Origin: Diplonema japonicum | Lineage: Eukaryota; Protista; Euglenozoa: Diplonemea | Reading direction: 5' to 3' | Assembly: GCA_964019335.1 (NCBI GenBank) | Contig: OZ025689.1 | Location: 310,001-374,000 of the forward strand | DNA: 64,000 bases | Shown here: positions 1-64,000 of the stretch, piece after piece | Numbering within the stretch: position 1 is the first letter of the stretch | How the letters are laid out: every line of letters begins with the position of its first letter | Notes under the pieces: model-generated | Databases searched by the model: none | Seen by the model: only the letters and a program-made list of their open reading frames with translations | What the model was told of the DNA's origin: nothing | Translations under genes and position numbers: made by a program

Positions 1-948
1 TCAAGGAGCAATAGTGCATGGCAGGGGTCGTTCTCATTGAAGTTGAAGAGCATCTTAAGCCACTCCAGGGCGGTTCTGTGACAGCCTCTTTTGATCATGC
101 TCTGCACTTTTACCTGAATGGTAAGGAAGAGGTCTTTATTGGCCCCTTCGAAGGGCATCGATCTGACGGAGAAAGGCGCCGTCCATGAGAAGTCGGGCGG
201 GGCTGAAAGGGATGCGGTATACAAGGCCTGATCGATCATCGCGGCACCTTCGGAGAACTCGCCCATCTGGCAGACGATCTCGTTGTATTTGAGTAGAGTT
301 GGAATGTAGTAAGGATATTTGTAGAGGAGGGCGTCAAAGGCTTGAAGGCGCATCGAGTTCACGGCTTGCTTCAGCAACGAAGCTGCTTTGAGGCAGTCAT
401 CAGACTCCACGAGGTGCCACTTGGGCATCTCCCCGCCTGTCGACGTCATTGAATATCCATGGTTCTGATACCTAGGCCATGTGTCTTGATCAGGCTTTGC
501 AAGAAGTGTTTCTCTGAAACGTAAAGCCTTCTTGGGCGCCTGGGGTCCGTAGCCGTGTTGCCTGTTGCGTTGTCTTCGGTTGTCGGCGTTCGCCTCGCGC
601 CTCTCATGAGCAATGGCTGCTGTCCCGAACATTTTCTTCAACTCTTCGTCCGGATTCAAAGCACCTCCGGTGCACGTCATGAGCTTCGCTAGTTCGGAGT
701 TCACCCTCTCTTCTTTTGCAAGTTCCTTCTTGTTTTTTCCTTTGTTCAGCTTCTTGGTATGCTCCATCAGTATTGCGTCAATGTCTTCTGACTCCGACGA
801 CTCTTTTACTTCCTCCTTCACTTGCTGCTTCTTTTTTTTCTTTTTGCTTTGCCGTGTGGGCTGCGTGTTGACGTGTTTGGCGGCAACCTCCGGTTCATTG
901 CCCTCTCGTGCTTTCTTCTGTTTCTTCTTCTCGTTTTTTCGATTTTCT

Positions 949-985
<37 letters not shown>

Positions 986-1192
986 TCTTCTTCCCTCTTC
1001 TTCTTCATCTTCTTATTTCACTATTCCTACATACGTGATGTCGCCTTGATCATCGAAGGCCCCGTCACACCATCTTCCTCGCTTTCGCTAGCCCTGCATG
1101 AAAGAAGGGTAAACAAGTGTTCTTTCCTGTTTTAGTACATACCTTCCTCCCAGCAGATCGTTTCCATGAAGTTTCTTGAGTAACCGTGACAT
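1..1192 (-). CDS. TCF25: TCF25/Rqc1 (ribosome quality control) family protein; runs off the left edge; introns at about 1094-1142 and 1012-1034
   Basis: Manual translation gives N-terminal MSRLLKKLHGNDLLGG, then LNPDEELKKMFG, LAKPDQDTWPRY, KYPYYIPTLL and KRGCHRTALEWLKMLFNFNENDP, matching Tcf25 family motifs. Two GTATG...AG introns restore the frame. Confidence 0.75.
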
Positions 1193-1313
1193 TTTTTTTT
1201 TTTTTTTTTTTTTTAGCCTTCCTATCGAAGTAACAAATGGGAAAGAAAGAATGGTCTTTCCTAGAGAAAACTGGAGCAGAAGCCCCCCTTTTCCGGTCTT
1301 TATACAAAATAAT

Positions 1314-2606
1314 TTAAACGCTCTTCTGGAAAGTAATGAGCTCGTGATACTCCTCGAAGAGGGTTACAGCTTCTTGGACGGAGAGGAGCGTCGACAAAGT
1401 GACGCCGTGTTGTTGCACTATAGGGATGAGGATACTTGGTTTGAGTTTGATGAGGGCGGTCTCATATGTCGCACTGAAAAGGGAACTAAAACTTGGCGGT
1501 TGACGGGAATCGAACACACGCATGATTTGCTTGATGATAGGAGTCGGTAAATTGAACTCCTTCCGCTTCTGGTCGTGGGTGCGTTGAGGAGCGGTGTAGA
1601 CCGAAGCAAGGCCCGCTTTAAGTGCTTTGAGGGAAAGAATGATACGGCCGCCTTCATGAGCCGGTCCTGCTGCCTCGAGCGTGGATTGAACCTCAAGAGC
1701 TCTGTTGATCATGTGAGTGAATTCGAAAGTGCTCAGTTCACGATCGTTGACCCTTATAAGATTGTAGTGGGGAGCAACAACCTTTTCTGTTTTGATACAT
1801 GCAGCTAGGGTGGTGTGGTTCGCTGCGATGGTGTTCTCCATATCGTTGTCCTTCTTCGAGTACGCTCTGATCTGGTTTGTCGTCTTGTAGTGCGGGTACA
1901 CGAAATTCAGAAACTCGTTGATGGAGATTGACTGATCCCGCTTCCCTTCCTCGCCGTCCATGTATTTGAACTTTTCGACAAGCGTCGCAGCGACTTGCGG
2001 GATCTCGATGTTTGTCAGCAGCTCCGACATGGTGATCATGCCCGACAAATCAGTGTCTAACTGTATAAAAATCTTTTTCATTTTCAAGTAATCCCCTTGA
2101 AAAAACTCCGCTTCGAGTGTTCGGTTCCGTTCCGCGATCTCGTAGATTTTACGCTGGACCGCCTTTGCGATGGAACACCCTTCCAGGTCGATGTGGCACA
2201 ACATCACGTTGTCCCGCAGCACACTTATTAGCTCGTTGGAAACGGCGTTCGACACTTCACAGTTCCCGCTGACGTCCAAAGAAGTTATCCTAGGGTGGCA
2301 TCGGATAACTTCCAAGACATCCAACAAACAGGTATCATCTATCCCTTGATGGGATATGCCCACATGTTCCAAAGATTTATTGGCCTGGATCACAGAGAGC
2401 AGCGCTTCTACTCCTTCTGATCCAAGGTAGTTCCCTGCAAGCTCTAAGTTTTTCATCTCGAAGCTGTCACTTTGGTCGCACAACGTGACCGCGAGATCAC
2501 TGTTCCTTTTTATCCCTCTTTGACTGCAGATTTCGCTGTAGATTCGCTTGTTGCTCTTTCCCTGGCAGAACATTCTGAAGCCGTGTTCTTTTTCCACTGT
2601 CGTCAT
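1314..2606 (-). CDS. Leucine-rich repeat (RNI-like) protein with an EF-hand pair
   Basis: 430-aa ORF with LRR units (LELAGNYLGSEGVEAL, ITSLDVSGN, IDLEGCSI) and EF-hand-like DTDLSGMITMSEL and DQSISINEF. Confidence 0.75.
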   Translation of the reverse strand: MTTVEKEHGFRMFCQGKSNKRIYSEICSQRGIKRNSDLAVTLCDQSDSFEMKNLELAGNYLGSEGVEALLSVIQANKSLEHVGISHQGIDDTCLLDVLEVIRCHPRITSLDVSGNCEVSNAVSNELISVLRDNVMLCHIDLEGCSIAKAVQRKIYEIAERNRTLEAEFFQGDYLKMKKIFIQLDTDLSGMITMSELLTNIEIPQVAATLVEKFKYMDGEEGKRDQSISINEFLNFVYPHYKTTNQIRAYSKKDNDMENTIAANHTTLAACIKTEKVVAPHYNLIRVNDRELSTFEFTHMINRALEVQSTLEAAGPAHEGGRIILSLKALKAGLASVYTAPQRTHDQKRKEFNLPTPIIKQIMRVFDSRQPPSFSSLFSATYETALIKLKPSILIPIVQQHGVTLSTLLSVQEAVTLFEEYHELITFQKSV

Positions 2607-2682
2607 CTTTTTTTGTTTTTTGTTGTTTTTTTTTTTTTTTTTTTTTTTTTTTCCTTCTTTTTTTTTTGGGGAAAAAGGAAAT

Positions 2683-3252
2683 TCATGTAGGAGGCCTAAC
2701 CCACTCTCCGGCCTCTCGACGATGTTGCAACAGTCTTGCTAGCTTGATGACTTCTTTGCAGGCTTTCTTGTCTGCAATTTTTAAACAGGTGAAGTTGATG
2801 CCGAAAACCCCCGATAACTTTAGTACCCGCTGGATCTCAGCAAGAGCCCGCTCACGCCCTGCAGAAGTGTAAACTGTATTCCGAAGTGGCTCTATCATGC
2901 AGCTTTCATCAGGCGAGAGCATTTCCGTCAAATCAAGCAACAATTTCACCATTTCGGTAGAACGAGAATCGAACTCACTTACACCGCAGAACATAGTCAG
3001 AACACATGCCTCTCGTGGGCATCCTATATTCTCGAGAAGTGCAGTCAGTTCCATTGATAGCCTTGTCATTCTCCTGGTAAAAAGGCGAAGAGGGGAGATG
3101 GAGGCAAGGAGGGTGGAAAGACAGTAATACTTGACACACTGCAAAAAAAAAAAGAAAAGAAAAGAAAAATAAGAAAATGAAAACATCCTCACTCTCTCCA
3201 CTACATTCAGAAACGAATGGAATACAAGGATTCCTTTCCCGCTTGGTGACAT
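2683..3252 (-). CDS. Hypothetical protein, probably spliced; 5' structure uncertain
   Basis: Coding-like stretch 2683-3070; T-rich intron-like segments lie upstream. Confidence 0.35.
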   Translation of the reverse strand: MSPSGKGILVFHSFLNVVERVRMFSFSYFSFLFFFFLQCVKYYCLSTLLASISPLRLFTRRMTRLSMELTALLENIGCPREACVLTMFCGVSEFDSRSTEMVKLLLDLTEMLSPDESCMIEPLRNTVYTSAGRERALAEIQRVLKLSGVFGINFTCLKIADKKACKEVIKLARLLQHRREAGEWVRPPT

Positions 3253-3464
3253 CAGTCGCCAAAAAATAATAATTTGAAAACTTTTCCCTTTTATTGGTCA
3301 AACCAGCATGATGCTTTTTTTCTTCTTCTTTTGCTGGGCACAAAAAAAACTTGACGAAAGTTTCCAATATCATTTCTCCCTCCCCCTCGTACACATTTAT
3401 TTGATAGACGACAAAAAGAGAAAAAAAATCCCCCTCTTTTCAGAAAAGAAAAAACAGAAAGAAC

Positions 3465-3512
3465 CTACTGCTCAGGATTCTTTGGTTGTCCGTTTACATC
3501 GACCCATGCCCT

Positions 3513-3551
<39 letters not shown>

Positions 3552-3845
3552 CCCTTGCACTCTACATACTGCTCCTCCGGTGACATAAATGCTGTGCTGT
3601 CAATGAAGCCTTCCTCAAATTCGAACTCGAAAATAGCAGAGCTAAAGTAAGGATCGTAGAAAGGATGTGTCCTTTGTGTGTTTCTTAGATTAGTTTACAA
3701 GGTCACATACTGCTCATATTTCTCCTGCGGGTCCCATTGTGGGGGCTTTTCGTGGCACCAACGCGCACCTGTGAATGTGAGGCAAAATGAACATAAAATA
3801 GAACATACCACCCCTCCTCATCGCTGCAGTCACTCCTCTCAGCAT
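3465..3845 (-). CDS. Small (about 80 aa) 4-exon protein with a mitochondrial presequence-like N-terminus
   Basis: Removing three GTATG...AG introns gives MLRGVTAAMRRGGARWCHEKPPQWDPQEKYEQTHPFYDPYFSSAIFEFEFEEGFIDSTAFMSPEEQAWVDVNGQPKNPEQ*. Confidence 0.5.
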
Positions 3846-3924
3846 TTTTTTCCTCTCCTCTTTTCCTTTCGAGATGAGATTTTTCACTGAAAGAGAAATA
3901 AAAAAGTGGGAAAGGAGACGAACG

Positions 3925-3963
<39 letters not shown>

Positions 3964-4541
3964 CTCGGTCTTTTAACGTCAAGGTGACAAAGAGAAAAAA
4001 AAGAAGAAAAAAAGAAGCGGAATGAGATGCGTGGATGAAAGAACAAAGAGCGAAAACAAGGGAGTGGGTGTAGGGGGTTTCCTTCGAAACTGTGCTTTAT
4101 TTCTCTTTATTGCCTTCGGTTATCTACTCAGCCCTCGATTTCTGAGTACCCCGCATCACCTCCACAGCAAGACCTCAAGAAGCTAAGAATGGCTGTTGTG
4201 GTTGTGAAAAAGAATGAGGTGAGTTGATACCCATAGCTGCTGTTAAACACCCTGCAATAAACGGAAGCCAATGCTGCGTCTCGCTTCCCCAATTGAAAGA
4301 AATACCCAGACTTCCCACACTGTGGTTTTTATTCCCTTTAATTCTCTACATACAACACAAGATAAACCCCCTGGCCGAAATGGCTTGTCATGAACCCAAA
4401 GTTGTTCCGCACCAGCTTTACACTCTTCTTTCCATCTACTCGCATCTGAGACAGCACTTGAAGGACGCCAAAGAACGCCAAGTATGCCCCAAGAATAGAC
4501 TCTGCAACCTTAGCATCTGTGAGTGTCAGTTAGTTAAAAAA

Positions 4542-4614
4542 CACCTCCCGCGGGGCTCGAACCCGCGACCACAAGGTTAAGGGCCTTGCGCTCTACCGAC
4601 TGAGCTAGGGAGGC
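4542..4614 (-). tRNA. tRNA-Lys(CUU)
   Basis: GCCTCCCTAGCTCAGTCGGTAGAGCGCAAGGCCCTTAACCTTGTGGTCGCGGGTTCGAGCCCCGCGGGAGGTG folds as a cloverleaf with A and B boxes, followed by a T6 Pol III terminator (4536-4541). Confidence 0.92.
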
Positions 4615-4626
4615 TGTGTTTTCTAG
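4600..4626 (-). repeat. 27-bp target-site duplication of E1 (second copy at 11912-11938)
   Basis: ctgagctagggaggctgtgttttctag is identical at 4600-4626 and 11912-11938. Confidence 0.95.
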
Positions 4627-5331
4627 TTTTTTTTTTTTTTTTTTTTTCAAAATACCAATAGGTGCCACCATGGGGGAGCAACACCTGGGAAGGGGAAAGG
4701 TGAAGGGAAGCATGGAAATATTACAGGGAGGGCGAAGACCAGTTCTTCTGCAATCAGATGGAGCTGTGGACTCCGCCAACCCGTGCACCTGTTTGGAACA
4801 GCCGAAGAGGGCTGAATTACTTTAATTCCAAGCCGCGTAGACCTACGTGACTCGGACGGGGACCTTGACCCCAGTTCGTCGTTTTTCTCGACTGGGACCT
4901 CTGGTGACCGGAACTGGCCCCGGTCGCCCCCTCGAGAGGGATTTGCTCCATTGAGCGAAACATGAAAGGGTGAGAGTAAAATCTCGTGTGCGCATGGGGA
5001 TGATAGGGGAAGCATTTGCTCTCCCCGCTGCACTCCGGCTGGCGGGGGGAGGGGATGGCCGTACCACACTCGTTCGTGCGAAGATGAGAGGACTCATCTG
5101 GGCAACTTCAGAGTAGGCCGGGCCATCCGTTTTTGACTACAATGTCAGGGCACACGATAACAAGAGGATGTTAATTTTAAAAATTTAAAAGTTTAAAAGG
5201 GGACGGGCATACTGGTAAGAGAAAGGCCAGACGCCGGATGATGATAAAGAAAAGGATGAGAGGGAGTGGAAGAGAGGGGAAGGGAACGTAAGCACTAAAA
5301 GAATTGAAATGTTGATCTCACCCTACTCACT

Positions 5332-8300
5332 TCAGCGCAACACGGGGGCCGCAGGGCCGGCGTCAAGGGAGACAGCCGGCGGGATGAACGAAGGGGCAGC
5401 GGTACCTGCCGTTGCCGCAGACGGCGACGTGAAGACCCCGGATCTGGCCCAGTCAAGCAAGCCAGAGTCGGCGATGAGGGTGAATACCTGCGTCACGCGT
5501 TTTGACAGGCACTCCACCAGCGAGGGGCGTCCATTGGGAGCGTCGAGCGAACCCCGTCCAACCACAGCGCACCCCCCAACAACGTGCTCCCTGGACATCT
5601 TTGCTCCACACGCTGGGCAGCTGAGCTCAGCCTTCTTCCTGTTCGGTCCAGCCGCCTGCAGGAAGCCGAAGAAGAGAGCGGAGTGCCCTACCCTCAGCCG
5701 CGAGATGACCGTCTCCGCTAGCCTGGGGAGGGACTGGGGGAAGCACGCCGCTCGGAGCCCCGTGGCCCTCGCGTATCTCGGGGCCACCTCCCCGACAATG
5801 ACCGCAGACCTCTGCTGAATCTGGCGACGGACCAGGGCCCTGACCGACCTGTAGTCGAGAGAGGGGCGAGTCAGCTCGCGCTTCGTGCCCTCCCCGGCCA
5901 GCCTGTCTGCCGCCTCGTTGCCAGGAACCCCGCAGTGGGACGGCACAAACTGGAGAATGACTGGTGCACCTTGTGCACGTGCCGCGGCCACCAGCAGTTC
6001 CCAGGTCTCGTGGTCGAGCCTCTCCCTCTGCCGCGAAGGACCTGCCCTCAGCTGATCAAGGAGAGAGAGCGAGTCGGTACAGATCGACAGCCGGCTGTCT
6101 GCCAACGTGGGGTGCTCGCTCCGGAGCGCGGCCACCATGTCCAGAGCCACCTTGACAGCCAGACCCTCCGCCCGAAAGGAAGAGCAGAAATTGCTGACGC
6201 CGAAGCTCTCGGACACGGGTTCGTGGGGGCGGGGGAGCTGCAAGTAGACCCCGGCGCCGCCCCTCCACCTCTGGCGGTCCCGTACGACAGAACCATCCGT
6301 ATAGGCATGGATACCCGGTGGAAGGGCAGCCAGAGCCTCCACGGCCGCCTTCCGCTTATCCACGTCCGGCGACGAACGCGTGACCCTGCCGGGAAGGGCA
6401 GTTCTGAACTCCACCAGGAACGCGTGCCACGGTGCTACTTTGGGCGAGGCAGTCAGTAGCTCGAAGGTGTCGTACTTCCTGAAGCCTTCCTGCGTCGTCC
6501 ACCCCTGCAGTCCGCAGCGTCGTAGCGCAAGGATACCCGCACGCAGCCACCCATTGCCCATACCGGTCATCCGCTTCTGCTCAAGGACCTCGCGGTGAAC
6601 CGGGGAGGTCCTCCAGCAGAACGACTTCGCCGTCAACACCGCCGCAGCTCCCTCAGCCATCTGTCGGAGGGGTAGCAGACCTGCCTCAGCAACAACCTTC
6701 GCCGTGCCCGAGCCGTGCCAACAACCCGAGATCAGCACCGCCGCTCTCTGGTGGAGCCCAACAAGCTCCTCCACCCTGCTGTCCCTGAGCCTGGCAAAGT
6801 AAACACCCATGCAGTACCGGAGTAGCGGGAGAACGTACGTGAGGTACAGAGATCGGAGCGTGGCCTTCTTGCACCCCCAGGTCGTGCCCGACAGGAGCCT
6901 TAGTACCCTCAGCCTCTTGTCAGCGCTCCTCAGGACATCCCCCGCATGCTCGTCAAACGTGAGCCCAGAGTCTACAGTGACCCCAAGATACTTCGCCGAC
7001 CCACATAGAGGCAAGGGGCGAGCCGCCATGTAACCAATGTCGGACCTCCGGATGGCGGCGGGGATGTCGAAGGACCGTTTGCCACCCGCCTCCACGACCC
7101 GAAAGCCAGACAGCTCACGGACGCCAGACAAGGTCCCACAGGCCCCAACCCCAAGATTAAGGACAGGGTCCTGGAAGGCCCCCGGGCAAAGCGGGACACG
7201 CGACGAAGAGAAGTAGACATTAAGCCGCTTCTGATAGGGAACGCACACTGCCTGCGACTTGCTGGAGCTCAGCAGCATGCCCCGTCTCCCACACCAGCCC
7301 TCAACCGCGTCCATCACAGCCTGGGCCCCTCGCTCAAGACCAGCCAGGTCGCCCTGCCCGGCTGAGACCACCACCGCAACATCGTCGGCATAAAGAACCG
7401 ACAGGTCCGCCATCCCAACCAGCAACCTGGCTAGCTCGTCGACGTAGATGGTGTAAAGGACGGGTCCCAGCACAGACCCTTGGGGCACCCCTCTCCTCAC
7501 CTTCGTCGTCGACCCTCGCGAACGACCCACCGTGACCGCCGCCGTACGACCGCAGAGGAAGGAGCGCGTCCATTCGACGAAGGGCTCAGGGATCCCTTTC
7601 CTCCGCATCATGCCCAAGAGAGCTTCGTGCTGAACCAGGTCAAACGCAGATGAGAAGTCAAACAGCAGGGCAGCCGACAGACGCCGACTGTCTTTGTTCC
7701 TCGACAGGCACCCGGTCAGGGACGCCACCTGCTCCTCCGTGGAGCGGCCCCTCCTGAAGCCAGCCTGGCTGTCGTGGAGACTCTCAACGCCCGACGCGCT
7801 AGAGTCTAGGAGAAAGGTAAGCCTCTCCTCTATCATCCTCTCAAGCAGCTTACAAAGACAGCTAGTGAGACATATGGGACGGTACGATGCAAGCAACGTG
7901 GCGTCCTTCCCTGCCTTCGCCACTGGAACAATCACCCCCTTCTTCCAGGCACCCGGCACGATCCCCGCCTGCCATGAGCGATTGAGGAGCAGAAGTAGAA
8001 CCCCGAGCGAGGGTTGGTCGAGGTGGAGAAGCATCTCCGCGAAGATGCCATCATCACCCGCTGCACTGCGTGTCTTCATCCTTCCCAGACCGCGGGTGAG
8101 ATCATACACCGTAAAGGCGTGGCACCCAAGCACGTTCGTCGAAGGAGCTACGTCCACCGCGTCCCCATCACCACCCTGGCCGTAGAGCTTGCCGAAGTGA
8201 GCCCCCAGGCGGTCGGCTTTCGCCTTGTCCGTCACGAACCTCCCCTCGAGAATGGGAAGGTGCGGTCTGCGGTGTCTGCCGTCCAGCTTCTTCACCGCCC

Positions 8301-9498
8301 TAAACGCAGACCCGAGGTCCTTGCTCCGACTGAGGTCAGCCGCCATCTCACCCCAGGCCGCGCGCTTCGACTCGGTCATGAGTTGGTTTACCTCCTTGAC
8401 CTTCGCCTTGTAGACCGCCGCCACGCTGTCGTCCTCAGTCTCAGCCGACTTGAGGAAGCGATCCCGCAGGGCGTTCCGTTCTTCGAAGGCGTCTTCGAGT
8501 TCGGCCGTCCACCAGGGGGTCGGGCCTCGTCGCACTCCGCAAAGCGGAATGTGGTCGTCAGCTGCATGCAGAAGAGCCTCTGTAACCTCCTTCGTGAAGG
8601 AGTCAATGTGGGCCTTCGTGTCGATCTTGGTCAGAAGGGCAGCGGCGGCCGCGGTGAAGTCGTCCCACCTGGCCTTTTTGAAGTTCCAGGTAGGGCAGGG
8701 TCGCTCCGAGCAGTAGGCGTCCTCAAGCGGCAGGCGGAAGGAAACCGGGCTGTGATCAGAGCCCCACGTCCCCAACGTCCTCGGCTCCAGTTCCGCACAA
8801 CGTCCCACCACCAGGTCCAGAACGCGTGGCGGTGAGTCCCGCGTCGGCTCGTCTCGGTTGTTGTAGACGGTGTAGCCGTGGGTGTCAAGCCAGTCCCTGA
8901 CCACGTTCCCCCTTTCGTTGGGCGTTGTCACCTTGGCATCCCAAGAGCTGTGGTGTGCGTTGAAGTCGCCAGCAACGATCGTGTTCTTCCCCACAGGTAG
9001 GCTGCCCGGCCGTAGGTACTCGGGGTCCCTTGTTCCTCTGCTTATACTCACAGGCGTGAGGTACACGTTGGAGAGGGTGACCGGGACGCGCTTCACACAG
9101 GAGATCCTCACGTCTAATCGCTCAGTGACACTGTCACCTTCAGGGAGTACGAAAGGAGCTTCCTCCGAGGCAAGGCAGTCACGGACATACGTGATGACAC
9201 CACCGCCTCTCGTCGCAGAGCCGTCCGTCACCGGTGTTGTGCGGTCCCTCCTGTAGGACGTGTATCCAGGCAGGTATGGTGTCTCATGCCCCTCCCTAAG
9301 GTGTGTCTCCTGGATCATAATGATATCCAGCGTCAGTAGGACAGCGTGGTAGGACACGGTTGACCACTTGGCGGCAAGACCGTTGCAGTTCCAGGACAGG
9401 ACCCTGAGTCCCTTCGGCTTCGGGGGTGGGAGCTTCTTAGGTGGACCGGGGTTCGTCTCAACCAGCCCAAGCAGCCCCAGCAGGTCCCTGGCCGACAT
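5332..9498 (-). CDS. E1 ORF2: 2A-like peptide, AP endonuclease, reverse transcriptase, RNase H, C-terminal Cys/His motif (frame open upstream to the UGA at 9640-9642)
   Basis: APE motifs SWNCNG, IQETH, GDFNAH, GSDH. RT motifs YRPICLTS, QAGFR, DFSSAFD, GVPQGSVLGP, YADD, KYLGV. RNase H motifs YTDGS, CTDS, VPSHCGVPGNEAAD. C-terminal CPAC...H. Confidence 0.95.
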   Translation of the reverse strand: MSARDLLGLLGLVETNPGPPKKLPPPKPKGLRVLSWNCNGLAAKWSTVSYHAVLLTLDIIMIQETHLREGHETPYLPGYTSYRRDRTTPVTDGSATRGGGVITYVRDCLASEEAPFVLPEGDSVTERLDVRISCVKRVPVTLSNVYLTPVSISRGTRDPEYLRPGSLPVGKNTIVAGDFNAHHSSWDAKVTTPNERGNVVRDWLDTHGYTVYNNRDEPTRDSPPRVLDLVVGRCAELEPRTLGTWGSDHSPVSFRLPLEDAYCSERPCPTWNFKKARWDDFTAAAAALLTKIDTKAHIDSFTKEVTEALLHAADDHIPLCGVRRGPTPWWTAELEDAFEERNALRDRFLKSAETEDDSVAAVYKAKVKEVNQLMTESKRAAWGEMAADLSRSKDLGSAFRAVKKLDGRHRRPHLPILEGRFVTDKAKADRLGAHFGKLYGQGGDGDAVDVAPSTNVLGCHAFTVYDLTRGLGRMKTRSAAGDDGIFAEMLLHLDQPSLGVLLLLLNRSWQAGIVPGAWKKGVIVPVAKAGKDATLLASYRPICLTSCLCKLLERMIEERLTFLLDSSASGVESLHDSQAGFRRGRSTEEQVASLTGCLSRNKDSRRLSAALLFDFSSAFDLVQHEALLGMMRRKGIPEPFVEWTRSFLCGRTAAVTVGRSRGSTTKVRRGVPQGSVLGPVLYTIYVDELARLLVGMADLSVLYADDVAVVVSAGQGDLAGLERGAQAVMDAVEGWCGRRGMLLSSSKSQAVCVPYQKRLNVYFSSSRVPLCPGAFQDPVLNLGVGACGTLSGVRELSGFRVVEAGGKRSFDIPAAIRRSDIGYMAARPLPLCGSAKYLGVTVDSGLTFDEHAGDVLRSADKRLRVLRLLSGTTWGCKKATLRSLYLTYVLPLLRYCMGVYFARLRDSRVEELVGLHQRAAVLISGCWHGSGTAKVVAEAGLLPLRQMAEGAAAVLTAKSFCWRTSPVHREVLEQKRMTGMGNGWLRAGILALRRCGLQGWTTQEGFRKYDTFELLTASPKVAPWHAFLVEFRTALPGRVTRSSPDVDKRKAAVEALAALPPGIHAYTDGSVVRDRQRWRGGAGVYLQLPRPHEPVSESFGVSNFCSSFRAEGLAVKVALDMVAALRSEHPTLADSRLSICTDSLSLLDQLRAGPSRQRERLDHETWELLVAAARAQGAPVILQFVPSHCGVPGNEAADRLAGEGTKRELTRPSLDYRSVRALVRRQIQQRSAVIVGEVAPRYARATGLRAACFPQSLPRLAETVISRLRVGHSALFFGFLQAAGPNRKKAELSCPACGAKMSREHVVGGCAVVGRGSLDAPNGRPSLVECLSKRVTQVFTLIADSGLLDWARSGVFTSPSAATAGTAAPSFIPPAVSLDAGPAAPVLR

Positions 9499-9639
9499 CC
9501 GTTCAAGTAAGGAAGGGATCAAGGAAGGGAGGACGTCGTACAAGTGATGTGGAAGGTGTCTCCTCGGCTGTATGCGCGGGAGACCAGGAGAGGGGGCGTG
9601 GTCGTCGATCTGACGCCCCCCCTGCTCAGCGGGACCCCT

Positions 9640-11868
9640 TCAATTGGCAGGGGCGGGGGCCGGGCCCACAGAGGCTGCCCGTCCACGGCCGGCCCCGTTG
9701 GGGGAAGCAGAGTCGCCAGCCAGCGACTGGGCGCGTCCCCTTCCGCCCCCTTGCTCCGTCGATGTCGGGTAGGGGCCTGGCGTGCTTACGCCCTGCGCCT
9801 GGTGCCCCTTCGTCCCTGCCTTGGACCCAGCCTTGCCGCCCTTGCCCTTCCCAGCCACTGCCGTCCGCCCAGCTCCGTCTGCAGATGACGCCGGCGCGCC
9901 AAGTGACGCTGCCATCCTCTCCTGGAGGTCGCGGACCGTCGCCTGCAGACCGTCGATGGTCGCCTGCATCGACTGGATCAGCGCGAGGAGCGCCGGGACC
10001 TCTGGTTCCGGTGCGGGATTCTTCTTCTGGGAGTCACGGGGAGGTGTCGTGGTCGGGGAAGCCGCAGAGGAGACCGGAGTCACAGTGCCAAGTGGCGGAG
10101 GGGCAACCGAGCTCGGTGGAGATGACCACGGATTGGTGCTCGGCAGCCCTGTGGACTGCACCGTGGGGCCAGGGGCCGGCGTCGGCGTCTGGGCCGTGGT
10201 TGCCGCAACCGGCGTCCGAGCCGCGGGTGGAGCCTTCTTGTTGGTGCGGGGCGGGAGCGTGACGCTCGGGTGGTCTTCCGCGTCGTGCAGTCGAACGAGA
10301 CGAGAGCCGAAGAGCCATGTCCTGGCCTTGGGGGGCGGGGCGTCGGCGACGATGAAGAACACGAGTTGCCTCGTGCCCTGGAACGCCGTGTCAGAGCGTC
10401 GGATGATGGACGACGGCTTCCAACCGATGTGGTCCATCATCCCGTCGAAGGCTGCCCTGGTAACAGACAGCGGGGCTCCGGTGAGCAGGTACCGACGCTT
10501 TGTCCTCTGCTTGGCGAGGGCCTCCCTCAGACGCTGCTCCGTCTCCGGCAGGCACCTCACGGTCCAACCCTTGCGATGGGCCACCCCCAGGGACAACCCG
10601 CCCAGTGCCTTCGCCAGCTGGAAGGCCTCCGCCCTCCCCTCCGCTACGATGGGCACGTAGGTGTACCCCCCGCGCCGCTCGGTCGTCCTGACCATGCAGC
10701 CGTCGCCCGAGGCCCGGAGTACCGCATGGACGGATGCCGCCGGGAGCCGCAGGCCCACCTCGTGGCTCCAGTGCCGCGCCCGCGGCTCGTTCCCGTCGAT
10801 CTTCTTCGGGCGGAAGATCGCCTGCTCCTCCACCGCCACGCCCTGGGTCGCGACGAGGTCCCGAACCCTGGCCTTCGCCGCGTTCACGCTGTCAGCTTTC
10901 ACGCTGACGTACACTACCTCAGAGCCGCCATCAAAAGAAGCGAGTGGGGTGTAGGAGGGGGGGTTCGACCCGACCGAGAAGGTGTGCACGGCCTTGTGCA
11001 CGACACGCTGGCCGGCGAGTACGATGACGGTGCATGGGGTGGTCGAACCGGCAACCTCCGTCAAGAGGACGAAGGTCAGGGAGGCCGTGGGCCTCGCAGT
11101 GCGAATCGCGTCCACCTGCTGGAGGTCGTCGAGAGCGACGACGGCGCGGGGCACCTCCTCAGGGGGAGCAGTGTTGGTGTAGATGGGGGCGTCCCACGTG
11201 TCGGGGACCAGATCCCAGTGAGGCTCCGGGGCCGGTGCGGGAGCGGGGGCCGTGTCCTTCTCGTCGGTGTCAGAGTCCGACATGGGGAGGGCGGTGTCGC
11301 AGGCAGCGGCAGTGAGGACGGCAGTAGACCACACGGCAGCAGTAGAGGCTGGAGCAGGCGCAGGAGCAGGGGAGTCGGCAGCAGCAGGCGCAGGAGCAGT
11401 GGTGTCGGCAGCAGCAGGTGCAGGAGCAGGGGAGTCGGCAGCAGCAGGTGCAGGAGCAGTGGTGTTGGCAGCAGCAGGTGCAGGAGCAGTGGCAGTGGTG
11501 TCGGCGGCAGCAGTCCTCATCCTCGCCCTCCTGACCTCTGGCGTGTCGACCGTGAACGAGGTGACAACGCCCGGCGACTCGCTAATTAAGACGACAGAGT
11601 CGTCGGAGCCCGAAGCGGCGGCGGTGGCAGCGTCAGCAGCTGCTGCCTTCTGTCTGGCCCTTCTGGCCGCCTTCTTCCCTTGCCCGGGGGAGGGTGTCAC
11701 CACCGGCGTGACCCCCTCTGCGCGCTTCCTCTCCACCTCCTCGCGCGTGCGCTTCGCCCTGGCGGCGGCGTTGTCCTTTACCCGCTCACCGCGGGCTTTC
11801 TCCAGGATTTCTTCCGTCCTGGACTTGTGGTGAGCGGGCCTCTTTTTCTTCTTGTTGGAGGTCGACAT
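9640..11868 (-). CDS. E1 ORF1 (742 aa): basic N-terminus, Ala/Pro repeats, conserved central domain, C-terminal coiled coil
   Basis: ATG lies directly after the (GAAAA)n leader. The core WDLVPDTWDAPIYTN...LHDAEDHP is conserved with ORF1 of E2 and E3. Confidence 0.85.
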   Translation of the reverse strand: MSTSNKKKKRPAHHKSRTEEILEKARGERVKDNAAARAKRTREEVERKRAEGVTPVVTPSPGQGKKAARRARQKAAAADAATAAASGSDDSVVLISESPGVVTSFTVDTPEVRRARMRTAAADTTATAPAPAAANTTAPAPAAADSPAPAPAAADTTAPAPAAADSPAPAPAPASTAAVWSTAVLTAAACDTALPMSDSDTDEKDTAPAPAPAPEPHWDLVPDTWDAPIYTNTAPPEEVPRAVVALDDLQQVDAIRTARPTASLTFVLLTEVAGSTTPCTVIVLAGQRVVHKAVHTFSVGSNPPSYTPLASFDGGSEVVYVSVKADSVNAAKARVRDLVATQGVAVEEQAIFRPKKIDGNEPRARHWSHEVGLRLPAASVHAVLRASGDGCMVRTTERRGGYTYVPIVAEGRAEAFQLAKALGGLSLGVAHRKGWTVRCLPETEQRLREALAKQRTKRRYLLTGAPLSVTRAAFDGMMDHIGWKPSSIIRRSDTAFQGTRQLVFFIVADAPPPKARTWLFGSRLVRLHDAEDHPSVTLPPRTNKKAPPAARTPVAATTAQTPTPAPGPTVQSTGLPSTNPWSSPPSSVAPPPLGTVTPVSSAASPTTTPPRDSQKKNPAPEPEVPALLALIQSMQATIDGLQATVRDLQERMAASLGAPASSADGAGRTAVAGKGKGGKAGSKAGTKGHQAQGVSTPGPYPTSTEQGGGRGRAQSLAGDSASPNGAGRGRAASVGPAPAPAN
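11340..11510 (-). repeat. 30-bp coding tandem repeat (APAPAAAD[T/S][T/P]) in E1 ORF1
   Basis: Repeated gcagcagcagg(c/t)gcaggagcag units; the same repeat occurs in E3 at about 28695-28860. Confidence 0.8.
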
Positions 11869-12374
11869 GATTCTTTTCTTTTCTTTTCTTTTCTTTTCTT
11901 TTCTTTCCTTCCTGAGCTAGGGAGGCTGTGTTTTCTAGTTTTTTTTTTTTTTTTTTTTTCAAAATACCAATGCAGGGCCGCCATGGAGAGCAACACCTGA
12001 GAAAAGGGAAAAAAAAGGTGAAGGGAAACCATGGGGAAATAGGGAGGGCAATGGACCAGGCTTCTGCAAGCAGGAGGAGCCCTGGTCCCCCACCAACCCG
12101 TGCTCTGCTTTGGGACAGCCGAAGAGGGCTGAATTACATTTTTCCCTCAGTCAAGTGAGAGAAAAACGGGGGCCTACCTTCCAGCTGGATGTCCTTCTTT
12201 GGCTGGAACCTCCGGCGGAAAGCCCCCCAGGGAGGTATTGCTCCTATTGAGCGAATCATTGGTGAGTGTGAAAATAAAAAAAAGGGGAAATGGGAAACAG
12301 TGAGAGGAAGGTGAAGGAAGGGAAAGGAAAGTGGAAAACACAACATTTCACTTTACACACACGCGGGCGATCCC

Positions 12375-15300
12375 TTAGCGCAGCACGGGGGCCGCGGGAC
12401 CGGCGTCAAGAGAGACCGGAGGAGGGGGCGGCACGTTTGAAGGTGCAGTGACGTCTGTAGACGCCAGGGATGATGGCGAGGTGAACAGTCCGGAGCGTGA
12501 CCAGGCGAGCAGGCCAGACTCAACAACGAGGTCGTAGATCTGGGTCACGCGTCTCGACAGGGAGAAGGCTAGGGAGGGAGTACCAGCAGGAGTGTCGATC
12601 GCCCCCCTCCCGATCACAGGGCACCCACCGACAACATGCTCCCTGGACATCGGTGCTGCGTGGCAGGCTGGGCACCGGAGCACACCCTTGTGCTTCCTGT
12701 TCGGGCCAGCAGTCTGCAGGAAGCCGAAGAAGAGAGCCGAGTGACCAATCCGCAGCCGCGAGATGACCGTTTCAGCTTGTCTGGGGAAGCCAAGGGGGAA
12801 GTGCGCGGACCGAAGCTCGGTCGCCACCGCGTAGTTGTGGGCGAGGGATGTTATGAGCTCCGCGGACCTCCGCACCACCCACCGTCGCACCAGGGCCCTC
12901 ACTGATCGGTAGTCAAGGGAGGGCCTGTCCTGCTTCCGCTTCGTTCCCTCCCCGGCCAGAGCGTCAGCCTTCTCGTTCCCGTCCACCCCACAGTGGGAGG
13001 GCACAAACTGGAGGACCACCGGTGTCCCCTGCGTGCGCGCCGCGGACACCAGCCGGCTCCACGTCTGGTGGTCGAGCTTCTCCCTCTGTCGCGTTGGGCC
13101 AGCTCGCAGCTGCTCGACGAGGGAGAGGGAGTCGGTGCAGATCGACAGCGGGGACTTCGCCAGCGAAGGGTGTGTTTTTCGGAGGGTAGCCACCATATCC
13201 AGCGCCGTTTTCACAGCCATGCCCTCTGCCCGAAAAGATGAACAGAAGTCGTTGACGCCATGGCACACAGACACAGGGGTCAGGGGGGGAGGCAGCTGCA
13301 GATAAACCCCAGAGCCACCTTTCGCCTTCTGTCCGACCTGTACAACCGAGCCATCCGTGTAGGCATGGATGCCCGGGGGGAGAGCCGCAAGAGCAGCCTC
13401 GGCCGCCTTCCGCCTGTCCGCGTCTGGCGACGATCGCGTGACCCCGCCGGGGAGGTCAGTCCTGAAGTCGACCATGCCTGTCTGCCACGGGGCCGCCAGG
13501 GGCGTAGCCGACAGGTACTCGAAGTGCACCTTTGGTTCCAACCCGCATCGACGCAGTGCTTGGTAGCCAGAGCGCAGCCACCCACACCCCAGCCTGTTCG
13601 CCTGCTTCAGCTTGACCGTCTCCCTGTGAACCGGGGAAGACTGCCAGCAGAAGGCCTTCGCCGTCATCGTCGCCGCAGCACCCTCCGCCATTCTTTCGAG
13701 GGGAAGCAGTCCTGCCTCTGCTAGGAGCTTGTACCCTCCGGAGCCACTCCAGCAGCCCGTGATCAGCACCGCCGCCTCCTGGTGAAGCCCAGCCAGGTCC
13801 TTCCTCCCGACATCATCGAGCCTGCTGTAGTAGACCCCCATGCAGTAGCGCAGCAGCGGGAGGATGTACGTAACGTAGAGAGACCGCAGAGTGTCCCTCT
13901 TGCTGCCCCAGGACGTGCCAGACAAGAGCTTCAGCACCCTCAGCCTTTTGCTGGCCCGCCGTAGGATGTCCTGTGCGTGTTCACCGAACGTGAGCCCAGA
14001 GTCCACCGTAACCCCAAGGTACCTCGCGTGTTCAGACAGAGGCAGGGGACGGGCCGCAACGTAATCCACGTCGGGCCGTCGCACGGCTGCATGCATGTCC
14101 CGCACGCAGCGGATCCGCACACCACCCGCCTCCACAACCTGAAGGCCCGCCAGCTCCTGGTCCCCGGAGATCGTGCCATCGGCGTTCACCCCCAGGCCGA
14201 AGAGTGGGTTCTGGAAGGCACCTGGCTGAAGGGGGACTCGTGACGAAGTGAAGTAGACCCCGAGACGTTTCTGGGGGGGGACGCAGACTGCCTGCGTCTT
14301 GGACGTGCTCAGCAGCATGTCACGCTCCCTGCACCAGTCCTCAACCGCATCCACCACTGCCTGCGCCTTCCGCTCCAGCCCAGCCACGTCCCCTTGTCCA
14401 GAGGAGATCACAACCGCCACGTCGTCGGCGTAGAGCACCGAGACGTCCGCCAGTCCCTCCAGTCTCCTGGCGAGTTCGTCGACGTAGATGGTGTACAGGA
14501 TGGGACCCAAGACAGAGCCCTGGGGGACACCCCGTCGCACCTTCGTCGTCGACCCCCTCGACCGTCCAATCGTGACCGCAGCAGTACGGCCGCATAGAAA
14601 GGACCGCGTCCACTCCACGAAGGGTTCGGGGAGACCCTTCCCTCGCATCTTGTCCAGCAGGGCACCATGGGGCACCAGGTCGAAAGCAGAAGAGAAGTCG
14701 AACAGCAGAGCGGCCGAGAGACGTCGATCGTCTTTGTTCCTCGACATGCACTCAGTGAGGGTTGCCACCTGCTCCTCCGTGGAGCGGCCGCGTCTGAAAC
14801 CAGCCTGGCTGTCGTGGAGTCCCTCGACTCCCGTCCCGTCCGCGTCAAGAAGAAACGTGAGCCTCTCCTCGATCATCCTCTCCAGCAGCTTGCAGAGGCA
14901 GCTGGTCAGGCAGATCGGCCGGTAGGAAGCCAAGAGAGTCGCATCTTTTCCAGGTTTCGGTACCGGGACGATCACTCCCTTCTTCCAGGCACCGGGGACG
15001 ACACCCATCAGCCAGGAGCGATTGAGGAGTAGAAGGAGGACACCGAGGGAGTCCGAGTTCAGGTGTAGGAGCATCTCCGAGAAGATTCCGTCTTCCCCGG
15101 CCGCGCTGCGCGTCTTCATCCTTCTCAGGCCGCGGGTGAGGTCGTCCACGGTGAACGCTTGACACCCGAGTCTGCTTGCAGAAGGAGCGGCGTCCTTCGA
15201 GTTCCCGTCACCACGCCTGCCGTAGAGCTTAGCGAAGTGCGCCCCCAGCCGGTCGGCCTTCGCCTTGTCCGACACAAATCTTCCCTCGAGTACAGGAAGG

Positions 15301-16523
15301 TGTGTCTTTCGGTGCCTGCCGTCCAGCTTCTTCACCGCTCTGAACGCAGCCCCGAGGTCCTTGCTCCGGCTGAGGTCGGCCGCCATCCTTCCCCATGCCT
15401 CACGCTTCGTCTCGTCAAGGAGTCGGTTGACTTCCTTCACCTTCGCCCTGTACTCCTCCACCACGTCCGCCTCTTGAAGCAGGAGTTCGCGCAGGGTGTT
15501 CCGCTCTTCGAAGGCGTCCTCGAGCTCAGCAGTCCACCAGGGGGTCGGGCCACGTCGCATCCCACAGAGGGGAATGTGGTCGTTCGCCGCAGTCAAAAGG
15601 GCTTGTGTAAACCCCTTCGTGACAGAGTCAATCGGAGCCGCCGTGTCAACACCAGCAAGCAGGCGGGCAACAGCAGCAGTGTAGTCATCCCATCTGGCTT
15701 TTTTGAAATTCCAGGTGGGGAAGGGGCGCTCCGAACGGTAGACGTCCTCAAGAGGCAGGTGAAAGGATACGGGACTATGATCGGAGCCCCACGTGCCCAG
15801 CGTCTTCGGCTCAAGCTTCGCGCAGCGCCCCACAACCAGGTCCAGAACGTGTCGTGACGAGTCCCTCGTCGGTTCGTTGCGGTCGTTGTAGACGGTGTAC
15901 CCGTGGGTGTCCAGCCAGTCCCTGACCACGTTCCCCCTCTCGTTCGGCGTCGTCACCGTGGCGTCCCAGGAGCTGTGGTGAGCATTGAAGTCACCCGCTA
16001 TGACTGTGTTCTTCCCCATGGGAAGGCTGCCAGGCCGCAGGTACTCAGGGTCCCTCGTGCCTCTGCCCGCGCTTACCGGTGTAAGGTAAACGTTGGAGAG
16101 AGTGATCGGCTCACGCTTCTCGCAGGAGATCCTCACATCCAGTCTCTCAGTGACACAGTCCCCAGCCGGGAGTACGTGCGGAACCTCCTCCGAGGCAAGA
16201 TCGTCGCGGACATACGTGACAATACCACCACCCCTCGTCGCAGTGCCGTCAGTCACCGGTGTCAACCGATCCCTCCTGTATGACCTGTACCCAGGCAGGT
16301 GTGGCGTGTCGTGCCCTTCCCTCAGGTGCGTCTCCTGTATCATGATGATGTCCAGCGACAAGAAGTCAGCATGGCGAGATACGACGGTCCATTTCGCAAC
16401 GAGGCCGTTGCAGTTCCACGAGACAACCTTGAGACCCTTAGGCGACGGGGGCGGCAGCTTCTTGGGTGGGCCAGGGTTTGTTTCGACCAGCCCAAGCAGC
16501 CCCAGCAGGTCCCTGACGGACAT
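12375..16523 (-). CDS. E2 ORF2: 2A-like peptide, APE, RT, RNase H (1382 aa, intact)
   Basis: Same motifs as E1 ORF2, collinear along its whole length. Confidence 0.95.
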   Translation of the reverse strand: MSVRDLLGLLGLVETNPGPPKKLPPPSPKGLKVVSWNCNGLVAKWTVVSRHADFLSLDIIMIQETHLREGHDTPHLPGYRSYRRDRLTPVTDGTATRGGGIVTYVRDDLASEEVPHVLPAGDCVTERLDVRISCEKREPITLSNVYLTPVSAGRGTRDPEYLRPGSLPMGKNTVIAGDFNAHHSSWDATVTTPNERGNVVRDWLDTHGYTVYNDRNEPTRDSSRHVLDLVVGRCAKLEPKTLGTWGSDHSPVSFHLPLEDVYRSERPFPTWNFKKARWDDYTAAVARLLAGVDTAAPIDSVTKGFTQALLTAANDHIPLCGMRRGPTPWWTAELEDAFEERNTLRELLLQEADVVEEYRAKVKEVNRLLDETKREAWGRMAADLSRSKDLGAAFRAVKKLDGRHRKTHLPVLEGRFVSDKAKADRLGAHFAKLYGRRGDGNSKDAAPSASRLGCQAFTVDDLTRGLRRMKTRSAAGEDGIFSEMLLHLNSDSLGVLLLLLNRSWLMGVVPGAWKKGVIVPVPKPGKDATLLASYRPICLTSCLCKLLERMIEERLTFLLDADGTGVEGLHDSQAGFRRGRSTEEQVATLTECMSRNKDDRRLSAALLFDFSSAFDLVPHGALLDKMRGKGLPEPFVEWTRSFLCGRTAAVTIGRSRGSTTKVRRGVPQGSVLGPILYTIYVDELARRLEGLADVSVLYADDVAVVISSGQGDVAGLERKAQAVVDAVEDWCRERDMLLSTSKTQAVCVPPQKRLGVYFTSSRVPLQPGAFQNPLFGLGVNADGTISGDQELAGLQVVEAGGVRIRCVRDMHAAVRRPDVDYVAARPLPLSEHARYLGVTVDSGLTFGEHAQDILRRASKRLRVLKLLSGTSWGSKRDTLRSLYVTYILPLLRYCMGVYYSRLDDVGRKDLAGLHQEAAVLITGCWSGSGGYKLLAEAGLLPLERMAEGAAATMTAKAFCWQSSPVHRETVKLKQANRLGCGWLRSGYQALRRCGLEPKVHFEYLSATPLAAPWQTGMVDFRTDLPGGVTRSSPDADRRKAAEAALAALPPGIHAYTDGSVVQVGQKAKGGSGVYLQLPPPLTPVSVCHGVNDFCSSFRAEGMAVKTALDMVATLRKTHPSLAKSPLSICTDSLSLVEQLRAGPTRQREKLDHQTWSRLVSAARTQGTPVVLQFVPSHCGVDGNEKADALAGEGTKRKQDRPSLDYRSVRALVRRWVVRRSAELITSLAHNYAVATELRSAHFPLGFPRQAETVISRLRIGHSALFFGFLQTAGPNRKHKGVLRCPACHAAPMSREHVVGGCPVIGRGAIDTPAGTPSLAFSLSRRVTQIYDLVVESGLLAWSRSGLFTSPSSLASTDVTAPSNVPPPPPVSLDAGPAAPVLR

Positions 16524-16664
16524 CCTCCCGAGTAGGGTGGGGATCAGTGCAGAAAAGTCGGTGAAGAAACAGAGAGGTAGGAGTCTCCTGGGGAGGATGC
16601 GAGGGAGACTAGGAGAGGGAGCATGGTCGTAGATCTGCTGCTCCCCCTGTTCTGCGGGGCCCCT

Positions 16665-19520
16665 TCAATTGGATGGACCCATGGAGGCAGAGCGCCCCTT
16701 GACCCCATTGGTGAAGAGATCTTTGGTCTCCGCGAACGACCTGGCCCGCCCCCTCGTACCCAGGTTCGTCACCGCAGCCTCAGAGGTCGTAGCGAGAGGA
16801 GGAGCCCCCTTCTTCCCCTTCCCCTTCCCTTTCCAGACACTGTCGTGTGTCGTCGTCGCCCCCGGTGTAGGGTCCCGCGGCACTGCCGTTCCCGTCGTCA
16901 GCGTGGCCGCCTGCGGCAGGAGGAGGCGGAGCGTCGTCCGCAGATCGGAGATCATCTCCTGCTGAGAGTCGATCGTCCTCTGCAGCCCGACGATCGACTC
17001 CTTCAGCGTGGCGACGAGCTCAGTGAGAGCGGCGACCTCAGGCGACCCGGAAGGGACTCCCTCCTTGTTTCCCGCAGACACGTTGCGGGGCGGTGTAGGG
17101 GACGTCACAGTGTCGAGCTGGGGGGGAGCCACCGAGCTCGGTATGGACGCCCACGGGCTGGTGGGAGGAAGCCCAGTTGCTTTCACCGCAGGGCCAGTCT
17201 CCGAGGGTGTCGACGCCGATACAGGTGCCGGGTCAGGTACAGGTGTAGTAGGCGCAGGTGCAGGTACATGAGAAGATGTGGGTGCCGGGGTCGAGGACGT
17301 TGCAAGCGCAGGTGCAGATGCAGGTGTCGTCCTGTTGATGAGAGGGGGCGGCTTGACGGTCGGGTGGTCGTCCGCATCACGGAGACAGACAAGGCGCCCC
17401 CCAAGGAGCCACGTCCTGGACTTCGGGGGCGGGCTGTCGACGACGATGAAGAACACGAGTTGCCTCGTGCCCTGGAACATCGTCTGCGTGCGTCGCAGGA
17501 CGGAGGATGGTTTCCAACCGATGTGGTCCATCACTTCGTCGAAGGCCGCCCTGGTGATGGACGGCGGGGCCCCGGTGAGCAAAAACTTGCGCTTCGTACG
17601 CAGTTTTGCGAGGGTTTCCCGGAGCCGCTGTTCCGTCTCCGGTAGGCACCGCACAGTCCATCCCTTACGGTGCGCCACCCCGAGAGACAACCCACCCAGC
17701 GTCCCCGCAATCCGAAAGGCATCCGCCCTCCCTTCCGCCACGATGGGTACATAAGCGTACCCCCCGCGTCTCTCCGTCGTCCGCATTAAGCACCCGTCCC
17801 CGGACCGGCGCAGGACGGCGTGGACGTGTGCTGCTTGCAGGCGCAGTCCCACCTCGTGGGTCCAGTGCCTCGCCCGCGGTTCCTCCTCACCGAACTTCCT
17901 TGGGCGGAAGACCGCACGATCCTCCATCACCGCGCCCTGAGCCTTGGCGAGCTCCAGGACCCTGGCCTTCGCCTCCTTCAGGCTGTCTGCACTGACACAG
18001 ACGTAGACGACCTCCGATCCGCTGTTGAAGGTGGAAGGCGGGGTGTAGGTGGGGGGGTCCAGCCCGAACGTGGAGACGTGGACCCTCCTGTTCACTGCGC
18101 GCGACCCAGAGACCATGACAATCTCGCTGGGGGTGGTGACACCGGGGACCTCTGTCATAAGGACAAAGGTGATGGATGCCGTAGGTAACGCGGAGCACAC
18201 GACCCCCATTCCGGAGGGATCGTCGAGCGCAATGACAGCGCGGGATGTTTCCGTCGGGGGGGACACGTTGGTGTAGATCGGGGCGTCCCATGTGTCTGGC
18301 ACCAGGTCCCATCGCGGGGTTGTGGAAGGGGCAGGGGCAGGGTCGTCCTCCATCTCCTCAGGGCCAGAGCTGGTGTCAGAGTCTGAGCTGAGGAGGAGCG
18401 TGCCTTGGTCTGTTGACGCGTTGGCGGAAGCGTTCGCGACTGCTTCGTCCTCGACCTTCTGGGCATCTGCCTTCTTGGCGGCCGCCAACCTCAAAGCTTC
18501 CTCCTTTTTGGCAGCGGCTGCGGCGGCTTCCTTTTCGGCGGCGGCGGTGGCTGCGACCTTCTTCTTCTCCTCGGCGGCGGCGGCTGCGGCTGCGGTCTCC
18601 TTCTCGGCGGCGGCGGCTGCAGCTTGCTTCCTGGCGGCGTCGGCTGCGGCCTTCCTCTCGGCGGCGGCGGCGGCAGCGGCTTTCTTCTCGGCGGCGGCCT
18701 TCTCCTCGGCGGCGGCGGCGGCTGCTGCTTTCTTCTCGGCGGCGGCGGCGGCTGCGGCTTTCTTCTTCTCGGCTGCAGCGGCTGCGGCTGTAGCCTTCTT
18801 CTCCTCGGCTGCTTTCATCTCGGCCGCAGCACGCGCAGCCTCCTTCTCCTCTGCCGCAAGTCGTGCAGTAGACCGCTCGCGCAGAGCCTTCTCCTCAGCC
18901 TCGACTGCTCTGCGAGCAGCCTCCACACCAGCCACGCGTGCAGCTTCCGTCTCGGCTGCCATTTTGACAACAGCAGCATCAGCCACCTCCTGCGCAGCCT
19001 TCATCTAAGCAGCTATTTCTGCAGCTACCACGTCGGCCGACTCGCGTGCAGCTTCCAAATCAGCAGCGATTCCCGCGAGTTCGACGTCGGCCGCAGTGCG
19101 TGCGGCTTCGAGGGGGTGTGTGGCGTCAGCTATGTGTGCGGCTTCGGCGGCAGCGTCAGCGCGCGCGGCTCTGGCGGCCTTCCTCCTAGCTTTTTTGCTG
19201 GAGGTCGGGGTGGCGACGCTGGCGTCAGGCGAAACCGGCCTTTTGACGGAGCCGGTCGGGGTGGAGGCGACAGGTGTCGCTGGGCCGGCTGTAGCGGCGG
19301 CGGCGTCGGGCGTGAGGAGGTCAATTACGGTGACCACCCCCGTCATCTTCTCCCGGTGCTCCGGCGTCAGGAGCTGCCCCAGCTCCCCGGCTGCTCCAGC
19401 GCTGCGGAGCATCCTCTCCACCCGCCGCTCCTCCCTGGCCTTGGACTGGGCCAGCTGCGTGCTGGCCCCGTTCCCTTCCGGCTTTGCCTTCTCCTTGTGC
19501 TTGTCTTTCTTCTTGCCCAT
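16665..19520 (-). CDS. E2 ORF1, interrupted by one in-frame TAG at 19005-19007; long (A5EKK)-like helical expansion
   Basis: ORFs 19005-19520 and 16665-19004 are contiguous and in frame. The core is homologous to E1 ORF1. Confidence 0.8.
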
Positions 19521-19964
19521 TTTTCTTTTCTTTTCTTTTCTTTTCTTTTCTTTTCTTTTCTTTTCTTTTCTTTTCTTTCGTGTTTTCTAGAAGCCGTGAA
19601 AAACGTTAGTGTTGTTTTCGATTCTAATGATAACCCGGTGTCATACCTTGTATGTACAAAATAAATGCAGCCACACCTGCCCCTGCATTGACAAGACCTG
19701 AAAGGGACACCAAGAATGTCAGCAATTTGTCGATTTTTTTCATTTTCCCTTTTCTTCCCCCCCACCTCCTATTTCCGTCCTCGTCGGTGCGAGTGGCGAA
19801 GAGAACGGGACAGCGAAAGGGATGAGCACGGAGACTCCACCACAACAGAAAAGCGAAAGAGAAAAGAATACGAGAAATTGAAAAGCCCAACCACAACCCC
19901 TCACCATTATCCCCGCGTTCTTTTAAAAAAAAAATGTTTGACTACTTTTCCATGTTGACCAAGG

Positions 19965-20246
19965 TCAAACCTTCAAGGCCGCGCTGATGGAACTGAGCAC
20001 ATTTTGGGTTTCCTTGGCTGTCTCGCACTTTCCTTGGCCCATTGTTCTTTTTGAATGTATGAGCTTTCCCGCTGGGAGGAGGGTCACTTCAAAGTTTCCA
20101 CTAACCCCAAAATCTTTCTTCTCGATCACTTTGACCGCGCTGCCAAATGTGTTTTCCACCACGCACTTAAGAGCACGGTAATGCGTGGAGTACCCACATC
20201 CGCCGCAGTACTGAATCTGCACGCTTACACCACCAATGCCCGACAT
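19965..20246 (-). CDS. SelW/Rdx-family thioredoxin-like protein, Cys homolog
   Basis: VQIQYCGGCGY (CxxC) and GVSGNFEVT...LIHSK are typical of the SelW/SelT/SelH Rdx family. Confidence 0.8.
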   Translation of the reverse strand: MSGIGGVSVQIQYCGGCGYSTHYRALKCVVENTFGSAVKVIEKKDFGVSGNFEVTLLPAGKLIHSKRTMGQGKCETAKETQNVLSSISAALKV

Positions 20247-20764
20247 TTGGTGTTCACACCCACCCTCCTTTTTCTTTTTTCAGGAAAAAAACAAAAAAAA
20301 TCAGCATCGAGAAAGTTTGTTTTGTAATCCTAAAGCACTGTAGAAGAGTCAAAAGGATAGGTAAAGTCGAAACCCTACCACCTTCCTTCCCCTTTGTGCC
20401 GCCTGGAACAAGTGCGTCTTGCAACGCTCACCCAGACATTATCTACTGGCTTTTAAATTGTTTGATTCATCATATTTCATTGTGCCCTCCTCTGTTCTCC
20501 AAATTTTCCGCTGTTGATTTACAGCGCCCTGATTACAAGAATTTCCACCGAATTTCAAAAAGAAAAAAGAAAAAAGAAGAATACCAACGGAAGGGGAAGA
20601 AGACACACTAAATAAAAAGAAAGAAAAAAAGAAAAAGAAAAACACAAAAGCAACTAGAGTGGCTTCGGGAAGGAGCAGGCAAGGTGAGTGAACAAAAGAA
20701 AAACGAGGGGGGGGGGGGGGGGGATGAGCTTGCGGCAAGAGATTTTTTTGTTTTTGTTTTCTTC

Positions 20765-20795
<31 letters not shown>

Positions 20796-21313
20796 ATTCT
20801 ATAAAGTTACATGAGGAAATTCCTAAAGAGCCATAAAAATCAGAAATCACCCCGTCGCAAGACACATACATTAATCGCCTCGCAAAATATGAGACGAAAC
20901 CCAACCAACCCAAACCACAGTCAGGTATCTGAGGCAAAAAACAGTCAGGCATCCGAGGCAAGAGGCATAAACACACTTTACCACGTTTCGGGCTGGCAAA
21001 TGCCGAAAATTACACTGGCCATGCATACAGACGTTCTTTTGCACAATACCTTCTTGATGAAAGAACCTGCTGTTTTGGCTGGAAGTCAGACCTGATCAAG
21101 CCCCGCACAAAACCAGCAGTTTCTGAAGAGCGATGATCAAGTGCCGACACAAATTACACAAAACCTACAGAATTCTGTCAATTTGACATCCTCTTCTCAG
21201 GCACTCAGGCTTAGTTTTGACATCAGTGTGAACATTTCGCAGAAGTGAACATAAAGGGTTCACAGTGTCCGAAATTTCCTCATTTAACTTTACAAAAATT
21301 AAATAAAATATCA

Positions 21314-21461
21314 TATTAAATAAAAATCAGCCAGATTTTTACTCGGAATTTTTCTTTTTCACTCGTTTTTTTGAATTTCACTCGCTTCGCTCGTGAAATT
21401 CAACTACCCGTGAAAGAAAAAATTCCTTGTAAAAATCAGGTAATCTGATTTTTATTTAATA
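21314..21461. repeat. About 148-bp imperfect palindrome with a perfect inner 11-bp hairpin
   Basis: Outer arms tattaaataaaaatcag...gatttttac..ggaattttt / aaaaattcc..gtaaaaatc...ctgatttttatttaata; inner arms ttgaatttcac / gtgaaattcaa. Confidence 0.75.
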
Positions 21462-21471
21462 AATAAGTAGT

Positions 21472-21505
<34 letters not shown>

Positions 21506-21728
21506 TGGAAATAGGGAAAGAGACGAAAAGAGGGGAAAAAAAAAAAATGAGAAAAAAAGAGACAAAGGAAAAACACTCGGCTTGGAAAATGGGCTTCTCA
21601 TATCTCTAAAGTGACAATAGGAGCACGTCCATTCTTCCCTTCTTCTGGATGGGCGCATAAGAATTCAACCCTCTCCCCCTCTCTGCGGAACTGCTGCGAG
21701 AATTGAGCGCTCTAGAGATATGAGGGAA

Positions 21729-21779
<51 letters not shown>

Positions 21780-21918
21780 GAAAACACAATTCAATATTCA
21801 ACACGAAAAGCTCTACTAGTAGTTCGAATTCACGGAGTCTCTATTTTGCTTAGAGTGGGGCATCGTAGAGATAGACGTATCTTGCAACATGCAAGCTCTC
21901 ACCTAATTAAAGACATTT

Positions 21919-24411
21919 TTATTTTGTTTTTGTATTACAAACCAACTTATCAAGGAGAAGGGAGACCTTCATCTGCCCTGTGGGGGACTGAGGGGCTTCG
22001 CTCGATGCTTCATCGATGGCGTTAAGCTTCTCCTCTTGGTTCTTCGTGAGGTCGAAGTTCAGAGACATTGCAAGAAACTTGACCTCTGCAGGTTTCATCG
22101 CGGAGGTAAGCACAGTGAAGGTTTCGTCTTCAAGAGTGTTGCCGGTCGGGTCTCGAACCTCGCGTTCTTCAAAGGAGATACCAGGGAACTTAAAGGTCAG
22201 GTCTTTCAAGGCATCCCCGAAGTGTCTGCTTAGCTCCTTCGTCGACATCATCCTCTGGTCGTCCTCATTGGGAGACACTGCCCATACGTCGATTCTCCTG
22301 CCTTCCATGTCTGCCACAGCCAGCGCCCTCAATGGTCCCAAACCCAAATCCTGCCCCATTCCTCCGCCTCCTGCCAGCCACATCCCGTCCCTCCAGTTGT
22401 TGTGCACTTTCCTCTGCGGCGGGTCGCTGAACGGGCAAGGTGCGTTCACATTCAACCGCATCACCATGGGATGCACCCTGCAGTGCAGCATCTGCATCAC
22501 CTCCTTCGGGAACGGTGTCAGTGTGAAGGACGTGTGGTTGCCCCTATGGGTGGTGTGGGGGAAAAGATTGAAAAAGAAAAAAAAAACACACCTGTTCCTC
22601 ATTAGTCTGCTGATATGCACACCCATGTCCGCAGGCACATTCCGCGGGAAGATGCTCGGAACATAGTACTGCGGTGAGGGAGGCAGGGTCTTGTCTTTGT
22701 AAGCGTGCGTGAGCGGGCCCACTTCGGTCGTGTAGGTGTTCTGTCGGTTAGTTTGTTAACATCAGCCCACAGACAGGCGCATACTTTGTAGAGAAGGTCG
22801 AGGTTGCAGAGCATCGTGAAGCACATGTCGATGTTCTGCTCTGTGGGCTCACGCTTCAGCTGCCTCAGAACACGCGAGAATAGAACGCGTGCAAGGTTCG
22901 TCCTGCGCAGTGTAGGTAGTGATAAGATAAAGCACATACGTGATGACACCCTCAAGGATAAGCCTGGTCGGCTCAGTCGCATCACATGCATTGATGTCGA
23001 TGAGCGGTACCTCCATCGTGGCCCGTTCGTAGTCAGGCGCCGTGCAAGCATGAGCGTAAGCAAAGACTGCTGAGACCATGCACGAAAGCCACAAGGGGTG
23101 CAGGAAGACACAGTCTTGTCTGCCAAGCTTCGAGGCCTGTCTGTCGAAGAGGTAGATGACGCCCCAATCATGAAGCATGGTGGTCACTTTGTGGAGCAGC
23201 TCTTTGGGGATCCCAAGCTGCTTGGCTATTGTGTTGTACGCCTTCATGGGGAGCAGCAGCGTCTCTTGTTCTTGATGGAGTTTGTGTATCGTCGCAATGA
23301 GCGACACCACATATCTAGGGACCTTCCCGTCTTGACCGAACTGTAAATCAGTTTTGCTACATTTATGACACAGTTCCGCGAGCCACTGGAAGAGGTCCTT
23401 GACTTTGGTGGGACCACCGTGGTTTTCCGGGATGACTGAGCGGTCTTTACACGACACGCAGAAAGACCCACCTACGAAGATGTTCTTGACGCCAGACTCC
23501 GGTCTGAATGTCTCGATGTAGTCGGAGATGAGTTTGCAGACTTTGTTGAGAATGAGAACGACGGTTTTCCGGGAAGAGTCTCTGAGGACGTCTTTGTGGG
23601 TGCCGATGACGACCATTTGTGCGCCGGGGCATTTTGCTTGGACAACGTCGGCCCATTGTTTCAACCGTTGTTCCTCCTTTTCGGAGATGCCATAATCCTC
23701 GAAGGTCTGCTCGACCCCGGACATGTTCCACACGAAGATGAAGAGCGTTCGGTTGGTTAGGAAGAGGGAGTGCGAGTGGTAGATTTCTTGCCCTGCGAAG
23801 TCGTTGATCTCGATGTCTATGAGCGAGTCACCGCCAACCTTAACACGGTGCCGCTGTGCGTCGATCCCAGTGGTGGTCCCCACCTCTGGGAGGTTCTTGA
23901 AGAACAACGGGTTTGTCGCAAAACATTTTCGGAGAGATGTTTTGCCGGCTTCGCCGGCACCGACTAGCGTCATCTTGTACCTTCTGATGGCAACCATATG
24001 AGGCCGCCGTTGAACTGGTGCATTGTAATATCGGAGATCGTCATTGACAGCGAGATATTTCTGAAGAAGAGCGTGAGGTGGATCGAGAACGGGTTCGATC
24101 TTGCTTACTGGGCTTGACGCCGTCATGATGGCTGCTGGGGACAGGCTCTGACCCCTCACCCTCCCTCCTTCGTCTCCGAGTCTGTTTACTACTCCTGCGA
24201 TGTCGGCCAGGTTTACGGAGCCGCCGGGTGCCTTTTGTTGAACGACGTCTTTCCGTTTCGCCCGCCAGCTCCCCGGGCTTTGGAGTGAGGCCTCATCTTC
24301 TTCTGTCGGGTCCTTGTGCCGCCTTGGCCGTTCCGATATGCTGCTGTGTCTCACCAAATTATTCCCCTCTTCACCTTCCTTTTCGATTTTCCCCGTGGCG
24401 AGGTTCAGCAT
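21919..24411 (-). CDS. Roc-COR (Roco-like) GTPase, multi-exon
   Basis: P-loop GAGEAGKTSL, DFAGQEIYHSHSLFLT, VIGTHKD, and COR-like LHDWGVIYLF / VFLHPLWL. The ORF continues in other frames across short introns. Confidence 0.75.
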
Positions 24412-25103
24412 TTTTTTTTCTTCTTTTCTTTTTAGATCCAACACCTCCCTACTTTTTTTTTTTGTTGTTTTCATTAGAAAAAACTAGGGTTAAAAAAAAA
24501 GGGGGGGGTCAAAGATCATTGTTTTGGGCTTTTTTTTCGTTTTTTTTTTGTCGGCCTTCTTTTTTTTTTCTTCTTCTTTTTTTTTGTTTTGCCTCATTTA
24601 CACTGCACTCCGTCTCTCCTTTAATTGCCCCCCCCCCCCCATTGTTTTGTCGTCATTCTTTTTTTTTTTTTTTTTTTTTTTTTTTGCAAGTTTCCCCCAA
24701 AGAAGTAGATAATAAAAAAATAGGGCAAGCAACACGAGAAAAAAAAAAAAAAAAAAGAGAGACATTTAAAAAAAAAAAGGAGATGACAGAAAAGCAAAAC
24801 AAAAAAAACTAGTTTGGTTGTTTGTGCGCACGAGCGGAATAACTCATTACGCTGCCATCAACATCAACTAGTTTTTAGTCTCGACAATGATCAATGATAT
24901 TGCTGAAACAAAGCAAAAGAAAAAAAAAGAGAAAAAAAAAAAAAAAGACAAAACATAAAAAAAAGAGGAAGGCCATGAAAATATGAAACTCTTGAAGTGA
25001 AAAGTTCATAACCCTGAATATCTTTTGAGCAACAGAACTTTCTCTCCCTTTCTAGTCTTTCATATGGTGAACAAAAAAAGGAGGGGGGGGGCTACTCATA
25101 TTG

Positions 25104-26783
25104 TCACTTCCTAGTCTTGTTCACCCTCCCCTTGGCAGAGGTTGTTCTGTACCCATTCGAGTGGTAGCTGTCTCTTTCCCAATTCCTGTCCCTGTCCCTG
25201 TCAACAAACCTGTCATCGTCGTAAGAAGAGGACTTGGAGGGCCGGGAGTATCTCTTCTCGTTGTCTCTGTCCTTGTCCCTATCATTCTCTTTCCAGTAGC
25301 AAGAGTCGTTGCTGTAGTCACTCAGGTTATCCTCCGATTTTCGTGCATAAGAATCCCTAGCAGGCAACCTGTCCTTTGCTCTCGATGAACTTCTGCTGTC
25401 TCTATCTCTATCTCTGTCTCTGTCAGCATAGTCACGTGGAGATCTTGCAGGTGCTTTGTGCTCTCTATCACTTCGATCCATCAAATCGAGCAACGCCCCT
25501 GTTCCTCGTGGGTCGCTTGCCTGAAGAAATGAAGGGTTTTTCCCCCCTTCTTTTGGGCTTAGTTGCATACCTTCCTCCGTGGTCTGTCTTCTTCGTACCT
25601 CCTCGACTCCTTTGACCTGTCCTCTTCCTGGTACCGTCTTTCTCGCTCATCTTTCATCCTCTCCAGCTCTCTTTTCGTGCTTTCCAGTTCCTTCTTTAAT
25701 TTCTGCTCGGCTTCCTTCCTCGCCACCGTGACCGGGCTCTCGTATTTCTCGAACACCTCTTCGAACTCCTTCATAAGGGCGTGCGTGCTGTTCTTCTCGC
25801 GCTCTATCTTCTGGCACTCGGCGTCGCAGCCATCGATGTTCTTCCCGAGAACGCGCAGTTCTTTCTTCAGTTCCTCTTCCTCCTTTGCGAGCGCATCACG
25901 CTTGACCTGAATTTTCTGCAGACGCGCCTCTACCGTGCGCTTGCGCAGTTCGGCATTGGGCATAGACGTACTGTACAGGTGCGCGATATTGTCGCACTTG
26001 CTGTTCAGATAGTTGGCAATGGCTTCCATGACGTCACGCACATTTGTGCTGGGCTTCTTCATCTGTTTATGTGAACTCAATAACAAATCATACCATTGAG
26101 TCAAAGGCATGACCGAGGTCCGTCAGCTGCACCTGCTGCTGCACAGGGTGCTGCGTAGGGTAGGCCTGGAGGCTGATCTGCGGGTGTGTGTATTGGGTGC
26201 TAAATGGCGCCACTGTAGAGGGTGGTGGGGACATTATCGGGGGCTGTGAGTAGTGCCCGTTCTGAGGAGGCTGTCCCACCGGTTCGGAAGGGGGCACTGT
26301 AGTGGTGGGCGCGGAGTAGAGCGGTTGTTGTTGCTGAGGTGACTGGAAGCTACGCTCGGAATACCCGTTCTGCATGGTGAAGGGCTGCTGCTGCTGCTGC
26401 TGTTGCTGGGGAGGAGGTGGCACAGAGTAGTTTTGTATCTGGGGTTGCTGTTGCTGAGGAGCAAAACCCGGTAGGGCCTCGTGTTGAAGTGCTGCGTTGC
26501 TGTTCAAACCGATCGGTGCATCGGGCACAGGTGCTGGGGGCGGCTCAGTCAACATGGGCTGAGGGGGTGGCTGCATCACTTGCGGCTGCTGATGGTTCTC
26601 CGCTGACCAACTCTGTTGCATGGGCGCTATCGGGGGCACAGGAGCCGCATCTACGGCAGGTTGGGGGGCAAAATACGGCGACTGTCCTACTTGCGGAAAG
26701 CTCTCAGCACCCGAGTACTGTACTGCCGGTGCCGGTGAGGGCACCATTCCTTGCGCAGCCATTCCCTCGGTATTGTACGCCAT
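25104..26783 (-). CDS. Gln/Pro-rich protein with a coiled coil and an Arg/Asp-rich tail; spliced, exact structure uncertain
   Basis: Three successive minus-strand ORFs (26088-26789, 25559-26110, 25104-25568) with intron-like junctions. Confidence 0.5.
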
Positions 26784-26873
26784 ATCCACCTACAGGGGTA
26801 TTGGTGAGAAGCATTAGATAGAAAGTTACACTTATAATCTCACAAAAGAAGAAAATAAGAAGGGACATGATGT

Positions 26874-27373
26874 TTACGCAACCAAGGCGGAGGCGGTGCT
26901 GGAGTCGTACTTCCAGTTGGGGGGGAGCCTGGTGTTTTTTTTTTTCTTTTTCTTTTTTTTTCCCCATACATCCTGGTGCGGCGGTAGTAACGAGCAAGAC
27001 GGTGGATCCTAGACTCGATAAGAATGAGCCTGAACTTCTGGTCCTTGTCCTTCCTGTTCTTCTCCATGTGCTTCCTCATCTGGACGGCCTTCTTGATCAT
27101 GTGGTAGAGGTCCTCAGGAGTCTCGGGGGCGAGACCAGCGTGCTTGAGGATGCGAAGAATCTTCCTCCCGGTGATGTTTTTGACCTGGGCAATACCGGCG
27201 GAGTCCCTCAGCTGGACACCGATCTGCGAGGGGGTCAGACCCTTCTTGGCGTACCTGGCGATCTGGTCAATCACCTCCTTCGAAGAGTGCTTCGCAGCCC
27301 ACGCAGCGGGGCTCCTCTTGTACGGCAGGCTGGAGTCAGCCATACCCTTCCCGAAGCTGTGCATACGACCCAT
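26874..27373 (-). CDS. RPS13: 40S ribosomal protein S13 (uS15), one 41-nt intron at 26929-26969
   Basis: [11 protein letters not shown]...[16 protein letters not shown]...[18 protein letters not shown]. Splicing restores the canonical end [17 protein letters not shown]. Confidence 0.95.
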
Positions 27374-28311
27374 TTTAGTGCTCGACCTCTAATCTGAAGA
27401 GAAATTAATATTTGCTAAAAGGAAAAAAAAGCCAAGTCAAACATTGGATATAAAAAAAGGGGGGGCAGGGATGTGGGAAAGAAATAAAATAAAAAACATC
27501 TTTGTGTTTATTCACTTAAAAAAAGGAGGGGGGGGGATTCATTTTATAAAAAGGAAACCACCTTTGTGACCCATTGCCATTTTCTAAAAGGCTAGGGCTC
27601 GGGAAGGAAAAAAAGGGAGGTCCTCTTTTTTTGCTGTTCTATTACTTAACTTTTAATTTGGTGGTGCTCGGGGTAAGAGGAGGAAGAGATATTTTTCTAG
27701 TTCACGGCCATTCTAAGCAAAGTGTCAATAATTGCATCATTTTTCAGGATGTTCGCTTGTGTCGTGTGGATCTTGTTCAGCTGCGTGTGTGTTTTTTTTT
27801 TTTTTTTTTCAATTTAAAAAAATGAGATAAGAACAGCAGGTGCTGCCAGGATGTTTAAATCTTTACCGAGCCGCGCCGCAGCTGGGTCAAGCTGTCGCCA
27901 GAAGATCGAATGCGTTGAAGGAGGCTTTGCTCAGGTTTTGAGGCTTTGTTCGTATTTGACAAACCCTTCACCAGCGTTGGTGCAGGATGCGTTGCGGACC
28001 GCTTTCGTGGATCCACGACAGAAAAGTGGAAACGGTGGGCCTACAGTAAGGCTCGAGGCCAGCTTTTTAAGTCTCGAAAATGAGAGGCTTTTGTACAAAG
28101 ACCAAGAAGATGCTGCAAAGCTGGGTGGAGAACAAAAAATCCACGGTAATCAAAGACTTGAGAGACAGGGTCGCATGTCGAAGGATAAGCATGGAGGAAC
28201 TGAAGCATGCGCTGAGGCAACTGAAGAAAAGGAAATCCAACAATGGTATCCAAACTTTTCATGTATCACATCTCTCCGACATTTCTAGATTATCATTGCC
28301 CAGATCTGGCA

Positions 28312-31300
28312 AAGGAAAGAAAAGAAAGAAAAGAAAAGAAACATGACGACCACCAACAAGAAGAAAAAGAGGCCCGCTCACCACAAGTCCAGGACGGAAG
28401 AAATCCTGGAGAAAGCCCGCGGTGAGCGGGTAAAGGACAACGCCGCCGCCAGGGCGAAGCGCACGAGGAGGTGGAGAGGAAGCGCGCAGAGGGGGTCACG
28501 CCGGTGGTGACACCCCCCCCGGGCAAGGGAAGAAGGCGGCCAGAAGGGCCAGACAGAAGGCAGCAGCTGCTGACGCTGCCACCGCCGCCGCTTCGGGCTC
28601 CGACGACTCTGTCGTCTTAATTAGCGAGTCGCCGGGCGTTGTCACCTCGTTCACGGTCGACACGCCAGAGGTCAGGAGGGCGAGGATGAGGACTGCTGCC
28701 GCCGACACCACTGCTCCTGCACCTGCTGCTGCCAACACCACTGCTCCTGCACCTGCTGCTGCCGACACCACTGCTCCTGCACCTGCTGCTGCCGACTCCC
28801 CTGCCCCTGCACCTGCTGCTGCCGACACCACTGCTCCTGCGCCTGCTCCAGCTACTGCTGCCGTGTGGTCTACTGCCGTCCTCACTGCCGCTGCCTGCGA
28901 CACCGCCCTCCCCATGTCGGACTCTGACACCGACGAGAAGAACACGGCCCCCGCTCCCGCACCGGCCCCGGAGCCTCACTGGGATCTGGTCCCCGACACG
29001 TGGGACGCCCCCATCTACACCAACACTGCTCCCCCTGAGGAGGTGCCCCGCGCCGTCGTCGCTCTCGACGACCTCCAGCAGGTGGACGCGATTCGCACTG
29101 CGAGGCCCACGGCCTCCCTGACCTTCGTCCTCTTGACGGAGGTTGCCGGTTCGACCACCCCATGCACCGTCATCGTACTCGCCGGCCAGCGTGTCGTGCA
29201 CAAGGCCGTGCACACCTTCTCGGTCGGGTCGAACCCCCCCTCCTACACCCCACTCGCTTCTTTTGATGGCGGCTCTGAGGTAGTGTACGTCAGCGTGAAA
29301 GCTGACAGCGTGAACGCGGCGAAGGCCAGGGTTCGGGACCTCGTCGCGACCCAGGGCGTGGCGGTGGAGGAGCAGGCGATCTTCCGCCCGAAGAAGATCG
29401 ACGGGAACGAGCCGCGGGCGCGGCACTGGAGCCACGAGGTGGGACTGCGGCTCCCGGCGGCATCCGTCCATGCGGTACTCCGGGCCTCGGGCGACGGCTG
29501 CATGGTCAGGACGACCGAGCGGCGCGGGGGGTACACCTACGTGCCCATCGTAGCGGAGGGGAGGGCGGAGGCCTTCCAGCTGGCGAAGGCACTGGGCGGG
29601 TTGTCCCTGGGGGTGGCCCATCGCAAGGGTTGGACCGTGAGGTGCCTGCCGGAGACGGAGCAGCGTCTGAGGGAGGCCCTCGCCAAGCAGAGGACAAAGC
29701 GTCGGTACCTGCTCACCGGAGCCCCGCTGTCTGTTACCAGGGCAGCCTTCGACGGGATGATGGACCACATCGGTTGGAAGCCGTCGTCCATCATCCGACG
29801 CTCTGACACGGCGTTCCAGGGCACGAGGCAACTCGTGTTCTTCATCGTCGCCGACGCCCCGCCCCCCAAGGCCAGGACATGGCTCTTCGGCTCTCGTCTC
29901 GTTCGACTGCACGACGCGGAAGACCACCCGAGCGTCACGCTCCCGCCCCGCACCAACAAGAAGGCTCCACCCGCGGCTCGGACACCGGTTGCGGCAACCA
30001 CGGCCCAGACGCCGACGCCGGCCCCTGGCCCCACGGTGCAGTCCACAGGGCTGCCGAGCACCAATCCGTGGTCATCTCCACCGAGCTCGGTTGCCCCTCC
30101 GCCACTTGGCACTGTGACTCCGGTCTCCTCTGCGGCTTCCCCGACCACGACACCTCCCCGTGACTCCCAGAAGAAGAATCCCGCACCGGAACCTGAGGTC
30201 CCGGCGCTCCTCGCGCTGATCCAGTCGATGCAGGCGACCATCGACGGTCTGCAGGCGACGGTCCGCGACCTCCAGGAGAAGATGGCAGCGTCACTTGGCG
30301 CGCCGGCGCCATCTGCAGACGGTGCTGGGCGGACGGCAGTTGCTGGGAAGGGCAAAGGCGGCAAGGCTGGGTCCAAGGCAGGGACGAAGGGGCACCAGGC
30401 GCAGGGCGTAAGCACGCCAGGCCCCTACCCGACATCGACGGAGCAAGGGGGCGGAAGGGGACGCGCCCAGTCGCTGGCTGGCGACTCTGCTACCCCCAAC
30501 GGGGTCGGCGTGGACGGGCAGCCTCTGTGGGCCCGGCCCCCGCCCCTGCCAATTGAGGTCCCGCTGAGCAGGGGGGGCGGCAGATCGACGACCACGCCCC
30601 CTCTCCTGGTCTCCCGCGCATACAGCCGAGGAGACACCTTCCACATCACTTGTACGACGTCCTCCCTTCCTTGATCCCTTCCTTACTTGAACGGATGTCG
30701 GCCAGGGACCTGCTGGGGCTGCTTGGGCTGGTTGAGACGAACCCCGGTCCACCTAAGAAGCTCCCACCCCCGAAGCCGAAGGGACTCAGGGTCCTGTCCT
30801 GGAACTGCAACGGTCTTGCCGCCAAGTGGTCAACCGTGTCCTACCACGCTGGATATCATTATGATCCAGGAGACACACCTTAGGGAGGGGCATGAGACAC
30901 CATACCTGCCTGGATACACGTCCTACAGGAGGGACCGCACAACACCGGTGACGGACGGCTCTGCGACGAGAGGCGGTGGTGTCATCACGTATGTCCGTGA
31001 CTGCCTTGCCTCGGAGGAAGCTCCTTTCGTACTCCCTGAAGGTGACAGTGTCACTGAGCGATTAGACGTGAGGATCTCCTGTGTGAAGCGCGTCCCGGTC
31101 ACCCTCTCCAACGTGTACCTCACGCCTGTGAGTATAAGCAGAGGAACAAGGGACCCCGAGTGCCTACGGCCGGGCAGCCTACCTGCGGGGAAGAACACGA
31201 TCGTTGCTGGCGACTTCAACGCATACCACAGCTCTTGGGATGCCAAGGTGACAACGCCCAACGAAAGGGGGAACGTGGTCAGGGACTGGCTTGACACCCA

Positions 31301-34300
31301 CGGCTACACGGTCTACAACAACCGTGACGAGCCGACGCGGGACTCACCGCCACGCGTTCTGGACCTGGTGGTGGGACGTTGTGCGGAACTGGAGCCGAGG
31401 ACGTTGGGGACGTGGGGCTCTGATCACAGCCCGGTTTCCTTCCGCTTGCCGCTTGAGGACGCCTACTGCTCGGAGCGCCCCTGCCCTACCTGGAACTTCA
31501 AAAAGGCCAGGTGGGACGACTTCTCCGCGTCCGCTGCCGCCCTTCTGACCAAGATCGACACGAAGGGTCACATTGACTCCTTCACGAAGGAGGTAACAGA
31601 GGCTCTTCTGCATGCAGCGGACGACCACATTCCGCTTTGCGGAGTGCGACGAGGCCCGACCCCCTGGTGGACGGCCGAACTCGAAGACGCATTCGAAGAA
31701 CGGAACGCCCTACGGGATCGCTTCCTCAAGTCGGCTGAGAGGATGACAGCGTAGCGGCGGTGTATAAGGCGAAGGTCAAAGAGGTGAATCAACTCTTGAC
31801 CGAGTCGAAGCGCGCGGCCTGGGGTGAGATGGCGGCTGACCTCAGTCGGAGCAAGGACCTCGGGTCTGCGTTTAGGGCGGTAAAGAAGCTGGACGGCAGA
31901 CACCGCAGACCGTACCTTCCCATTCTCGAGGGGAGGTTCGTGACGGACAAGGCGAAAGCCGACCGCCTGGGGGCTCACTTCGGCAAGCTCTACGGCCAGG
32001 GTGGTGATGGGGACGCGGCGGACGTAGCTCCTTCGACGAACGTGCTTGGGTGCCACGCCTTTACGGTGTATGATCTCACCCGCGGTCTGGGAAGGATGAA
32101 GACACGCAGTGCAGCGGGTGATGATGGCATCTTCGCGGAGATGCTTCTCCACCTCGACCAACCCTCGCTCGGGGTTCTACTTCTGCTCCTCAATCGCTCA
32201 TGGCAGGCGGGGATTGTGCCGGGTGCCTGGAAGAAGGGGGTGATTGTTCCAGTGGCGAAGGCAGGGAAGGACGCCACGTTGCTTGCATCGTACCGTCCCA
32301 TATGTCTCACTAGCTGTCTTTGTAAGCTGCTTGAGAGGATGATAGAGGAGAGGCTTACCTTTCTCCTAGACTCTAGCGCGTCGGGCGTTGAGGGTCTCCA
32401 CGATAGCCAGGCTGGCTTCAGGAGGGGCCGCTCCACGGAGGAGCAGGTGGCGTCCCTGACCGGGTGTCTGTCGAGGAACAAAGACAGTCGGCGTCTGTCG
32501 GCTGCCCTGCTGTTTGACTTCTCATCTGCGTTTGACCTGGTTCAGCACGAAGCTCTCCTGGGCATGATGCGGAGGAAGGGGATCCCTGGGCCCTTCGTCG
32601 AATGGACGCGCTCCTTCCTCTGCGGTCGTACGGCGGCGGTCATGGTGGGTCGTTCGCGCGGGTCGACGACGAAGGTGAGGAGAGGGGTGCCCCAAGGGTC
32701 TGTGCTGGGACCCGTCCTTTACACCATCTACGTCGACGAGCTAGCCAGGTTGCTGGTTGGGATGGCGGACCTGTCGGTTCTTTATGCCGACGATGTTGCG
32801 GTGGTGGTCTCAGCCGGGCAGGGCGACCTGGCTGGTCTTGAGCGAGGGGCCCAGGCTGTGATGGACGCGGTTGAGGGCTGGTGTGGGAGACGGGGCATGC
32901 TGAGCTCCAGCAAGTCGCAGGCAGTGTGCGTTCCCTATCAAAAGCGGCTTAAAGTCTACTTCTCTTCGTCGCGTGTCCCGCTTTGCCCGGGGGCCTTCCA
33001 GGACCCTGTCCTTAACCTTGGGGTTGGGGCCTGTGGGACCTTGTCTGGCGTCCGTGAGCTGTCTGGCTTTCGGGTCGTGGAGGCGGGTGGCAAACGGTCC
33101 TTCGACATTCCCGCTGCCATCCGGAGGTCCGACATTGGTTACATGGCGGCTCGCCCCCTACCTCTGTGTGGGTCGGCGAAGTATCTTGGGGTCACTGTAG
33201 ACTCTGGGCTCACGTTTGACGAGCATGCGGGGGATGTCCTGAAGCGCGCTGACAAGAGGCTGAGGGTTCTAAGGCTCCTGTCGGGCACGACCTGGGGGTG
33301 CAAGAAGGCCACGCTCCGATCTCTGTACCTCACGTACGTTCTCCCGCTACTCCGGTACTGCATGGGTGTTTACTTTGCCAGGCTCAGGGACAGCAGGGTG
33401 GAGGAGCTTGTCGGGCTCCACCAGAGAGCGGCGGTGCTGATCTCGGGTTGTTGGCACGGCTCGGGCACGGCGAAGGTTGTTGCTGAGGCAGGACTGCTAC
33501 CCCTCCGACAGATGGCTGAGGGAGCTGCGGCGGTGTTGACGGCGAAGTCGTTCTGCTGGAGGACCTCCCCGGTTCACCGCGAGGTCCTTGAGCAGAAGCG
33601 GATGACCGGTATGGGCAATGGGTGGCTGCGTGCGGGTATCCTTGCGCTACGGCGCTGCGGACTGCAGGGATGGACGACGCAGGAAGGCTTCAGGAAGTAC
33701 GACACCTTCGAGCTACTCACTGCCTCGCCCAAAGTAGCACCGTGGCATGCGATCCTGGTGGAGTTCAGAACTGCCCTTCCCGGCAGGGTCACGCGTTCGT
33801 CGCCGGACGTGGATAAGCGGAAGGCGGCCGTGGAGGCTCTGGCTGCCCTTCCACCGGGTATCCATGCCTATACGGATGGTTCTGTCGTACGGGACCGCCA
33901 GAAGTGGAGGGGCGGTGCCGGGGTCTTCTTGCAGCTCCCCCGCCCCCACGAACCCGTGTCCGAGAGCTTCGGCGTCAGCAATTTCTGCTCTTCCTTTCGG
34001 GCGGAGGGTCTGGCTGTCAAGGTGGCTCTGGACATGGTGGCTGCGCTCCGGAGCGAGCACCCCACGTTGGCAGACAGCCGGCTGTCGATCTGTACCGACT
34101 CGCTCTCTCTCCTTGATCAGCTGAGGGCAGGTCCTTCGCGGCAGAGGGAGAGGCTCGACCACGAGACCTGGGAACTGCTGGTGGCCGCGGCACGTGCACA
34201 AGGTGCACCAGTCATTCTCCAGTTTGTGCCGTCCCACTGCGGGGTTCCTGGCAACGAGGCGGCAGACAGGCTGGCCGGGGAGGGCACGAAGCGCGAGCTG

Positions 34301-34705
34301 ACTCGCCCCTCTCTCGACTACAGGTCGGTCAGGGCCCTGGTCCGTCGCCAGATTCAGCAGAGGTCTGCGGTCATTGTCGGGGAGGTGGCCCCGAGATACG
34401 CGAGGGCCACGGGGCTCCGAGCGGCGTGCTTCCCCCAGTCCCTCCCCAGGCTAGCGGAGACGGTCATCTCGCGGCTGAGGGTAGGGCACTCCGCTCTCTT
34501 CTTCGGCTTCCTGCAGGCGGCTGGACCGAACAGGAAGAAGGCTGAGCTCAGCTGCCCAGCGTGTGGAGCAAAGATGTCCAGGGAGCACGTTGTTGGGGGG
34601 TGCGCTGTGGTTGGACGGGGTTCGCTCGACGCTCCCAATGGACGCCCCTCGCTGGTGGAGTGCCTGTCAAAACGCGTGACGCAGGTATTCACCCTTATCG
34701 CCGAC
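28312..34705 (+). mobile_element. E3: near-identical copy of E1 (family A), frameshifted and lacking the family-A 3' end
   Basis: Preceded by TSD agatctggca (28302-28311) and an A/G-rich leader; ATG at 28343. ORF1 and ORF2 are nearly identical to E1 with small deletions. Homology stops at ...FTLIAD (34705). Confidence 0.92.
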
Positions 34706-36067
34706 AAACGGGGGAGGCCTCCGGGCCTCTTTTTAAAAAAAGGGGGTCCGATTACACACACACATGAACATGTAGACGAACGCGGTGTGTGTGGTGGCTG
34801 CCCACCTCCACGGTGGTGGTCCCTGGGCAACGCGCAGGTGGTGAAGGTTGCGCGGCTGAGAGGCAGCTCGAGAGGAGCAGGGGAACGGTGTTGCGTTGGG
34901 CGGCCGAGGGCCGGAGCCGGAGCGCCGTGTTGGATGGCATCCCCTGGGGAAGCCTCCTGCACGCCAGAACGAGGACCGGATCCGGAGACGCCGTTTGATG
35001 GTTTTCCTGGGGAAGCTGACCTGAACGCCCGAGCGAAGTGGCCTGAGCGTGGGGAGCACTGTTTGCCGACAGAAAACAAGATTAATGCAAAATGTCCAGA
35101 GTGCGCAACAGTGTTTTCCACGTGAGGGGTTCGGTTTCAAAGTGGGTCCTCCAGCCACCAGAGTTGTAGGCTGGGTACCCGCGGAGAGAGAAGCGGAGCG
35201 GAGGCGTCAAGTACGGTGGACCACCTCAAGGGATGTAAGTCCATTGTGTGACACAGTCTCTCGGTGAAGGTCCGACTTCTGGTGGGTAGGCAGGCAGAAC
35301 CGCATAGGGGTGTAAGGAACACCATTGTGTGACCTGTCGCACACGGGGAAAGCCCAAGGCCGGTGGGTTATCTGCCAATGTGTCCCCCTCCTCTACTTCG
35401 CCTCTCACAACCTCTTCCTCCCCGCTGACGATTGACTCCACAGCACTCGCCGGCCTACCTGGTGCGCCCGCGTCATTACGCGATAGGGAGTCTCGTTGGA
35501 AAAACATCTTTCGCAGCTGAGAAGGGGGGTTTTTTTTTAGAAATAGTAACCAGTAATTCTTTTTTCCCCCTCCCCCATTGGTTTCCCTTTCTTTTTATTT
35601 TCCCTACCAGGCTCCTTTTCTAGTTATGCATTCCTCCCTTCTTTGTGGAAGTTGAGTTCTGAACTTGACTTTTCCTTTTACATTTCCTTTTCAAATTTAT
35701 ATTTTAGGCTCCCACAGCCCAACAAAACCAGCAGATGGTGGGGTCCCTGTGGCTAGATAAATCAAAATTAGGGATCTCATCGCCGTCCTTTAATATTTGG
35801 GGTTGTCTTTATTTGGTGACAGCCGAAGCCTTCGAGGCCCAAGAGCTGCGTGGCGGGGGAATGGGGAAAAAATAAGAAAGGTGGATGTCGGGGGCCCCAG
35901 GAAAATATACAAGAGGTCGAGCAAACGAGCAAGAGGTCCCCCCCGATATGGCTCAGTAAGAGAGACTGTTATTAACCTTCCCTTCCCAATTTTTATGGTT
36001 TCAACTTTCTCCGCCCCCCATCCCCCCCGCCTGGTAGTGGAATAATAATTATTAATTATTATTAAAA
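34706..36067 (+). mobile_element. E4: degenerate 3' portion of a different non-LTR family with a (TTA)n-A tail
   Basis: 3' UTR resembles E6 (ggctccc..agcccaacaa; atggctcagtaa.agagactg; cgcctggtagtggaata). Decayed CxxC fragments (KCPECATVF). Followed by TSD agatctggca at 36068-36077. Confidence 0.7.
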
Positions 36068-36077
36068 AGATCTGGCA

Positions 36078-38545
36078 AGGCTCCGGGCCCAGACGGCATC
36101 TACAACGAAATGCTGAAGTACCTGGGACCGGTGGCCAGGGAAGTTCAACTCCTCCTCTACAACTCATCCCTCCAGACCGGTGTCGTCCCTGCCGAATGGA
36201 GGCGGTCTTCCATCATCCCCCTCATGAAAAAGGGCAAAGACCAATCCGAACCCGCCTCGTACAGGCCGATCGCGCTGACGTCAAACATCGTGAAGACGTT
36301 GGAGCGAATAGTCAAGGACAGGATGTGCTTCCTGCAGGACACAGGACGGGTAAGGCAATTGCACACATCGCAGGCGGGTTTCCGGAAAGGGAGGTCCACG
36401 GAGGAAAACGTGCTGTACGCCGCCTCAAAGCTCAAAAGTGTCAGACTGAGCCAAGGTCTGGGGGGTCTCCTGCTGTTCGACTTCAAAGGAGCCTTCGACA
36501 CAGTCTGGCACAAGGGAGTGATCGCAAAGCTGATAGGCGACGGATACCCTCCCAAGCTCGTGAAATGGATCACCTCTTTCCTCGACCAACGTAAAGCCTC
36601 CGTCTGTGTGAACGGGGAACACGGCTGCGTGAAGACAATGACAGGGGGCGTACCCCAAGGCACCATCCTGGCCCCGCAGCTCTTTTCCATCTACGTCAAC
36701 GACCTGGCCAGGTTGTACAGGAAGGCTGGAATCGACGCGGTAGTGTACGCAGACGACATAGCGATAGTGCTGGAGGCGGGGAGTCCTGCCGAGCTGAACA
36801 AGAAGGTGCAACGCGCGGTGAGCCTCACGGAGCGATGGTGCGAGACGTTCTCGATGAAACTGTCCCAGGAAAAGACAGAGTTCATGCCGGTAGAGGGACA
36901 GTTCTGGAACTCGCACGACAGTCTCGCAAACCTCATCAACGCCCGCTTCCCCTCGAGTGGGGCGAAAGTCAAGGTGGTACGCGAGGCTAAATATCTTGGC
37001 GTCACCTTCGACGAAAGCATGAACTTCCACGAGCATGTGCAGAAGGTGAAGGGAAAGATCAACAGCCGTCTTCGCCTGCTGCGCAAACTCGCCGGAACAA
37101 GGTGGGGCTGCCGCAAGCACACCCTAAGGACGCTGTACCTGACGTACGTCCAACCGGTGCTGCGCTACTGTCTCGGTGCTTACGGCAACTTCGTGGGACA
37201 TGCTGCTCTGGCCGAGTTCGACTCGCTACAATACACAGCAGCGAGGTTGATAACGGGATGCTTCGACAAGACTTCCGCGACGGTGACCAGGTCAGAGGCG
37301 GGCATCTGGGAGATTGAATCCTTGCTGGAACACGACACCCTGGTGCTCTACGAGAAGGCACAGCGTCAACCGGGGACAACAGCGGAGAAGGCAACAAAGA
37401 TATCCGGGGGTCAGATGTGGTACGGGAAAAGCTGGCGAAACACCGCGCTCGACTTGGCGAAGAGTCACGGGATGCCGGAACGCGAAGACCTACCACACCA
37501 CTCAGTCACTCAGAGCGCAGACCTGCAGCTCCCTCCATGGGTCCAACCCAAAGTCCTGTTCCACCCCGACCTAGTCCGCAAGGTACACAAGAAGGACGAA
37601 AAAAGTCTCAAACTCCGAGCGGCCTTCGAATCGATCAGGAGGCACGGCATCCCAGATGTGATCGTCTACACCGACGGGTCAGTCACCGGACACAGGAACG
37701 GCGGTTCGGCAGCTGTGATAAGGATCGGGTCTGACACACCGAAGCAGGCACGCAAGAGCGGAGGAGCAGTGACTTCGGCCTACCGATGCGAACTGAAAGC
37801 GCTGAACCTGGGGCTGCAATTGACACTGTACCATACCCGGAGACAAGGTGTGACGACCGGAGTAGTGCTGCTGTGCTCGGACTCCCAGTCGGTGATCAGA
37901 AGACTGATGCAGGGCCACAGAGAGATGAGGCAGAAGGAGGAACTGCTGGCTTGGAAATGGCTGGACGCGCTTGACCGCCAAGGCCTCTCCACCATCATCC
38001 AGTACGTTCCCGGACACTGCGGCCTACCAGGTAACGAGCAAGCCGACCGACACGCCAAACGCGCCGCAAAGGAGTCGACACCGGACGGACCGACGGACCT
38101 GATGACCACAAAGAGCCTCATCAAGAGGTCGGTGAACCGCGACTGGGCAGCCTCGTGGGAGAAGACGGGTCGGGACAAGAAGTACCGAGAGGAGATCGGC
38201 GCGAGGTACCTCCCCTTGAAGGAACTGTCCTGCAGACACGATGAGGTACAGATAACGAGACTGCGAACGGGCAGGAGCCACCTGACTTGCGGTTTCCTGT
38301 CGAAACCCGTCCAGAATGACATACGTTGCCTCTCGTGCCATTCGATCCAGGACAGACACCATCTGCTGATCGGGTGCCCAGCTGGAGACAAGGTCCGCGA
38401 AGAGATCTTCGGGGATGACATCCCCACGACCACGAAGGAGATGCTCACAATGAGGGTGAGTGAAACCGCCTCCTACCTGAAGAGGATGGACCTCATCTGA
38501 GACTCTCACGACCGCCGAGCCGCTGACCGCAATCGCAGGACGTAG

Positions 38546-38580
<35 letters not shown>

Positions 38581-39113
38581 AACAGAAAAAAGTGAGCCAA
38601 AAAGTACTAGTGAACCCTCTCCCCCTCCCCCTGTGTTTCCCATTATTACCCTGTCGTGCACCCCAACTTCTGTCTTCACCTTTCCCCGCCCCTACACACA
38701 TCCCCCCGTATCATTTCCCTTTGTTTTGAATTTTCTAAGGCTCCGCTGCCCAACAAAGCTGGCTGAAGGGGATGCCTCCGTGCCAGTGTGCCGCTCGTGA
38801 GGGCGAGCACGGACGAGGTACCCCACTCCTCAAAAACCCGGAGGTTCGCCCGAAGGGTGCTGGCTTGGGAAGCGGGCTGGAGAGCTGCCGGGGTCACGGA
38901 GGTGGGCGAAGTCGCGAACACTGGAGCCCACGAACCGGCCCCACCTCCGTCCTCGGTACGTATGGATAGTTTAGCGGAAGTTTCAAGGTTATCACATTCC
39001 TTTCCCCCTTTCGTTAGATACAGGGAGACCCTTGGTCCACCTGTTCTGTCCCCCCCCCCAGCCTTTGCTTCGCACGTCAGTGGTTCATTTATTATTATTA
39101 TTATTATTTAAAA
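36078..39113 (+). mobile_element. E5: 5'-truncated non-LTR retrotransposon (RT-RNase H), (TTA)n tail
   Basis: Begins inside the KAPGPDG motif. The tail ttattattattatttaaa is followed by TSD agatctg (39114-39120). Confidence 0.9.
36110..38500 (+). CDS. E5 RT + RNase H ORF (N-terminally truncated)
   Basis: YRPIALTS, QAGFR, DFKGAFD, GVPQGTILAP, YADD, KYLGV, YTDGS, VPGHCGLPGNEQAD, CLSC...H. Confidence 0.92.
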   Translation: MLKYLGPVAREVQLLLYNSSLQTGVVPAEWRRSSIIPLMKKGKDQSEPASYRPIALTSNIVKTLERIVKDRMCFLQDTGRVRQLHTSQAGFRKGRSTEENVLYAASKLKSVRLSQGLGGLLLFDFKGAFDTVWHKGVIAKLIGDGYPPKLVKWITSFLDQRKASVCVNGEHGCVKTMTGGVPQGTILAPQLFSIYVNDLARLYRKAGIDAVVYADDIAIVLEAGSPAELNKKVQRAVSLTERWCETFSMKLSQEKTEFMPVEGQFWNSHDSLANLINARFPSSGAKVKVVREAKYLGVTFDESMNFHEHVQKVKGKINSRLRLLRKLAGTRWGCRKHTLRTLYLTYVQPVLRYCLGAYGNFVGHAALAEFDSLQYTAARLITGCFDKTSATVTRSEAGIWEIESLLEHDTLVLYEKAQRQPGTTAEKATKISGGQMWYGKSWRNTALDLAKSHGMPEREDLPHHSVTQSADLQLPPWVQPKVLFHPDLVRKVHKKDEKSLKLRAAFESIRRHGIPDVIVYTDGSVTGHRNGGSAAVIRIGSDTPKQARKSGGAVTSAYRCELKALNLGLQLTLYHTRRQGVTTGVVLLCSDSQSVIRRLMQGHREMRQKEELLAWKWLDALDRQGLSTIIQYVPGHCGLPGNEQADRHAKRAAKESTPDGPTDLMTTKSLIKRSVNRDWAASWEKTGRDKKYREEIGARYLPLKELSCRHDEVQITRLRTGRSHLTCGFLSKPVQNDIRCLSCHSIQDRHHLLIGCPAGDKVREEIFGDDIPTTTKEMLTMRVSETASYLKRMDLI

Positions 39114-39120
39114 AGATCTG

Positions 39121-41122
39121 CCTTTCAAGCTACACAACCCCTGAAGGATCTGACCAGATACGAGGTACTGTTCCCGAAGAAAACATGGTCAGATCGACAA
39201 AGGGAAGCAGCCAGGGCCTACAAGCTCCCAGAGAGAGCGGCAACACCATTCTCAGGTTATGCCTTTGAGAAGAAGTACAGAGTTACACCTTGGCAGAGAT
39301 TCGAGGGTAAACTGATACTGGCCCCCTTCCTCGACATACATGTGAAGAGATCGGACACCAGTGAAGTCAGAAGGAAAGCAACAGAGGACACTCTGAACGG
39401 GCTTATCGAGAAGCACGGAAAAGCCTTCTGCATGATCTTCACAGACGGGTCATTGAAGGACGGCAGGAACGGAGGAGCTGCTGCGATACTGTTGCGAGGG
39501 GAGAGAAAAGCTTCGTATGGGGTCAGCGGTGGATCCTATACGTCATCCTACAGGTGCGAGCAAAGGGCCATAGAGCTGGGGCTGCACCTCGCGACAAACC
39601 TCTCGAAGAGAGTGGGCACGAGCCAAGAGATGGTCCTTATTTGCACTGATTCGCAGTCGGTAATAAGGAGGATGTGCCAGGGGCACCTGTCCGCTGTCTC
39701 TGCAGACGAGTACAAACTGTGGCACGAGGTAGCGGGACTTGTAAAGAGAGGCCACAAAGTGGTCATACAGTACGTACCAAGTCACTGCGGATTCAAATGG
39801 AACGAGATGGCGGACAAGAAGGCGAAGGAGACCTGCCGGGCAGTTGCCCACGAACAGAAGACCAGCATAGACATCGTGAAGTCACTGGTGAGAAAAAAGG
39901 TACTGGCGAACCACCTCCTCTTCTGGAAAAAAACGGGTGTCAAGGAGACATACCGAGAGCTTTTCGCAGGGAATTTCGAGAAGTTTGAAGAGTTAAACAG
40001 GGAACAAGAAGTTGCGATCATGAGGCTGAGAGTGGGGAAGAGCCCCCTCATAAGCGGGTATCTACTCAATCCCCCGGCCGATGTGGTCACATGCCACCTT
40101 TGTTCGATGCCTCAGACGCTGAGCCACCTCCTGAAAGAATGCCAGGACGATGGTAGAGCTGACCAGAGAAGTCAGATCTTCGGTTCCTCCCTTCCTTCGC
40201 TCAAGGCCCTACTGTCAACTGACGCCGGGAAAACCGTACAATTCCTGGAACAGCAGGGCCTGTTGTGACCGACCGTGAGATATAATCCCCTTTATAAATT
40301 ATATTATAAACTAAACTTTACTTAAATACTTTTCTCTCAAATTATCCTGAGTTTGAAGCTGTACTGTTGTTATACGACTTCAGACAGCAATTGTTTCTAA
40401 CTCAATCTCTCGACTCTGGCTTCACTCCTATCCTTTCTTTTCACCTCCCTCCCCAGTGTCTTCCCTTATTTTCCATTACCAGGCCCCTGACCCCCGCCCC
40501 CAGTGTTATTCAAAATTTTCACTCACCTTTCATATAGAAAGAAAAAAGAAAAAAAAAAAGAAAAAAAGAAGGACAGATGATTCAAGCTTCGGTGTACACG
40601 ATCGAGCTTGATTTGAATTCCTTTATTTTTGAGAAAAAAAAAAAAAAAGAAAAAAAAAAAAAAAAGAAGAATATATATAAAAAAAAAAAAAAAGAACTGT
40701 AGAACGAAACTTAATTGAATTGAATTTATTGGCTCCCGAAAGCCCAACAAGTCCAGCAGACGGTGGAGTTTCACAGTCAGCTGGTTAGTTTTTCACAATT
40801 GAAACTCCTCCAAAGTTCTTAAAGTCTGGGAGGTCGTCTCTTGTTACTAGAGGCGGCTAATGCCTCGAGACCCAGGTGCTGCCTGGTGGGTGGGATCGGT
40901 TTTATTTTATTATGAAAAGAGCGTGGTGAGGGGGTCCAAGTAATTTACAACAGGGAGCAGCGGACCAGGACCCCTCGACCAATGGCTCAGTAACAGAGAC
41001 TGCTTTTCACGAATCACTTTCAAACACCTCTCTTGGTTTGAAGTGATGTCCCATTCCCTTTGGTTTTCTCTACTCCCCTTCGATCCTCCCGCCTGGTAGT
41101 GGAATATTTATTATTATTAAAA
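39121..41122 (+). mobile_element. E6: heavily 5'-truncated non-LTR retrotransposon (RNase H + 3' UTR), (TTA)n tail
   Basis: RNase H ORF; the tail ttattattaaaa abuts the intact target agatctggcatc-tRNA-Asp. Confidence 0.88.
39342..40268 (+). CDS. E6 RNase H and C-terminal Cys/His region (fragment)
   Basis: IFTDGS, SYRCE, ICTDSQS, YVPSHCGFKWNEMAD, RLRVG, CHLC...H. Confidence 0.85.
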   Translation: MKRSDTSEVRRKATEDTLNGLIEKHGKAFCMIFTDGSLKDGRNGGAAAILLRGERKASYGVSGGSYTSSYRCEQRAIELGLHLATNLSKRVGTSQEMVLICTDSQSVIRRMCQGHLSAVSADEYKLWHEVAGLVKRGHKVVIQYVPSHCGFKWNEMADKKAKETCRAVAHEQKTSIDIVKSLVRKKVLANHLLFWKKTGVKETYRELFAGNFEKFEELNREQEVAIMRLRVGKSPLISGYLLNPPADVVTCHLCSMPQTLSHLLKECQDDGRADQRSQIFGSSLPSLKALLSTDAGKTVQFLEQQGLL

Positions 41123-41134
41123 AGATCTGGCATC

Positions 41135-41206
41135 TCCTCGGTAGTATAGAGGTCAGTATATCCGCCTGTCACGCGGATGACCCGGGTTCAATTCCCGGCC
41201 GGGGAA
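41135..41206 (+). tRNA. tRNA-Asp(GUC), the targeted copy
   Basis: TCCTCGGTAGTATAGAGGTCAGTATATCCGCCTGTCACGCGGATGACCCGGGTTCAATTCCCGGCCGGGGAA folds as a cloverleaf; a T-run lies downstream. Confidence 0.92.
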
Positions 41207-41261
41207 TTCTTTTTGCCAAGTAGATACAAAATACGCCCGGGTTTATTAAGTCAAAAAAGAA

Positions 41262-41333
41262 TTCCCCGGCCGGGAATTGAACCCGGGTCATCCGCGTGAC
41301 AGGCGGATATACTGACCTCTATACTACCGAGGA
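41262..41333 (-). tRNA. tRNA-Asp(GUC), identical inverted copy with an unoccupied upstream flank
   Basis: Exact reverse complement of 41135-41206, with its own T-run terminator. Confidence 0.92.
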
Positions 41334-41494
41334 GATGCCAGATCTGGGCAATGATAATCTAGAAATGTCGGGGTGGTGGAGATACGCCATGCAGACACAA
41401 GGTACCGAAAATGCAAAAATTACCATACTTGGTGGAAAAAAGTTATTTGTTTACTGTGAATGGTGTTTTTCTCAAAAAAAAAAATGGATTTTTC

Positions 41495-42856
41495 CTAGCA
41501 ATGCAAACATTGCGAAACGGAAGTGGTTTTACACACCTGGTCTGAGATCGCATCTTCAAGATCTTGTATCTGTGAATAAAGTGGCTGGAGGGCTTCTTCG
41601 GTGGCGTGTTCGACTTCCTGTGCCTGGACCTTTGCGTCTTGGGCTTGACGCTGCCACATAGACTTCTCTTTGGTCATGGAGTCGACATCTTCTTGGACGT
41701 AGTCGAAAGTCTTCCCGAGCGGGTTGGTGATTTTGACAAGGGTTTGGAGGGAATCCTTGAGCTTGGAAATTTCGGTGGTGAAGACTTCCCTTTCTCTGCC
41801 TGTTTGCCTGTGGCGCGTTGTCGTGAGGCGAATGCCGGTGTTGTCCTCGTCGTCGAGCCGAGTGGCTTGCTCCCGTGCTTGTTTTTGTTTTTCTTCTTCT
41901 GCAGCTTTTTTGGCAGCGGCAAGCTTTGCGATGTACCCATCCCCGTCGCCACCAACACCACCCTCCGCGTTCTGGAAGGCAGCCTCGTCCGGTACATCTG
42001 CTTCTTCCTCACTGTCCGTGTCCAGTGTACCTTTCTCAAGCCCTGTGGGTTTTTCCTTTTCTCCTTCTGCAATAACTCCTTGCGGCACCACCTGTTGCTG
42101 TTGTTTCTGTTCCTTTGCTTTCGTTTTTTCCTCCCTTCTTTCGATGGGTGTCGGTGCAGCCTGCGGCACCGGTTCCTGTTTCACGCTCTCTTTTTCCTCG
42201 GCTTCCTTCTTCGCCTCTTCCATCGGCTTCTCCTCGTCCTTCGGGCTCTCTTTCGGTGCCGGTTTTTCTTCCTTGGGCTTTTCTTTATCCTTCTCTTTCT
42301 CCTTTTCTTTTTCCTTCTCCTTTTCCACTTCCTTTTCTTTGGTGTCCTTCTCAGGCGCAGGTTCCTTTGTTACTGAGGCTGTGGAGTCTTTTCTCTCAGG
42401 GTCGCGGGTTTTGAGGGCTTGCTCGGCTTTGTCAGCGAAGCGAGCCAGCACTTTGGAGACGGCTCGGTCGGATTTTTCGGTAGGGATTTTGCTGGCAGCG
42501 GCGAGTTTTTGCAGGAATTCGTTGGTATGCTGTGGTTCAAGTCCAGATACGATTTTAATCGGTTTTGCAGCGAGAGGGGGCTGCAGCTTGAGGGTGTAGT
42601 TCACACTGCTGATGATCTTTTGCAGGAAGAAGACCTTTGCCTCCTTCTCCTGCACCTTTGAGGAGTCCATCTCATCATCGGAGTACAGCTTCGTTGCAAA
42701 ACCAGTCGTTTTTATCGCGTTCGTCACAATGTCGTGCAAGAACCTGAACGGCGGCTTCTTCAGCAGCTTGTCGCTCAGCCTCGGCGCTTTGATCACAGCC
42801 CCCAACTCTTTCTTCGTCTTGTCAAGCGTCGCTTGGTCAACTTCATCTGCAGACAT
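41495..42856 (-). CDS. IFT54: Intraflagellar transport protein IFT54 (TRAF3IP1/MIP-T3); 3' end probably spliced
   Basis: N-terminal LSDKLLKKPPFRFLHDIV...KIVSGLEPQHTNEFLQ, a KE-rich linker, and C-terminal coiled coil TNPLGKTFDYVQEDVDSM. Confidence 0.9.
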   Translation of the reverse strand: MSADEVDQATLDKTKKELGAVIKAPRLSDKLLKKPPFRFLHDIVTNAIKTTGFATKLYSDDEMDSSKVQEKEAKVFFLQKIISSVNYTLKLQPPLAAKPIKIVSGLEPQHTNEFLQKLAAASKIPTEKSDRAVSKVLARFADKAEQALKTRDPERKDSTASVTKEPAPEKDTKEKEVEKEKEKEKEKEKDKEKPKEEKPAPKESPKDEEKPMEEAKKEAEEKESVKQEPVPQAAPTPIERREEKTKAKEQKQQQQVVPQGVIAEGEKEKPTGLEKGTLDTDSEEEADVPDEAAFQNAEGGVGGDGDGYIAKLAAAKKAAEEEKQKQAREQATRLDDEDNTGIRLTTTRHRQTGREREVFTTEISKLKDSLQTLVKITNPLGKTFDYVQEDVDSMTKEKSMWQRQAQDAKVQAQEVEHATEEALQPLYSQIQDLEDAISDQVCKTTSVSQCLHC

Positions 42857-43395
42857 TTTTTTTTTTTTTTTTTTTGTCGTCCTTTTTTTTTCTTTTTTTT
42901 TCCCCCCCTCCCTTTCTAATTAGCAAACAAAAGAATAAGGGTGACTCCCCCTTTGTTTCTTTTTTTTTTTTTTTTTTTTTTCGATGAAAAAAAAATTCGG
43001 AGGGAGGGAAAAAAAAAAAAAGAAAAGTAGTCCTACCTTTTTTTTCTTTTTTTTCTTCTTCTTTTTTTTTTTGATCGGAGAACGGGACAACAACTCTCCA
43101 CCCCAACCACCTAATTCCTGTCGGTTGCATCCTTCTGTGAAACAATCGACTGAGTGAAGTACGCTTCGTTTATAAAACAATCCTTCAATATTTTCACTGT
43201 AAGGTTTAAAAAAAAATTTTTTTTTTAAAAAGAAATCTCCATCTCCTACATACTATCATAAGGCGACTCAGCGCCATTTTCAGTTTTTAAGTCCATGATG
43301 CGACGGCACGCCTGTACATCCCCGCGGTCTGCAGCCAATGCAAGACAACAACTGTGTTGTACGTGCTTAATTTAAAAAAAAAAAATTCTTTTTTT

Positions 43396-43986
43396 CTATA
43401 CACACGTCATGTTAATGGTATCATCTGTCTCGCTGCTCTTTTTTGCTAGCCTCTCAACCACCTGTATCTTTTTTTTGCACAAGTCTAAAACGAAATCGTC
43501 GTCAAGAACACAAGTTGGACCCATCTCGTCTAGGACTGCCAGTTCTAGGTTTATAAGTTGTTGTGCGGTTTCGAGATAGTATGCATTGAAGAGGTAAGCC
43601 CGCAGAGTAGTCTTTACTGCCTGCAAGGCAGTTTCTTTCTCTTTTGTATCAAAGTTCTTCTTGGCTGCCTTTCCTTCCATTTTCGGAAATAAGAATGCCT
43701 TCCCACGGCTTGGTTGTGGGTAATACACCAAGCTCTCTTTGCATTCGACACATCGCCTGCTTATTGTTTGGTGTGCCTTCAAGCAGGACGGACAGTTAAC
43801 AAACGCTAGTTTCCTTGGCGCTATCGATTCAACATTATGCCTGTCCACGACGTGTACCTCGCCACGAGTACTCATAGATTTTATTCTCATTATTCCGGAA
43901 ATTCCAACTACCTGTTCTTTCCGCACTTGCGGCAGCCTCCATATATACGGGGCTATTCTTTTTGCTGGCATTTTAAAGCTGGTCAT
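43396..43986 (-). CDS. Hypothetical protein with two CxxC motifs
   Basis: 196-aa ORF with CPSC-x10-CVEC, a possible zinc ribbon. Confidence 0.45.
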   Translation of the reverse strand: MTSFKMPAKRIAPYIWRLPQVRKEQVVGISGIMRIKSMSTRGEVHVVDRHNVESIAPRKLAFVNCPSCLKAHQTISRRCVECKESLVYYPQPSRGKAFLFPKMEGKAAKKNFDTKEKETALQAVKTTLRAYLFNAYYLETAQQLINLELAVLDEMGPTCVLDDDFVLDLCKKKIQVVERLAKKSSETDDTINMTCV

Positions 43987-44420
43987 CCCCCCCTCGCTTC
44001 AACTCCCCCTCTTTTTGTTTTTTTTTTTTTTTTTTTTTTTTTTATTTTGGCATTAGGGAGAAAGGGGGAGGGGGGATACTTCAAAAAATAAAATAAAATG
44101 AAGAAATATTTTCATGGAGATGGTGAAGGAGGGAACGGGTGGGGGGGGGGGGGTTTTCTTTTTTTTTTCTCTTTCTTATTTCTCCATCATCCCTCTTATT
44201 TTTCATTCAATATGCACGCAAAAAAAAAGGGGGGGCGGAACCAAAAAAAAAAAAAGTGGATATGGGGACAAGGGGACAAAAAAAAATCACTATGACAAGG
44301 AGGGTTTTTTTTATAAAAAAAAAAAAAAAAAAAAAAAAAAGCCGGTGCATCTCCCTCCCCAAGAACAGAAAAAAAAAAAAATTAGGTTTAAATAACGTTT
44401 CAAAGAAACACTTCCTAAGC

Positions 44421-46226
44421 TCAGATAAGCGACTCCTCGTAGAGGGAAGGGGCAGATAGCCCAAGAAGGTTAATGTAGGTGGCGGTGACGTTGGCAAGAC
44501 CAGGGGTTTTGGAAAGCGAGGCATCGGGTTTGAATTTCAATGAGCTAGGGATGTCCCCCCCAATGCATACAGGAACAGGTGCAAGGGTGTGCGATTTGCA
44601 CTGAACAAGGGTGCCATCCTCGTGCTTTTGCGGCGCGAAAGTTTTTTTCTCACGTTGAACCATGTCATCAGCGTTGCCATGGTCGGAAGTGACAAGCCAT
44701 CTACCACCTGCAGCTTCGACTTCTTTAAGCAGCTCCCCAAGGCAATCATCAACAATCTCACAAGCATCTATAGTTGCCTTAAGATTCCCCGTGTGCCCCA
44801 CCATGTCAGGATTGGCATAGTTAACTCTAATCATATCGAACTTACCAGATTTTATCGCTTCAACAGCAATGGCGGTGACCTCCTTCGCCTTCATCGCTGG
44901 CTTCTCGTCAAACACTACCTTGTCAGAAGGCTCCTCATAGTATGTTTCCATGTCGGTGTCGATGTAGCCAGACTTGTTCCCATTCCAGAAGAATGTAACA
45001 TGACCGAATTTTTGAGTTTCGGAAACAGCGAAGGATTTGATCCCGTTGGCGCAGAGGTAGGTGCCTGACACGTTGGTGATGGACGGTGCGGGGACGAGGA
45101 AGTTCGTTGGGAGCTTGAGGTCTCCGTCGTACTGCATCATCCCTAGGAAGTTCACCTTCGGGAACCTTGTCCTGTCGAATGCGTTGAACTCCTCGTACTC
45201 AAAAGCCTTGCTCAGCTGGATCATCCTGTCCGACCTGAAGTTAAATATGCACACGGAGTCCCCGTCCTCAATGGTCCCGACTGGGTTCCCCTCTGTGTCG
45301 ACGCACACGAATGGTTCCAAGAACTGGTCGGAACCATGCTTGCCTTCGGTTTTTTTCAATGTAGCGAGCGCCTCAGTGAAGCTTGAAAATTTGTGCGGAG
45401 CATCACCAAGAACATGAGCCTTCCAACCTCTTTCCACAATGTTCCAGTCTGCTTCGTACCTGTCCATTGTGACGTGCATTCTACCACCACCGCTGGCGAC
45501 CTTCACATCGCTGTCCTTGATGTTCGAGAGGAACTCGGCGAGTTCAGCCGCGTACTCTACCGAGGTACCGTCGACGACGTCACGGCCGTCTGTAAGGAGG
45601 TGAAGTCTGATCTTTTTGCAGCCTTGTTCCACCGCGGATGTGATCATGGCAAGGAGCTGGTCCATCCTGGCATGCACGCCGCCCTTTGTTAAAAGCCCGA
45701 TGAGGTGAAGCGTGTTTGAAGGAAACGCGGCTTTCAAGTGGTTCCAACCTGTTGACGAAAACATAGATTTGTCAGCAATTGCATTATCGACAAGCTTTGC
45801 ACCTTGATCGACTACCTGACCGGATCCAAGGGCATTGTGCCCAACTTCGGAGTTTCCCATGTCGTCCTTTGTGGGAAGCCCGACAGCATGGCCGTGTGCT
45901 AGGACTGTGCGTGCACGGCCTTCGACGGACATTAGCCTGTCGTAGGTAGGTGTCTTTGCGGAGTGGACTGCGTTGTACTCGTCCTTTATGGTAGACTCAC
46001 CCCATCCGTCTAGAATGCAAACGATGACGGGCTTTGTGGCTTTGGGGATTGTGGGGTGAGCCAGAAGCATGTACTCCTTCTTCTTCTTCAACTCTTGCAG
46101 GTATTCAATGCAAAAATTCAAAGGGTCCGCGGGCTTCCCTGCTAGTACCGAGTTTAACATGTCGTCGACAATTGTTGGAAAGCCGTGCTGCTTCAGATAT
46201 GCCACGTCTATGGGATTGGACGACAT
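44421..46226 (-). CDS. gpmI: Cofactor-independent phosphoglycerate mutase (iPGAM) with an N-terminal RIIa/Dpy-30-like domain
   Basis: ILDGWG, MGNSEVGH, DGRD, FNFRSDR, SETQKFGHVTFFWNG, NPDMVGHTG, TSDHGN. Likely start is MSSNPID after an A-run. Confidence 0.92.
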   Translation of the reverse strand: MSSNPIDVAYLKQHGFPTIVDDMLNSVLAGKPADPLNFCIEYLQELKKKKEYMLLAHPTIPKATKPVIVCILDGWGESTIKDEYNAVHSAKTPTYDRLMSVEGRARTVLAHGHAVGLPTKDDMGNSEVGHNALGSGQVVDQGAKLVDNAIADKSMFSSTGWNHLKAAFPSNTLHLIGLLTKGGVHARMDQLLAMITSAVEQGCKKIRLHLLTDGRDVVDGTSVEYAAELAEFLSNIKDSDVKVASGGGRMHVTMDRYEADWNIVERGWKAHVLGDAPHKFSSFTEALATLKKTEGKHGSDQFLEPFVCVDTEGNPVGTIEDGDSVCIFNFRSDRMIQLSKAFEYEEFNAFDRTRFPKVNFLGMMQYDGDLKLPTNFLVPAPSITNVSGTYLCANGIKSFAVSETQKFGHVTFFWNGNKSGYIDTDMETYYEEPSDKVVFDEKPAMKAKEVTAIAVEAIKSGKFDMIRVNYANPDMVGHTGNLKATIDACEIVDDCLGELLKEVEAAGGRWLVTSDHGNADDMVQREKKTFAPQKHEDGTLVQCKSHTLAPVPVCIGGDIPSSLKFKPDASLSKTPGLANVTATYINLLGLSAPSLYEESLI

Positions 46227-46985
46227 TTCTTTTTTTTTTTTTTTTCTTCTTCTTCTTTTTTTTTTCCTCTTTGCTGTCAAGTTTTTGTTTTTACTTGGTA
46301 TTAGGGGAAAGAGGGTATAGAAAAAAAAAAAAAAATGGGGGTAATAAAAAAAAAATAAATAAAAGTAACGAGGCAAGATGGGATGGGGGAGGGGGGAGAA
46401 GAGAAAGAGAGGGACCTGCTGAATTGAGATTTCTTTTTTGGGGAGGGCAAGCATTATTTTTTTCTCTCTCTTAAAAAAAGGGAAAAAAAAAAAAAAAAAA
46501 AGGGTGTCTTTGTTTCTATTGTCAAAATTTTTACCTTACCGCATTTAGACTTAACATGAAAACGATTTTTTTTTACCCACCCACTGTTTGTTCTATAGTT
46601 ATTCTTTTCTAATTAATTTTGTACTAAGCTTTCTTGGGCTCCGGAGCTACATAAAATAACCCCGGTTTATCCATTTCAAATATTTTCCGTTCCAAAAAAA
46701 AAAACTTTTTTTTTCTTTCCGTACTAAGCAAAATGCGGTACTAGTTTCCTAAATACTGTACACGTTTTCTTTTTTTTCTTTTTCTTTTCTTCTTCCTCTC
46801 TTCTCCTCTTCCTTTTCTTTGGGGGGGGGGGACCTTATGAGGTTTATGAAGAAAAAAAGAATCGAAAGCAAGGCCACATCGCAATAAAAAAAAAGGGGGG
46901 GGGGAAGAGCGAAAGGGCGGGAAAGTAAAAAAAAGAAATAATAATCGAGGGTGGGAGAATGAGTGAAAGGGGAGAGAAGAAAGGG

Positions 46986-47019
<34 letters not shown>

Positions 47020-47804
47020 TAATGTCTATTCTGCAGCCCATGACAGGCATACACCATTGCTCTTGATAACACTTGCTGTTATCTACTGCTAACGGAAAGA
47101 GGAGAAACAAAAAGAAGAAGGGGGAGAAAGGAAAGAGGGAATGCCGGTACTTTTATATATTTATTTTTGGAGGAAGGGGATGCAAAAAGAAGAAAAAAAA
47201 AAAAAGGAGAAAAAAACTAACTGAAAATCCGTATCAAAAAAAAGAAAAAAGGGGGAGGGCGTTAAAGATTGGCAAGAAAAAATAAAATAATAAAAAAAAA
47301 AGAGTTTTCTTTCAATCCAGCTTCAATTTCAGCAGTTTTCCAGAACCTCTTTCAGGTTGTCCTTTTTTCATTAGTCTGAGGCGGGTGTACTCATATCAGT
47401 CGGCATCAGTAGCAAACCTGGGCAACCCCTCTCCTTTAAGTTTCAAGAGGAGGTACTTTTTGCAACGAAGTCGGATGTAAAAAAAAAAAAATAAGGAGGG
47501 GGGGAACAGAGGAACTTGCCCCGTGGGGGTAGAAAAAAAAACCCTCTTTCCCCCCCCCATTTTTTTCTTTCGAAAACTTTTTTTTAAAAGGGGTACCAAC
47601 CTTAGGGGCGAAAAAATACACTCGAATAAAAAAAAATTGGTATAAAAAAATCTCATAGCAAGTCCAACAACTGGCCCTTTTTCTCATCCCGTTCTTTAGT
47701 CTGAGTTGGGCTGAGTGATGGTGCCTGCGCCCGTGGTGGGGGGTTACGTGGGGGTGGGTCCTGTGTTGAAGTTTTTTTTGGGGGAGTAAAAAAAAGCTAT
47801 TCTT

Positions 47805-48113
47805 TTAAGTATGCGTTTTGCGCTCACCGGCCGAGCTCACCGTTGTCCCCGTTCTGGACCCTGCCCGCGATGGGTATGCAGTGCACGCATCCCTCAGCGT
47901 GACCACCAACAGGGCTCTCGGCTTGTCTTGGCATCCCTTGGGCACCACCCCGTGGAACGTCGTCGCATTCGGCATGGTAGCCGGTCGAGGCCCGCGTGCT
48001 CTGTCTTGCCCCAGCTCAGAGGCACTCTCCCTCCGCCAGAAGCTCAAAAAAAAAAAAAAAAAAGAAAAAAAACTCAAAGTGCAGGACAAACCCCCTCATG
48101 GAGGGCCGCCCTT

Positions 48114-48155
<42 letters not shown>

Positions 48156-50698
48156 AACATACCCGTGCAGAAGGCCTGGGCCTGACCGGAATAGGGGCAG
48201 CTGCCATCTTCGACATGACATGTTTATCGTGTTGTGACTGCTGGGGTTTCACCTGCGTCTTTTGCGCGTTGCCGGAGGCCGATTTCCTTCCCTTCTTCTT
48301 CATCAGCTTGTCATGCGACGCCTTGAACTGCGCCACGAACTTCGCAAGGTTCCCCATCCACATGTTCACCTCTGAAATCTTGGCGTTGGGGCCCTCACCG
48401 AAGTATGTCAGCAGCTCCACGACGCTCTTCTTCCAAGCCTCGTAACGGGCGTCGAGTTTTTCCAACATGGGTGCTGCGAAGTCGTAGTGGTTCCCCATGA
48501 CCTCTTTAAATCTAGCATCGCAGCTGTCTTTCTTCAACACCCTCTCGATCATTTGCACACCCCCCTTCAGCTCTCGGTAGTCCGCTTCTAGTATTCCCAG
48601 ATCGACGCTCGCAAGCACCTTAGCTTCCTTGAGGTCATCTGTGAAGCTTATCAAATTTTCGTCTACCTTCGAAATGTGGCACACGCTCCAGTCCAGAAAC
48701 GTCTCGTTATTGCTCGTTTTAATATTTTGCATCTTCAGCAGATCTTCCACTCGGATGCCCTTCGCCCCGTTGTCCCCCAACCCGTTCAGATGGTTGCCCA
48801 GCGTCAGGATAATCGACAGCACCTTCGACACCTGCTGGTTCGATCTCACCTCCGTGATGAACGTCTCGAACCTCATGATGCTAGCCTCCAACTGGTTATG
48901 CATATTCACAAATTTCAGCTGTGCCCTCCAGCACTTCAACCTCACCTCGAACCCAGCGTAGTTGCTCACCATGTGGAAAAACCTGATGACATCGTCCTCT
49001 TCCGCCAGTTCCTGCGGCGTCAGGTTCTTCACCGCCTTGATCTCCTCATCAGTCGGGCACTGCTGGATCATGCCCTCCACAAGGTCCTCGCTGAAGAAGT
49101 TGGGGTCCAAGTCCCGCACCTTTTCCTTGATCTCCATCTCCGACGCCTTGAGCCACGTCAGGTAGATGCCGACGGTGAGGTCCCTTTGGTTGTCGATCAA
49201 TTTCTTTTTTATGGGCGCCCTGGCCTTTCTCGGCTCGGCCTTCTTCTTTGCAAAGGCGCCTGTGAGCTCGGCGCTGATGTCGTCGGAAAGGGTGTACGCT
49301 TCGTTGAAGAGGGTCCCTTCACCGTCGGCAATGCCTTTGAAACCAAAGCGTTTGGCTTTGATCACACCAGGTGCCCCAGGGGGAGGCGGAGGCGGGGGTG
49401 CACCCTTACCTGGAGGAGGAGGAGGAGGTGGTGCACCGCTCGGAGGAGGAGGAGGAGGAGGAGCGCCGCCTTTACCTGCAGGAGGAGGAGGAGGAGGGGC
49501 ACCCGGTGCGCCAGGCGGCAAAGGTGCCCCAGGAACAGGGGGACGAGGAACAGAAGGAGCAGGCGGTGGTCCACCGTGAACCGCAGGCGGTGCAGGGGCA
49601 CCGAATATTGGAGGTGCAAGTTGTCCTTTAGCACCGCCAGGAGGAGGCGCCGCCATTGTAGGGGGCGTGCCCGGTGCCCCAGTCTTCCCTGCAGTGGGCG
49701 GCATCCAAACCTGCTGCTGTTTAGGAGCCGGGTTGATGTTATGGGAACTGCCCTTTGCGTTTAGCTTTGCGTGCGACTCCAGGTCAGCACAAGATAGACC
49801 CCACGACTTGAGAGCCCTTTTGGTTTTCACAGCGTTGTTGATGGTCTCAGCAAACTTCTTCTGGCCTCTTGGCTCCAGTCCTTTGATGTGGTTCTTGAAA
49901 GCCACTTCTTTCTTCGGGGAAAGATTGAGGGGACCAGAGGGCCGCCTTTGTTGGTCTATCATGTATTCTGCGATGTCGTCGTCCATTCTGCTGTCGCTAT
50001 CGTCGCTGGGGCAGTCCGAGGCGGGATCGTCTTCGCTTTCACTGTAGCCCTGGTACTCTTCGGTGTTGGTCTCCATGATGAAGGTGGTGGCAAGTTCAGG
50101 CCGTCCGTCGCAAAGCATGACTGCGTTGAGGACCTGATCGATGGGGATGTAGGAAAAGATTTCGTTGTGCAGCCTGTCGGCAGTTGACTTGTCACGCTCC
50201 TCTTGCGACATCACCTGGTCGTCTTTCGACCTCTCGAGTGCATTGCTCATGTCGTTCGCGAACTGTGTTTTCCCGGATGACGTGGCGATCCCTGAGTTTC
50301 TTCGCTGGAGCCTCTCCTGTTCGATCTCCTTTTCTTTCAGCGTACCTGCGTACAGTGTACACGCCCCCTGTTTTTGTTTTTTTGTTTTGTTTTTGTTTTT
50401 TTGTCCAAACCACACACCTGAACATCGTTCTCCACCAACCCGAGATAAGTCTTAGCTTCATCGTCCGAGATCCCGGGGAACTTCTTTCGCATCCCCACCA
50501 CTCCTGCTCGTTCGGGGCCAGCTACGACGTCGAGCTGTTTCCTGCAAGCTGTTTCATCTTTAGTCCCCGCCCACTGTTTTTTTTTTTTTTCTTCTTTTTT
50601 TTTTTCTCCTTTTTTCTAAAGCATACAATATCCTGCACGACGTCCGGTGGTAGCAAGTACTCCTTGCTGAGCGTTTGTACAGCCTGCGCTCCAGACAT
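47805..50698 (-). CDS. Formin (FH1 poly-proline + FH2), multi-exon; ends uncertain
   Basis: Poly-Pro tracts followed by FH2 motifs KLIDNQR, CPTDEE, ILTLGNHLNG...GAKGIR, LLKMQNIK, YFGE. Confidence 0.85.
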
Positions 50699-50777
50699 TT
50701 TGCCTCCCACTGGGTTGGGGGGGGGGGGGTAAATAGTTAATCCAAATAGAACATTGACAAAGGAGAAACAAAATAGT

Positions 50778-52772
50778 CTAGTCTGATGGGCTGCTCACAC
50801 AACTCTTGAGAAGGACGAAGTCTGGGTGCGACTCCAAGAGGAAGCCGTTGAAAATGAGCGTCTCTGAGAGAAGCGAGACAGCAGACGAAGTGTGCGTGTT
50901 GTGCACAGGGAACAAGATATTTGTCTTTATCGCGGCAATGACATGGGAGATCCAATGGGGCGGGGACTCGGACGGGATACTGAAGAGGAGCCTCTCCAAA
51001 GAAGTCATGCTAGGCGCCCTGAGAGGGATGTACGGGTGCAGAGCAAAGCTTACAAGGACAGAACCTGCAGCGTCCATAAACGGCTTGAAGCCCTGTTCAG
51101 AAAGACCTGCGGCAGCATCTCCCAGCAGTTCAAGTGCCTTCACCTCCATCTTCCTCCTTTCGATGCTTGCTTCGGAGGGATCAGCGCTGTTTAGCACTTC
51201 AAAAGCCATCTTCAGCACCTCGCCCACCCCGGGTAAGTCGTCCCCCCTAACAAGGATCATTTTGCAGTAGAAGGAAAGGGCAGCGCATGTGAGATGCATG
51301 TCTTGTGCTGAGAGGTACTTCGCTGCGCTCTGCACACACCCCGTCACGAAGCCCTCTGGTACCTCTTCTTCCACGGCGATGAGGCTCCCCCCGCACTCTA
51401 AGCCAGCTCCCGCTTCTTCTGCGTTCCCGCTGCAGATCACACCGCCCAGTCCTTCACACAAAGCACCCTGAAACCCTCCGAAAGAGCCTGCCACAAATCC
51501 TATCGCAGAGATGGCTTTCAAGATGTACGGAAGAGAAGGCGACGGTGGATTCAGAGCAGCGGTAAGAGCAGGGAGAACCTGCGGCAACAGGGGGTACACG
51601 TCGTCCGAGGAGAGTTCCTGCACAGTATGCTGCACCACAGCGGCCAGCCCGGATGTAACAGGAGCTTCCTTTTCAGCGATCAAACATGAAACCAGCTGCG
51701 GGACAGCCTCTATAAGCGGCGCAACGTTCTCATCTTCAGCATCACATGCATATACAGACCGCAGCACGTCAAGGCATTCGACGGCCGCAAGCCTTTCGTC
51801 GATTCCTAAGTTCGGGATCATAGCGACCACTTGCATGGGGAGCTTTACAGACACCGCCCGCACCTCATGTGGGCAGGCCTCCGCTACTGCGGTGAGGCAG
51901 CTGAGGTGCCCTGTTTCGAGTATCGTCTTCACGACATCGTGCTTTGCCTGTGACTTGAAGGCGACTTCTTTGAGTGCCTCAATGCAGAGTGGGTCGGACC
52001 GTGCCTTGATGAGGGCAGGGAGGATCAGTGCCACGTGCTGCGCTGGGATGCCTGACTGGAGCTGAGCATACTCCTTTATATAAGAGCCAGCTACAGACAC
52101 AAGCGCAGAGTCGGGGTCGCTGTTCAAGATTGAGAGCAGCCACTCTAGACACCCAGTGATCTGTGCTGGAGTCATGAGAGGCAGTGCAATGGGAAGGAGA
52201 GAGGCAGTCTCGAACCGTCGTGTGAGAAGGGATGTTTTACAGATGGTGTCAATAAGGGTGGTGTGCTGCGGTGGGTTGGTCTTCATGACACCTAGAACGG
52301 CTTCAACCGCCTCACAGGCCTCCTCGATTCCTTCCATGTGCCGTTCTAAGGTTTGCAATACATTGCTGGTCAGAGTCGGGCCGTCGATGAGCTGTGCCAC
52401 AGCGGAGCACCATTGCTGAGGGGTTTCAAGCTCTTTAAGTACAGCGTGGACGTCCAGTCCTTGGGCCTTTGTTGCTTCTAGGATACGCAACAACTGCTTT
52501 GTGACAGGCCGGCTGCACCCATGCATGGTACTTACGACGACGCCCTGTAAGTTTCTCACTTTGTCTTGTCCCCACTCTGCTAACACTCCTTGGATATGGT
52601 TTGCTACATAGATGACGGCCAAGAGGTGCTTGCTCGCAAGAGCCGCCCCCACCACCATGTCGGCATCGCGTGCCCAGCCTTCCTGCATCTCCCTTTCTGC
52701 AGCCGCTCGTGTCTGTGCATCTCCGTTCATGCCACGTTCGCACACACCGACCAGCCACTCTGTGGCGTTCAT
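50778..52772 (-). CDS. HEAT/importin-beta-like protein
   Basis: 664-aa helical-repeat ORF with an IBN_N-like start (DAQTRAAAEREM...LLAVIYVANHI) and ALHPYIPLR resembling importin-4. Confidence 0.55.
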   Translation of the reverse strand: MNATEWLVGVCERGMNGDAQTRAAAEREMQEGWARDADMVVGAALASKHLLAVIYVANHIQGVLAEWGQDKVRNLQGVVVSTMHGCSRPVTKQLLRILEATKAQGLDVHAVLKELETPQQWCSAVAQLIDGPTLTSNVLQTLERHMEGIEEACEAVEAVLGVMKTNPPQHTTLIDTICKTSLLTRRFETASLLPIALPLMTPAQITGCLEWLLSILNSDPDSALVSVAGSYIKEYAQLQSGIPAQHVALILPALIKARSDPLCIEALKEVAFKSQAKHDVVKTILETGHLSCLTAVAEACPHEVRAVSVKLPMQVVAMIPNLGIDERLAAVECLDVLRSVYACDAEDENVAPLIEAVPQLVSCLIAEKEAPVTSGLAAVVQHTVQELSSDDVYPLLPQVLPALTAALNPPSPSLPYILKAISAIGFVAGSFGGFQGALCEGLGGVICSGNAEEAGAGLECGGSLIAVEEEVPEGFVTGCVQSAAKYLSAQDMHLTCAALSFYCKMILVRGDDLPGVGEVLKMAFEVLNSADPSEASIERRKMEVKALELLGDAAAGLSEQGFKPFMDAAGSVLVSFALHPYIPLRAPSMTSLERLLFSIPSESPPHWISHVIAAIKTNILFPVHNTHTSSAVSLLSETLIFNGFLLESHPDFVLLKSCVSSPSD

Positions 52773-53025
52773 TTTTTTTGCTTTTTGTCTCCCCTGCTTC
52801 CTGGTAAGTTCTGTTCGATTTTCCGCTTCCTCGTCTCGATGATATCCTTCAAGAGGCTTTCGTGCTCCTTCACGATGAGCGTTGTCTTCGCAACGTGGTC
52901 CTGCATGACCTCGTCGACGGCAGCCTTGAAGGCATCCTTGGCACTGAGCATTGTCCCTGTTTGCTGGTACTACAGAACAAGACTACAAAAAATAAAGCAG
53001 GCACACTAGCACTGGGTGTGATGGT

Positions 53026-54574
53026 CTAAAGTATGTTGGCGGAGAAGCTGAGGGGGTCTATGACATCGTCGTCATCGTCATCGCTGACATGCTCTATGGT
53101 GAATGCAGTGCTGGAGTCAGGGACGCCATCCGTGTGGCCGAGGAGGTCGTTCTCCATGAAGGAGGCAGGTGTGCGGATGCCGAATGACGACGGCGTGGGG
53201 AGGTTGGATAAACGCGGTGTCCGTGCGGCGGGTGTGCCCATTGGTGTAAGGGGCGGCGCCATGGGCGTTGCGTTTCTAGGAACAACAGGTGTCGAAGGCG
53301 TTCCAGGAGTCGGCATGAAGGACGATAGCCTCCTCCTCTTCTGCGCCTCCTCCCTCGTCAGCATCTGCTGCCCGAGCCCCGTAATCTGCACGTCGTTGTC
53401 GCTGTCCTCGTCATCCTGATCTTTCTTCGCTTTTCTCACTAACAACTTGAGCTTCATGACCAGCTTTTGCTCCATCTTTCTCAAAGCAGGTTCTGTCAAG
53501 TGCTGCGTGTGAGAGCTGCGCATTGCGTCAAGCCGTTGCAAGTGCTCCTTCACCTTCTTCCTATCGGCAAGCCTGTTTGGGGGGGGGGGGGAATAAATAA
53601 ATAAACAAAAGGCTGTGCGGCCATACACAGGTATCTGTTCGAGGTCGAAGTTCTCCAGGTACTCATGGCACGGTAGCTTGCTGTTCTCGGTGACCCTCCT
53701 GACGTGGTACCGTCTAGATGGGGTGGCAGTGGGCGTTTCGTTAATGACAGGTGTTCTGGCAGAGGACGGGGTTGAGACCTTGGCAGGGGTCTCGGGAAGC
53801 TTTGCAATGGCAGTCTTATACTCATCTGTCTCTTTGTAGGTTTCCATTTCTTCGTTGAAACGCGCTCTGTAGTCGGTGGAGGGGGAGGGAGGGGGCATAC
53901 TTATCTTCATCTGCCTTTATACTGAATCCTTTCTTCTCCTCTTCAGTAACACTTGTTTTCCACTTTTTGCCGAGCTCCCTGAACGTAATATCTATGTTTT
54001 CCCCGGCCTCCGCCCGTTTCTTCTGGTCGGCCATCCACAGGTTGTAAGCCGAGAGATTCTTTTTCGGCTTGTTGGGCATGTCGTGGTTCGCGGTTGTTTT
54101 CTTTTGTTTTTTCTTTGGAGGGGACGCCTTCATCCTAGGGCTGGATGTGCTTGTTGTCATTTTCTCTTGTTTCTCCTCCTCCTTCTCCTCTTCTTCGTCG
54201 TCGCTTTCGAGAACCAGGGATCGCTTTTTGGACCTCTTCTCTTTCTTATCCTTATCCTTTTTGTCTTTTTTGTCTTTTTTGTCTTTCTTGTCCTTCTTCT
54301 TTTTTTCCTTAGGTCGTTCGTCTGTTTTTTTTTTTTTAAAAGGGGGGGGCGTACCCTCGCTGATCTCAAATTCCATGTCGTACTGGCTGTACGTCAGCTC
54401 TTCGGCTGTCGGCTCCTGTTCTTCTTTGTTGTTCTCCTCCTTTTCGTTTTCTTCCCCTCCCGTTCCGTTTCCTTCTTTTGGCTGTTCTTCCTCTGTTGTC
54501 TGCGAGGCCTCGTGTGGTAGTTCCTCCTCTGTGATCTGTGGGGCCATCTGTTCGGTCGCTCCTGATCCCTCCAT
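53026..54574 (-). CDS. HMG-box protein with acidic/Lys-rich N-terminus, spliced (may include exon 52769-52951)
   Basis: KPKKNLSAYNLW...FRELGKKWK...EEKK..KADEDK joins via a short intron to ARFNEEMETYK. Confidence 0.75.
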
Positions 54575-55712
54575 TTGTTTAAAAGACGTGCGTCTCACCA
54601 CCCAACCCTTTTTTATTTTTTATTTTTTTTTTCCTTTTCTTTTAAATTCTATGCAAATCCTGGATGTTAAATATATTAATTATTTCTCCGCAATTGCAGA
54701 ATATAAAACGAGAATGGACCCCCTTTGTTTTTTTATTTTTATTTTTTTATTTGTTTTTTTTCCGGAAAGGAAAGAGGGGGAGGGGGTATTTAAAGAAAGT
54801 ACGGAGAAAAGGGGGGTGGATGCATGGGGTGTGCCCACTGCCCTTCCCCCCTGGTCATCCCTCTTTCTGGCGCATGGAAGGGGGAGTTTTCTTTTTTTGC
54901 TTTTGTTCTTCTTTTTTTTTCTTCTTTTTCTTGAAACTAGAGAGGAAAAGAATCGGGGAGAGAAATAAATAAGCTGACATAAGTTAAAGTAGTGCACACG
55001 CAACAATAGGGAAAAAGAAAAGAAAAAAAAAAAAGAAGGGGGTAAAAAAAAAAATTGAGAGGGACTTAGGAGAGGAGGGTTGAAGTAGAGGGAGTAAAAA
55101 GCTATTCTTTCTCCCCCATTCTTCGGGGTCTTTTTTTTTCTTCTTTTTTTTTTTTCCTTCTAGGATTCGTTTTCTCGTAAAAAAAAAAAAAAAGTCCTCT
55201 CATTCACTTCCTCATTTTTTTTTCTTGCTTGTTCCTTTAGAGCTGTTCCCTCGTTTTTTTTTTTTTTTTTTTTTTTTTTTCTTTCGCCAAAGAAAATAAC
55301 CGTGGTGTCCGAAACAACACTCTTTTCCTGATAACCCTCTTTTTTTTTTTTTTTAAACCAAGTTTATTCCAATTTAAGTTTATTTGAATTTTTTTTTCTT
55401 AGATTCCCTCTAGAAAAAAAAGAAGAAACAAAAGAAAAAAAAGGAAAACGAAATAATAAATAAAAAAAATCACATGAAAACACACCACGCGCATGCCAAA
55501 ATAAAAAATAGAAGGAATAATTTAAAAAAAAAATCTTTTTTTTTTTGGAAAACACACAAAGATGCGAGAACAGCATTTGAATTATATATAAAAAAAAGGA
55601 GCAGAAGAAGAAGAATGGGAAGTGGGAGAAGAGGGGATGAAAAAAAAAAAAGAAAATAATACGGAAAAAAAAAAAAAAAAAAAAAAAAAAGAAGGGGTGG
55701 AATGGGAATAAC

Positions 55713-55753
<41 letters not shown>

Positions 55754-55823
55754 TCTTCTGTATTCTTTTTTTTTAAAATACTTTTTTTTTATCGAACATT
55801 TTTTTTATTTTCCCCTCTCATTC

Positions 55824-58001
55824 TCAAGCAGAGGATGCCTTGAGGAGCTGCTTCTTCTCACGGCGCCTAGAGGAGAGAACACCCTCGGTGTACCCGTTGG
55901 CAGTGGTGGTTCCCTTAAAGATAAGATCACGAGCCGCATGGAACTCCACAGTGTCGTAGGAAGGCGCCATGGGTGGGTACTCGGGGTCGTGAGCGTTCTG
56001 CTTGTCAACAATAACTGCCATCTTCTTCATGGTCTCGAGAATCTGCTCCTCGGAGATAAGACCGTGGTGGTGCCAGTTGGCAATGTGCTGGGAAGAAATC
56101 CTCAAAGTGGCTCTGTCCTCCATAAGCTGAACATCGTGTGTGTCCGGGACCTTGGAGCACCCAACACCAAGACCCACCCACCTCACCACGTACCCGAGGA
56201 GGGACTGCACGTTACAGTCGAGTTCATCCTGAATCTCCTTCTGCGTCAGCTCCCTGTCCAGAACAGGCGGCTTCAGGATCGAGTCTGTCCTGTCCGCCAC
56301 GTTGCTCTTCAGTTCCTCCTGGGTGTTCAGAACATCATGGTAGTGGTAGTGCAGAGCGTGCAGGGTAGCGGCTGTAGGCGACGGTACCCAAGCTGTGGTT
56401 GCCCCCACCTGCAGATGGCCGATCTTCTTCTCCATCATCTCCGCCATGTTGTCGGGTGCGGCCCACATACCCTTCCCGATCTGGCCCTTCCCCTTCAGGC
56501 CTTGTTCCAGACCCCTGTCCACGTTCGACGCCTCGTACGCCTTGATCCACTCCACGTGGCGGATCTCCTCCTTCGGGAGCATGGGTCCTGCCTCCATCGA
56601 GGTGTGGATCTCGTCAGCAACACGGTCCAGGAAGCCTGTGTTGATGAAGAACACCCTGTCACGGGCAGCGGAGAGTGCCTCTCTCAAGTTCACGGACATC
56701 CTCCTCTCCTCGTCCATGATCCCGATCTTCACGGTGTTCTTGGGGATCTTCAGAACCTCCTCCACCTTCGTGAACAGCTCGTCCACGAACTTAACCTCCT
56801 CAGGGCCGTGCATCTTGGGCTTCACGAGGTACACAGACCCGCCCTTGCTGTTGCTCTTCCCCTTCAGGTCGTGCACACCAGCAAGCGTTGTGATGACAGC
56901 GTCCAGGAACTGCTCAGGTGTCTCATCCCCGTTCGTCTTCACGATGTCGGTGTACATGTGCAGACCGACGTTCCTGCACATGAGAACAGCCCTGCCGGAC
57001 AGCTCGATCTCACCACCGGAGGGCGTGGTGAACTTCTTGGGTGTGTTGAGCCTCCTCTCGAACACCTTGCCGTTCTTCACGACGGGGATGTGGAGGGTCT
57101 GGTCCATGAGGCCTGTCCAGTTCGTGTAGGCGACAATCTTGTCGGCGACGTCGACGGTGCAGGCGGAGTCCTCGGCGTCGGCAAGCACGGACAGGGCGGC
57201 CTCAACCTGCACGTCATAGATGCCCGCCTTGTGCGACTTACCGACAGGGTGGGCCTTGTTGACAAGGACCTCCATGTGCAGGCCGTTGTTCTTCAAAAGC
57301 ACGGAGATGGCACCGTCCTTCTCAGTGTAGCCGGTGAAGGCGGAAGGAGTTTCGAGGGGGAGGTTGAGCTTGCCGTCTTTGACGGAGACCTCGGTGATGT
57401 CGGCCCATGACTGGCCCGCGATGGGGAAGATCTTGTCGAGGATGTTGTGCAGCTCGGCGAAGACGAGGGCGCCACGCTCGTGGCTGTACCCGCCGGCGGG
57501 GATGGCACCGGGGATCACATCGGTCCCGTAGAGGGCGTCGAGGAGGGAGCCCCATCGAGCGTTGGCAGCGTTGACAATGTAGCGAGCGTTGTCCACAGGG
57601 CACACAAGCTGGGGGGCGGGGATAGAGGACATCTCGGGGTCGACGTTCTGAGTTTGGATCTGGAAGTCTGCGCTCCTGGGCACAAGGTACCCAATCTCGG
57701 TCAGGAAGGCCTTGTACTCCTCGTGGTTCAGAGGCTGCCCCTTGCGCTCCTTGTGGTACTGGTCAATGAGCGCCTGCGTCTTGTCCCTTGCGTCGAGCAA
57801 GCTCTTGTTCTTCCCAGACATGGTGAGGCAGATCTCACCAAGCCCAGCCCACACCTCCTTGTTCTCAAGCCCCGTGCCGGGAATCAGCGTCGATTCGACA
57901 AATGCCACAAGATCCTTGTGGACCTTCACACCATCGTGTACCTCAACGTGGCACCACCTGCGCCCGAGCTGTGCCAGAGACAGTTTAATGTTGCGTTGCA
58001 T
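55824..58001 (-). CDS. glcB: Malate synthase G with a mitochondrial presequence-like N-terminus
   Basis: NAANARWGSLLDALYGTD, RNVG, YLVKPKMHGPEEV, GIMDEERR, FINTGFLDR, IGKGMWAAPD, AWVPSPTAATLHALHYH, LMEDRATLRISSQ. Confidence 0.95.
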   Translation of the reverse strand: MQRNIKLSLAQLGRRWCHVEVHDGVKVHKDLVAFVESTLIPGTGLENKEVWAGLGEICLTMSGKNKSLLDARDKTQALIDQYHKERKGQPLNHEEYKAFLTEIGYLVPRSADFQIQTQNVDPEMSSIPAPQLVCPVDNARYIVNAANARWGSLLDALYGTDVIPGAIPAGGYSHERGALVFAELHNILDKIFPIAGQSWADITEVSVKDGKLNLPLETPSAFTGYTEKDGAISVLLKNNGLHMEVLVNKAHPVGKSHKAGIYDVQVEAALSVLADAEDSACTVDVADKIVAYTNWTGLMDQTLHIPVVKNGKVFERRLNTPKKFTTPSGGEIELSGRAVLMCRNVGLHMYTDIVKTNGDETPEQFLDAVITTLAGVHDLKGKSNSKGGSVYLVKPKMHGPEEVKFVDELFTKVEEVLKIPKNTVKIGIMDEERRMSVNLREALSAARDRVFFINTGFLDRVADEIHTSMEAGPMLPKEEIRHVEWIKAYEASNVDRGLEQGLKGKGQIGKGMWAAPDNMAEMMEKKIGHLQVGATTAWVPSPTAATLHALHYHYHDVLNTQEELKSNVADRTDSILKPPVLDRELTQKEIQDELDCNVQSLLGYVVRWVGLGVGCSKVPDTHDVQLMEDRATLRISSQHIANWHHHGLISEEQILETMKKMAVIVDKQNAHDPEYPPMAPSYDTVEFHAARDLIFKGTTTANGYTEGVLSSRRREKKQLLKASSA

Positions 58002-59809
58002 TTTTTTTCTTTTTTCGTTTGTGTGAAAAAATAACTTTGGGGGGGGGGGGTTTCTTTTCTTTCTTCTTTGGAAAGCAACATTAAGGGAAATACACATGAA
58101 CAGAAATAACAAGAAGGCGGGGGAGGGGGTGTGAATAGGCAAGTTTATTCTTTGCATTGTACGCAAATGGTTACAAAAAAAGTTTTTTTTTTAAAAAAAC
58201 CCCTGAATTGAATAGAAGATAACTTGTAACGCAACTGCCAGCCAACCTTTCCTTGATAACTACAATAACAAGTTGTTTCTGGTCGAGAAAAAAGAGAACA
58301 GACAAAAAAAATAAAAGAAGAAGAAAAAAAAAAAAGAAAAACCACAAAGGGGAACTATACACCGCGACAGAGGCAAAAAAAAAATAAAACAAAAAAATGG
58401 GGGAAAAGAAAAAAGAGGGATCCTTTTTTTTTTTTAATTTGCCGGTTAAGGTAACGGGAGAGGAGGGTCGCACCTTTTCTTTCTTTTTTTGTTACTGAAA
58501 CATGTTGCCTTTATTTTTTTTTCTGTGCGTCGGGGGGGGGGGGGGATTTATATTCCTTGCTTGGCTTTCTCCCCTAAGGAAGACTTCCCCCCTTTTTTTT
58601 TTTTTTTTTTTTGCTCTCTCTTTTTCTTTCCCGTCTCATACGTACGTTTTTCTTCGATTTCCCTGCTGTAGAACAGCGCTGCGAAAAATGCTAGAAGCAA
58701 ACAGAGATGAGGGAATTAAAAAAAAAAAGAAAGTAATGGGGTTAGTACCTTCCCTTCCCTCTCCTTTTTAGCCAAACAAAAAGAGTGCGGTTAGATAGAA
58801 AAGAATGGTGAAACAGGTATTTAAAAAAAAAAAAAAAAAAAAAAAATGGAAAAGGAGAAATGTGCCGTTTTCTTTTTCTTCCTGATTTTTTTTTTTTTTT
58901 TTTTTTTTTTTTGCAACTTTTTAGGCGAAAATATGAAAACCTTGGTGCGAAAATGAAAATTCGTGTTATCACAACTATACTGATGCAAAATCACGAGTTT
59001 TGGGTAGACGGACAGAGATATCTACTTTGGGAGGTCCTGCTTTTTTTTTTTTTTCTCCTTTCAATGTATCGGAAAAAAAAAACGCTTTTTTGCATTTTTT
59101 TACCCACCCCCCCCAGAATTTCACAATAGAAATTAGAAAATCGACTTTATTCGGGCTTTTTTGGTATTTAAACCCACCTCCCCTGCATCCCTCTTTTTTT
59201 TTTTTTTTTTTTTTTTTTACTGTTATCTGGATTCGTCAATTCTTTTTTCTTTTTTTTTTTTTGTATAAATGACGATTTCTTTCTCCCTCGGCTTTCCCTG
59301 TGTTCTCAGTTATTCCGTTCTAAGTGCGATTAGAGGTATATAGTAATTGTACTGGTTTGCAATTTTTTTTTTCTTCTTTTTTTTTTCTTCCACCTCTCGA
59401 TCATTTTTTTTCTTTTTTTACTTTTTTTTTTCTTTCTTCCCTTTCGCTTAATTCAATTAATTCAAGCTCAGCAGAAAGAAAAAAAAAAAGAAGGGGAAGG
59501 GGGGAGGAGAAAAGAACAGGAAATTTCTTAACCTAAAAGAACGGAAACTGATTTACCTATCAGCCCCCCCCCCCCCCGGTCGCAACACCCCAAAACGAAA
59601 AATAAACTCAAAGACGGGCCTTCGGTAATCAACAGTGTTCATGATGAAGGAGCATGTGACGATGAAATAGCCATGCAAATTAAACGCCGCCGATGCTCCT
59701 CTGCCCTTTTTTTTTACCCCTTTCCTTTGTGAATGATGAATGGGAAAAAAAAGGGGGGGGTACAGTTAATGACATCAGACTTTCACGGCAGGAAGTTTGA
59801 CAATTGGGG

Positions 59810-59847
<38 letters not shown>

Positions 59848-59906
59848 CTATGATAGGAACGAAGTGGTTAGCAACGGCCCGCCTAAAAAAAAGAGGGGAG
59901 GGAATA

Positions 59907-59939
<33 letters not shown>

Positions 59940-60771
59940 CCCACTATGATTGAGAGGGGACCAAAAATTTTCTTTCTTTTTTTTTTTTTTTTCTTCTCTT
60001 TCCATCGCAAAGCGAGAGGGAAGTAAAACTAAAGTAGATACTACAGTACTGCGGAAGCGGAATTTTTGTGTGTATTTTTTTTTTTTTTTTTTTTTTTTTT
60101 CCTTCTTCTTCCCCATCCATGACATTTACCTTGTACCTGCGAGGGGATAACCAGGCAGTGGGGGGTGAGGGGAGCTTTTTTCTTCTTTTTTTACAACCTA
60201 GTCTTCCCGCATAGAGGATCGCACTGGGAAGGCGAGAAAAAATATATATAAAGGATAAAGGAGGCCAGTATTGGCACCCTGCACAAGCATTGTCTACTTA
60301 CTCCCTTGCATTCCGCATTGTGTCCTTAATGCGTGTGGTGCGCCCGGTCCCAGGCCCAGTCCGGTAACCAAGATTCTGCGCTCGTGCAGCTTGCTTGTTC
60401 CTCACCCTGAGCATCTGCAACGTTCTTCCACTAGGGCGCTACCAAAAGAAGAAAAAAAAGTATAAAAAAAAGAACAAAGAAAAAAAGCGGGGGATATGCC
60501 GAAACTGTCGCACCAGTTTATTTCCTATTAATGCACAAGGAAGCGAACGACCCTTTTCTTTCTTTTTTTTTTTTTTTTTTTTGCCCATCCCTGCCCCATT
60601 AAGAGAGAAGGAGAAAAAAAAATAAAAGAAAAGAAAACAAAAAGGAAATAAAAGAAACCTGCGGCACGTAAGGCAGGGAATGGGGTGGGGAAGGGAAAAC
60701 ATTGCCAGAAAAGAACACGGAACTATTTTTTTTTTTTTCTTTTTTAGAAATACTAAACTACTTTTACATGT

Positions 60772-62760
60772 TTATCTGAAATGAGGCGCATTGCCACCTG
60801 CAAACACAATAGGTGCCTGATGGTTGTTGTTGTGCTGCCTCTGAGGCCGGAAGGATGTACGGGGACCTGCAAGAGGGTTCAACTGCATCAACTGCTTCAA
60901 CGCCTCATCACTGCTGAGACGCAAGCGCGAGTTCGGCTCGAGAAGTGCCCTGACAAGGGATCCACACCACGCGGGGATATCATTCGGGAGCTTCCCCTGT
61001 AAAAAAAAAAAAAAAAAAAGTTCAGTTGGGGAAAAAACAACATACATGCACAATATCAGCCTGGTTCCTGAAAGTCAGTTTTCCTGTACAAAGCTCATAC
61101 AGAATGCACCCCATGCTAAACATATCTGCTTTATGGTCATACGGCTTCCCGTGTAGAAGCTCAGGGGCCATGTACACAGGTGTCCCGCATTGGGTCTGAG
61201 CGACCTTTGCTGTAGGTTGGAGTTGTGTTGCTAAACCCAAGTCCGCGATTTTTGCAGCACCACCCGCTGTAAGGAGGATGTTGTCAGGCTTGAGGTCTCT
61301 GTGGAGGATACGCCTGGAGTGGATGTACTTCATAGCCTCCAGCGAGTCTTTCATGATGCGGAACACTTCTGAGGGCGGTAGTCCTTTCGGTGGCCTGCCC
61401 ATCTTCTTTCGCAGGTCGCCGCCCTCTGCGAATTCCGTGATGATGATGAGCGCGCCGTCTTCCTCGTATGAGTCGATGAACCTCACGATGTTGGGGTGCT
61501 TCAGGCGTTTCATGAGGTCGGCCTCCAAGCGTACCTCCTCCATTACCACCCCGGAGTCCAGCTTTGGTTTCTTCATGATTAGTTGTAAACCGTCGGATTT
61601 TCGCTTAATCAAGTACACGGTGCCAAACCCGCCTTCGCCGATCTTACGGATCATTTCGTATGCGTCACCGGGTTTTGTGGGTTTGGCGGACTGCGGAGGT
61701 GAAGGGGCGGACGGAGCGGAGGGTGCTGGGGGGGGCGGCTTTCTTGGGGAAAAGAATCTGTAAAAAGCCTCGAACGAAACAGCATTCGTCCTACCTGGGT
61801 CCATGGAGAGCCATGTGGCCTGCGCTTGCGCGATGTTGACGCCGAGCTGCTGCTGCAAAGAGACCGAGTGCAGCGCCATACCGAATTCGTAGTTATCAAT
61901 GAACTCGCTTCTGTTGACGTCGATTCTGTGGAAAAGCCACCTGATCCTGCAGAAGGTTCGGAGGTTTTCGAGAGAAATGACGCCGCTGCTGTCGTTGTCG
62001 AGGAAGTTGAAGAGATCGGCGGCCTTGTGCGCAGGCCATCCAAGCTGGAGCTGAAGAGAACGGTGCGATAACGCCGACGCAAGCTCGGCAAGCGACACAC
62101 CACCGCTTCTGTCGAGATCCATGCGGTCGAGCAACATGACCGCCATCTCCTCCCAGTTCTTGTGTATCTGAAGCGGTTCCTGCATAGATGAAGTAGTGTA
62201 GTATCTGTAGAATTCAACGATGCTGATGACGCCGTTCCCGTCCGTGTCGATCTGCTTGAACAAGGACGCTGCCATGTTCTGTGGGACTTGAAGTTCTCTT
62301 TGAACGTGAAGGTTGCCCCTCAGCGCTGTTTCGAGCTCCCATGAGCTGATCTCGTTGTTCCCTGTGACGTCGATTTCTGAGAACAGCCACCGGACTTTGC
62401 AGAAGTGCTGGAGCTTGTCCTCGGTGATGTTCCCGGTGCGAGTCGGGTCCAGCAGATCGAAAAGCTCTTGGTACCTGTGAGGCGGCCAACTGAGCTCCTT
62501 CTGGAGCGTTTCATTCTGAAGTGCAGCACGAAGCTCCGACATTGAAATCTCTCCGTTCCTGTTCGAGTCGATTGCGTTGAAAAGCTTCCTGATACGGGCG
62601 GGCTGTTATTTATTTATTTTTATTTTTTTCTTCGAAGGGAGGAGTATTATACCGAGTTGTGAGGCTGTGCGACCACATTTGGAGGAGGAACATGTGCCGT
62701 CCCGCTTGGCGGGATCAACGGGAGCCCGGGGTTGTCGTGATGGTAGTGGTCAGGGGGGTT
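60772..62760 (-). CDS. Multi-EF-hand protein with a C-terminal NEK-like Ser/Thr kinase; spliced, start uncertain
   Basis: Several DxDxxGxIS EF-hands, then GEGGFG, HPNIV, HRDLKPDN, DLG, GTPVYMAPE, YDHKADMFSMG. Confidence 0.85.
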
Positions 62761-63201
62761 GTCCTTCGAGCCGAAGCAATTGTTGCCCATCCCCCTTTAC
62801 CCTACCCCCGGCCTTATGCGTTTCTTTTTTCTTTTTTTTTAATGCCGAAGGAACGCATGAAGGAAAAAAAAAGGGGGGGGGAAAGGAGGGAGAAAGGGAA
62901 AGGCGAGGTGGGGATGTTTTTTTACTGAAAAAAATGAGGTGTAAAAAATTTTTTTTGTGTCAGTGTTATTTTTTTTTAGTACCCATAGTCATAATTGGGC
63001 ATCTTATAAGCTACATGGTGGACCACACTGTCTAAGTGGTCACAAAAAAAAAAGAGAAGAGAGAAAAAAGAAAGAAAAAAAGAGAGGGGGAATAAGTGTA
63101 CTACTGCGTTTTATGGTTCTTTTTTTTTTTTTTCTTTCCTTTTCTTCCCCTTCTCGCCAAAATGTGTAATGTGCCCCCCTCCCCATTCCCTGTTGCCTGC
63201 A

Positions 63202-63996
63202 TCAAGCAGCAATAGTTTGCCCGCGCCGGACTTGGTCTTTTTTGCTTATGTAGATTGCTGTTGAGGCACCGAGAACACAGCCAGAAGAGGCACCTACTGC
63301 GGTGCCTGCCGCAAGACTAGCTGCCGGGGCAGAGTATGTTGCGGTAACTGCAGGCACGACGTAGGGTGTCGAGAGGGAGGCTGTAGAAGCTGAGGTCAAA
63401 GCTGTAGTAGCAGCGCTAGCTGCCGCCGTGCTGCCAGATGCTGTTGCAGCCGCAGTCGTAGCTTCGAGCAGGTTCGTGCCAACGGGGGCTGTCTTCACGG
63501 CACCCATCGCTGCTGTCGCTGCAGCGGTAGCGGCAGAACTCGAGGCGCTATTCGCAGCGGTGGCTGCAGCAACGCTCAACGGTACTTGTGACGATGCTGA
63601 GGTTACAGTAGTGTTCCCCACAACAGCCCCCGCTGCACCGCCCACCCCCGACACTGGTACGTTGTGCATTGCCGTCGCGGTTACAAGTTTTGTGGTTCCG
63701 AATAAAAGATGTGCAACAAGCCACCCGCCAACAGCGCCTAGACACAGTCCCGCCCCAACACCCACAGCCATGATCTGCATCCCAAAAGGAGCACCACTGC
63801 CACTGCCACTGCGCCCGGAACCTTCGTTGTCAGCATCAACACCGCCTTGCGAGTTGTCAAACTTCTTATCGCACCCTTTGAAATAAGGATCCTCGTCCAC
63901 CACCCCGCGGCTGCGGTGTTTCTGTCCCCTTCCTGCGGCGCCGCCCTCCGCTTGGCGTAGGTGTGATGCCAACCGGCTACGATGGCCGCTGCTCAA
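63202..63996 (-). CDS. Ala/Thr-rich protein with Gly-rich hydrophobic segments; probably starts beyond the window
   Basis: 264-aa ORF with two putative membrane helices flanking a low-complexity region. Confidence 0.45.
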   Translation of the reverse strand: MSSGHRSRLASHLRQAEGGAAGRGQKHRSRGVVDEDPYFKGCDKKFDNSQGGVDADNEGSGRSGSGSGAPFGMQIMAVGVGAGLCLGAVGGWLVAHLLFGTTKLVTATAMHNVPVSGVGGAAGAVVGNTTVTSASSQVPLSVAAATAANSASSSAATAAATAAMGAVKTAPVGTNLLEATTAAATASGSTAAASAATTALTSASTASLSTPYVVPAVTATYSAPAASLAAGTAVGASSGCVLGASTAIYISKKDQVRRGQTIAA

Positions 63997-64000
63997 AGAG

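Follow-up and report, generated by a model that had tools for sequence, protein, structure and literature searches.

Co-oriented APE-RT-RNase H retrotransposons stacked just upstream of two tRNA genes in the diplonemid Diplonema japonicum

In the literature consulted, elements that target tRNA genes by position are on record from yeasts and dictyostelids. The closest precedent for the elements described here is Dp_NLTR-A of Dictyostelium purpureum, an RNase H-bearing non-LTR element which, in the accessible text, inserts 2-6 bp upstream of tRNA genes (n=16); the RNase H-bearing Pp_NLTR-B of Polysphondylium pallidum inserts 39-64 bp upstream (n=3; both PMC5006619). The TRE5-A/B/C elements of Dictyostelium discoideum are located 44-54 bp upstream of tRNA genes in the opposite orientation; the same source states that their ORF1 binds TFIIIB, that targeting requires the B box, and that ORF2 consists of APE, RT and a zinc finger without RNase H (PMC5911963). 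According to the accessible sections on the LTR elements, Ty3 inserts 1-4 bp upstream of the site at which transcription begins, which in yeast tRNA genes lies ~12 bp upstream of the mature tRNA, and dictyostelid DGLT-A inserts ~15 bp upstream, with its RNase H binding the TFIIIC subunit Tfc4 (PMC5006619, PMC6101501). Dada elements, as far as the available text goes, are sequence-specific DNA transposons that insert inside the tRNA gene, with one tRNA type per family (PMC3706591). In the accessible portions on trypanosomatids, L1Tc is widely dispersed, preceded by no more than a loose upstream motif, and carries a single ORF, a pair of C2H2 fingers (CX2CX12HX3-5H) and Pr77; these portions describe no tRNA-gene targeting for L1Tc/ingi or NARTc/RIME (PMC5814959, PMC3383444, PMC4035085). 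Our literature search found no report of a tRNA-gene landing habit for the group of the diplonemids.

The window analyzed here, a 64,000-nt stretch of D. japonicum contig OZ025689.1 (positions 310,001 to 374,000), contained three tRNA genes called with ARAGORN and Rfam, one tRNA-Lys(CTT) and two tRNA-Asp(GTC) genes identical in sequence. Two stacks were located upstream of tRNA-Lys and tRNA-Asp. Together they hold six non-LTR elements of the APE-RT-RNase H type, which fall into five families, and all six were co-oriented with their tRNA, as the preliminary description had stated. The Lys stack consists of the following features.

4517-19646, minus strand: GT-AG host-gene intron enclosing tRNA-Lys and the entire Lys stack
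4542-4614, minus strand: tRNA-Lys(CTT) gene with a T6 run behind it (ARAGORN, Rfam)
4615-4626, minus strand: 12-nt lead CTAGAAAACACA separating the E1 tail from tRNA-Lys +1, the downstream target copy
4627-11911, minus strand: E1, family A, full length (7285 nt)
11912-11938, minus strand: 27-nt duplication at the E1 5' junction, spanning -12 to +15 of tRNA-Lys
11939-19579, minus strand: E2, family B, full length (7641 nt)
19580-19590, minus strand: 11-nt upstream target copy at the E2 5' junction, forming the palindrome TTCTAGAA with the two preceding bases

E1 extends from a (GAAAA)n 5' end through an intact ORF1 (9640-11868), ORF2 (5332-9498) and a 3' UTR to an A21 tail, and its ORF2 encodes a 2A-like motif (LVETNPGP), APE, RT, RNase H and a C-terminal CCHC-type motif. 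In E2, ORF2 (12375-16523) showed three differences from D. japonicum P0001, and codon 172 of ORF1 (16665-19520) was a stop, against Lys in the expressed P0350; D. japonicum transcript proteins matched the proteins encoded by E2 at 99.7-99.8% identity. A trypanosomatid host was rejected on account of these D. japonicum matches and the GT-AG introns. The A21 tails of E1 and E2 both adjoin the 12 nt ahead of tRNA-Lys +1, which confirmed the earlier reading of these junctions, and the upstream target copy of E2 places the founding Lys nick at -12. RNA contigs (X3, X4), with a loose end at 4518 among the 24 of 84 loose ends listed, join the host exons across the Lys stack, and the host gene gave a weak COPI_assoc match below the cut-off (E 0.0011). 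The tRNA, its promoter and its terminator were intact. The proposal that the elements use a safe harbor gained direct support from this intactness and from the splicing across the stack.

The Asp stack lies further along the window, together with an uninserted copy of the same gene.

28101-28286, plus strand: E0, decayed E6/P0037-like ORF2 fragment with both ends lost
28283-28311, plus strand: upstream flank of tRNA-Asp, with TTCTAGA at 28283-28289 and a 10-nt target copy AGATCTGGCA at 28302-28311
28312-34705, plus strand: E3, family A, 5'-complete, frameshifted, without the 3' 819 nt and tail
34742-36067, plus strand: E4, 1.3-kb non-autonomous or internally deleted element
36068-36077, plus strand: target copy AGATCTGGCA between E4 and E5
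36078-39113, plus strand: E5, 5'-truncated, with RT, RNase H, CCHC-type motif and a (TTA)n+AAAA tail
39114-39120, plus strand: target copy AGATCTG between E5 and E6
39121-41122, plus strand: E6, 5'-truncated, with RNase H, CCHC-type motif and a (TTA)n+AAAA tail
41123-41134, plus strand: 12-nt lead AGATCTGGCATC, i.e. AGATCTG(GCATC), ahead of tRNA-Asp +1
41135-41206, plus strand: tRNA-Asp(GTC), targeted copy (ARAGORN, Rfam)
41262-41371, minus strand: second tRNA-Asp (41333-41262) with the same upstream flank, uninserted and serving as empty-site control

The flank of the empty site was identical over 35 nt (28276-28310 compared with 41371-41337). The alignment of E1 with E3 (6394 nt) contained 6312 matches, 82 mismatches and 12 gaps. 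The claim that family A occupies both loci stands in that the two copies are near-identical; the 3' junction of E3 is gone, and a -12 position is not visible for it. E4 starts with a putative HDV-like ribozyme (34742-34868) and has an E6-related 3' UTR and a (TTA)n+AAAA tail. Over a stretch of 340 aa, E5 and D. japonicum P0036 showed 100% identity, E6 shared 67% aa identity with D. japonicum P0037, and E0, at 59-61% aa identity to the E6/P0037-like ORF2, ends ~60 nt before the Asp target. As described earlier, the tails of E4, E5 and E6 all adjoin AGATCTG(GCATC), the 12 nt ahead of tRNA-Asp +1; they share the ending TTAAAA. The last 4 nt of the target copy between E4 and E5 may represent microhomology with E5, and the last 3 nt of that between E5 and E6 also occur in the E6 family sequence. 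The outer copies were in decay (nonsense codon in E2, frameshifts in E3, E0 decayed) and, judged by this, look older.

The elements are APE-type non-LTR (TPRT) retrotransposons with APE and RT in one ORF. Pfam Exo_endo_phos, RVT_1 and RNase_H scored above cut-off in E1 and E2, and RT and/or RNase H were detected in E3, E5 and E6. Further retrotransposon hallmarks were the tails, either A21 or (TTA)n, target-site duplications 7-27 nt long (at the outer junctions, 11 nt at E2, 27 nt at E1 and 10 nt at E3) and 5' truncation of E5 and E6. The window self-BLAST revealed no LTRs or terminal repeats, and no Pfam integrase match was found in the elements. Two RT sublineages, ~33% identical in protein, were distinguished, one with A21 and the other with (TTA)n tails. 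A D. papillatum family, the P0073 cluster, has 17 members. A separate ORF1, ending with a stop before ORF2, is present in E1 (742 aa) and E2 (951 aa); E4-E6 are without that region. The motif LVETNPGP of E1/E2 lacks the Asp of DxExNPGP, the 2A-like motif that in L1Tc/ingi lies ahead of and in frame with APE, and the full DVExNPGP appears in P0037 and P0161, relatives of E5/E6. One C-terminal C-x2-C-x7/8-H-x4-C motif was aligned in each of E1, E2, E5 and E6. The putative ribozyme of E4 was the single match of its descriptor in the window, compared with 1 in 30 shuffles, and scored 22.5 bits against Rfam RF02682, below the gathering threshold of 44; no HDV-like ribozyme was found in E1-E3, which start with (GAAAA)n. 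The 3' UTRs matched no Rfam family above threshold, the Atlas look-up with ORF1 returned only scores of 0.82 or less, the Foldseek search gave nothing at E<=0.001, and PDB sequence matches were generic RTs.

Under target-primed reverse transcription, the first nick lies where the tail joins the target, here on the template strand of the tRNA gene, and the position of the second can be read from how long the duplication is. The founding junctions were at -12 (Lys) and -11/-12 (Asp), as read from the assembly; at the tails, public contigs end or drop out, and the family A/B tail junctions are not covered by them because poly(A) zones are skipped. Later insertions may have cut within an earlier tail, so their positions are only bounded: E1 may have cut inside the A tail of E2, and since all Asp tails end with TTAAAA, E5 and E6 are bounded only at -11 to -18. 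The cut site of E3 is not visible because E3 is without the 3' 819 nt and tail of E1. Among the 12 of 31 loose ends listed, other E6-family tails in public contigs run into TT/TTA rather than AAAA, although AAAA may occur at some of the remaining ends. This pattern fits the AAAA at Asp being a remnant of the E3 poly(A), which would place E3 at -11/-12. The earlier statement of exactly 12 nt for five insertions is accordingly reduced to two independent measurements, one for the first insertion at each locus. Transduction of donor 3' flank was considered and rejected, as each tail adjoins the 12-mer of its own locus.

With an ORF2 profile in six frames, all eight window matches fell in the two stacks or directly ahead of the Asp stack. 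Outside the window, four X2 contigs continuing past the E6 tail had a consensus with an A-box-like TAGTACAA, which would place a tRNA +1 ~11-12 nt after the tail, a weak and post hoc match with a simulated chance of 0.7% under an assumed tie rule. Among the loose ends listed, X2 contigs past the E6 tail stop after a median of 41 letters, and 4/4 X1 upstream ends extend at least 255 letters. Contig depth was 17.6 for X1 on an 11-kb contig, 203-1115 on E6 and 272-570 on family A; such depths suggest many copies per family, although depth is no copy number and was left out of the evidence. X1 and X2 were taken as DNA from their lack of intron skips. In a metagenome scan, no tRNA gene was present in the best 80 of 356 confirmed loci (0/80), and the 12 best-scoring matches were at most 30% identical, the loci being so remote and so short that they weigh neither for nor against targeting. 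Searches of viral and prokaryote collections came back empty.

That these elements target tRNA genes at all is close to certain, and the claim that an APE-RT-RNase H lineage targets the region just upstream of them was strongly supported. A lack of any tRNA-gene targeting, with two insertions arising by chance and being tolerated and later elements homing into the earlier tails, is very improbable. In general, APE elements may plausibly pile up in A-rich tails, and elsewhere a single E6-type tail could be read individually; it belongs to an old copy (~89% alike), and no tRNA begins within the 30 letters after it. However, this explanation requires two independent chance events, each with a probability of 5e-5 to 8e-4 that a 3' end in the same orientation falls no more than 20 nt from a given tRNA (assuming 60 Mb and 300-5000 copies), and it leaves unexplained the absence of any ORF2 profile match (0) from the rest of the window, which is rich in poly(A)/poly(T) runs. 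The earlier wording that insertion is regardless of target sequence is not established. Although the Lys and Asp 12-mers are unrelated, as had been noted (3/12 positions alike), both insertion sites are palindromes cut 2 nt inside, with the 10-nt copy at 28302-28311 lying within CCAGATCTGG; the 7-mer TTCTAGA recurs; and the 5' ends of tRNA-Lys and tRNA-Asp share 9 of the first 15 bases (.CCTC..TAG...AG). An unlikely alternative is that targeting delivers the elements to the region upstream of the tRNA and the endonuclease picks the bond by local sequence, with families A/B preferring TT|CTAGA and the TTA-tailed families TT|AAAA or palindromes. TTCTAGA occurs only twice in the 71-kb background (both strands), yet it is found upstream of both tRNA types, at the nick in Lys and, at Asp, with CTAGA exactly 27 nt before the E3 5' junction, the length of the E1 duplication. 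E3 would then have cut at -29 of tRNA-Asp with an E1-like 27-nt duplication, making the shared -12 partly coincidence. Every Asp tail ends with TTAAAA, and ingi/L1Tc insertion sites carry conserved nearby sequence in the accessible part of PMC3383444. The background chance at a fixed distance (+/-1) is 8e-5 for TTCTAGA and 1.2e-3 for CTAGA, but the motif match is post hoc, and E1 as second comer would have cut A|CTAGA, leaving a match of only 5 nt. Moreover, the 10-nt E3 duplication fits E2 (11 nt) and L1Tc (11-12 nt in the available text of PMC3383444) equally well, and one founding Asp junction remains at -11/-12 under either reading of E3.

Somewhat less probable again is direct reading of tRNA gene DNA (5' acceptor arm, A box) by an element protein that cuts at a fixed distance upstream without a host factor. 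The shared 5' bases would suit such a protein, as would the +1..+15 tRNA fragment that the E1 duplication leaves behind the E2 tail, by which E2 could have entered after E1 without an intact gene; direct reading of such sequences is described for Dada transposons and target-specific LINEs (PMC3706591). However, neither a zinc-finger nor a Myb domain stands at the N terminus of ORF2, the 2A motif is directly followed by APE, the common tRNA bases lie 13-27 nt from the nick, and the nonsense codon of E2 weakly suggests that E2 is the older Lys copy. We favor, with a probability of roughly 0.6, insertion guided by position near the Pol III start site, likely via the Pol III machinery. Two independent founding insertions, one at -12 and the other at -11/-12, lie in 12-mers that are not alike, which favors such a positional rule, and the same offset in RT sublineages with different tails supports it. 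Against it stand the recurrence of TTCTAGA, the palindromes, the 9/15 tRNA identity, the E6-type tail without a tRNA, and the second, identical tRNA-Asp, which is empty. There are also only two loci with two founding events, whose 1-nt agreement would arise by chance in an estimated ~4-7% of cases if insertions spread over -5 to -50.

Under position-guided insertion, the element particle would bind TFIIIB/TFIIIC or the open complex and make the first nick in the template strand of the tRNA gene, ~12 nt before the mature tRNA and near the predicted transcription start. By analogy, candidate tethers are ORF1 (as in TRE5-A) or the RNase H domain (as in DGLT-A). Newcomers would re-cut the gene-proximal junction, probably at -11 to -18, where the earlier tail could pair with their own. 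The tRNA gene would stay active because its promoter is internal and an A/T-rich tail replaces the upstream flank. The fuller picture of an Ingi-like LINE radiation in diplonemids, with at least two deep sublineages tethered to Pol III and nicking the template strand at ~-12 of any tRNA gene, is about an even bet; the RT tree contains no reference named L1Tc or ingi, and the searches returned no sequence of that name. If true, tRNA-gene targeting would have arisen independently once more, in Discoba and specifically in Euglenozoa, where the trypanosomatid look-alikes are dispersed. The LINEs would form a target-primed analogue of Ty3, and E1 offers an intact copy. They would show a LINE cutting tail-first at the Pol III start site while the gene stays targetable. 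Since both ORFs of E1 are intact and the family is transcribed, experiments could address the tether (ORF1 or RNase H) and the target rule directly. As a safe-harbor delivery system, a compact LINE with a constant landing position ahead of any tRNA gene would likewise attract interest.

With TRE5, Dp_NLTR-A, Ty3 and DGLT-A as precedents, the new aspects are the euglenozoan host, the Ingi-like lineage, the ~-12 offset and the tail-first landing. Compared by description, the Diplonema elements resemble Dp_NLTR-A and Pp_NLTR-B in the RNase H downstream of RT and the narrow distance upstream of tRNA genes, and differ in the ~-12 position, the euglenozoan host, the five families, the 2A-like motif and the putative HDV-like ribozyme in one family. 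They share with TRE5 two ORFs and position-specific non-LTR insertion upstream of tRNA genes; unlike TRE5, they are co-oriented, land tail-first at ~-12 and possess RNase H. Ty3 and DGLT-A act at nearly the same position, but the likeness is one of position only, as these are LTR elements with an integrase and the Diplonema elements would use an APE nick and target-primed reverse transcription. As with Dada/Dewa, tRNA genes or spacers serve as multicopy landing sites; unlike those sequence-specific elements, family A occurs at two tRNA types and leaves the tRNA gene whole (PMC3706591). Like L1Tc/ingi and NARTc/RIME, the elements have a euglenozoan host, the APE-RT-RNase H order, a putative 2A-like motif ahead of APE (without the Asp in E1/E2), a 5' HDV-like ribozyme (putative, in E4), ~11-nt duplications and a short non-autonomous derivative, whereas families A/B differ from L1Tc in their separate RRM-type ORF1, CCHC-type motif and (GAAAA)n 5' end (PMC5814959, PMC3383444, PMC4035085).

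LINEs that carry an RNase H domain are targeted to tRNA genes in this euglenozoan, inserting tail-first at about -12 relative to the first base of the mature tRNA (+1). At tRNA-Lys, the order on the minus strand is flank, 11-nt target copy (target-site duplication), E2, 27-nt target copy, E1, 12-nt lead and tRNA-Lys. Both E1 and E2 open with a (GAAAA)n run followed by ORF1 and ORF2, and their ORF2s, 76% identical, encode a 2A-like motif, APE, RT, RNase H and a CCHC-type motif.

Features of the window, with strand
4517-19646, minus: GT-AG host intron (15.1 kb) holding tRNA-Lys in sense orientation, E1 and E2
19590-19580, minus: 11-nt target copy at the Lys locus
Lys locus, minus: E2, 7641 nt, A21 tail
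tRNA-Lys -12 to +15, minus: 27-nt target copy between E2 and E1
Lys locus, minus: E1, 7285 nt, A21 tail
11872-11911 and 19521-19579, minus; 28312-28342, plus: (GAAAA)n starts of families A/B
34742-34868, plus: putative HDV-like ribozyme of E4, structural descriptor match
35690-35780, 38735-38790 and 40725-40785, plus; 4830-4770 and 12135-12070, minus: pyrimidine tract/AG/hairpin regions
19953-20246, minus: short ORF with a CxxC motif, presumably Rdx/SelW-like as judged by eye
22849-24483, minus: Roc-COR GTPase, ordinary host gene
41495-42919, minus: MIP-T3/IFT54, ordinary host gene
44421-46535, minus: iPGM, ordinary host gene
48016-50451, minus: formin, ordinary host gene
55824-58190, minus: malate synthase G, ordinary host gene
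61022-62605, minus: EF-hand kinase, ordinary host gene

The (GAAAA)n run lies directly 5' of the ORF1 start codon in families A (E1, E3) and B (E2), where an internal promoter would have no room. The ORF2 of E2 differs from the D. japonicum protein P0001 at 3 of 1383 positions, and its ORF1 departs at 3 of 951 from P0350, which belongs to the transcript cluster of P0001. Together with the match of E5 to a D. japonicum protein (below), this assigns the window to D. japonicum or a species very close to it, and hence to the diplonemids rather than the trypanosomatids. The ORF1 structure model, built from just two sequences, was of poor overall quality (pLDDT 49.7); its confident part (242-322) resembles RRM domains (best Z 9.7, rmsd 2.0, 72 aligned), a lead towards a predicted RNA-binding protein. 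The host intron would measure ~170 nt without the stack. RNA contigs from two of four runs span the splice, their loose end at 4518 matching the exon that ends at 19647; spliced host RNA thus exists, although it may originate from an empty allele.

At tRNA-Asp, the plus-strand order is flank, AGATCTGGCA, E3, 36-nt linker, E4, AGATCTGGCA, E5, AGATCTG, E6, 12-nt lead and tRNA-Asp. E3 aligned to E1 with 6312 matches, 82 mismatches and 12 gaps but lacks the final 819 nt of E1 and a tail; family A, noted at both loci in the preliminary description, is thus not seen at -12 at tRNA-Asp. The linker after the break of E3 consists of a hairpin and a T/A run. E5 was 100% identical to D. japonicum P0036 over 340 aa, and the 3' UTR of E4 was similar to that of E6. 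A second, sequence-identical tRNA-Asp lies inverted 55 nt downstream, with the same 35-nt upstream flank free of insertions; the pair forms a convergent inverted duplication (41110-41358, 55-nt spacer) with the stack at one copy only. E0, a decayed E6-like fragment (28101-28286, plus), ends ~60 nt upstream of the Asp target and stops at nearly the same ORF2 point as the 5' truncation of E5 (36078), a K-G-K-x-P-G-P-D-G motif ahead of RT.

In target-primed reverse transcription, the point where the tail meets the target shows the position of the first nick. The E2 junction lies at -12, a position fixed because the original flank reads TT/CTAGA, and under any reading of the Asp stack one founding event occurred there at -11 or -12. 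E1 could have cut within the A tail of E2. The tails of E4, E5 and E6 each end in TTAAAA before the target, and the nicks of E5 and E6 are therefore bounded only to -11 to -18. Since the 5' junctions of E5 and E6 show microhomology, duplication lengths cannot prove the insertion order; the stop codon of E2, the frameshifts of E3 and the decay of E0 fit, weakly, an order with the newest element nearest to the tRNA. The initial claim of insertion exactly 12 nt upstream thus rests on two events, one of them known to within 1 nt, and competes with rival readings; the remaining junctions are not independent.

Tail placement at the tRNA genes exceeds chance. With assumed figures of 60 Mb and 300-5000 copies, the probability that a co-oriented tail lies no more than 20 nt from one particular tRNA is 5e-5 to 8e-4. 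Chance insertions followed by homing into earlier tails, without targeting, would require such an event independently at two of the three tRNA genes in the window, and all eight six-frame matches to the ORF2 profile lay inside the stacks or directly before them although A/T runs abound in the remainder; we regard this explanation as highly improbable. We favor, at a probability of roughly 60%, position-guided insertion, in which the element would contact the Pol III machinery at the tRNA gene and the first nick would fall on the template strand close to the transcription start site.

That insertion proceeds regardless of target sequence, as originally proposed, agrees with the Lys and Asp 12-mers matching at just 3 of 12 positions. 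However, both nicks sit 2 nt inside palindromes (TTCTAGAA and CCAGATCTGG; 8-nt palindromes occur at 0.35% and 10-nt ones at 0.10% of window positions). TTCTAGA also recurs at -31 to -25 of tRNA-Asp, and its CTAGA begins 27 nt before the 5' junction of E3, the length of the E1 duplication (by chance, the 7-mer would occur at a set distance ±1 with a probability of 8e-5 and the 5-mer with 1.2e-3), so that E3 may have cut at -29. This motif-based alternative, a regional tether combined with a local motif selecting the cut site, is unlikely yet worth keeping in view, and slightly less credit goes to direct reading of tRNA gene DNA by the element, with which the identity of 9 of the first 15 nt of the two tRNAs is consistent. 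Sequence may accordingly contribute to the choice of site.

Contigs from two public runs (X1 and X2) were aligned to 38950-41240. Among the matches listed (12 of 31 loose ends), five contigs read TT or TTA after the E6 tail where the window has AAAA. The AAAA thus seems peculiar to the Asp locus and may be a remnant of the E3 poly(A). Four X2 contigs among these matches stop at a median of 41 letters past the tail; their consensus (agreement only 0.56) includes CGGTAGTA, positions 5-12 of tRNA-Asp, and its A-box pattern would set +1 ~11-12 nt past the tail. Random flanks gave an A box at this offset in 0.7% and the 8-mer in 0.01% of 200,000 simulations. Because the comparison was post hoc and its tie rule assumed, we take this as only a hint of a tRNA start ~11-12 nt behind an E6-type tail. 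Counting against it, the only X1 contig, which represents an old copy (~89% alike), has no tRNA start in the 30 letters past the tail.

E4 is a 1.3-kb element whose 5' end is, judging from sequence, a probable HDV-like ribozyme. The P1, P1.1, P2 and P3 pairings and the C/A of J4/2 are all there, together with a long J1/2 hairpin. It was the sole descriptor match in the window (shuffled controls, one match in 30 shuffles), and its Rfam score of 22.5 bits was under the threshold. The 3' UTRs share an arrangement partly conserved across families, a pyrimidine tract and AG ahead of a short hairpin region of GGCT/AGCC type, which may represent an element for RT recognition or one resembling a splice acceptor.

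Of 303 sequences with an RT match, 265 remained once near-duplicates and off-length segments were left out, and from these a midpoint-rooted FastTree phylogeny was built. One clade of 37 (support 0.98, placement of P0190 aside) united E1-E3 and E5 with 10 labelled proteins (D. japonicum, D. ambulator, D. papillatum, Flectonema and Rhynchopus); inside it, families A/B and E5/P0037 formed distinct sublineages (0.999 and 1.0) whose deeper order the tree does not resolve. The D. ambulator protein P0002 has a duplicated 2A and APE N-terminus with three NPGP/HPGP motifs.

A literature search, with subscription papers and Repbase mostly outside its coverage, found no tRNA-gene-targeted retrotransposons for diplonemids or other Euglenozoa. 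Such targeting by RNase H-bearing LINEs is likely undescribed in a euglenozoan; PMC10161547 has a narrative supplement on repeats that could bear on novelty. The elements are Ingi-like by features, the RT tree containing no named ingi, L1Tc or NLTR references. They resemble L1Tc in a 2A-like motif, APE-RT-RNase H and the putative HDV-like ribozyme of E4, but depart from its single ORF and C2H2 features (PMC5814959). The tether to Pol III factors would be analogous to those of TRE5-A, with an ORF1-TFIIIB contact and B-box dependence (PMC5911963), and DGLT-A, with an RNase H-Tfc4 contact (PMC6101501).

Follow-up and report, generated by a model that had tools for sequence, protein, structure and literature searches.

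Two Ingi-like elements and their ORF junction

The window, the whole stretch of 64,000 nucleotides analysed here (the marine protist Diplonema japonicum, contig OZ025689.1, positions 310,001 to 374,000), harbours two subfamilies, E1 and E2, of one Ingi-like non-LTR retrotransposon, separated by a dS of about 0.9. A third, dead copy belongs to the E1 family. Coordinates are those of the window, and the features of the elements are as follows:

5332..9639, minus strand: E1 ORF2 frame (linker, 2A-like motif, APE endonuclease, reverse transcriptase (RT), RNase H)
9640..9642, minus strand: E1 UGA between ORF1 and ORF2, context CCAAT-TGA-AGGGG, unchanged in the contigs of three of four runs that cover it
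9640..11868, minus strand: E1 ORF1, 742 aa, from the ATG at 11868 to the TGA, with low-complexity ends and a core of no known family
12375..16664, minus strand: E2 ORF2 frame (APE, RT, RNase H); nearly identical to P0001, which is labelled Diplonema japonicum
16665..19520, minus strand: E2 ORF1, from the ATG at 19520 to the TGA at 16665-16667, with a premature TAG at 19005-19007 in this copy
28313..34705, plus strand: E3, the dead E1-family copy, 98% identical, with 10 deletions; TGA at 30554-30556
4600..4626, minus strand: E1 target-site duplication, 27 bp, other copy at 11912-11938
4542..4614, minus strand: tRNA-Lys(CTT) gene

Both E1 and E2 possess poly(A) tails and intact target-site duplications. 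That of E2 corresponds to the first 11 bp of the 27-bp duplication of E1 (other copy at 19580-19590), and the poly(A) ends of both elements were inserted 12 bp upstream of the tRNA 5′ end. The 5′ ends of both start with (GAAAA)n ahead of the ATG, and no Rfam match to a Pr77/HDV-like ribozyme was detected at either.

Together with APE, RT and RNase H, the poly(A) tail and the target-site duplication are hallmarks of the Ingi clade. Members of the Ingi/L1Tc clade likewise carry the three enzymatic domains in one ORF (PMC3708506, PMC12278014), a 2A-like motif adjoining APE upstream, a poly(A) tail, target-site duplications and a euglenozoan host. However, Odon et al. describe Ingi-clade elements as apparently lacking ORF1 (PMC3708506, PMC12278014), whereas E1 and E2 have an in-frame ORF1 of 742-951 aa under purifying selection; they also differ in their non-canonical 2A core and in giving no match to the Pr77/HDV-like ribozyme of the trypanosomatid members. 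The closest matches are D. ambulator proteins (51-54%), followed by mostly unnamed proteins (up to about 40%); no labelled Ingi sequence was among the matches returned.

ORF1 of E1 has no Pfam match, and its only relatives among 1.84 billion representatives are those of the E2 family. The ORF1 core shows a dN/dS of 0.26 between E1 and E2, and many indels separate the two C-termini. The premature TAG of E2 is absent from other copies: the contigs of three of four runs have AAG at this position, which the fourth does not cover, and the transcript-derived ORF1 protein P0009 has Lys.

In both elements ORF1 and ORF2 lie in one frame across a single UGA, with the same CCAAT-TGA-AGGGG context and 47 open codons before the first in-frame ATG, as the earlier note had claimed. 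UGA is a true stop in the host, with support that includes nine of 14 long ORFs examined, the two ORF1s' own not counted. In-frame TGA is absent from long host ORFs, which do use TGG and in several cases terminate at TGA; this argues against UGA as a sense codon. ORF2 itself terminates with TGA in E1 and TAA in E2, and two transcript-derived ORF1 proteins, P0009 and P0010, end at the junction UGA. The frame-preserving 3-nt deletion reported at the junction of E3 is real. Nevertheless, it lends readthrough no support and is uninformative, because six of the 10 E3 deletions are frameshifting, one of them 47 nt upstream of it. The comparison covers two independent junctions, those of E1 and E2, no third family's junction being readable.

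Coding signature and RNA structure of the linker

The region between the UGA and the first in-frame ATG, with the structures found in it and just beyond, comprises:

9499..9639, minus strand: E1 linker, 47 codons, Met-free, in the ORF2 frame, without indels relative to E2
16524..16664, minus strand: E2 linker, 47 codons, containing stem-loop 1 (16614-16648) and stem-loop 2 (16583-16609)
9589..9623, minus strand: E1 stem-loop 1, +17 to +51, 10 shared pairs, two compensatory changes relative to E2
9558..9584, minus strand: E1 stem-loop 2, +56 to +82, six shared invariant pairs, without covariation
9469..9481, minus strand: 3′ arm of a predicted, weak long-range helix, +159 to +171, pairing with +1 to +11

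The linker peptides quoted earlier for E1 and E2, and all five quoted synonymous codon pairs, are correct. In the ORF2 frame 30 of the 47 residues are identical; the other two sense frames give 22 and 20. Twenty-one synonymous changes at 36.9 sites and 20 non-synonymous changes at 104 sites give the linker a dN/dS of 0.21, close to the 0.19 of the rest of ORF2; the dN/dS check that had been suggested, run on E1 versus E2, thus returns a protein-like value. When the 41 substitutions of the linker were relocated at random, with at least 30 identical residues as the statistic, p was 0.0018 for the whole linker, 0.0046 with two blocks and 0.0075 with the stem positions frozen. In the strictest form, with 30-nt blocks, p was 0.066 and not significant, and codons 1-7 alone gave 0.36; these two results leave the entry point of translation within the linker unfixed. 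Third-position bias is strongest in codons 1-27 (10 of 15 changes, p 0.009), also with the stems frozen, and codons 28-47 are 40% identical. The 141 nt of the linker contain no indel, against seven gap openings in 314 aligned 3′ UTR columns (p about 0.04). The conservation signals at the junction modestly exceed chance, and this comparison of two sequences supports protein-level selection that continues beyond the stop, with the linker translated in the ORF2 frame.

Stem 1 was confirmed at the positions given in the earlier note, 16 nt past the stop, with its two G-C to A-U double changes. Among eight helices of at least 8 bp in the ORF2 frame (4271 aligned nt), it is the sole 10-bp helix common to E1 and E2, and of 229 overlapping consensus windows of 70 nt, one that holds it is the most stable. 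The 3′ arm of the long-range helix falls inside 30 nt of unbroken identity, more than anywhere else in the ORF2 frame; the helix shows a single one-sided change. On the other side, single-sequence folds are no more stable than shuffles (z from -1.86 to +0.62 in seven folds), a competing fold is present in E1, no pseudoknot was found at the junction, and no other shared helix of at least 6 bp starts between +5 and +15. Known stimulators of readthrough begin 7-12 nt after the stop (PMC3159437), and the ribosome entry channel is described as holding about 11-12 nt (PMC13517186); stem 1 begins after 16 nt.

2A-like motif and possible routes to ORF2

The linker runs into a motif, overlooked in the earlier note, that ends LLGLVETNPG/P and stands 11 residues before APE:

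9442..9498, minus strand: E1 conserved AUG (codon 48) and 2A/StopGo-like peptide, ending VETNPG/P, skip after G
16467..16523, minus strand: E2 conserved AUG and 2A-like peptide

This segment is the best conserved of those compared (18 of 19 residues identical, dN/dS 0.05). Its core, GLVETNPG/P, departs from (G/H)D(V/I)ExNPG/P by one substitution, Asp to Leu, a form corresponding to 'Class X' in the sense of 10.64898/2026.09.24.754024; in the screen published there, only 139 of 1969 variants of 2A with a single substitution were highly active. Leucines occupy -13, -12 and -10 of the leucine-rich helix region (-19 to -10), which fits active eukaryotic 2A-like peptides (PMC13405545). Of 48 APE-bearing relatives, 13 have a motif ahead of APE, eight of these motifs being canonical and in the same position as that of E1 and E2, and seven of the 13 have long leaders of 68-117 residues before the 2A, compared with 65 codons from stop to skip here. 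None of 12 other 2A-like motifs has Leu at -7, and in the closest D. ambulator relatives His replaces Glu. StopGo activity of the Leu-for-Asp motif is possible, with chances at or a little below even.

Because the stop is followed by an in-frame protein-like stretch, a conserved hairpin and a 2A-like motif, ribosomes probably read through it. A minority would pass the UGA and the rest terminate, so that a single RNA would yield much ORF1p and little ORF2p. With a 2A-like motif at the linker's end, the likely product would shift from a fusion protein to released ORF2p: the hairpin would help to fix the amount of ORF2p and the non-canonical 2A would then cut it from ORF1p, all within 66 codons. 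The products would be ORF1p, ORF1p-X-leader in small amounts, and free ORF2p beginning at Pro. The leader may be the ancestral N-terminal leader of Ingi, whose own start was lost once ORF1 had been acquired upstream. As judged from the two junctions, entry into the linker by UGA readthrough is, if anything, slightly favoured, and the fuller reading, in which readthrough adds a 65-codon leader and the motif possibly releases the endonuclease-RT-RNase H protein, has about an even chance. Stimulation by stem 1 is about half as probable as readthrough itself, and it is doubtful that readthrough both sets a low ORF2p:ORF1p ratio and is joined to a 2A-like site that frees ORF2p.

Other routes could produce the same arrangement. 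ORF2 might start at the AUG of codon 48, kept in E1 and E2, by reinitiation or from its own trans-spliced mRNA, the linker then being an RNA structure or a splice signal. Conserved AGs at +76 and +79 come after a tract rich in pyrimidines (21-26 of 30); with these as acceptors, the 5′ UTR would be about 64 nt long, near the average of about 70 reported for Diplonema papillatum (PMC10161547). The low identity of codons 28-47 and the annotation of both D. ambulator relatives from a Met 14 residues before NPG/P point the same way, and reinitiation is used by L1 and SART1 (PMC5972666). However, the strongest third-position bias lies upstream of these AGs and persists with the stems frozen, and Met within the 2A helix is common among relatives. 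The linker tracts are moreover C-rich, with 6-9 T per 30 against 14-26 in four of six host genes (9-10 in the other two), and a ribosome scanning E2 would first meet an out-of-frame AUG at +41. We consider such a start unlikely. No spliced-leader-like loose end is listed in the linker; as the runs consist of contigs of unspecified kind, this carries no weight. Somewhat less probable still is termination at the UGA with in-frame reinitiation at a near-cognate codon, either the AGG after the stop or the ATC of codon 11, with the ribosome held by the hairpin. It accounts for the same coding signature, and AGG (codons 1 and 26) and ATC (codons 11 and 41) are identical in E1 and E2. Nevertheless, AGG is a poor start codon. 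The stem begins 13 nt past this AGG, and 14 nt was first reported to help weak starts, but the newer optimum of 20-23 nt downstream puts +17 at its edge (PMC11165317). In SART1 a structure further downstream links termination to restart (PMC3708506); there an AUG overlaps the stop, here none does.

Decoding or removal of the UGA by selenocysteine, by A-to-I editing to a Trp codon, or by cis-splicing to the AG that directly follows the stop in both families is improbable. The A of the UGA is paired in the long-range helix of the consensus fold, and hairpins near the stop are also seen in selenoprotein redefinition elements. Nonetheless, a simple SECIS pattern, which misses atypical ones, gave no match in both 3′ UTRs and both linkers, no SECIS family is among the 11 Rfam matches at 4400-36100, and P0009 and P0010 end at the junction stop. 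No joint is listed at the junction in the contigs. Broken copies are common in the window, since E2 has its copy-specific premature stop and E3 is dead, and the junction could be a relic, a former single ORF that gained a stop with nothing downstream needing the linker. This is the least probable reading: two families at a dS of about 0.9 share the fixed stop, which is also present in the main contigs from other runs, purifying selection acts on the ORF1 core, the linker and ORF2, and both families keep intact target-site duplications and poly(A) tails. The earlier proposal that ORF2 is made by UGA readthrough thus stands in part, the substitutions backing translation of the linker, with reinitiation or a start at AUG 48 as less probable entry routes; readthrough as the simplest route to a translated linker is partly supported.

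Relation to known recoding systems

The readthrough sites of alphaviruses, coltiviruses, kelch and gammaretroviruses resemble the junction in having a stop, a 3′ stem with compensatory changes and a gated polymerase (PMC3159437, PMC13517186), and kelch offers a precedent for the UGA-A context (PMC3159437). The parallel with 3′ stimulators drawn in the earlier note holds for the stem and its compensatory changes and fails for the spacer, 7-12 nt in these systems against 16 nt in E1 and E2 (PMC3159437, PMC13517186). Synonymous variation is suppressed in the alphavirus elements, whereas the two linkers show no clear drop: pS in codons 1-27 is 0.44 against a mean of 0.52, and 24% of ORF2 windows are as low, two sequences giving little power. 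Candida albicans Tca2 is likewise a retrotransposon with gag-UGA-pol and a 3′ structure; however, it is an LTR element, and its junction gave no readthrough in yeast reporters, a caution for E1 and E2 (PMC2194720). Cardioviruses also set a structural to enzymatic ratio by two adjacent recoding events, but these are viral, with StopGo first and then a -1 frameshift (PMC5009743). SART1 and mammalian L1 share the bicistronic non-LTR RNA, and SART1 requires a downstream structure. SART1 differs in its overlapping UAAUG, and the accounts cited describe no Met-free linker under protein-level selection in either (PMC5972666, PMC3708506).

Readthrough had appeared unusual for a non-LTR element in the earlier note; it was previously proposed, from consensus sequences, for the Paramecium Group 3 elements, in which ORF1 and ORF2 also share one frame across a stop (PMC5405496). 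These form a separate ciliate clade with no RNase H listed, and the parts of that source concerned with them describe neither a structure that would stimulate readthrough nor a test of selection nor a 2A motif (PMC5405496). In the literature searched we found neither an Ingi-like element with ORF1 nor readthrough coupled to 2A.

How ORF2 is reached on bicistronic non-LTR RNAs is a long-standing question, answered experimentally, in the sources cited, for reinitiation only (L1, SART1), with readthrough proposed for one ciliate group. At 200 nt the junction is a compact cassette for which natural compensatory variants exist, and this makes readthrough in a non-LTR element directly testable, and its motif is a natural test of the activity of a Leu-for-Asp 2A core. 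E1 and E2 are a counter-example to the published pattern in which Ingi-type elements carry 2A instead of ORF1. If both recoding events do occur here, this would be, as far as the literature searched extends, the first signal for programmed readthrough in a nuclear RNA of a diplonemid, and the elements would preserve the capture of a new ORF1 by a 2A-led Ingi element with a single ORF, its old leader being rewired as a readthrough linker.

Tandem insertions of E1 and E2, and the nested copy E3

Self-comparison of the window delimited three related Ingi-like non-LTR elements, of which E1 and E2 represent two subfamilies and E3 is a dead copy of the E1 family.

Non-LTR elements delimited in the window
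about 4627-11911, minus strand: element E1, from the self-comparison
about 11939-19579, minus strand: element E2, 75% identical to E1 over ORF2
28313-34705, plus strand: element E3, 98% identical to E1

E1 and E2 each possess a long ORF1 terminated by TGA, and an ORF2 of 1435 codons (E1) or 1429 codons (E2) continues in the same frame, with APE endonuclease, reverse transcriptase (RT) and RNase H domains. Their putative Ingi membership was assigned by architecture. By eye, P0001 and P0009, two proteins labelled Diplonema japonicum with a common Trinity gene number, are near-identical to the E2 proteins, which makes that diplonemid or a close relative the probable host. Both elements have poly(A) tails and target-site duplications, of 27 bp in E1 and 11 bp in E2, which show two tandem insertions; their 3' ends sit 12 bp upstream of a tRNA-Lys(CTT) gene. 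A preference for tRNA genes is possible, although not strict, since E3 and other copies, seen as contig loose ends, are located elsewhere. E2 and E1 belong to subfamilies ~25% apart and share the same insertion point (4542-4626, 11912-11938 and 19580-19590, minus strand). One contig of sequencing run X7 joins 4500-4516 to 19647, without both elements and the tRNA-Lys gene, and is possibly a deletion allele. Two tRNA-Asp(GTC) genes lie face to face within 41135-41333, with 55 bp between them.

The 3' UTRs of E1 and E2 are conserved over ~310 nt at 67%. They end in a conserved pyrimidine tract (27/30 and 29/30 pyrimidines) plus CAG, ~37 nt ahead of the poly(A) (around 4685 and 11997, minus strand), which by its sequence could serve as a trans-splice acceptor for downstream sequence, the tandem copy included.

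E3 is nested in another RT element, with an 11-bp duplication at 28302-28312 and 36068-36078 (plus strand) and an RT-RNase H remnant of the host element at 36080-38377 (32% identity). All ten gaps between E1 and E3 (28313-34705) are deletions in E3, with no insertions. The final 1.35 kb of the insert (34706-36067) bears no relation to the 3' end of E1, which suggests either a template-switch chimera or a nested insert; this segment includes a sub-threshold Rfam match to an HDV-like ribozyme at 34793-34868. Another 5'-truncated, RNase H-bearing remnant was present at 39018-40268 (plus strand).

Stop codon, linker and downstream stem

In E1 and E2 the ORF1 stop lies in frame in the context CCAAT-TGA-AGGGG and is followed by 47 Met-free codons, here called the linker (E1 9499-9639; E2 16524-16664). 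Re-reading the sequence confirmed this description from the earlier note, as well as the two linker peptides and the synonymous codon pairs that it quoted. UGA is an ordinary stop in the host: a reassigned genetic code was rejected because TGA ends 11 of the 14 long ORFs examined (both ORF1s counted among the 11) and host ORFs use TGG. The ORF2 terminator is TGA in E1 and TAA in E2 at the same place. Among the sequencing-run contigs listed, where one run may be the source of the window, the E1 junction is unchanged in X1, X6 and X9, and the E2 junction in X2, X7 and X11; the exception at the E1 junction is a single X6 contig of low depth, which has a 6-nt gap and a loose end. The premature TAG of the window's E2 copy is copy-specific, since the X2, X7 and X11 contigs listed have AAG and P0009 has Lys. 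E3 does carry the frame-preserving 3-nt junction deletion described in the earlier note, but we rejected E3 as evidence: it has ten deletions relative to E1 (1, 4, 1, 6, 3, 1, 3, 14, 4 and 3 nt), of which one, 1 nt long, precedes the junction deletion by 47 nt. The E1/E2 junction is a real, well-formed candidate for the UGA readthrough that had been proposed.

The dN/dS calculation suggested by the earlier note gave, for E1 versus E2 only, 0.21 in the linker, near the 0.19 of the remaining ORF2, and 0.26 in the ORF1 core. Inside the linker it was 0.16 for codons 1-27 and 0.15, with dS saturated, for codons 28-47. Substitutions at codon positions 1, 2 and 3 numbered 11, 10 and 20, and 30 of the 47 residues are identical in frame, versus 22 and 20 for the two alternative sense frames and 21-26 on the opposite strand. 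When the 41 linker substitutions were relocated at random onto positions with the same base, 30 identical residues were reached with p 0.0018 (unrestricted), 0.0046 (two blocks), 0.0075 (stem positions frozen) and 0.066 (30-nt blocks). A stop-free linker is unremarkable alone, being seen in 38-62% of permutations. The linker has no indels over 141 nt, versus 7 gap openings in 314 columns of the 3' UTR (p about 0.04). We consider it likely that the linker is translated.

The covarying stem-loop of the linker (stem 1; E1 9589-9623, E2 16614-16648) was found again with both G-C to A-U changes between E1 and E2. Of the 20 helices of at least 8 bp common to both elements, eight lie within the ORF2 frame, four within the ORF1 core and eight in antisense. 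Apart from stem 1, a single helix reaches 10 bp and a single one has two double changes; stem 1 alone combines both features. The lowest consensus energy, among 229 overlapping windows over 1.2 kb, fell to the 70-nt window from +16 after the stop. The next hairpin has 6 bp and does not covary; in the consensus fold, +1..+11 also forms a long-range helix with +159..+171, with a single one-sided change. On the negative side, single-sequence folds of E1 and E2 were no better than shuffles, and synonymous sites in the linker showed no clear depletion between E1 and E2. A scan of shared helices of at least 6 bp gave no conserved pseudoknot. At the junction Rfam detected nothing credible, only DUF3800-XI matches below threshold, located on the hairpin that encodes the 2A-like segment. 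Also on the negative side, the spacer of 16 nt is beyond the 7-12 nt after the stop at which known readthrough stimulators begin (PMC3159437; PMC13517186). Stem 1 is probably real, and we infer a role for it at the stop.

The 2A-like motif and the search for relatives

Codons 48-66, which the earlier note overlooked, encode the 2A-like segment M-S-x-RDLLGLLGLVETNPG/P (the slash marks the skip site), ending 11 residues ahead of the endonuclease. It has 18 of 19 residues identical in E1 and E2 (dN/dS 0.05), the top conservation among the segments compared, and no stretch of identical nucleotides in the ORF2 frame is longer than the one within it. The equivalent position in L1Tc/Ingi elements is occupied by a 2A peptide (PMC3708506). 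The APE start was recognisable in 48 of the best 120 RT relatives (out of 166), and upstream of it 13 of the 48 carry a 2A-like motif, canonical in 8. In seven of the 13, the leader before the skip site has 68-117 residues, comparable to the 65 codons from UGA to skip site in E1 and E2; the remaining six start with a Met that precedes the skip site by 9-27 residues. The E1/E2 core deviates at Asp, with a Leu found in none of the 12 other motifs of these relatives, and in the closest Diplonema ambulator proteins His replaces Glu. These proteins (P0002 and P0146, by their labels) begin with GDVHxNPGP-type motifs; the N-terminus of P0002 is duplicated, with up to three NPGP/HPGP motifs. A published 2A screen found high activity in 139 of 1969 single-substitution variants (10.64898/2026.09.24.754024), and leucines from -13 to -10 of a 2A peptide promote skipping or lowered output (PMC13405545).

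All of the best 80 of 143 metagenomic relatives were distant, with 23-42% identity over the best segment. A 2A-like motif lies no more than 250 residues upstream in 11 of the 80, and none has an E1/E2-type junction. One of the 80, contig L055, has a 530-codon ORF whose TAA is immediately followed by the in-frame ATG of the APE ORF, around 2270-2290. Contig L026 looks like a frameshifted copy. Viral contigs gave 20 pattern matches and no relatives.

The 326-aa ORF1 core (E1 10240-11217; E2 17334-18311; minus strand) is 68% identical between E1 and E2 and has no relative in Pfam. The E2-family protein was the sole match among 7994 scored; a profile search of 1.84 billion representatives recovered it together with a repeat protein, dismissed as spurious. 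No ORF1-ORF2 fusion of the E1/E2 family appeared in the ORF1 searches. A third variant, of low depth and with indels, is ~90% identical to the E2 ORF1 (18210-18836; X2, X7 and X11). The fold predicted from the two-sequence alignment is unreliable (pLDDT 41); Foldseek on this model gave ACT/KH-like matches whose TM stayed under 0.2 of the query, and Atlas matches at 0.79-0.80, two of which have RRM, serve only as leads. These matches hint weakly at tandem alpha/beta (RRM/ACT/KH-like) domains.

Routes into ORF2

In the favoured account, readthrough, most ribosomes would terminate at UGA and yield ORF1p, and a minority would likely insert an amino acid there and translate the leader; skipping at G/P would then release ORF2p, or a fusion protein would result. 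Translation could instead start at the conserved AUG at codon 48, through reinitiation or trans-splicing; we regard this route as unlikely. All three changes in codons 1-7 are synonymous, which is not significant (p 0.36), so the entry point into the linker is not fixed by the sequence. A near-cognate restart aided by the hairpin (cf. PMC11165317) would also translate linker codons, and seems less likely still. Selenocysteine, editing or cis-splicing at the UGA seems very improbable. That the junction is a relic is the least credible account, the E1 and E2 stop being present in the main contigs of other runs.

The earlier note called readthrough unusual for a non-LTR element. The idea is not new, since it was already suggested from consensus sequences for Paramecium Group 3 elements, which have an in-frame stop (PMC5405496); the literature consulted describes no test of it. 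Tca2, where a stop-plus-structure junction can fail in reporters (PMC2194720), calls for caution with E1 and E2. Coupled recodings are already known from cardioviruses (PMC5009743). The full-text literature searched, covering few subscription journals or Repbase reports, yielded neither a retrotransposon that couples readthrough to a subsequent 2A nor an Ingi-like element with ORF1; according to Odon et al., the Ingi clade appears to lack one.

ORF1 has no detectable relatives beyond the E2 family in searches including the 1.84 billion representatives. The leader resembles the old Ingi N-terminus, which would now be supplied from this ORF1, presumably a new acquisition. Readthrough would leave ORF1p in excess over ORF2p, and such elements are thought to need more ORF1p than ORF2p (PMC3894237).

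Follow-up and report, generated by a model that had tools for sequence, protein, structure and literature searches.

A 64,000-nucleotide stretch of Diplonema japonicum contig OZ025689.1 (assembly GCA_964019335.1, positions 310,001 to 374,000 of the forward strand), which we refer to as the window, raises the question of how a non-LTR retrotransposon with two reading frames makes the enzyme that its second frame encodes. Translation of ORF2 in two-ORF non-LTR elements is described as an open question in the available part of PMC3894237, and the known answers given there are of the reinitiation type. At the junction analyzed here we observed an in-frame UGA, a downstream spacer that evolves in the manner of coding sequence, a hairpin common to two elements with two compensatory base pairs, and, conserved in both elements, a 2A-derived motif whose position 12 (p12) is Leu in place of Asp. 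The first-pass annotation had read this junction as readthrough followed by StopGo: its proposal of 2A ancestry is borne out by the match to F2A, by canonical cores at the same site in relatives and by a tree, and readthrough, which it had assumed, gains sequence support from the coding-type evolution of the spacer and the compensated hairpin, but it had missed the conserved Met at p1 of the motif and the rival possibility of an AUG start.

On its minus strand the window contains a tandem of two full elements, designated E1 and E2 and ~74% identical in DNA, and on its plus strand a decayed E1-type copy, E3 (Table 1). Each has the layout ORF1, in-frame TGA, 47 open codons, Met, the motif, APE, RT and RNase H (Pfam), and the APE and RT domains, poly(A) end and target-site duplication place them among the APE-type non-LTR retrotransposons. 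Three motif copies had been taken as witnesses in the earlier annotation, of which E1 and E2 stand; E3 is broken and 98% identical to E1 in DNA, so there are two independent copies and not three, and the informative comparison, on which all sequence tests described below rest, is the one pair E1 versus E2. In that comparison ORF1 is under constraint (dN/dS 0.25 in its core), and RRM-family matches of the core in the ESM Atlas, all <0.8, are a lead only. No protease domain was found in the element by Pfam. ORF1 of E2 in the window has a TAG at codon 172 (19005-19007, minus strand) where the transcript protein has Lys, which implies that the window copy is mutated or was misread; D. japonicum transcript proteins in EukProt match E2 at 948 of 951 residues of ORF1 and 1380 of 1382 of ORF2, and both matches fall under one Trinity gene id. 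Among the matches listed, which weaker ORF1 matches would not have reached, the only relative of ORF1 was a D. japonicum protein, and there was no fused ORF1-ORF2 protein among the 150 listed of 4228 matches. A metagenome scan returned four loci of 24-27% identity, in all of which a 2A ahead of the APE was absent. A non-standard genetic code was considered and rejected, with TGA ending five of the nine long host frames checked and TGG used in seven of the nine. Two further features of the elements were noted: a 38-nt run in the ORF1 core (10347-10384, minus strand) that is identical in E1 and E2, the longest in the element and possibly an RNA signal or the result of gene conversion, and (AAAGA)n repeats directly 5' of both ORF1 starts (11869-11911 and 19521-19579, minus strand), with hardly any other 5' UTR, which look like the A-rich leaders of host genes.

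Table 1. Positions in the window of the elements, their junction features and the insertion site.
Feature	Position	Strand	Remarks
E1 element	~11911-4627	-	full copy
E1 ORF1, 742 aa	9640..11868	-	no Pfam family above cut-off; weak RRM-like lead
E1 ORF1 stop TGA, context AAT-TGA-AGG-GGT	9640..9642	-	in frame with ORF2; unchanged in public contigs
E1 47-codon spacer	9499..9639	-	evolves as protein in ORF1/ORF2 frame
E1 predicted 10-bp hairpin, +17 to +51 after TGA	9589..9623	-	two compensatory changes vs E2
E1 candidate long-range helix, 9636-9630 with 9479-9473 (2A codons L7-L9)	9473..9636	-	weakly supported
E1 2A-like peptide MSARDLLGLLGLVETNPG/P (slash, predicted skip site), Leu at p12	9442..9498	-	predicted skip site between 9445 and 9444
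E1 ORF2 after predicted skip site	5332..9444	-	Pfam; catalytic motifs present
E1 ORF2 domains	APE 9399-8752; RT 7893-7207; RNase H 6309-5884	-	Pfam
E2 element	~19579-11939	-	full copy
E2 ORF1, 951 codons	16665..19520	-	
E2 TGA (16667-16665), 47-codon spacer and hairpin (16648-16614)	16524..16667	-	
E2 2A-like peptide MSVRDLLGLLGLVETNPG/P	16467..16523	-	
E2 ORF2 (APE-RT-RNase H)	12375..16469	-	
E3 element	28311-34705	+	decayed E1-type copy, 10 deletions, one directly 3' of TGA
E3 2A-like peptide	30695..30751	+	inside decayed copy
Insertion site: tRNA-Lys(CTT) 4614-4542; duplication right copy 4626-4600, left copy 11938-11912	4542..4626	-	

The motif, MS(A/V)RDLLGLLGLVETNPG/P, stands ahead of the APE of this APE-RT-RNase H element and can be written as the 19-mer MS(A/V)RDLLGLLGLVETNPGP, of which RDLLGLLGLVETNPGP is the same in E1, E2 and E3, as first annotated, with the annotated spans running exactly from Met (p1) to Pro (p19). 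In a six-frame scan of the window, NPGP occurred only at 9453 (-), 16478 (-) and 30740 (+), and the chance expectation of Gx(V/I)ExNPGP over the six frames is 3e-4. The Pfam APE match begins 15 residues past the last Pro of the motif, close to the ~13 residues annotated, and the predicted skip site lies 195 nt from the TGA, in keeping with the earlier estimate of two sites within about 200 nt. Public-run contigs across the junction of E1 (X1, 9200-10000, which may come from the window's own source, and X11, 9200-9937) and of E2 (X4, 16200-16974) had 0 differences from the window; thus neither the TGA nor the Leu that had been reported in place of Asp is an assembly error. Between E1 and E2, all 15 residues of p5-p19 are identical, with five synonymous and no other changes at dS ~0.9, a conservation reached by only 5% of 15-aa windows in ORF2 and amounting to amino-acid-level constraint in one sequence pair. 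The Pro-Lys linker behind the motif is conserved on a par with it (11 of 12 between E1 and E2), so the conservation of the motif need not signify skipping. Against the strict core (D/G/C/N)(V/I)ExNPGP, LVETNPGP fits at seven of eight positions, the exception being Leu at p12, and the Gly at p11 and the Leu-rich hydrophobic stretch at p6-p10 of 2A peptides are both present (LLGLLG, with L6, L7, L9 and G11 in F2A register). The LLG-LLG-LV codons (9469-9492, minus strand) form a 9-nt near-tandem repeat, in which slippage could have given rise to the Leu at p12. A minor contig of run X8 (9583-9651) has a 6-nt in-frame deletion in a hairpin arm and unlike sequence joined 10 nt before the TGA, and is probably a 5'-truncated copy.

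Judged by its residues and relatives, the motif is a 2A by descent, in a derived form. By eye, 11 of the 15 residues at p5-p19 (D5, L6, L7, L9, G11, V13, E14, N16, P17, G18 and P19) are those of F2A as printed in bioRxiv 2026.09.24.754024, and R4 and T15 are tolerated changes according to the available part of that preprint. An NPGP-type motif is printed in 47 of 163 related proteins and a (V/I)E core in 36; many others are predictions truncated at the N-terminus, for which lack of a motif does not count as absence. At p12 of the 36 cores there are 31 D, two N, two G and a single L, which belongs to the E2-type transcript; relatives thus carry homologous, canonical 2As at the corresponding site. 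We placed E1 and E2 in a quick IQ-TREE tree (SH-aLRT only) of 46 APE-RT rows, taken as the 44 best of 112 full-length matches, minus P0001, plus E1 and E2, and including no named ingi or L1Tc protein. E1 and E2 had as their sister group two D. ambulator elements whose cores are of the GDVH type (support 99), and a D. japonicum element with GDVEQNPGP adjoined this group (support 81). The core of the sister clade is GDVH(P/R/K)(N/H)PGP; since these elements keep Asp at p12, Leu12 would, by parsimony, be a derived change older than the split between E1 and E2. All sister motifs have His at p14, and within the first 125 residues of one D. ambulator protein (P0212) there are three NPGP/HPGP motifs and the start of the APE occurs twice.

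Ribosomes probably read through the UGA of ORF1, to judge by the evolution of the 47 codons behind it. E1 and E2 differ in the spacer by 21 synonymous and 20 nonsynonymous changes, giving a dN/dS of 0.21 in the ORF frame, whereas the two other sense frames give 1.33 and 1.42; for comparison, ORF2 as a whole has a value of 0.19 and the final 60 ORF1 codons one of 0.56. Synonymous codon changes numbered 15 where 6.4 were expected (permutation P 0.0005), and the excess held on the 39 spacer codons outside the hairpin arms (P 0.0008). Constraint was strongest in codons 1-26 (dN/dS 0.16). There were no gaps in the 141 nt of the spacer with its 41 substitutions, compared with nine gaps in 170 nt with 26 substitutions in the common 3' UTR block. 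As such, an in-frame stop is followed by coding constraint. The TGA is a fixed feature of both subfamilies, which are separated by a dS of ~0.9, and lies within 13 nt that are identical in E1 and E2. Its context, UGA-AGG, fits none of the readthrough types I-III tabulated in PMC3542737 (UGA-C, UAG-CAR-YYA and UAG-G) and resembles UGA-AGA and UGA-AGU, which the available part of PMC13517186 lists as readthrough contexts for epsilon-like retroviruses. The similar-looking gag-UGA-pol junction of Tca2 directed no readthrough in yeast, according to the part of PMC2194720 at hand.

The predicted hairpin lies within the spacer, and its compensatory changes are two G-C/A-U pairs. Among 39 helices of at least 7 bp common to E1 and E2 across 4872 aligned nt, it is the longest and the only one with two compensatory pairs. 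Its inner seven pairs have a predicted pair probability of 0.84-0.99 in both copies, and its folding z-scores are modest (-1.7 and -2.2, with -0.8 and -0.3 for the whole 113 nt). Both changes in the 5' arm alter amino acids, from which it follows that pairing was kept at a cost to the protein. There is, then, a conserved 3' RNA structure with covariation, in two sequences and with the stem 17 nt past the stop, compared with spacers of 7-9 nt between stop and structure in the available part of PMC3159437. The candidate long-range helix that would pair the start of the spacer with 2A codons had a high predicted probability when folding began at +1, which was gone when the first 8 nt were withheld, and it showed no compensatory change between E1 and E2. 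An Rfam scan of 9300-12400 gave seven matches, all under the gathering score and none to an HDV family, and a home-made descriptor of the HDV-like fold (Pr77 type), applied without a positive control, gave no matches at the junction or the 5' end.

Given readthrough, the sequence evidence leaves useful skipping by the Leu12 motif evenly balanced, and the published evidence, as far as the available parts of the sources go, points both ways. In the F2A structure Asp12 hydrogen-bonds to rRNA, and D12A abolishes F2A activity (PMC12846837). Every D12 substitution in P2A or F2A stayed below 0.6, and p8 of F2A tolerates only I, A, M and Q, whereas the element's motif has Gly there; a high activity score was reached by only 43 among 580 2As from retroelements and by only 139 among 1969 2As with a single deviation (bioRxiv 2026.09.24.754024). 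The natural p12 variants C, N, V and T were 88% to >95% active in their native context, and Leu is not among the p12 residues flagged or assayed in the accessible portion of PMC12846837. Leu12 variants do occur in viruses in the dataset of that paper, sheet A of which has nine L(V/I)ExNPGP rows among 2465, in six contigs, with four in one contig. An Asp-to-Gln 2A is active in the sea-urchin element STR-32_SP, and degenerate, inactive 2As persist in Nematostella elements (PMC3708506). Leu-rich eukaryotic 2A-like peptides often reduce protein output (bioRxiv 2026.06.17.732966), and the motif contains four Leu in p1-p10. Searches for GLVE, LVETNPG and Diplonema gave no matches in four supplements of PMC12338488.

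In the mechanism that we propose, most ribosomes would end at the ORF1 TGA and yield abundant ORF1p, and a minority would read through the UGA, likely helped by the predicted hairpin 17 nt downstream, add 47 codons and then meet the 2A-derived peptide. Where the Gly-Pro bond is skipped, the products would be a rare ORF1p extended by 66 residues ending in NPG and an equally conjectural, rare free ORF2p starting PPKKLP; where it is not, a full ORF1-ORF2 fusion (~2180 aa for E1) would result, and partial skipping would give fusion and free ORF2p together. That readthrough and useful skipping both occur is, on the sequences, possible if somewhat doubtful. The most complete version is a tentative one that, taken as a whole, we rate as rather unlikely: two serial recoding steps within 195 nt, in which hairpin-stimulated UGA readthrough sets the ORF1:ORF2 ratio, Leu12 StopGo replaces a protease, the 2A codons double as an arm of RNA structure, and the leftover fusion guides insertion upstream of tRNA genes.

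All of the readthrough evidence (spacer, hairpin and starts) applies equally if the Leu12 motif no longer skips and the enzyme is an ORF1-ORF2 fusion like retroviral Gag-Pol, which we regard as an unlikely but substantial alternative. It gains from the D12 intolerance of P2A and F2A (PMC12846837; bioRxiv 2026.09.24.754024) and from the lowered output of Leu-rich 2A-like peptides (bioRxiv 2026.06.17.732966), to which the Leu content of the motif is relevant. Extra domains directly ahead of the APE are common among relatives, so an N-terminal fusion may be tolerated. The motif would then have been retained for RNA pairing, as a linker, or as a helix that causes pausing or lowers output. Codons R4-L12, which show no synonymous change, can pair with +4 to +10 after the TGA; however, their nucleotide invariance is not significant element-wide (P 0.47), and ETNPGP has been kept through five synonymous changes where a dead 2A would be expected to drift.

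An ORF2 that starts at its own AUG, the Met at p1, by reinitiation or from a separate mRNA with a trans-spliced leader, is improbable in our assessment. The 2A-like peptide would in that case form a leader of 18 residues at the N-terminus, an arrangement known from other non-LTR elements with a 2A. This Met is conserved in E1 and E2, and Met is also found at p5 in three motifs of the D. ambulator sisters and in a further D. japonicum element; both spacers have, at about +70 to +77, pyrimidine-rich stretches and a CAG that are possible trans-splice acceptors, with no AUG between these and the motif Met. In D. papillatum practically every mRNA is trans-spliced (PMC10161547), and SART1 and L1 use reinitiation (PMC5972666), according to the available parts of these papers. 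However, such a start leaves the coding-type evolution and frame keeping of the spacer unexplained, above all in its first 26 codons, and E2 has an out-of-frame AUG at +40. A-rich leaders were present at the starts of all six host genes and both ORF1s checked and at neither of the two motif Met codons; the codon before the Met is CGG or AGG, with Arg kept while the -3 base changes. Contigs of seven runs, whose kind is unrecorded and which have no bearing on splicing, held no spacer joints or leader-like loose ends. A coded spacer would be accounted for equally well if the stop were removed or redefined in RNA, whether by cis-splicing to an AG past the TGA, UGA-to-UGG editing or selenocysteine, with spacer and 2A translated thereafter, and an AG does directly follow the TGA in both copies. 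Such a process is very improbable: ORF1 as derived from transcripts terminates at the same position, the ORF2 so derived is called complete with the Met as its first residue, a second search contained no fused ORF1-ORF2 protein among matches spanning 763-2429 aa, and a simple SECIS pattern was unmatched in either 3' UTR. Least credible, and to our mind scarcely to be entertained, is that ORF1, 2A and ORF2 once formed a single fused frame and that the junction is its remnant, with neither recoding step still working. A recent stop spread by gene conversion, of which the 13 identical nt around it could be the trace, would leave a coding signature, but the fixation of the TGA at that synonymous distance, the intact ORF2, the poly(A) and target-site duplications of both copies and the compensated hairpin adjoining the stop all speak against it.

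Retroviral and alphaviral readthrough systems free the enzyme by means of a protease; in the element studied here, which differs in having no protease domain by Pfam and a hairpin further from the stop, release would fall to the 2A-like peptide. The likeness to gammaretroviral and epsilonretroviral gag-stop-pol and to the alphavirus UGA with its 3' stem lies in an in-frame stop, a purine-rich 3' context and 3' RNA structure, and in these systems, as would be the case here, readthrough sets the ratio of structural protein to enzyme (available parts of PMC3159437, PMC13517186 and PMC3542737). With FMDV F2A and the class A, Leu-rich motif groups (PMC12846837, in part), the element shares the in-register identity at p5-p19 and differs in Leu for Asp at p12 and Gly at p8. 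A 2A ahead of the APE is already well known, and the annotated precedent of L1Tc and other non-LTR elements is established in the literature, in the available parts of PMC3708506 and PMC3894237. The Trypanosoma elements L1Tc and ingi are alike in having a 2A-like motif just ahead of the APE, an APE-RT-RNase H ORF and a euglenozoan host, but elements of the ingi clade lack an ORF1 and their cores are of the DIEQ(N/H)PGP type (same sources), whereas the present element has a constrained ORF1 of 742-951 aa, followed by an in-frame TGA and a coded spacer, and has Leu at p12. Since it has neither the strict 2A core nor the single ORF of ingi, we take the element to work like these systems without being a member of them. 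A few elements combine ORF1 and a 2A: ORF1, 2A and ORF2 come together in CR1-26_BF, CR1-53_BF and CR1-1_LG (PMC3708506, PMC3894237) and in Cordylochernes ORF1-2A-ORF2 proteins, where the 2A lies between the ORF1p and ORF2p domains (bioRxiv 2026.06.17.732966), whereas a readthrough stop with a structured, coded spacer is not described for them in the available parts of these sources. In a literature search that was thin on subscription papers, we found no report of readthrough leading into a 2A between ORF1 and ORF2 of a non-LTR element. The compact arrangement of stop, hairpin and 2A-like junction makes LINE-like readthrough directly testable in a 250-nt reporter. Activity of the Leu12 peptide would broaden the StopGo core at the very residue that, in the structure of F2A, is hydrogen-bonded to rRNA; inactivity would mean that the element makes a Gag-Pol-like fusion, unusual for its class.

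E1 and E2 each carry a poly(A) end and a target-site duplication, and the two share a single, stacked insertion site 11 nt upstream of the tRNA-Lys(CTT) gene. The duplication of E1 is 27 nt long and copies the first 15 nt of the tRNA, and that of E2 is 11 nt (19580-19590, minus strand). The stacked insertions suggest tRNA-gene targeting, and the dictyostelid elements TRE5 and NLTR-A likewise insert just upstream of a tRNA gene, with the difference that only one target locus was seen for the present element; in the available part of the same paper, TRE5-A ORF1p binds TFIIIB and ORF1p is implicated in targeting (PMC5006619). By analogy, we speculate that an ORF1-ORF2 fusion may have a targeting role.

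Elsewhere, other non-LTR families are represented by fragments at 36056-38500 and 39018-40268 (plus strand) that lack an APE and a 2A within the window, with identities to E1 ORF2 of 32% for RT-RNase H and 28% for RNase H. Two tRNA-Asp(GTC) genes in inverted orientation were found at 41135-41333. A cofactor-independent phosphoglycerate mutase, at whose N-terminus there is a weak RIIa-like match below the cut-off, is encoded at 44421-46535 (minus strand), and malate synthase G at 55824-58190.

Follow-up and report, generated by a model that had tools for sequence, protein, structure and literature searches.

The 64-kb window (the whole stretch of DNA analysed), from a diplonemid, a marine flagellate, carries two tRNA-Asp(GTC) genes that lie tail to tail and have identical 72-mers. 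One is preceded by a stack of retroelement sequence and the other by an uninterrupted flank. The features at this locus, in order of position, are:

28101..28286 (about), plus strand: E0, an older LINE relic from the region just before the RT core (tblastn with P0242)
28276..28311, plus strand: 5' flank displaced from the plus tRNA-Asp, spanning -38 to -3 (identical to 41336-41371 when reverse-complemented)
28302-28311, plus strand: 10-nt target-site duplication, the terminal part of the displaced flank (sequence comparison)
28312..34705, plus strand: E3, a LINE with complete 5' end, ORF1 and ORF2 (APE, RT, RNase H) and lost 3' end (Pfam; E2 alignment)
34706..34742, plus strand: 37-nt E3/E3b junction, with no second copy in the 64-kb window
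34743..36067, plus strand: E3b, a multicopy passenger with no recognisable protein (tail match to E5; blastx)
36068..36077, plus strand: 10-nt target-site duplication, -12 to -3 (sequence comparison)
36078..39113, plus strand: E4, a 5'-truncated LINE with RT, RNase H, zinc-knuckle-like end, 3' UTR and ATT tail (Pfam)
39114..39120, plus strand: 7-nt target-site duplication, -12 to -6 (sequence comparison)
39121..41122, plus strand: E5, a 5'-truncated LINE with RNase H, 3' UTR and ATT tail (Pfam)
41123..41134, plus strand: 12 nt directly before the loaded tRNA-Asp, -12 to -1 (flank comparison)
41135..41206, plus strand: tRNA-Asp(GTC), loaded copy (ARAGORN and Rfam)
41207..41261: 55-nt spacer between the twins, with a T-run terminator for each gene (sequence; bridged by an X5 contig)
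41262..41333, minus strand: tRNA-Asp(GTC), empty copy (ARAGORN and Rfam)
41334..41371, minus strand: uninterrupted 38-nt flank of the empty copy, the pre-insertion sequence (sequence; X1 contig 41305-41371)
41495..42856, minus strand: host gene IFT54 (TRAF3IP1) (Pfam MIP-T3; best named matches diplonemid)

The sequence-only reading had described an inverted twin with an empty site, a repeat of its flank before E3, and a 12.8-kb insertion stack pushing the plus arm apart. All three are borne out by the gene calls, by contigs of two studies and by alignment of the flanks. The first 36 nt of the 38-mer (reverse complement of 41334-41371) have a single exact plus-strand occurrence, at 28276-28311, and an exact inverted match of this length is expected about 1e-12 times by chance in 64 kb. 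Upstream of the match identity ends, and the residual similarity has p=0.31 against 1000 shuffles. Because 28276-28311 is an exact copy of the minus flank, 12,811 nt (28312-41122) must have been inserted 12 nt upstream of the plus tRNA-Asp. The comparison supports a reading in which insertions split the plus arm and the minus arm shows the site as it stood beforehand.

The stack consists of four pieces, namely the broken LINE E3, the non-coding passenger E3b and the 5'-truncated LINEs E4 and E5. E3 is 98.07% identical to E2, a LINE of the second stack described below (84 substitutions and 10 indels, with every gap on the E3 side), and carries five frame-breaking deletions. The amino-acid identity of E4 to E2 is 32%, that of E5 to E4 is 33%, and the truncation of E4 is evident from contigs in which longer family copies extend upstream of 36074. 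E3b gave no match in blastx and shares its 3' tail with E5 (79% over 75 nt), and over its first 800 nt its fold surpasses 15 shuffles by only about 1.6 SD. It contains one A-box-like 12-mer, and one X6 contig joins a spliced-leader piece to it at about 34743. No B box was found in the element tails, and no credible further RNA gene was found in the stack (relaxed ARAGORN, whose 175 calls are noise; Rfam at E<=1). Sub-threshold miRNA-type matches near the stack were rejected, as they derive from the twin hairpin.

Not remarked on in the sequence-only reading of this locus, the -12 offset recurs at an unrelated tRNA-Lys gene, and we rank this recurrence as the stronger result. The features of this second stack are:

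4542..4614, minus strand: tRNA-Lys(CTT), target of the stack (ARAGORN and Rfam)
4627..11911, minus strand: E2, a full-length LINE with both ORFs open and a poly(A) tail joined at -12 (Pfam; alignments)
11912..11938, minus strand: 27-nt target-site duplication, -12 to +15 of tRNA-Lys (flank comparison)
11939..19579, minus strand: E1, a full-length LINE (sequence comparison)
19580..19590, minus strand: 11-nt target-site duplication, -12 to -2, bounding the stack on its outer side (flank comparison)

The ORF2 of E1 is 74% identical to that of E2, and its ORF1 carries one stop codon. At all five visible 3' junctions (E1, E2, E3b, E4 and E5) the target-site duplication starts at -12, a call that is exact for both tRNA-Lys junctions and carries a 1-nt ambiguity for all three tRNA-Asp junctions; the nick position of E3 is not observed because its own 3' junction is lost. 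The duplications measure 7, 10, 10, 11 and 27 nt, such that the 3' junction is fixed and the 5' junction variable. At both genes the elements are co-directional, with their 3' ends facing the tRNA. The E2/E3 family (98%) is present at both tRNAs, and the one site is common to families merely 28-33% alike in protein. All 133 LINE segments detected in the 64 kb (tblastn with 20 LINE proteins) fall within the two stacks, and none elsewhere. The elements thus carry the enzymes of LINEs (APE, RT and RNase H) and the marks of target-primed insertion (duplications, 5' truncation and A/T tails), and they show the fixed distance and orientation at different tRNA genes, without a shared cut sequence, that characterize tRNA-targeted LINEs. 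Given that the common -12 offset lies in unlike flanks, with 3 of 12 bases shared between tRNA-Asp and tRNA-Lys at -12..-1 and 10 of 26 further upstream, targeting is positional, and would probably act via the initiation complex of Pol III.

The window shows two complete targets, and contig depth suggests about 20 copies per family. In X5, the E5/E3b-type tail joins two more loci among the best 12 of 19 loose ends and 16 of 63 pieces, with one contig end each. At the first, a tRNA 5' end in tRNA-Asp register (16 of 22 letters, by eye) follows an A run that spans -12. At the second, the tail is followed by 12 nt and then by a candidate tRNA-like 5' sequence, which may resemble the 5' end of tRNA-Sec. 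A third loose end, in three X1 contigs with an agreement of 0.64, was not readable.

We hypothesize, with a probability of about 0.7, that several LINE families and a passenger insert repeatedly at -12, likely while tethered to the Pol III complex, and that the minus-strand twin is a copy never hit, in which the original site is kept. Tethering to the initiation complex of RNA polymerase III, and not recognition of a DNA sequence, would bring the LINEs to the site; the tethering of TRE5-A and Ty3 to TFIIIB offers precedent in the cited portions of two papers (PMC5911963, PMC3159450). By analogy with established LINE biology, insertion would proceed through target-primed reverse transcription, in which the template strand would be nicked first, at -12, about where Pol III is predicted to start. 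Each insertion would spare the internal promoter together with 12 nt of leader, so that the same site would stay open to repeat insertion; the newest copy would arrive beside the tRNA and displace older copies outward, and the twin would be older than E3-E5. Age gradients are seen at both genes. At tRNA-Asp, E0 is a relic, E3 differs from X5 family contigs by 17 letters and 14 gaps (30581-31740), and E4 differs from its family contigs by merely 2 letters over 36074-38534; at tRNA-Lys, the outer E1 has a stop codon and the inner E2 has none. The one-sided loading may be chance, possibly amplified by A/T tails that could improve TFIIIB loading (A+T at the loaded site is 82-96% in the inserted tail versus 58-61% before insertion).

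The asymmetry between the arms had been taken as a sign of context or selection, an inference that the counts do not support. Four insertions that all fall in one of two arms have p=0.125 under equal odds (0.25 for three events, 0.0625 for five), and at least two other tRNA-Asp copies, with long unique upstream contigs, have no element tail in the 30 letters listed; the empty twin is no more than chance could give. An account in which the targets are equal, and minus-arm insertions are either selected against, 149 nt behind the IFT54 stop codon, or meet less Pol III there, is therefore one that we regard as unlikely, though it has some appeal. The loading is 4:0 despite identical 38-nt flanks, and near-identical tRNA genes are used by Ty3 at rates up to 10.6-fold different, according to the cited part of one study (PMC6673722). 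Moreover, all eight host ORFs with Pfam matches lie on the minus strand (30 frames scanned, mostly minus-strand ones), so that only the empty arm is co-directional with the host gene cluster. However, the equally co-directional tRNA-Lys bears 15 kb of sense insertions about 375 nt past the stop codon of an Rdx-family gene, which also argues against the position just downstream of IFT54 as the explanation. Among the best 15 of 20 contig joints none links 28311 to 41133, as an empty plus-arm allele would; contigs drop rare variants and do not distinguish the arms, and this absence is no evidence in either direction. A joint between 28238 and 36083 was considered as a deletion allele and rejected, as it reflects a related family of LINEs that has matches to E0 as well as to E4.

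A second alternative concerns the size of the original duplication. That the ancestral inverted duplication comprised the tRNA gene with exactly 38 bp of flank, as had been proposed, is not established, as the E0 relic abuts this edge. E0 matches P0242 at 61% over 64 aa (tblastn, E 8e-14), with the final third of the match weak, and it weakly overlaps the left edge of the displaced flank. Since E0 adjoins this edge, 38 nt can be read only as a minimum or as a later repair tract. It is conceivable, if doubtful, that the left 38-nt flank was copied from the inverted twin during repair or conversion, in an event that eliminated most of E0 and restored the site: E0 is cut at its 3' side, oriented as the stack is, and stops at the homology edge, and the 26 nt beyond the target-site duplication have zero mismatches between the arms. 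A simple duplication breakpoint, or a deletion within E0, would nevertheless look alike, and with E3/E2 divergence under 2% the 26-nt identity requires no special cause.

Less probable still is that the elements read conserved tRNA-gene sequence, such as the A-box region, through protein-DNA contact or pairing of read-through RNA, and cut at a fixed distance from it. Sequence-specific LINEs of the R1/Tx1 type provide a model for such cutting. The E2 duplication extends to +15, inside tRNA-Lys, and the single-base precision here is tighter than the spread of 37-90 bp given for TRE5-A in the cited excerpt (PMC5006619). Against direct reading, the cut sites have no motif in common, the tRNAs are unlike, and the offset is the same in families as divergent as those above (28-33% alike).

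Support for the twin, for the flank common to both arms and for the empty junction comes from contigs of two studies. An X1 contig covers the empty junction (41305-41371) with no differences; the window itself may derive from X1. The spacer (41185-41283) is covered by an X5 contig, which belongs to a different study. Contigs end where a branch is expected from the shared 36-mer, X3 at 28305 and both X1 and X5 at 41342. Among the pieces listed none runs through the entire stack, and the comparison skipped the E3 5' junction, which lies within a repeat (28307-28373). An assembly artefact (fold-back or collapsed repeats), which the sequence-only reading had named as what could undo it, is very improbable: the twin forms a perfect hairpin of 80 bp or more, the spacer depth of 2.8 is far under single-copy depth and the whole stack lacks a spanning piece, but unique sequence flanks both sides, the spacer is bridged, in two studies the contigs stop precisely at the shared 36-mer, and the X1 contig over the empty junction has a depth (155.7) closer to that expected for one empty arm (139-153) than for two (191-210).

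Targeting tRNA genes is a textbook safe-harbour strategy, known from yeast LTR elements and dictyostelid retroelements. In the full texts searched, mainly open-access papers, we found no report of tRNA-targeting retroelements in diplonemids or other Euglenozoa. A euglenozoan case would add an independent origin and a new geometry, with an RNase H LINE, single-base precision and an orientation opposite to that of TRE5. In addition, Pol III start sites would be marked by the stacks in a lineage where our searches turned up no mapped ones, and genome-writing tools could take a lead from a LINE that lands harmlessly at one predictable position. The twin is ordinary taken by itself; as a built-in control, with targets identical over 118 nt and 55 nt apart, it bears on chance versus feedback versus neighbours. 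More speculatively, and with less than even confidence, a diplonemid radiation of RNase H LINEs and passengers, independent of yeasts and social amoebae, might dock on the Pol III complex genome-wide and nick at any tRNA start; each A/T tail would make the same gene a hotter target, so that stacks would grow on one copy while its identical twin stays empty.

The element proteins give further points of comparison. RNase H is present in ORF2 of E1-E5 (Pfam), ORF1 is separate, at 742 and 951 aa, and only 31-59 nt of GAAAA repeats precede the first ATG in E1, E2 and E3. For the ORF1 core, Pfam gives no family above cut-off, and there are two matches among 1.84 billion representatives, one being its own E1-type family and the other weak; its Atlas leads are all sub-0.9, two of them RRM-bearing. 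E1 and E2 carry GLVETNPGP, which departs from the 2A-like consensus GD(V/I)ExNPGP; in the relative P0242 the motif is complete. Five further clades also possess it, as described in part of one paper (PMC3708506). In a tree built without a named ingi/L1Tc row, E1, E2 and E4 group with transcriptome and D. papillatum proteins at a weak support of 0.72, and none of 237 protein matches bears an NLTR-A name. Metagenome relatives (80 loci, 24-35% identity, short contigs) have no bearing on diplonemids, and 0.32 Mb of these loci contain no tRNA by ARAGORN.

As described in the cited portions of the literature, four groups of known systems resemble these elements. The ingi/L1Tc LINEs of trypanosomatids, euglenozoan like the present ones, also combine APE, RT and RNase H and also show tandem copies and target-site duplications. 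Before APE they carry a 2A-like motif, for which E1/E2 have an off-consensus candidate; they have a single ORF and a 77-nt Pr77 leader, whereas inspection of the present elements finds two ORFs and GAAAA repeats, and the cited portions mention no tRNA targeting by them (PMC5814959, PMC12278014, PMC3708506). [quoted passage not shown] TRE5-A/B/C of Dictyostelium discoideum are non-LTR elements that sit upstream of many tRNA genes at a set spacing; they depend on the B box, their ORF1 binds TFIIIB, and multiple elements per gene are possible (PMC5911963, PMC3159450). They lie about 50 bp upstream with the 5' end facing the tRNA (PMC3159450), in contrast to -12 and the 3' end here, and are L1-type with a zinc finger and no RNase H in the cited lists, in contrast to the RNase H found here (PMC5911963, PMC3159450). 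Dp_NLTR-A of Dictyostelium purpureum, as described, shares two ORFs, APE, RT, RNase H and a position upstream of tRNA genes (PMC5006619, PMC5911963), and its length of about 7.4 kb compares with 7.3-7.6 kb for E1 and E2 (PMC5006619); it lies 2-6 bp from the mature tRNA in an amoebozoan host, as opposed to 12 nt here (PMC5006619, PMC5911963). The closest known systems are the Dictyostelium elements NLTR-A and TRE5.

The two tRNA-Asp genes at the inner end of the 12.8-kb insertion stack are identical, lie tail to tail across a 55 nt spacer, and make up, with a single tRNA-Lys, the three tRNA genes of the window.

Features of the two insertion stacks (window positions)
4542-4614, minus strand: tRNA-Lys(CTT)
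4627-19590: tRNA-Lys stack of two full-length LINEs, E1 and E2, arranged like the tRNA-Asp stack
19965-20246: small Rdx-family gene (CxxC), ending in a stop about 375 nt short of the insertion site at tRNA-Lys
about 28101-28286: E0, LINE relic left of the displaced flank
28312-34705: E3, LINE without 3' end, 98.07% identical to E2
34743-36067: E3b, multicopy passenger repeat with a tail resembling that of E5
36078-39113: E4, 5'-truncated LINE
39121-41122: E5, 5'-truncated LINE
35700-35760 (E3b), 38735-38770 (E4), 40730-40790 (E5): GGCTCC...GCCCAACAA block
41135-41206, plus strand: tRNA-Asp(GTC), loaded copy
41262-41333, minus strand: tRNA-Asp(GTC), empty copy

Of the 38-nt flank of the minus copy, the first 36 nt have an exact match at 28276-28311, where identity ends (chance, at about 1e-12, is excluded); the last 2 nt adjoin the plus tRNA, preceded by a second copy of the final 10 nt of that match. 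This split flank and repeated 10 nt indicate that the plus flank took up an insertion of 12,811 nt (28312-41122). The flank alignment thus bears out the sequence-only reading that the minus gene preserves the empty site, and the twin must be older than E3-E5, or else come from an empty allele. That reading also proposed an ancestral inverted duplication of the tRNA plus 38 bp; the 38 nt are only a minimum length, because E0 ends at that edge. A live rival is that the flank is a repair tract copied from the inverted twin.

Ten public runs contain at least half of a neighbouring host stretch. Contig sets of four of the 16 runs listed were compared with the stack and of two with the twin, and the inserted locus is real. 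Contigs end at 28305 (X3) and 41342 (X1 and X5, from different studies), where the shared 36-mer forces a branch. The empty junction (41305-41371) is covered with zero differences by a contig from X1, which may be the window's own source; its depth of 155.7 is nearer to the expectation for one empty arm (139-153) than for two (191-210), and is also compatible with a half-empty plus arm (165-182). An X5 contig bridges the tRNA-Asp spacer at a depth of 2.8, against 16 in unique flank. Among the pieces listed for the four runs, no contig spans the whole stack, and the E3 5' junction falls in a skipped repeat.

At 5 of 5 visible 3' junctions, across both stacks, the duplication starts 12 nt before the mature tRNA. 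This position is exact at tRNA-Lys (preceding base T, first base C) and ambiguous by 1 nt at tRNA-Asp (first base A). The 5' junctions vary, with duplications of 7, 10, 10, 11 and 27 nt, the longest (E2) including the first 15 nt of tRNA-Lys. Between -12 and -1 the two targets agree in 3 of 12 bases, and all 133 segments found by tblastn with 20 LINE proteins in the 64-kb window lie inside the two stacks. Of 19 loose ends, the 12 listed include two in X5 at which the E5/E3b-type tail enters further loci: at one, a tRNA 5' end follows in register with tRNA-Asp, an A run covering -12; at the other, the tail is followed by 12 nt and then by sequence that may resemble the 5' end of tRNA-Sec. A third tail end (X1) is an unreadable mixture.

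In LINE retrotransposition, an endonuclease nicks one strand, reverse transcription primes there, and the second cut varies in position. Here the template strand would receive the first nick, at -12. [quoted passage not shown] TRE5-A of Dictyostelium requires the B box and has an ORF1 that binds TFIIIB (excerpt of PMC3159450). We infer that the elements are most likely tethered to the initiation complex of Pol III, with ORF1, for which no characterised relative was found, as the natural candidate for the tether. Because the promoter is internal and the 12 nt leader is kept, the gene would remain a target, each newcomer pushing older copies outward. The decay gradient fits such displacement: E0 is a relic, E3 broken and E4 near its family contig, and E1 carries one stop where E2 has both ORFs open. 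In E1 and E2 an in-frame ORF2 directly follows ORF1's single TGA stop (9640-9700, 16665-16700), and a 2A-like motif lies some 60 codons further on; ORF2 may be made via read-through or re-initiation. Beyond the tRNA-Lys stack, an intergenic, MITE-like inverted repeat, degenerate at 76% over some 150 nt, occupies 21314-21461.

Relative to E2, E3 (28312-34705) has 10 indels, all deletions in E3, five of which break frames; several lie between short direct repeats, the pattern expected from microhomology-mediated repair. The excess of synonymous over non-synonymous substitutions (51:31) suggests that most are older than the insertion. A 37-nt junction separates E3 from E3b; the two may have arrived in a single chimeric event or been fused by a later deletion. 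E4, E5 and E2 share 28-33% protein identity, and family contigs run 4 nt (E4) and 3 nt (E5) into the preceding duplications, microhomology typical of truncated LINEs. Rough copy numbers, from contig depth against unique flank, are roughly 20 for each LINE family, about 70 for the E5-type tail and about 14-15 for this tRNA-Asp.

No protein match was found for E3b. Contigs fuse two different ends to its start at about 34743, a spliced-leader end (X6), whose 22-nt loose end agrees with one of the euglenozoan spliced leaders in a table of PMC3795323 (excerpt), and another element's tail (X3); family copies therefore likely begin there and are trans-spliced. One frame (34934-35620; no Pfam match) holds a 63-aa ORF with CxxC, then four successive TGA stops, probably by chance, with read-through as the alternative. 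The GGCTCC...GCCCAACAA block common to E3b, E4 and E5, some 330-390 nt upstream of the 3' end of each, is a candidate recognition signal.

The loading of one arm had been taken as a sign of context or selection. It is weak evidence, because four insertions in one arm have p=0.125, two or more further tRNA-Asp copies show unique upstream ends without an element tail, and a sense-strand stack is tolerated at tRNA-Lys about 375 nt past a host stop (against 149 nt from the IFT54 stop to the empty site). Context effects are plausible by analogy, since Ty3 can favour one of several near-identical tRNA genes over another by up to 10.6-fold (excerpt of PMC6673722). One possible and testable context is A+T-rich upstream sequence made by the elements themselves (58-61% at -40 to -13 before insertion, 82-96% after). 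Among named matches of IFT54, those from Diplonema papillatum and from records with the labels Rhum and Hpha score best, with other eukaryotes far below. These matches and the spliced leader mark the host as a diplonemid. Other host genes encode phosphoglycerate mutase (44421-46535; weak N-terminal RIIa-like match), malate synthase G (55824-58190) and a kinase that carries EF hands at its N-terminus (61022-62605).

In the literature searched, we found no published tRNA-targeting retroelements in Euglenozoa; the D. papillatum genome paper, in the part available, mentions LINEs and 211 tRNA genes and draws no link between them. By domain content, the elements share their enzymes with Ingi, but have two ORFs and lack Pr77. 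Inserted at -12, co-directional with the tRNA and bearing RNase H, they differ from TRE5 in distance, orientation and domains, and from NLTR-A in distance. In their way of working they are like the dictyostelid tRNA-targeting elements, and their value lies in the targeting rule, for which the twin tRNA-Asp is the control.
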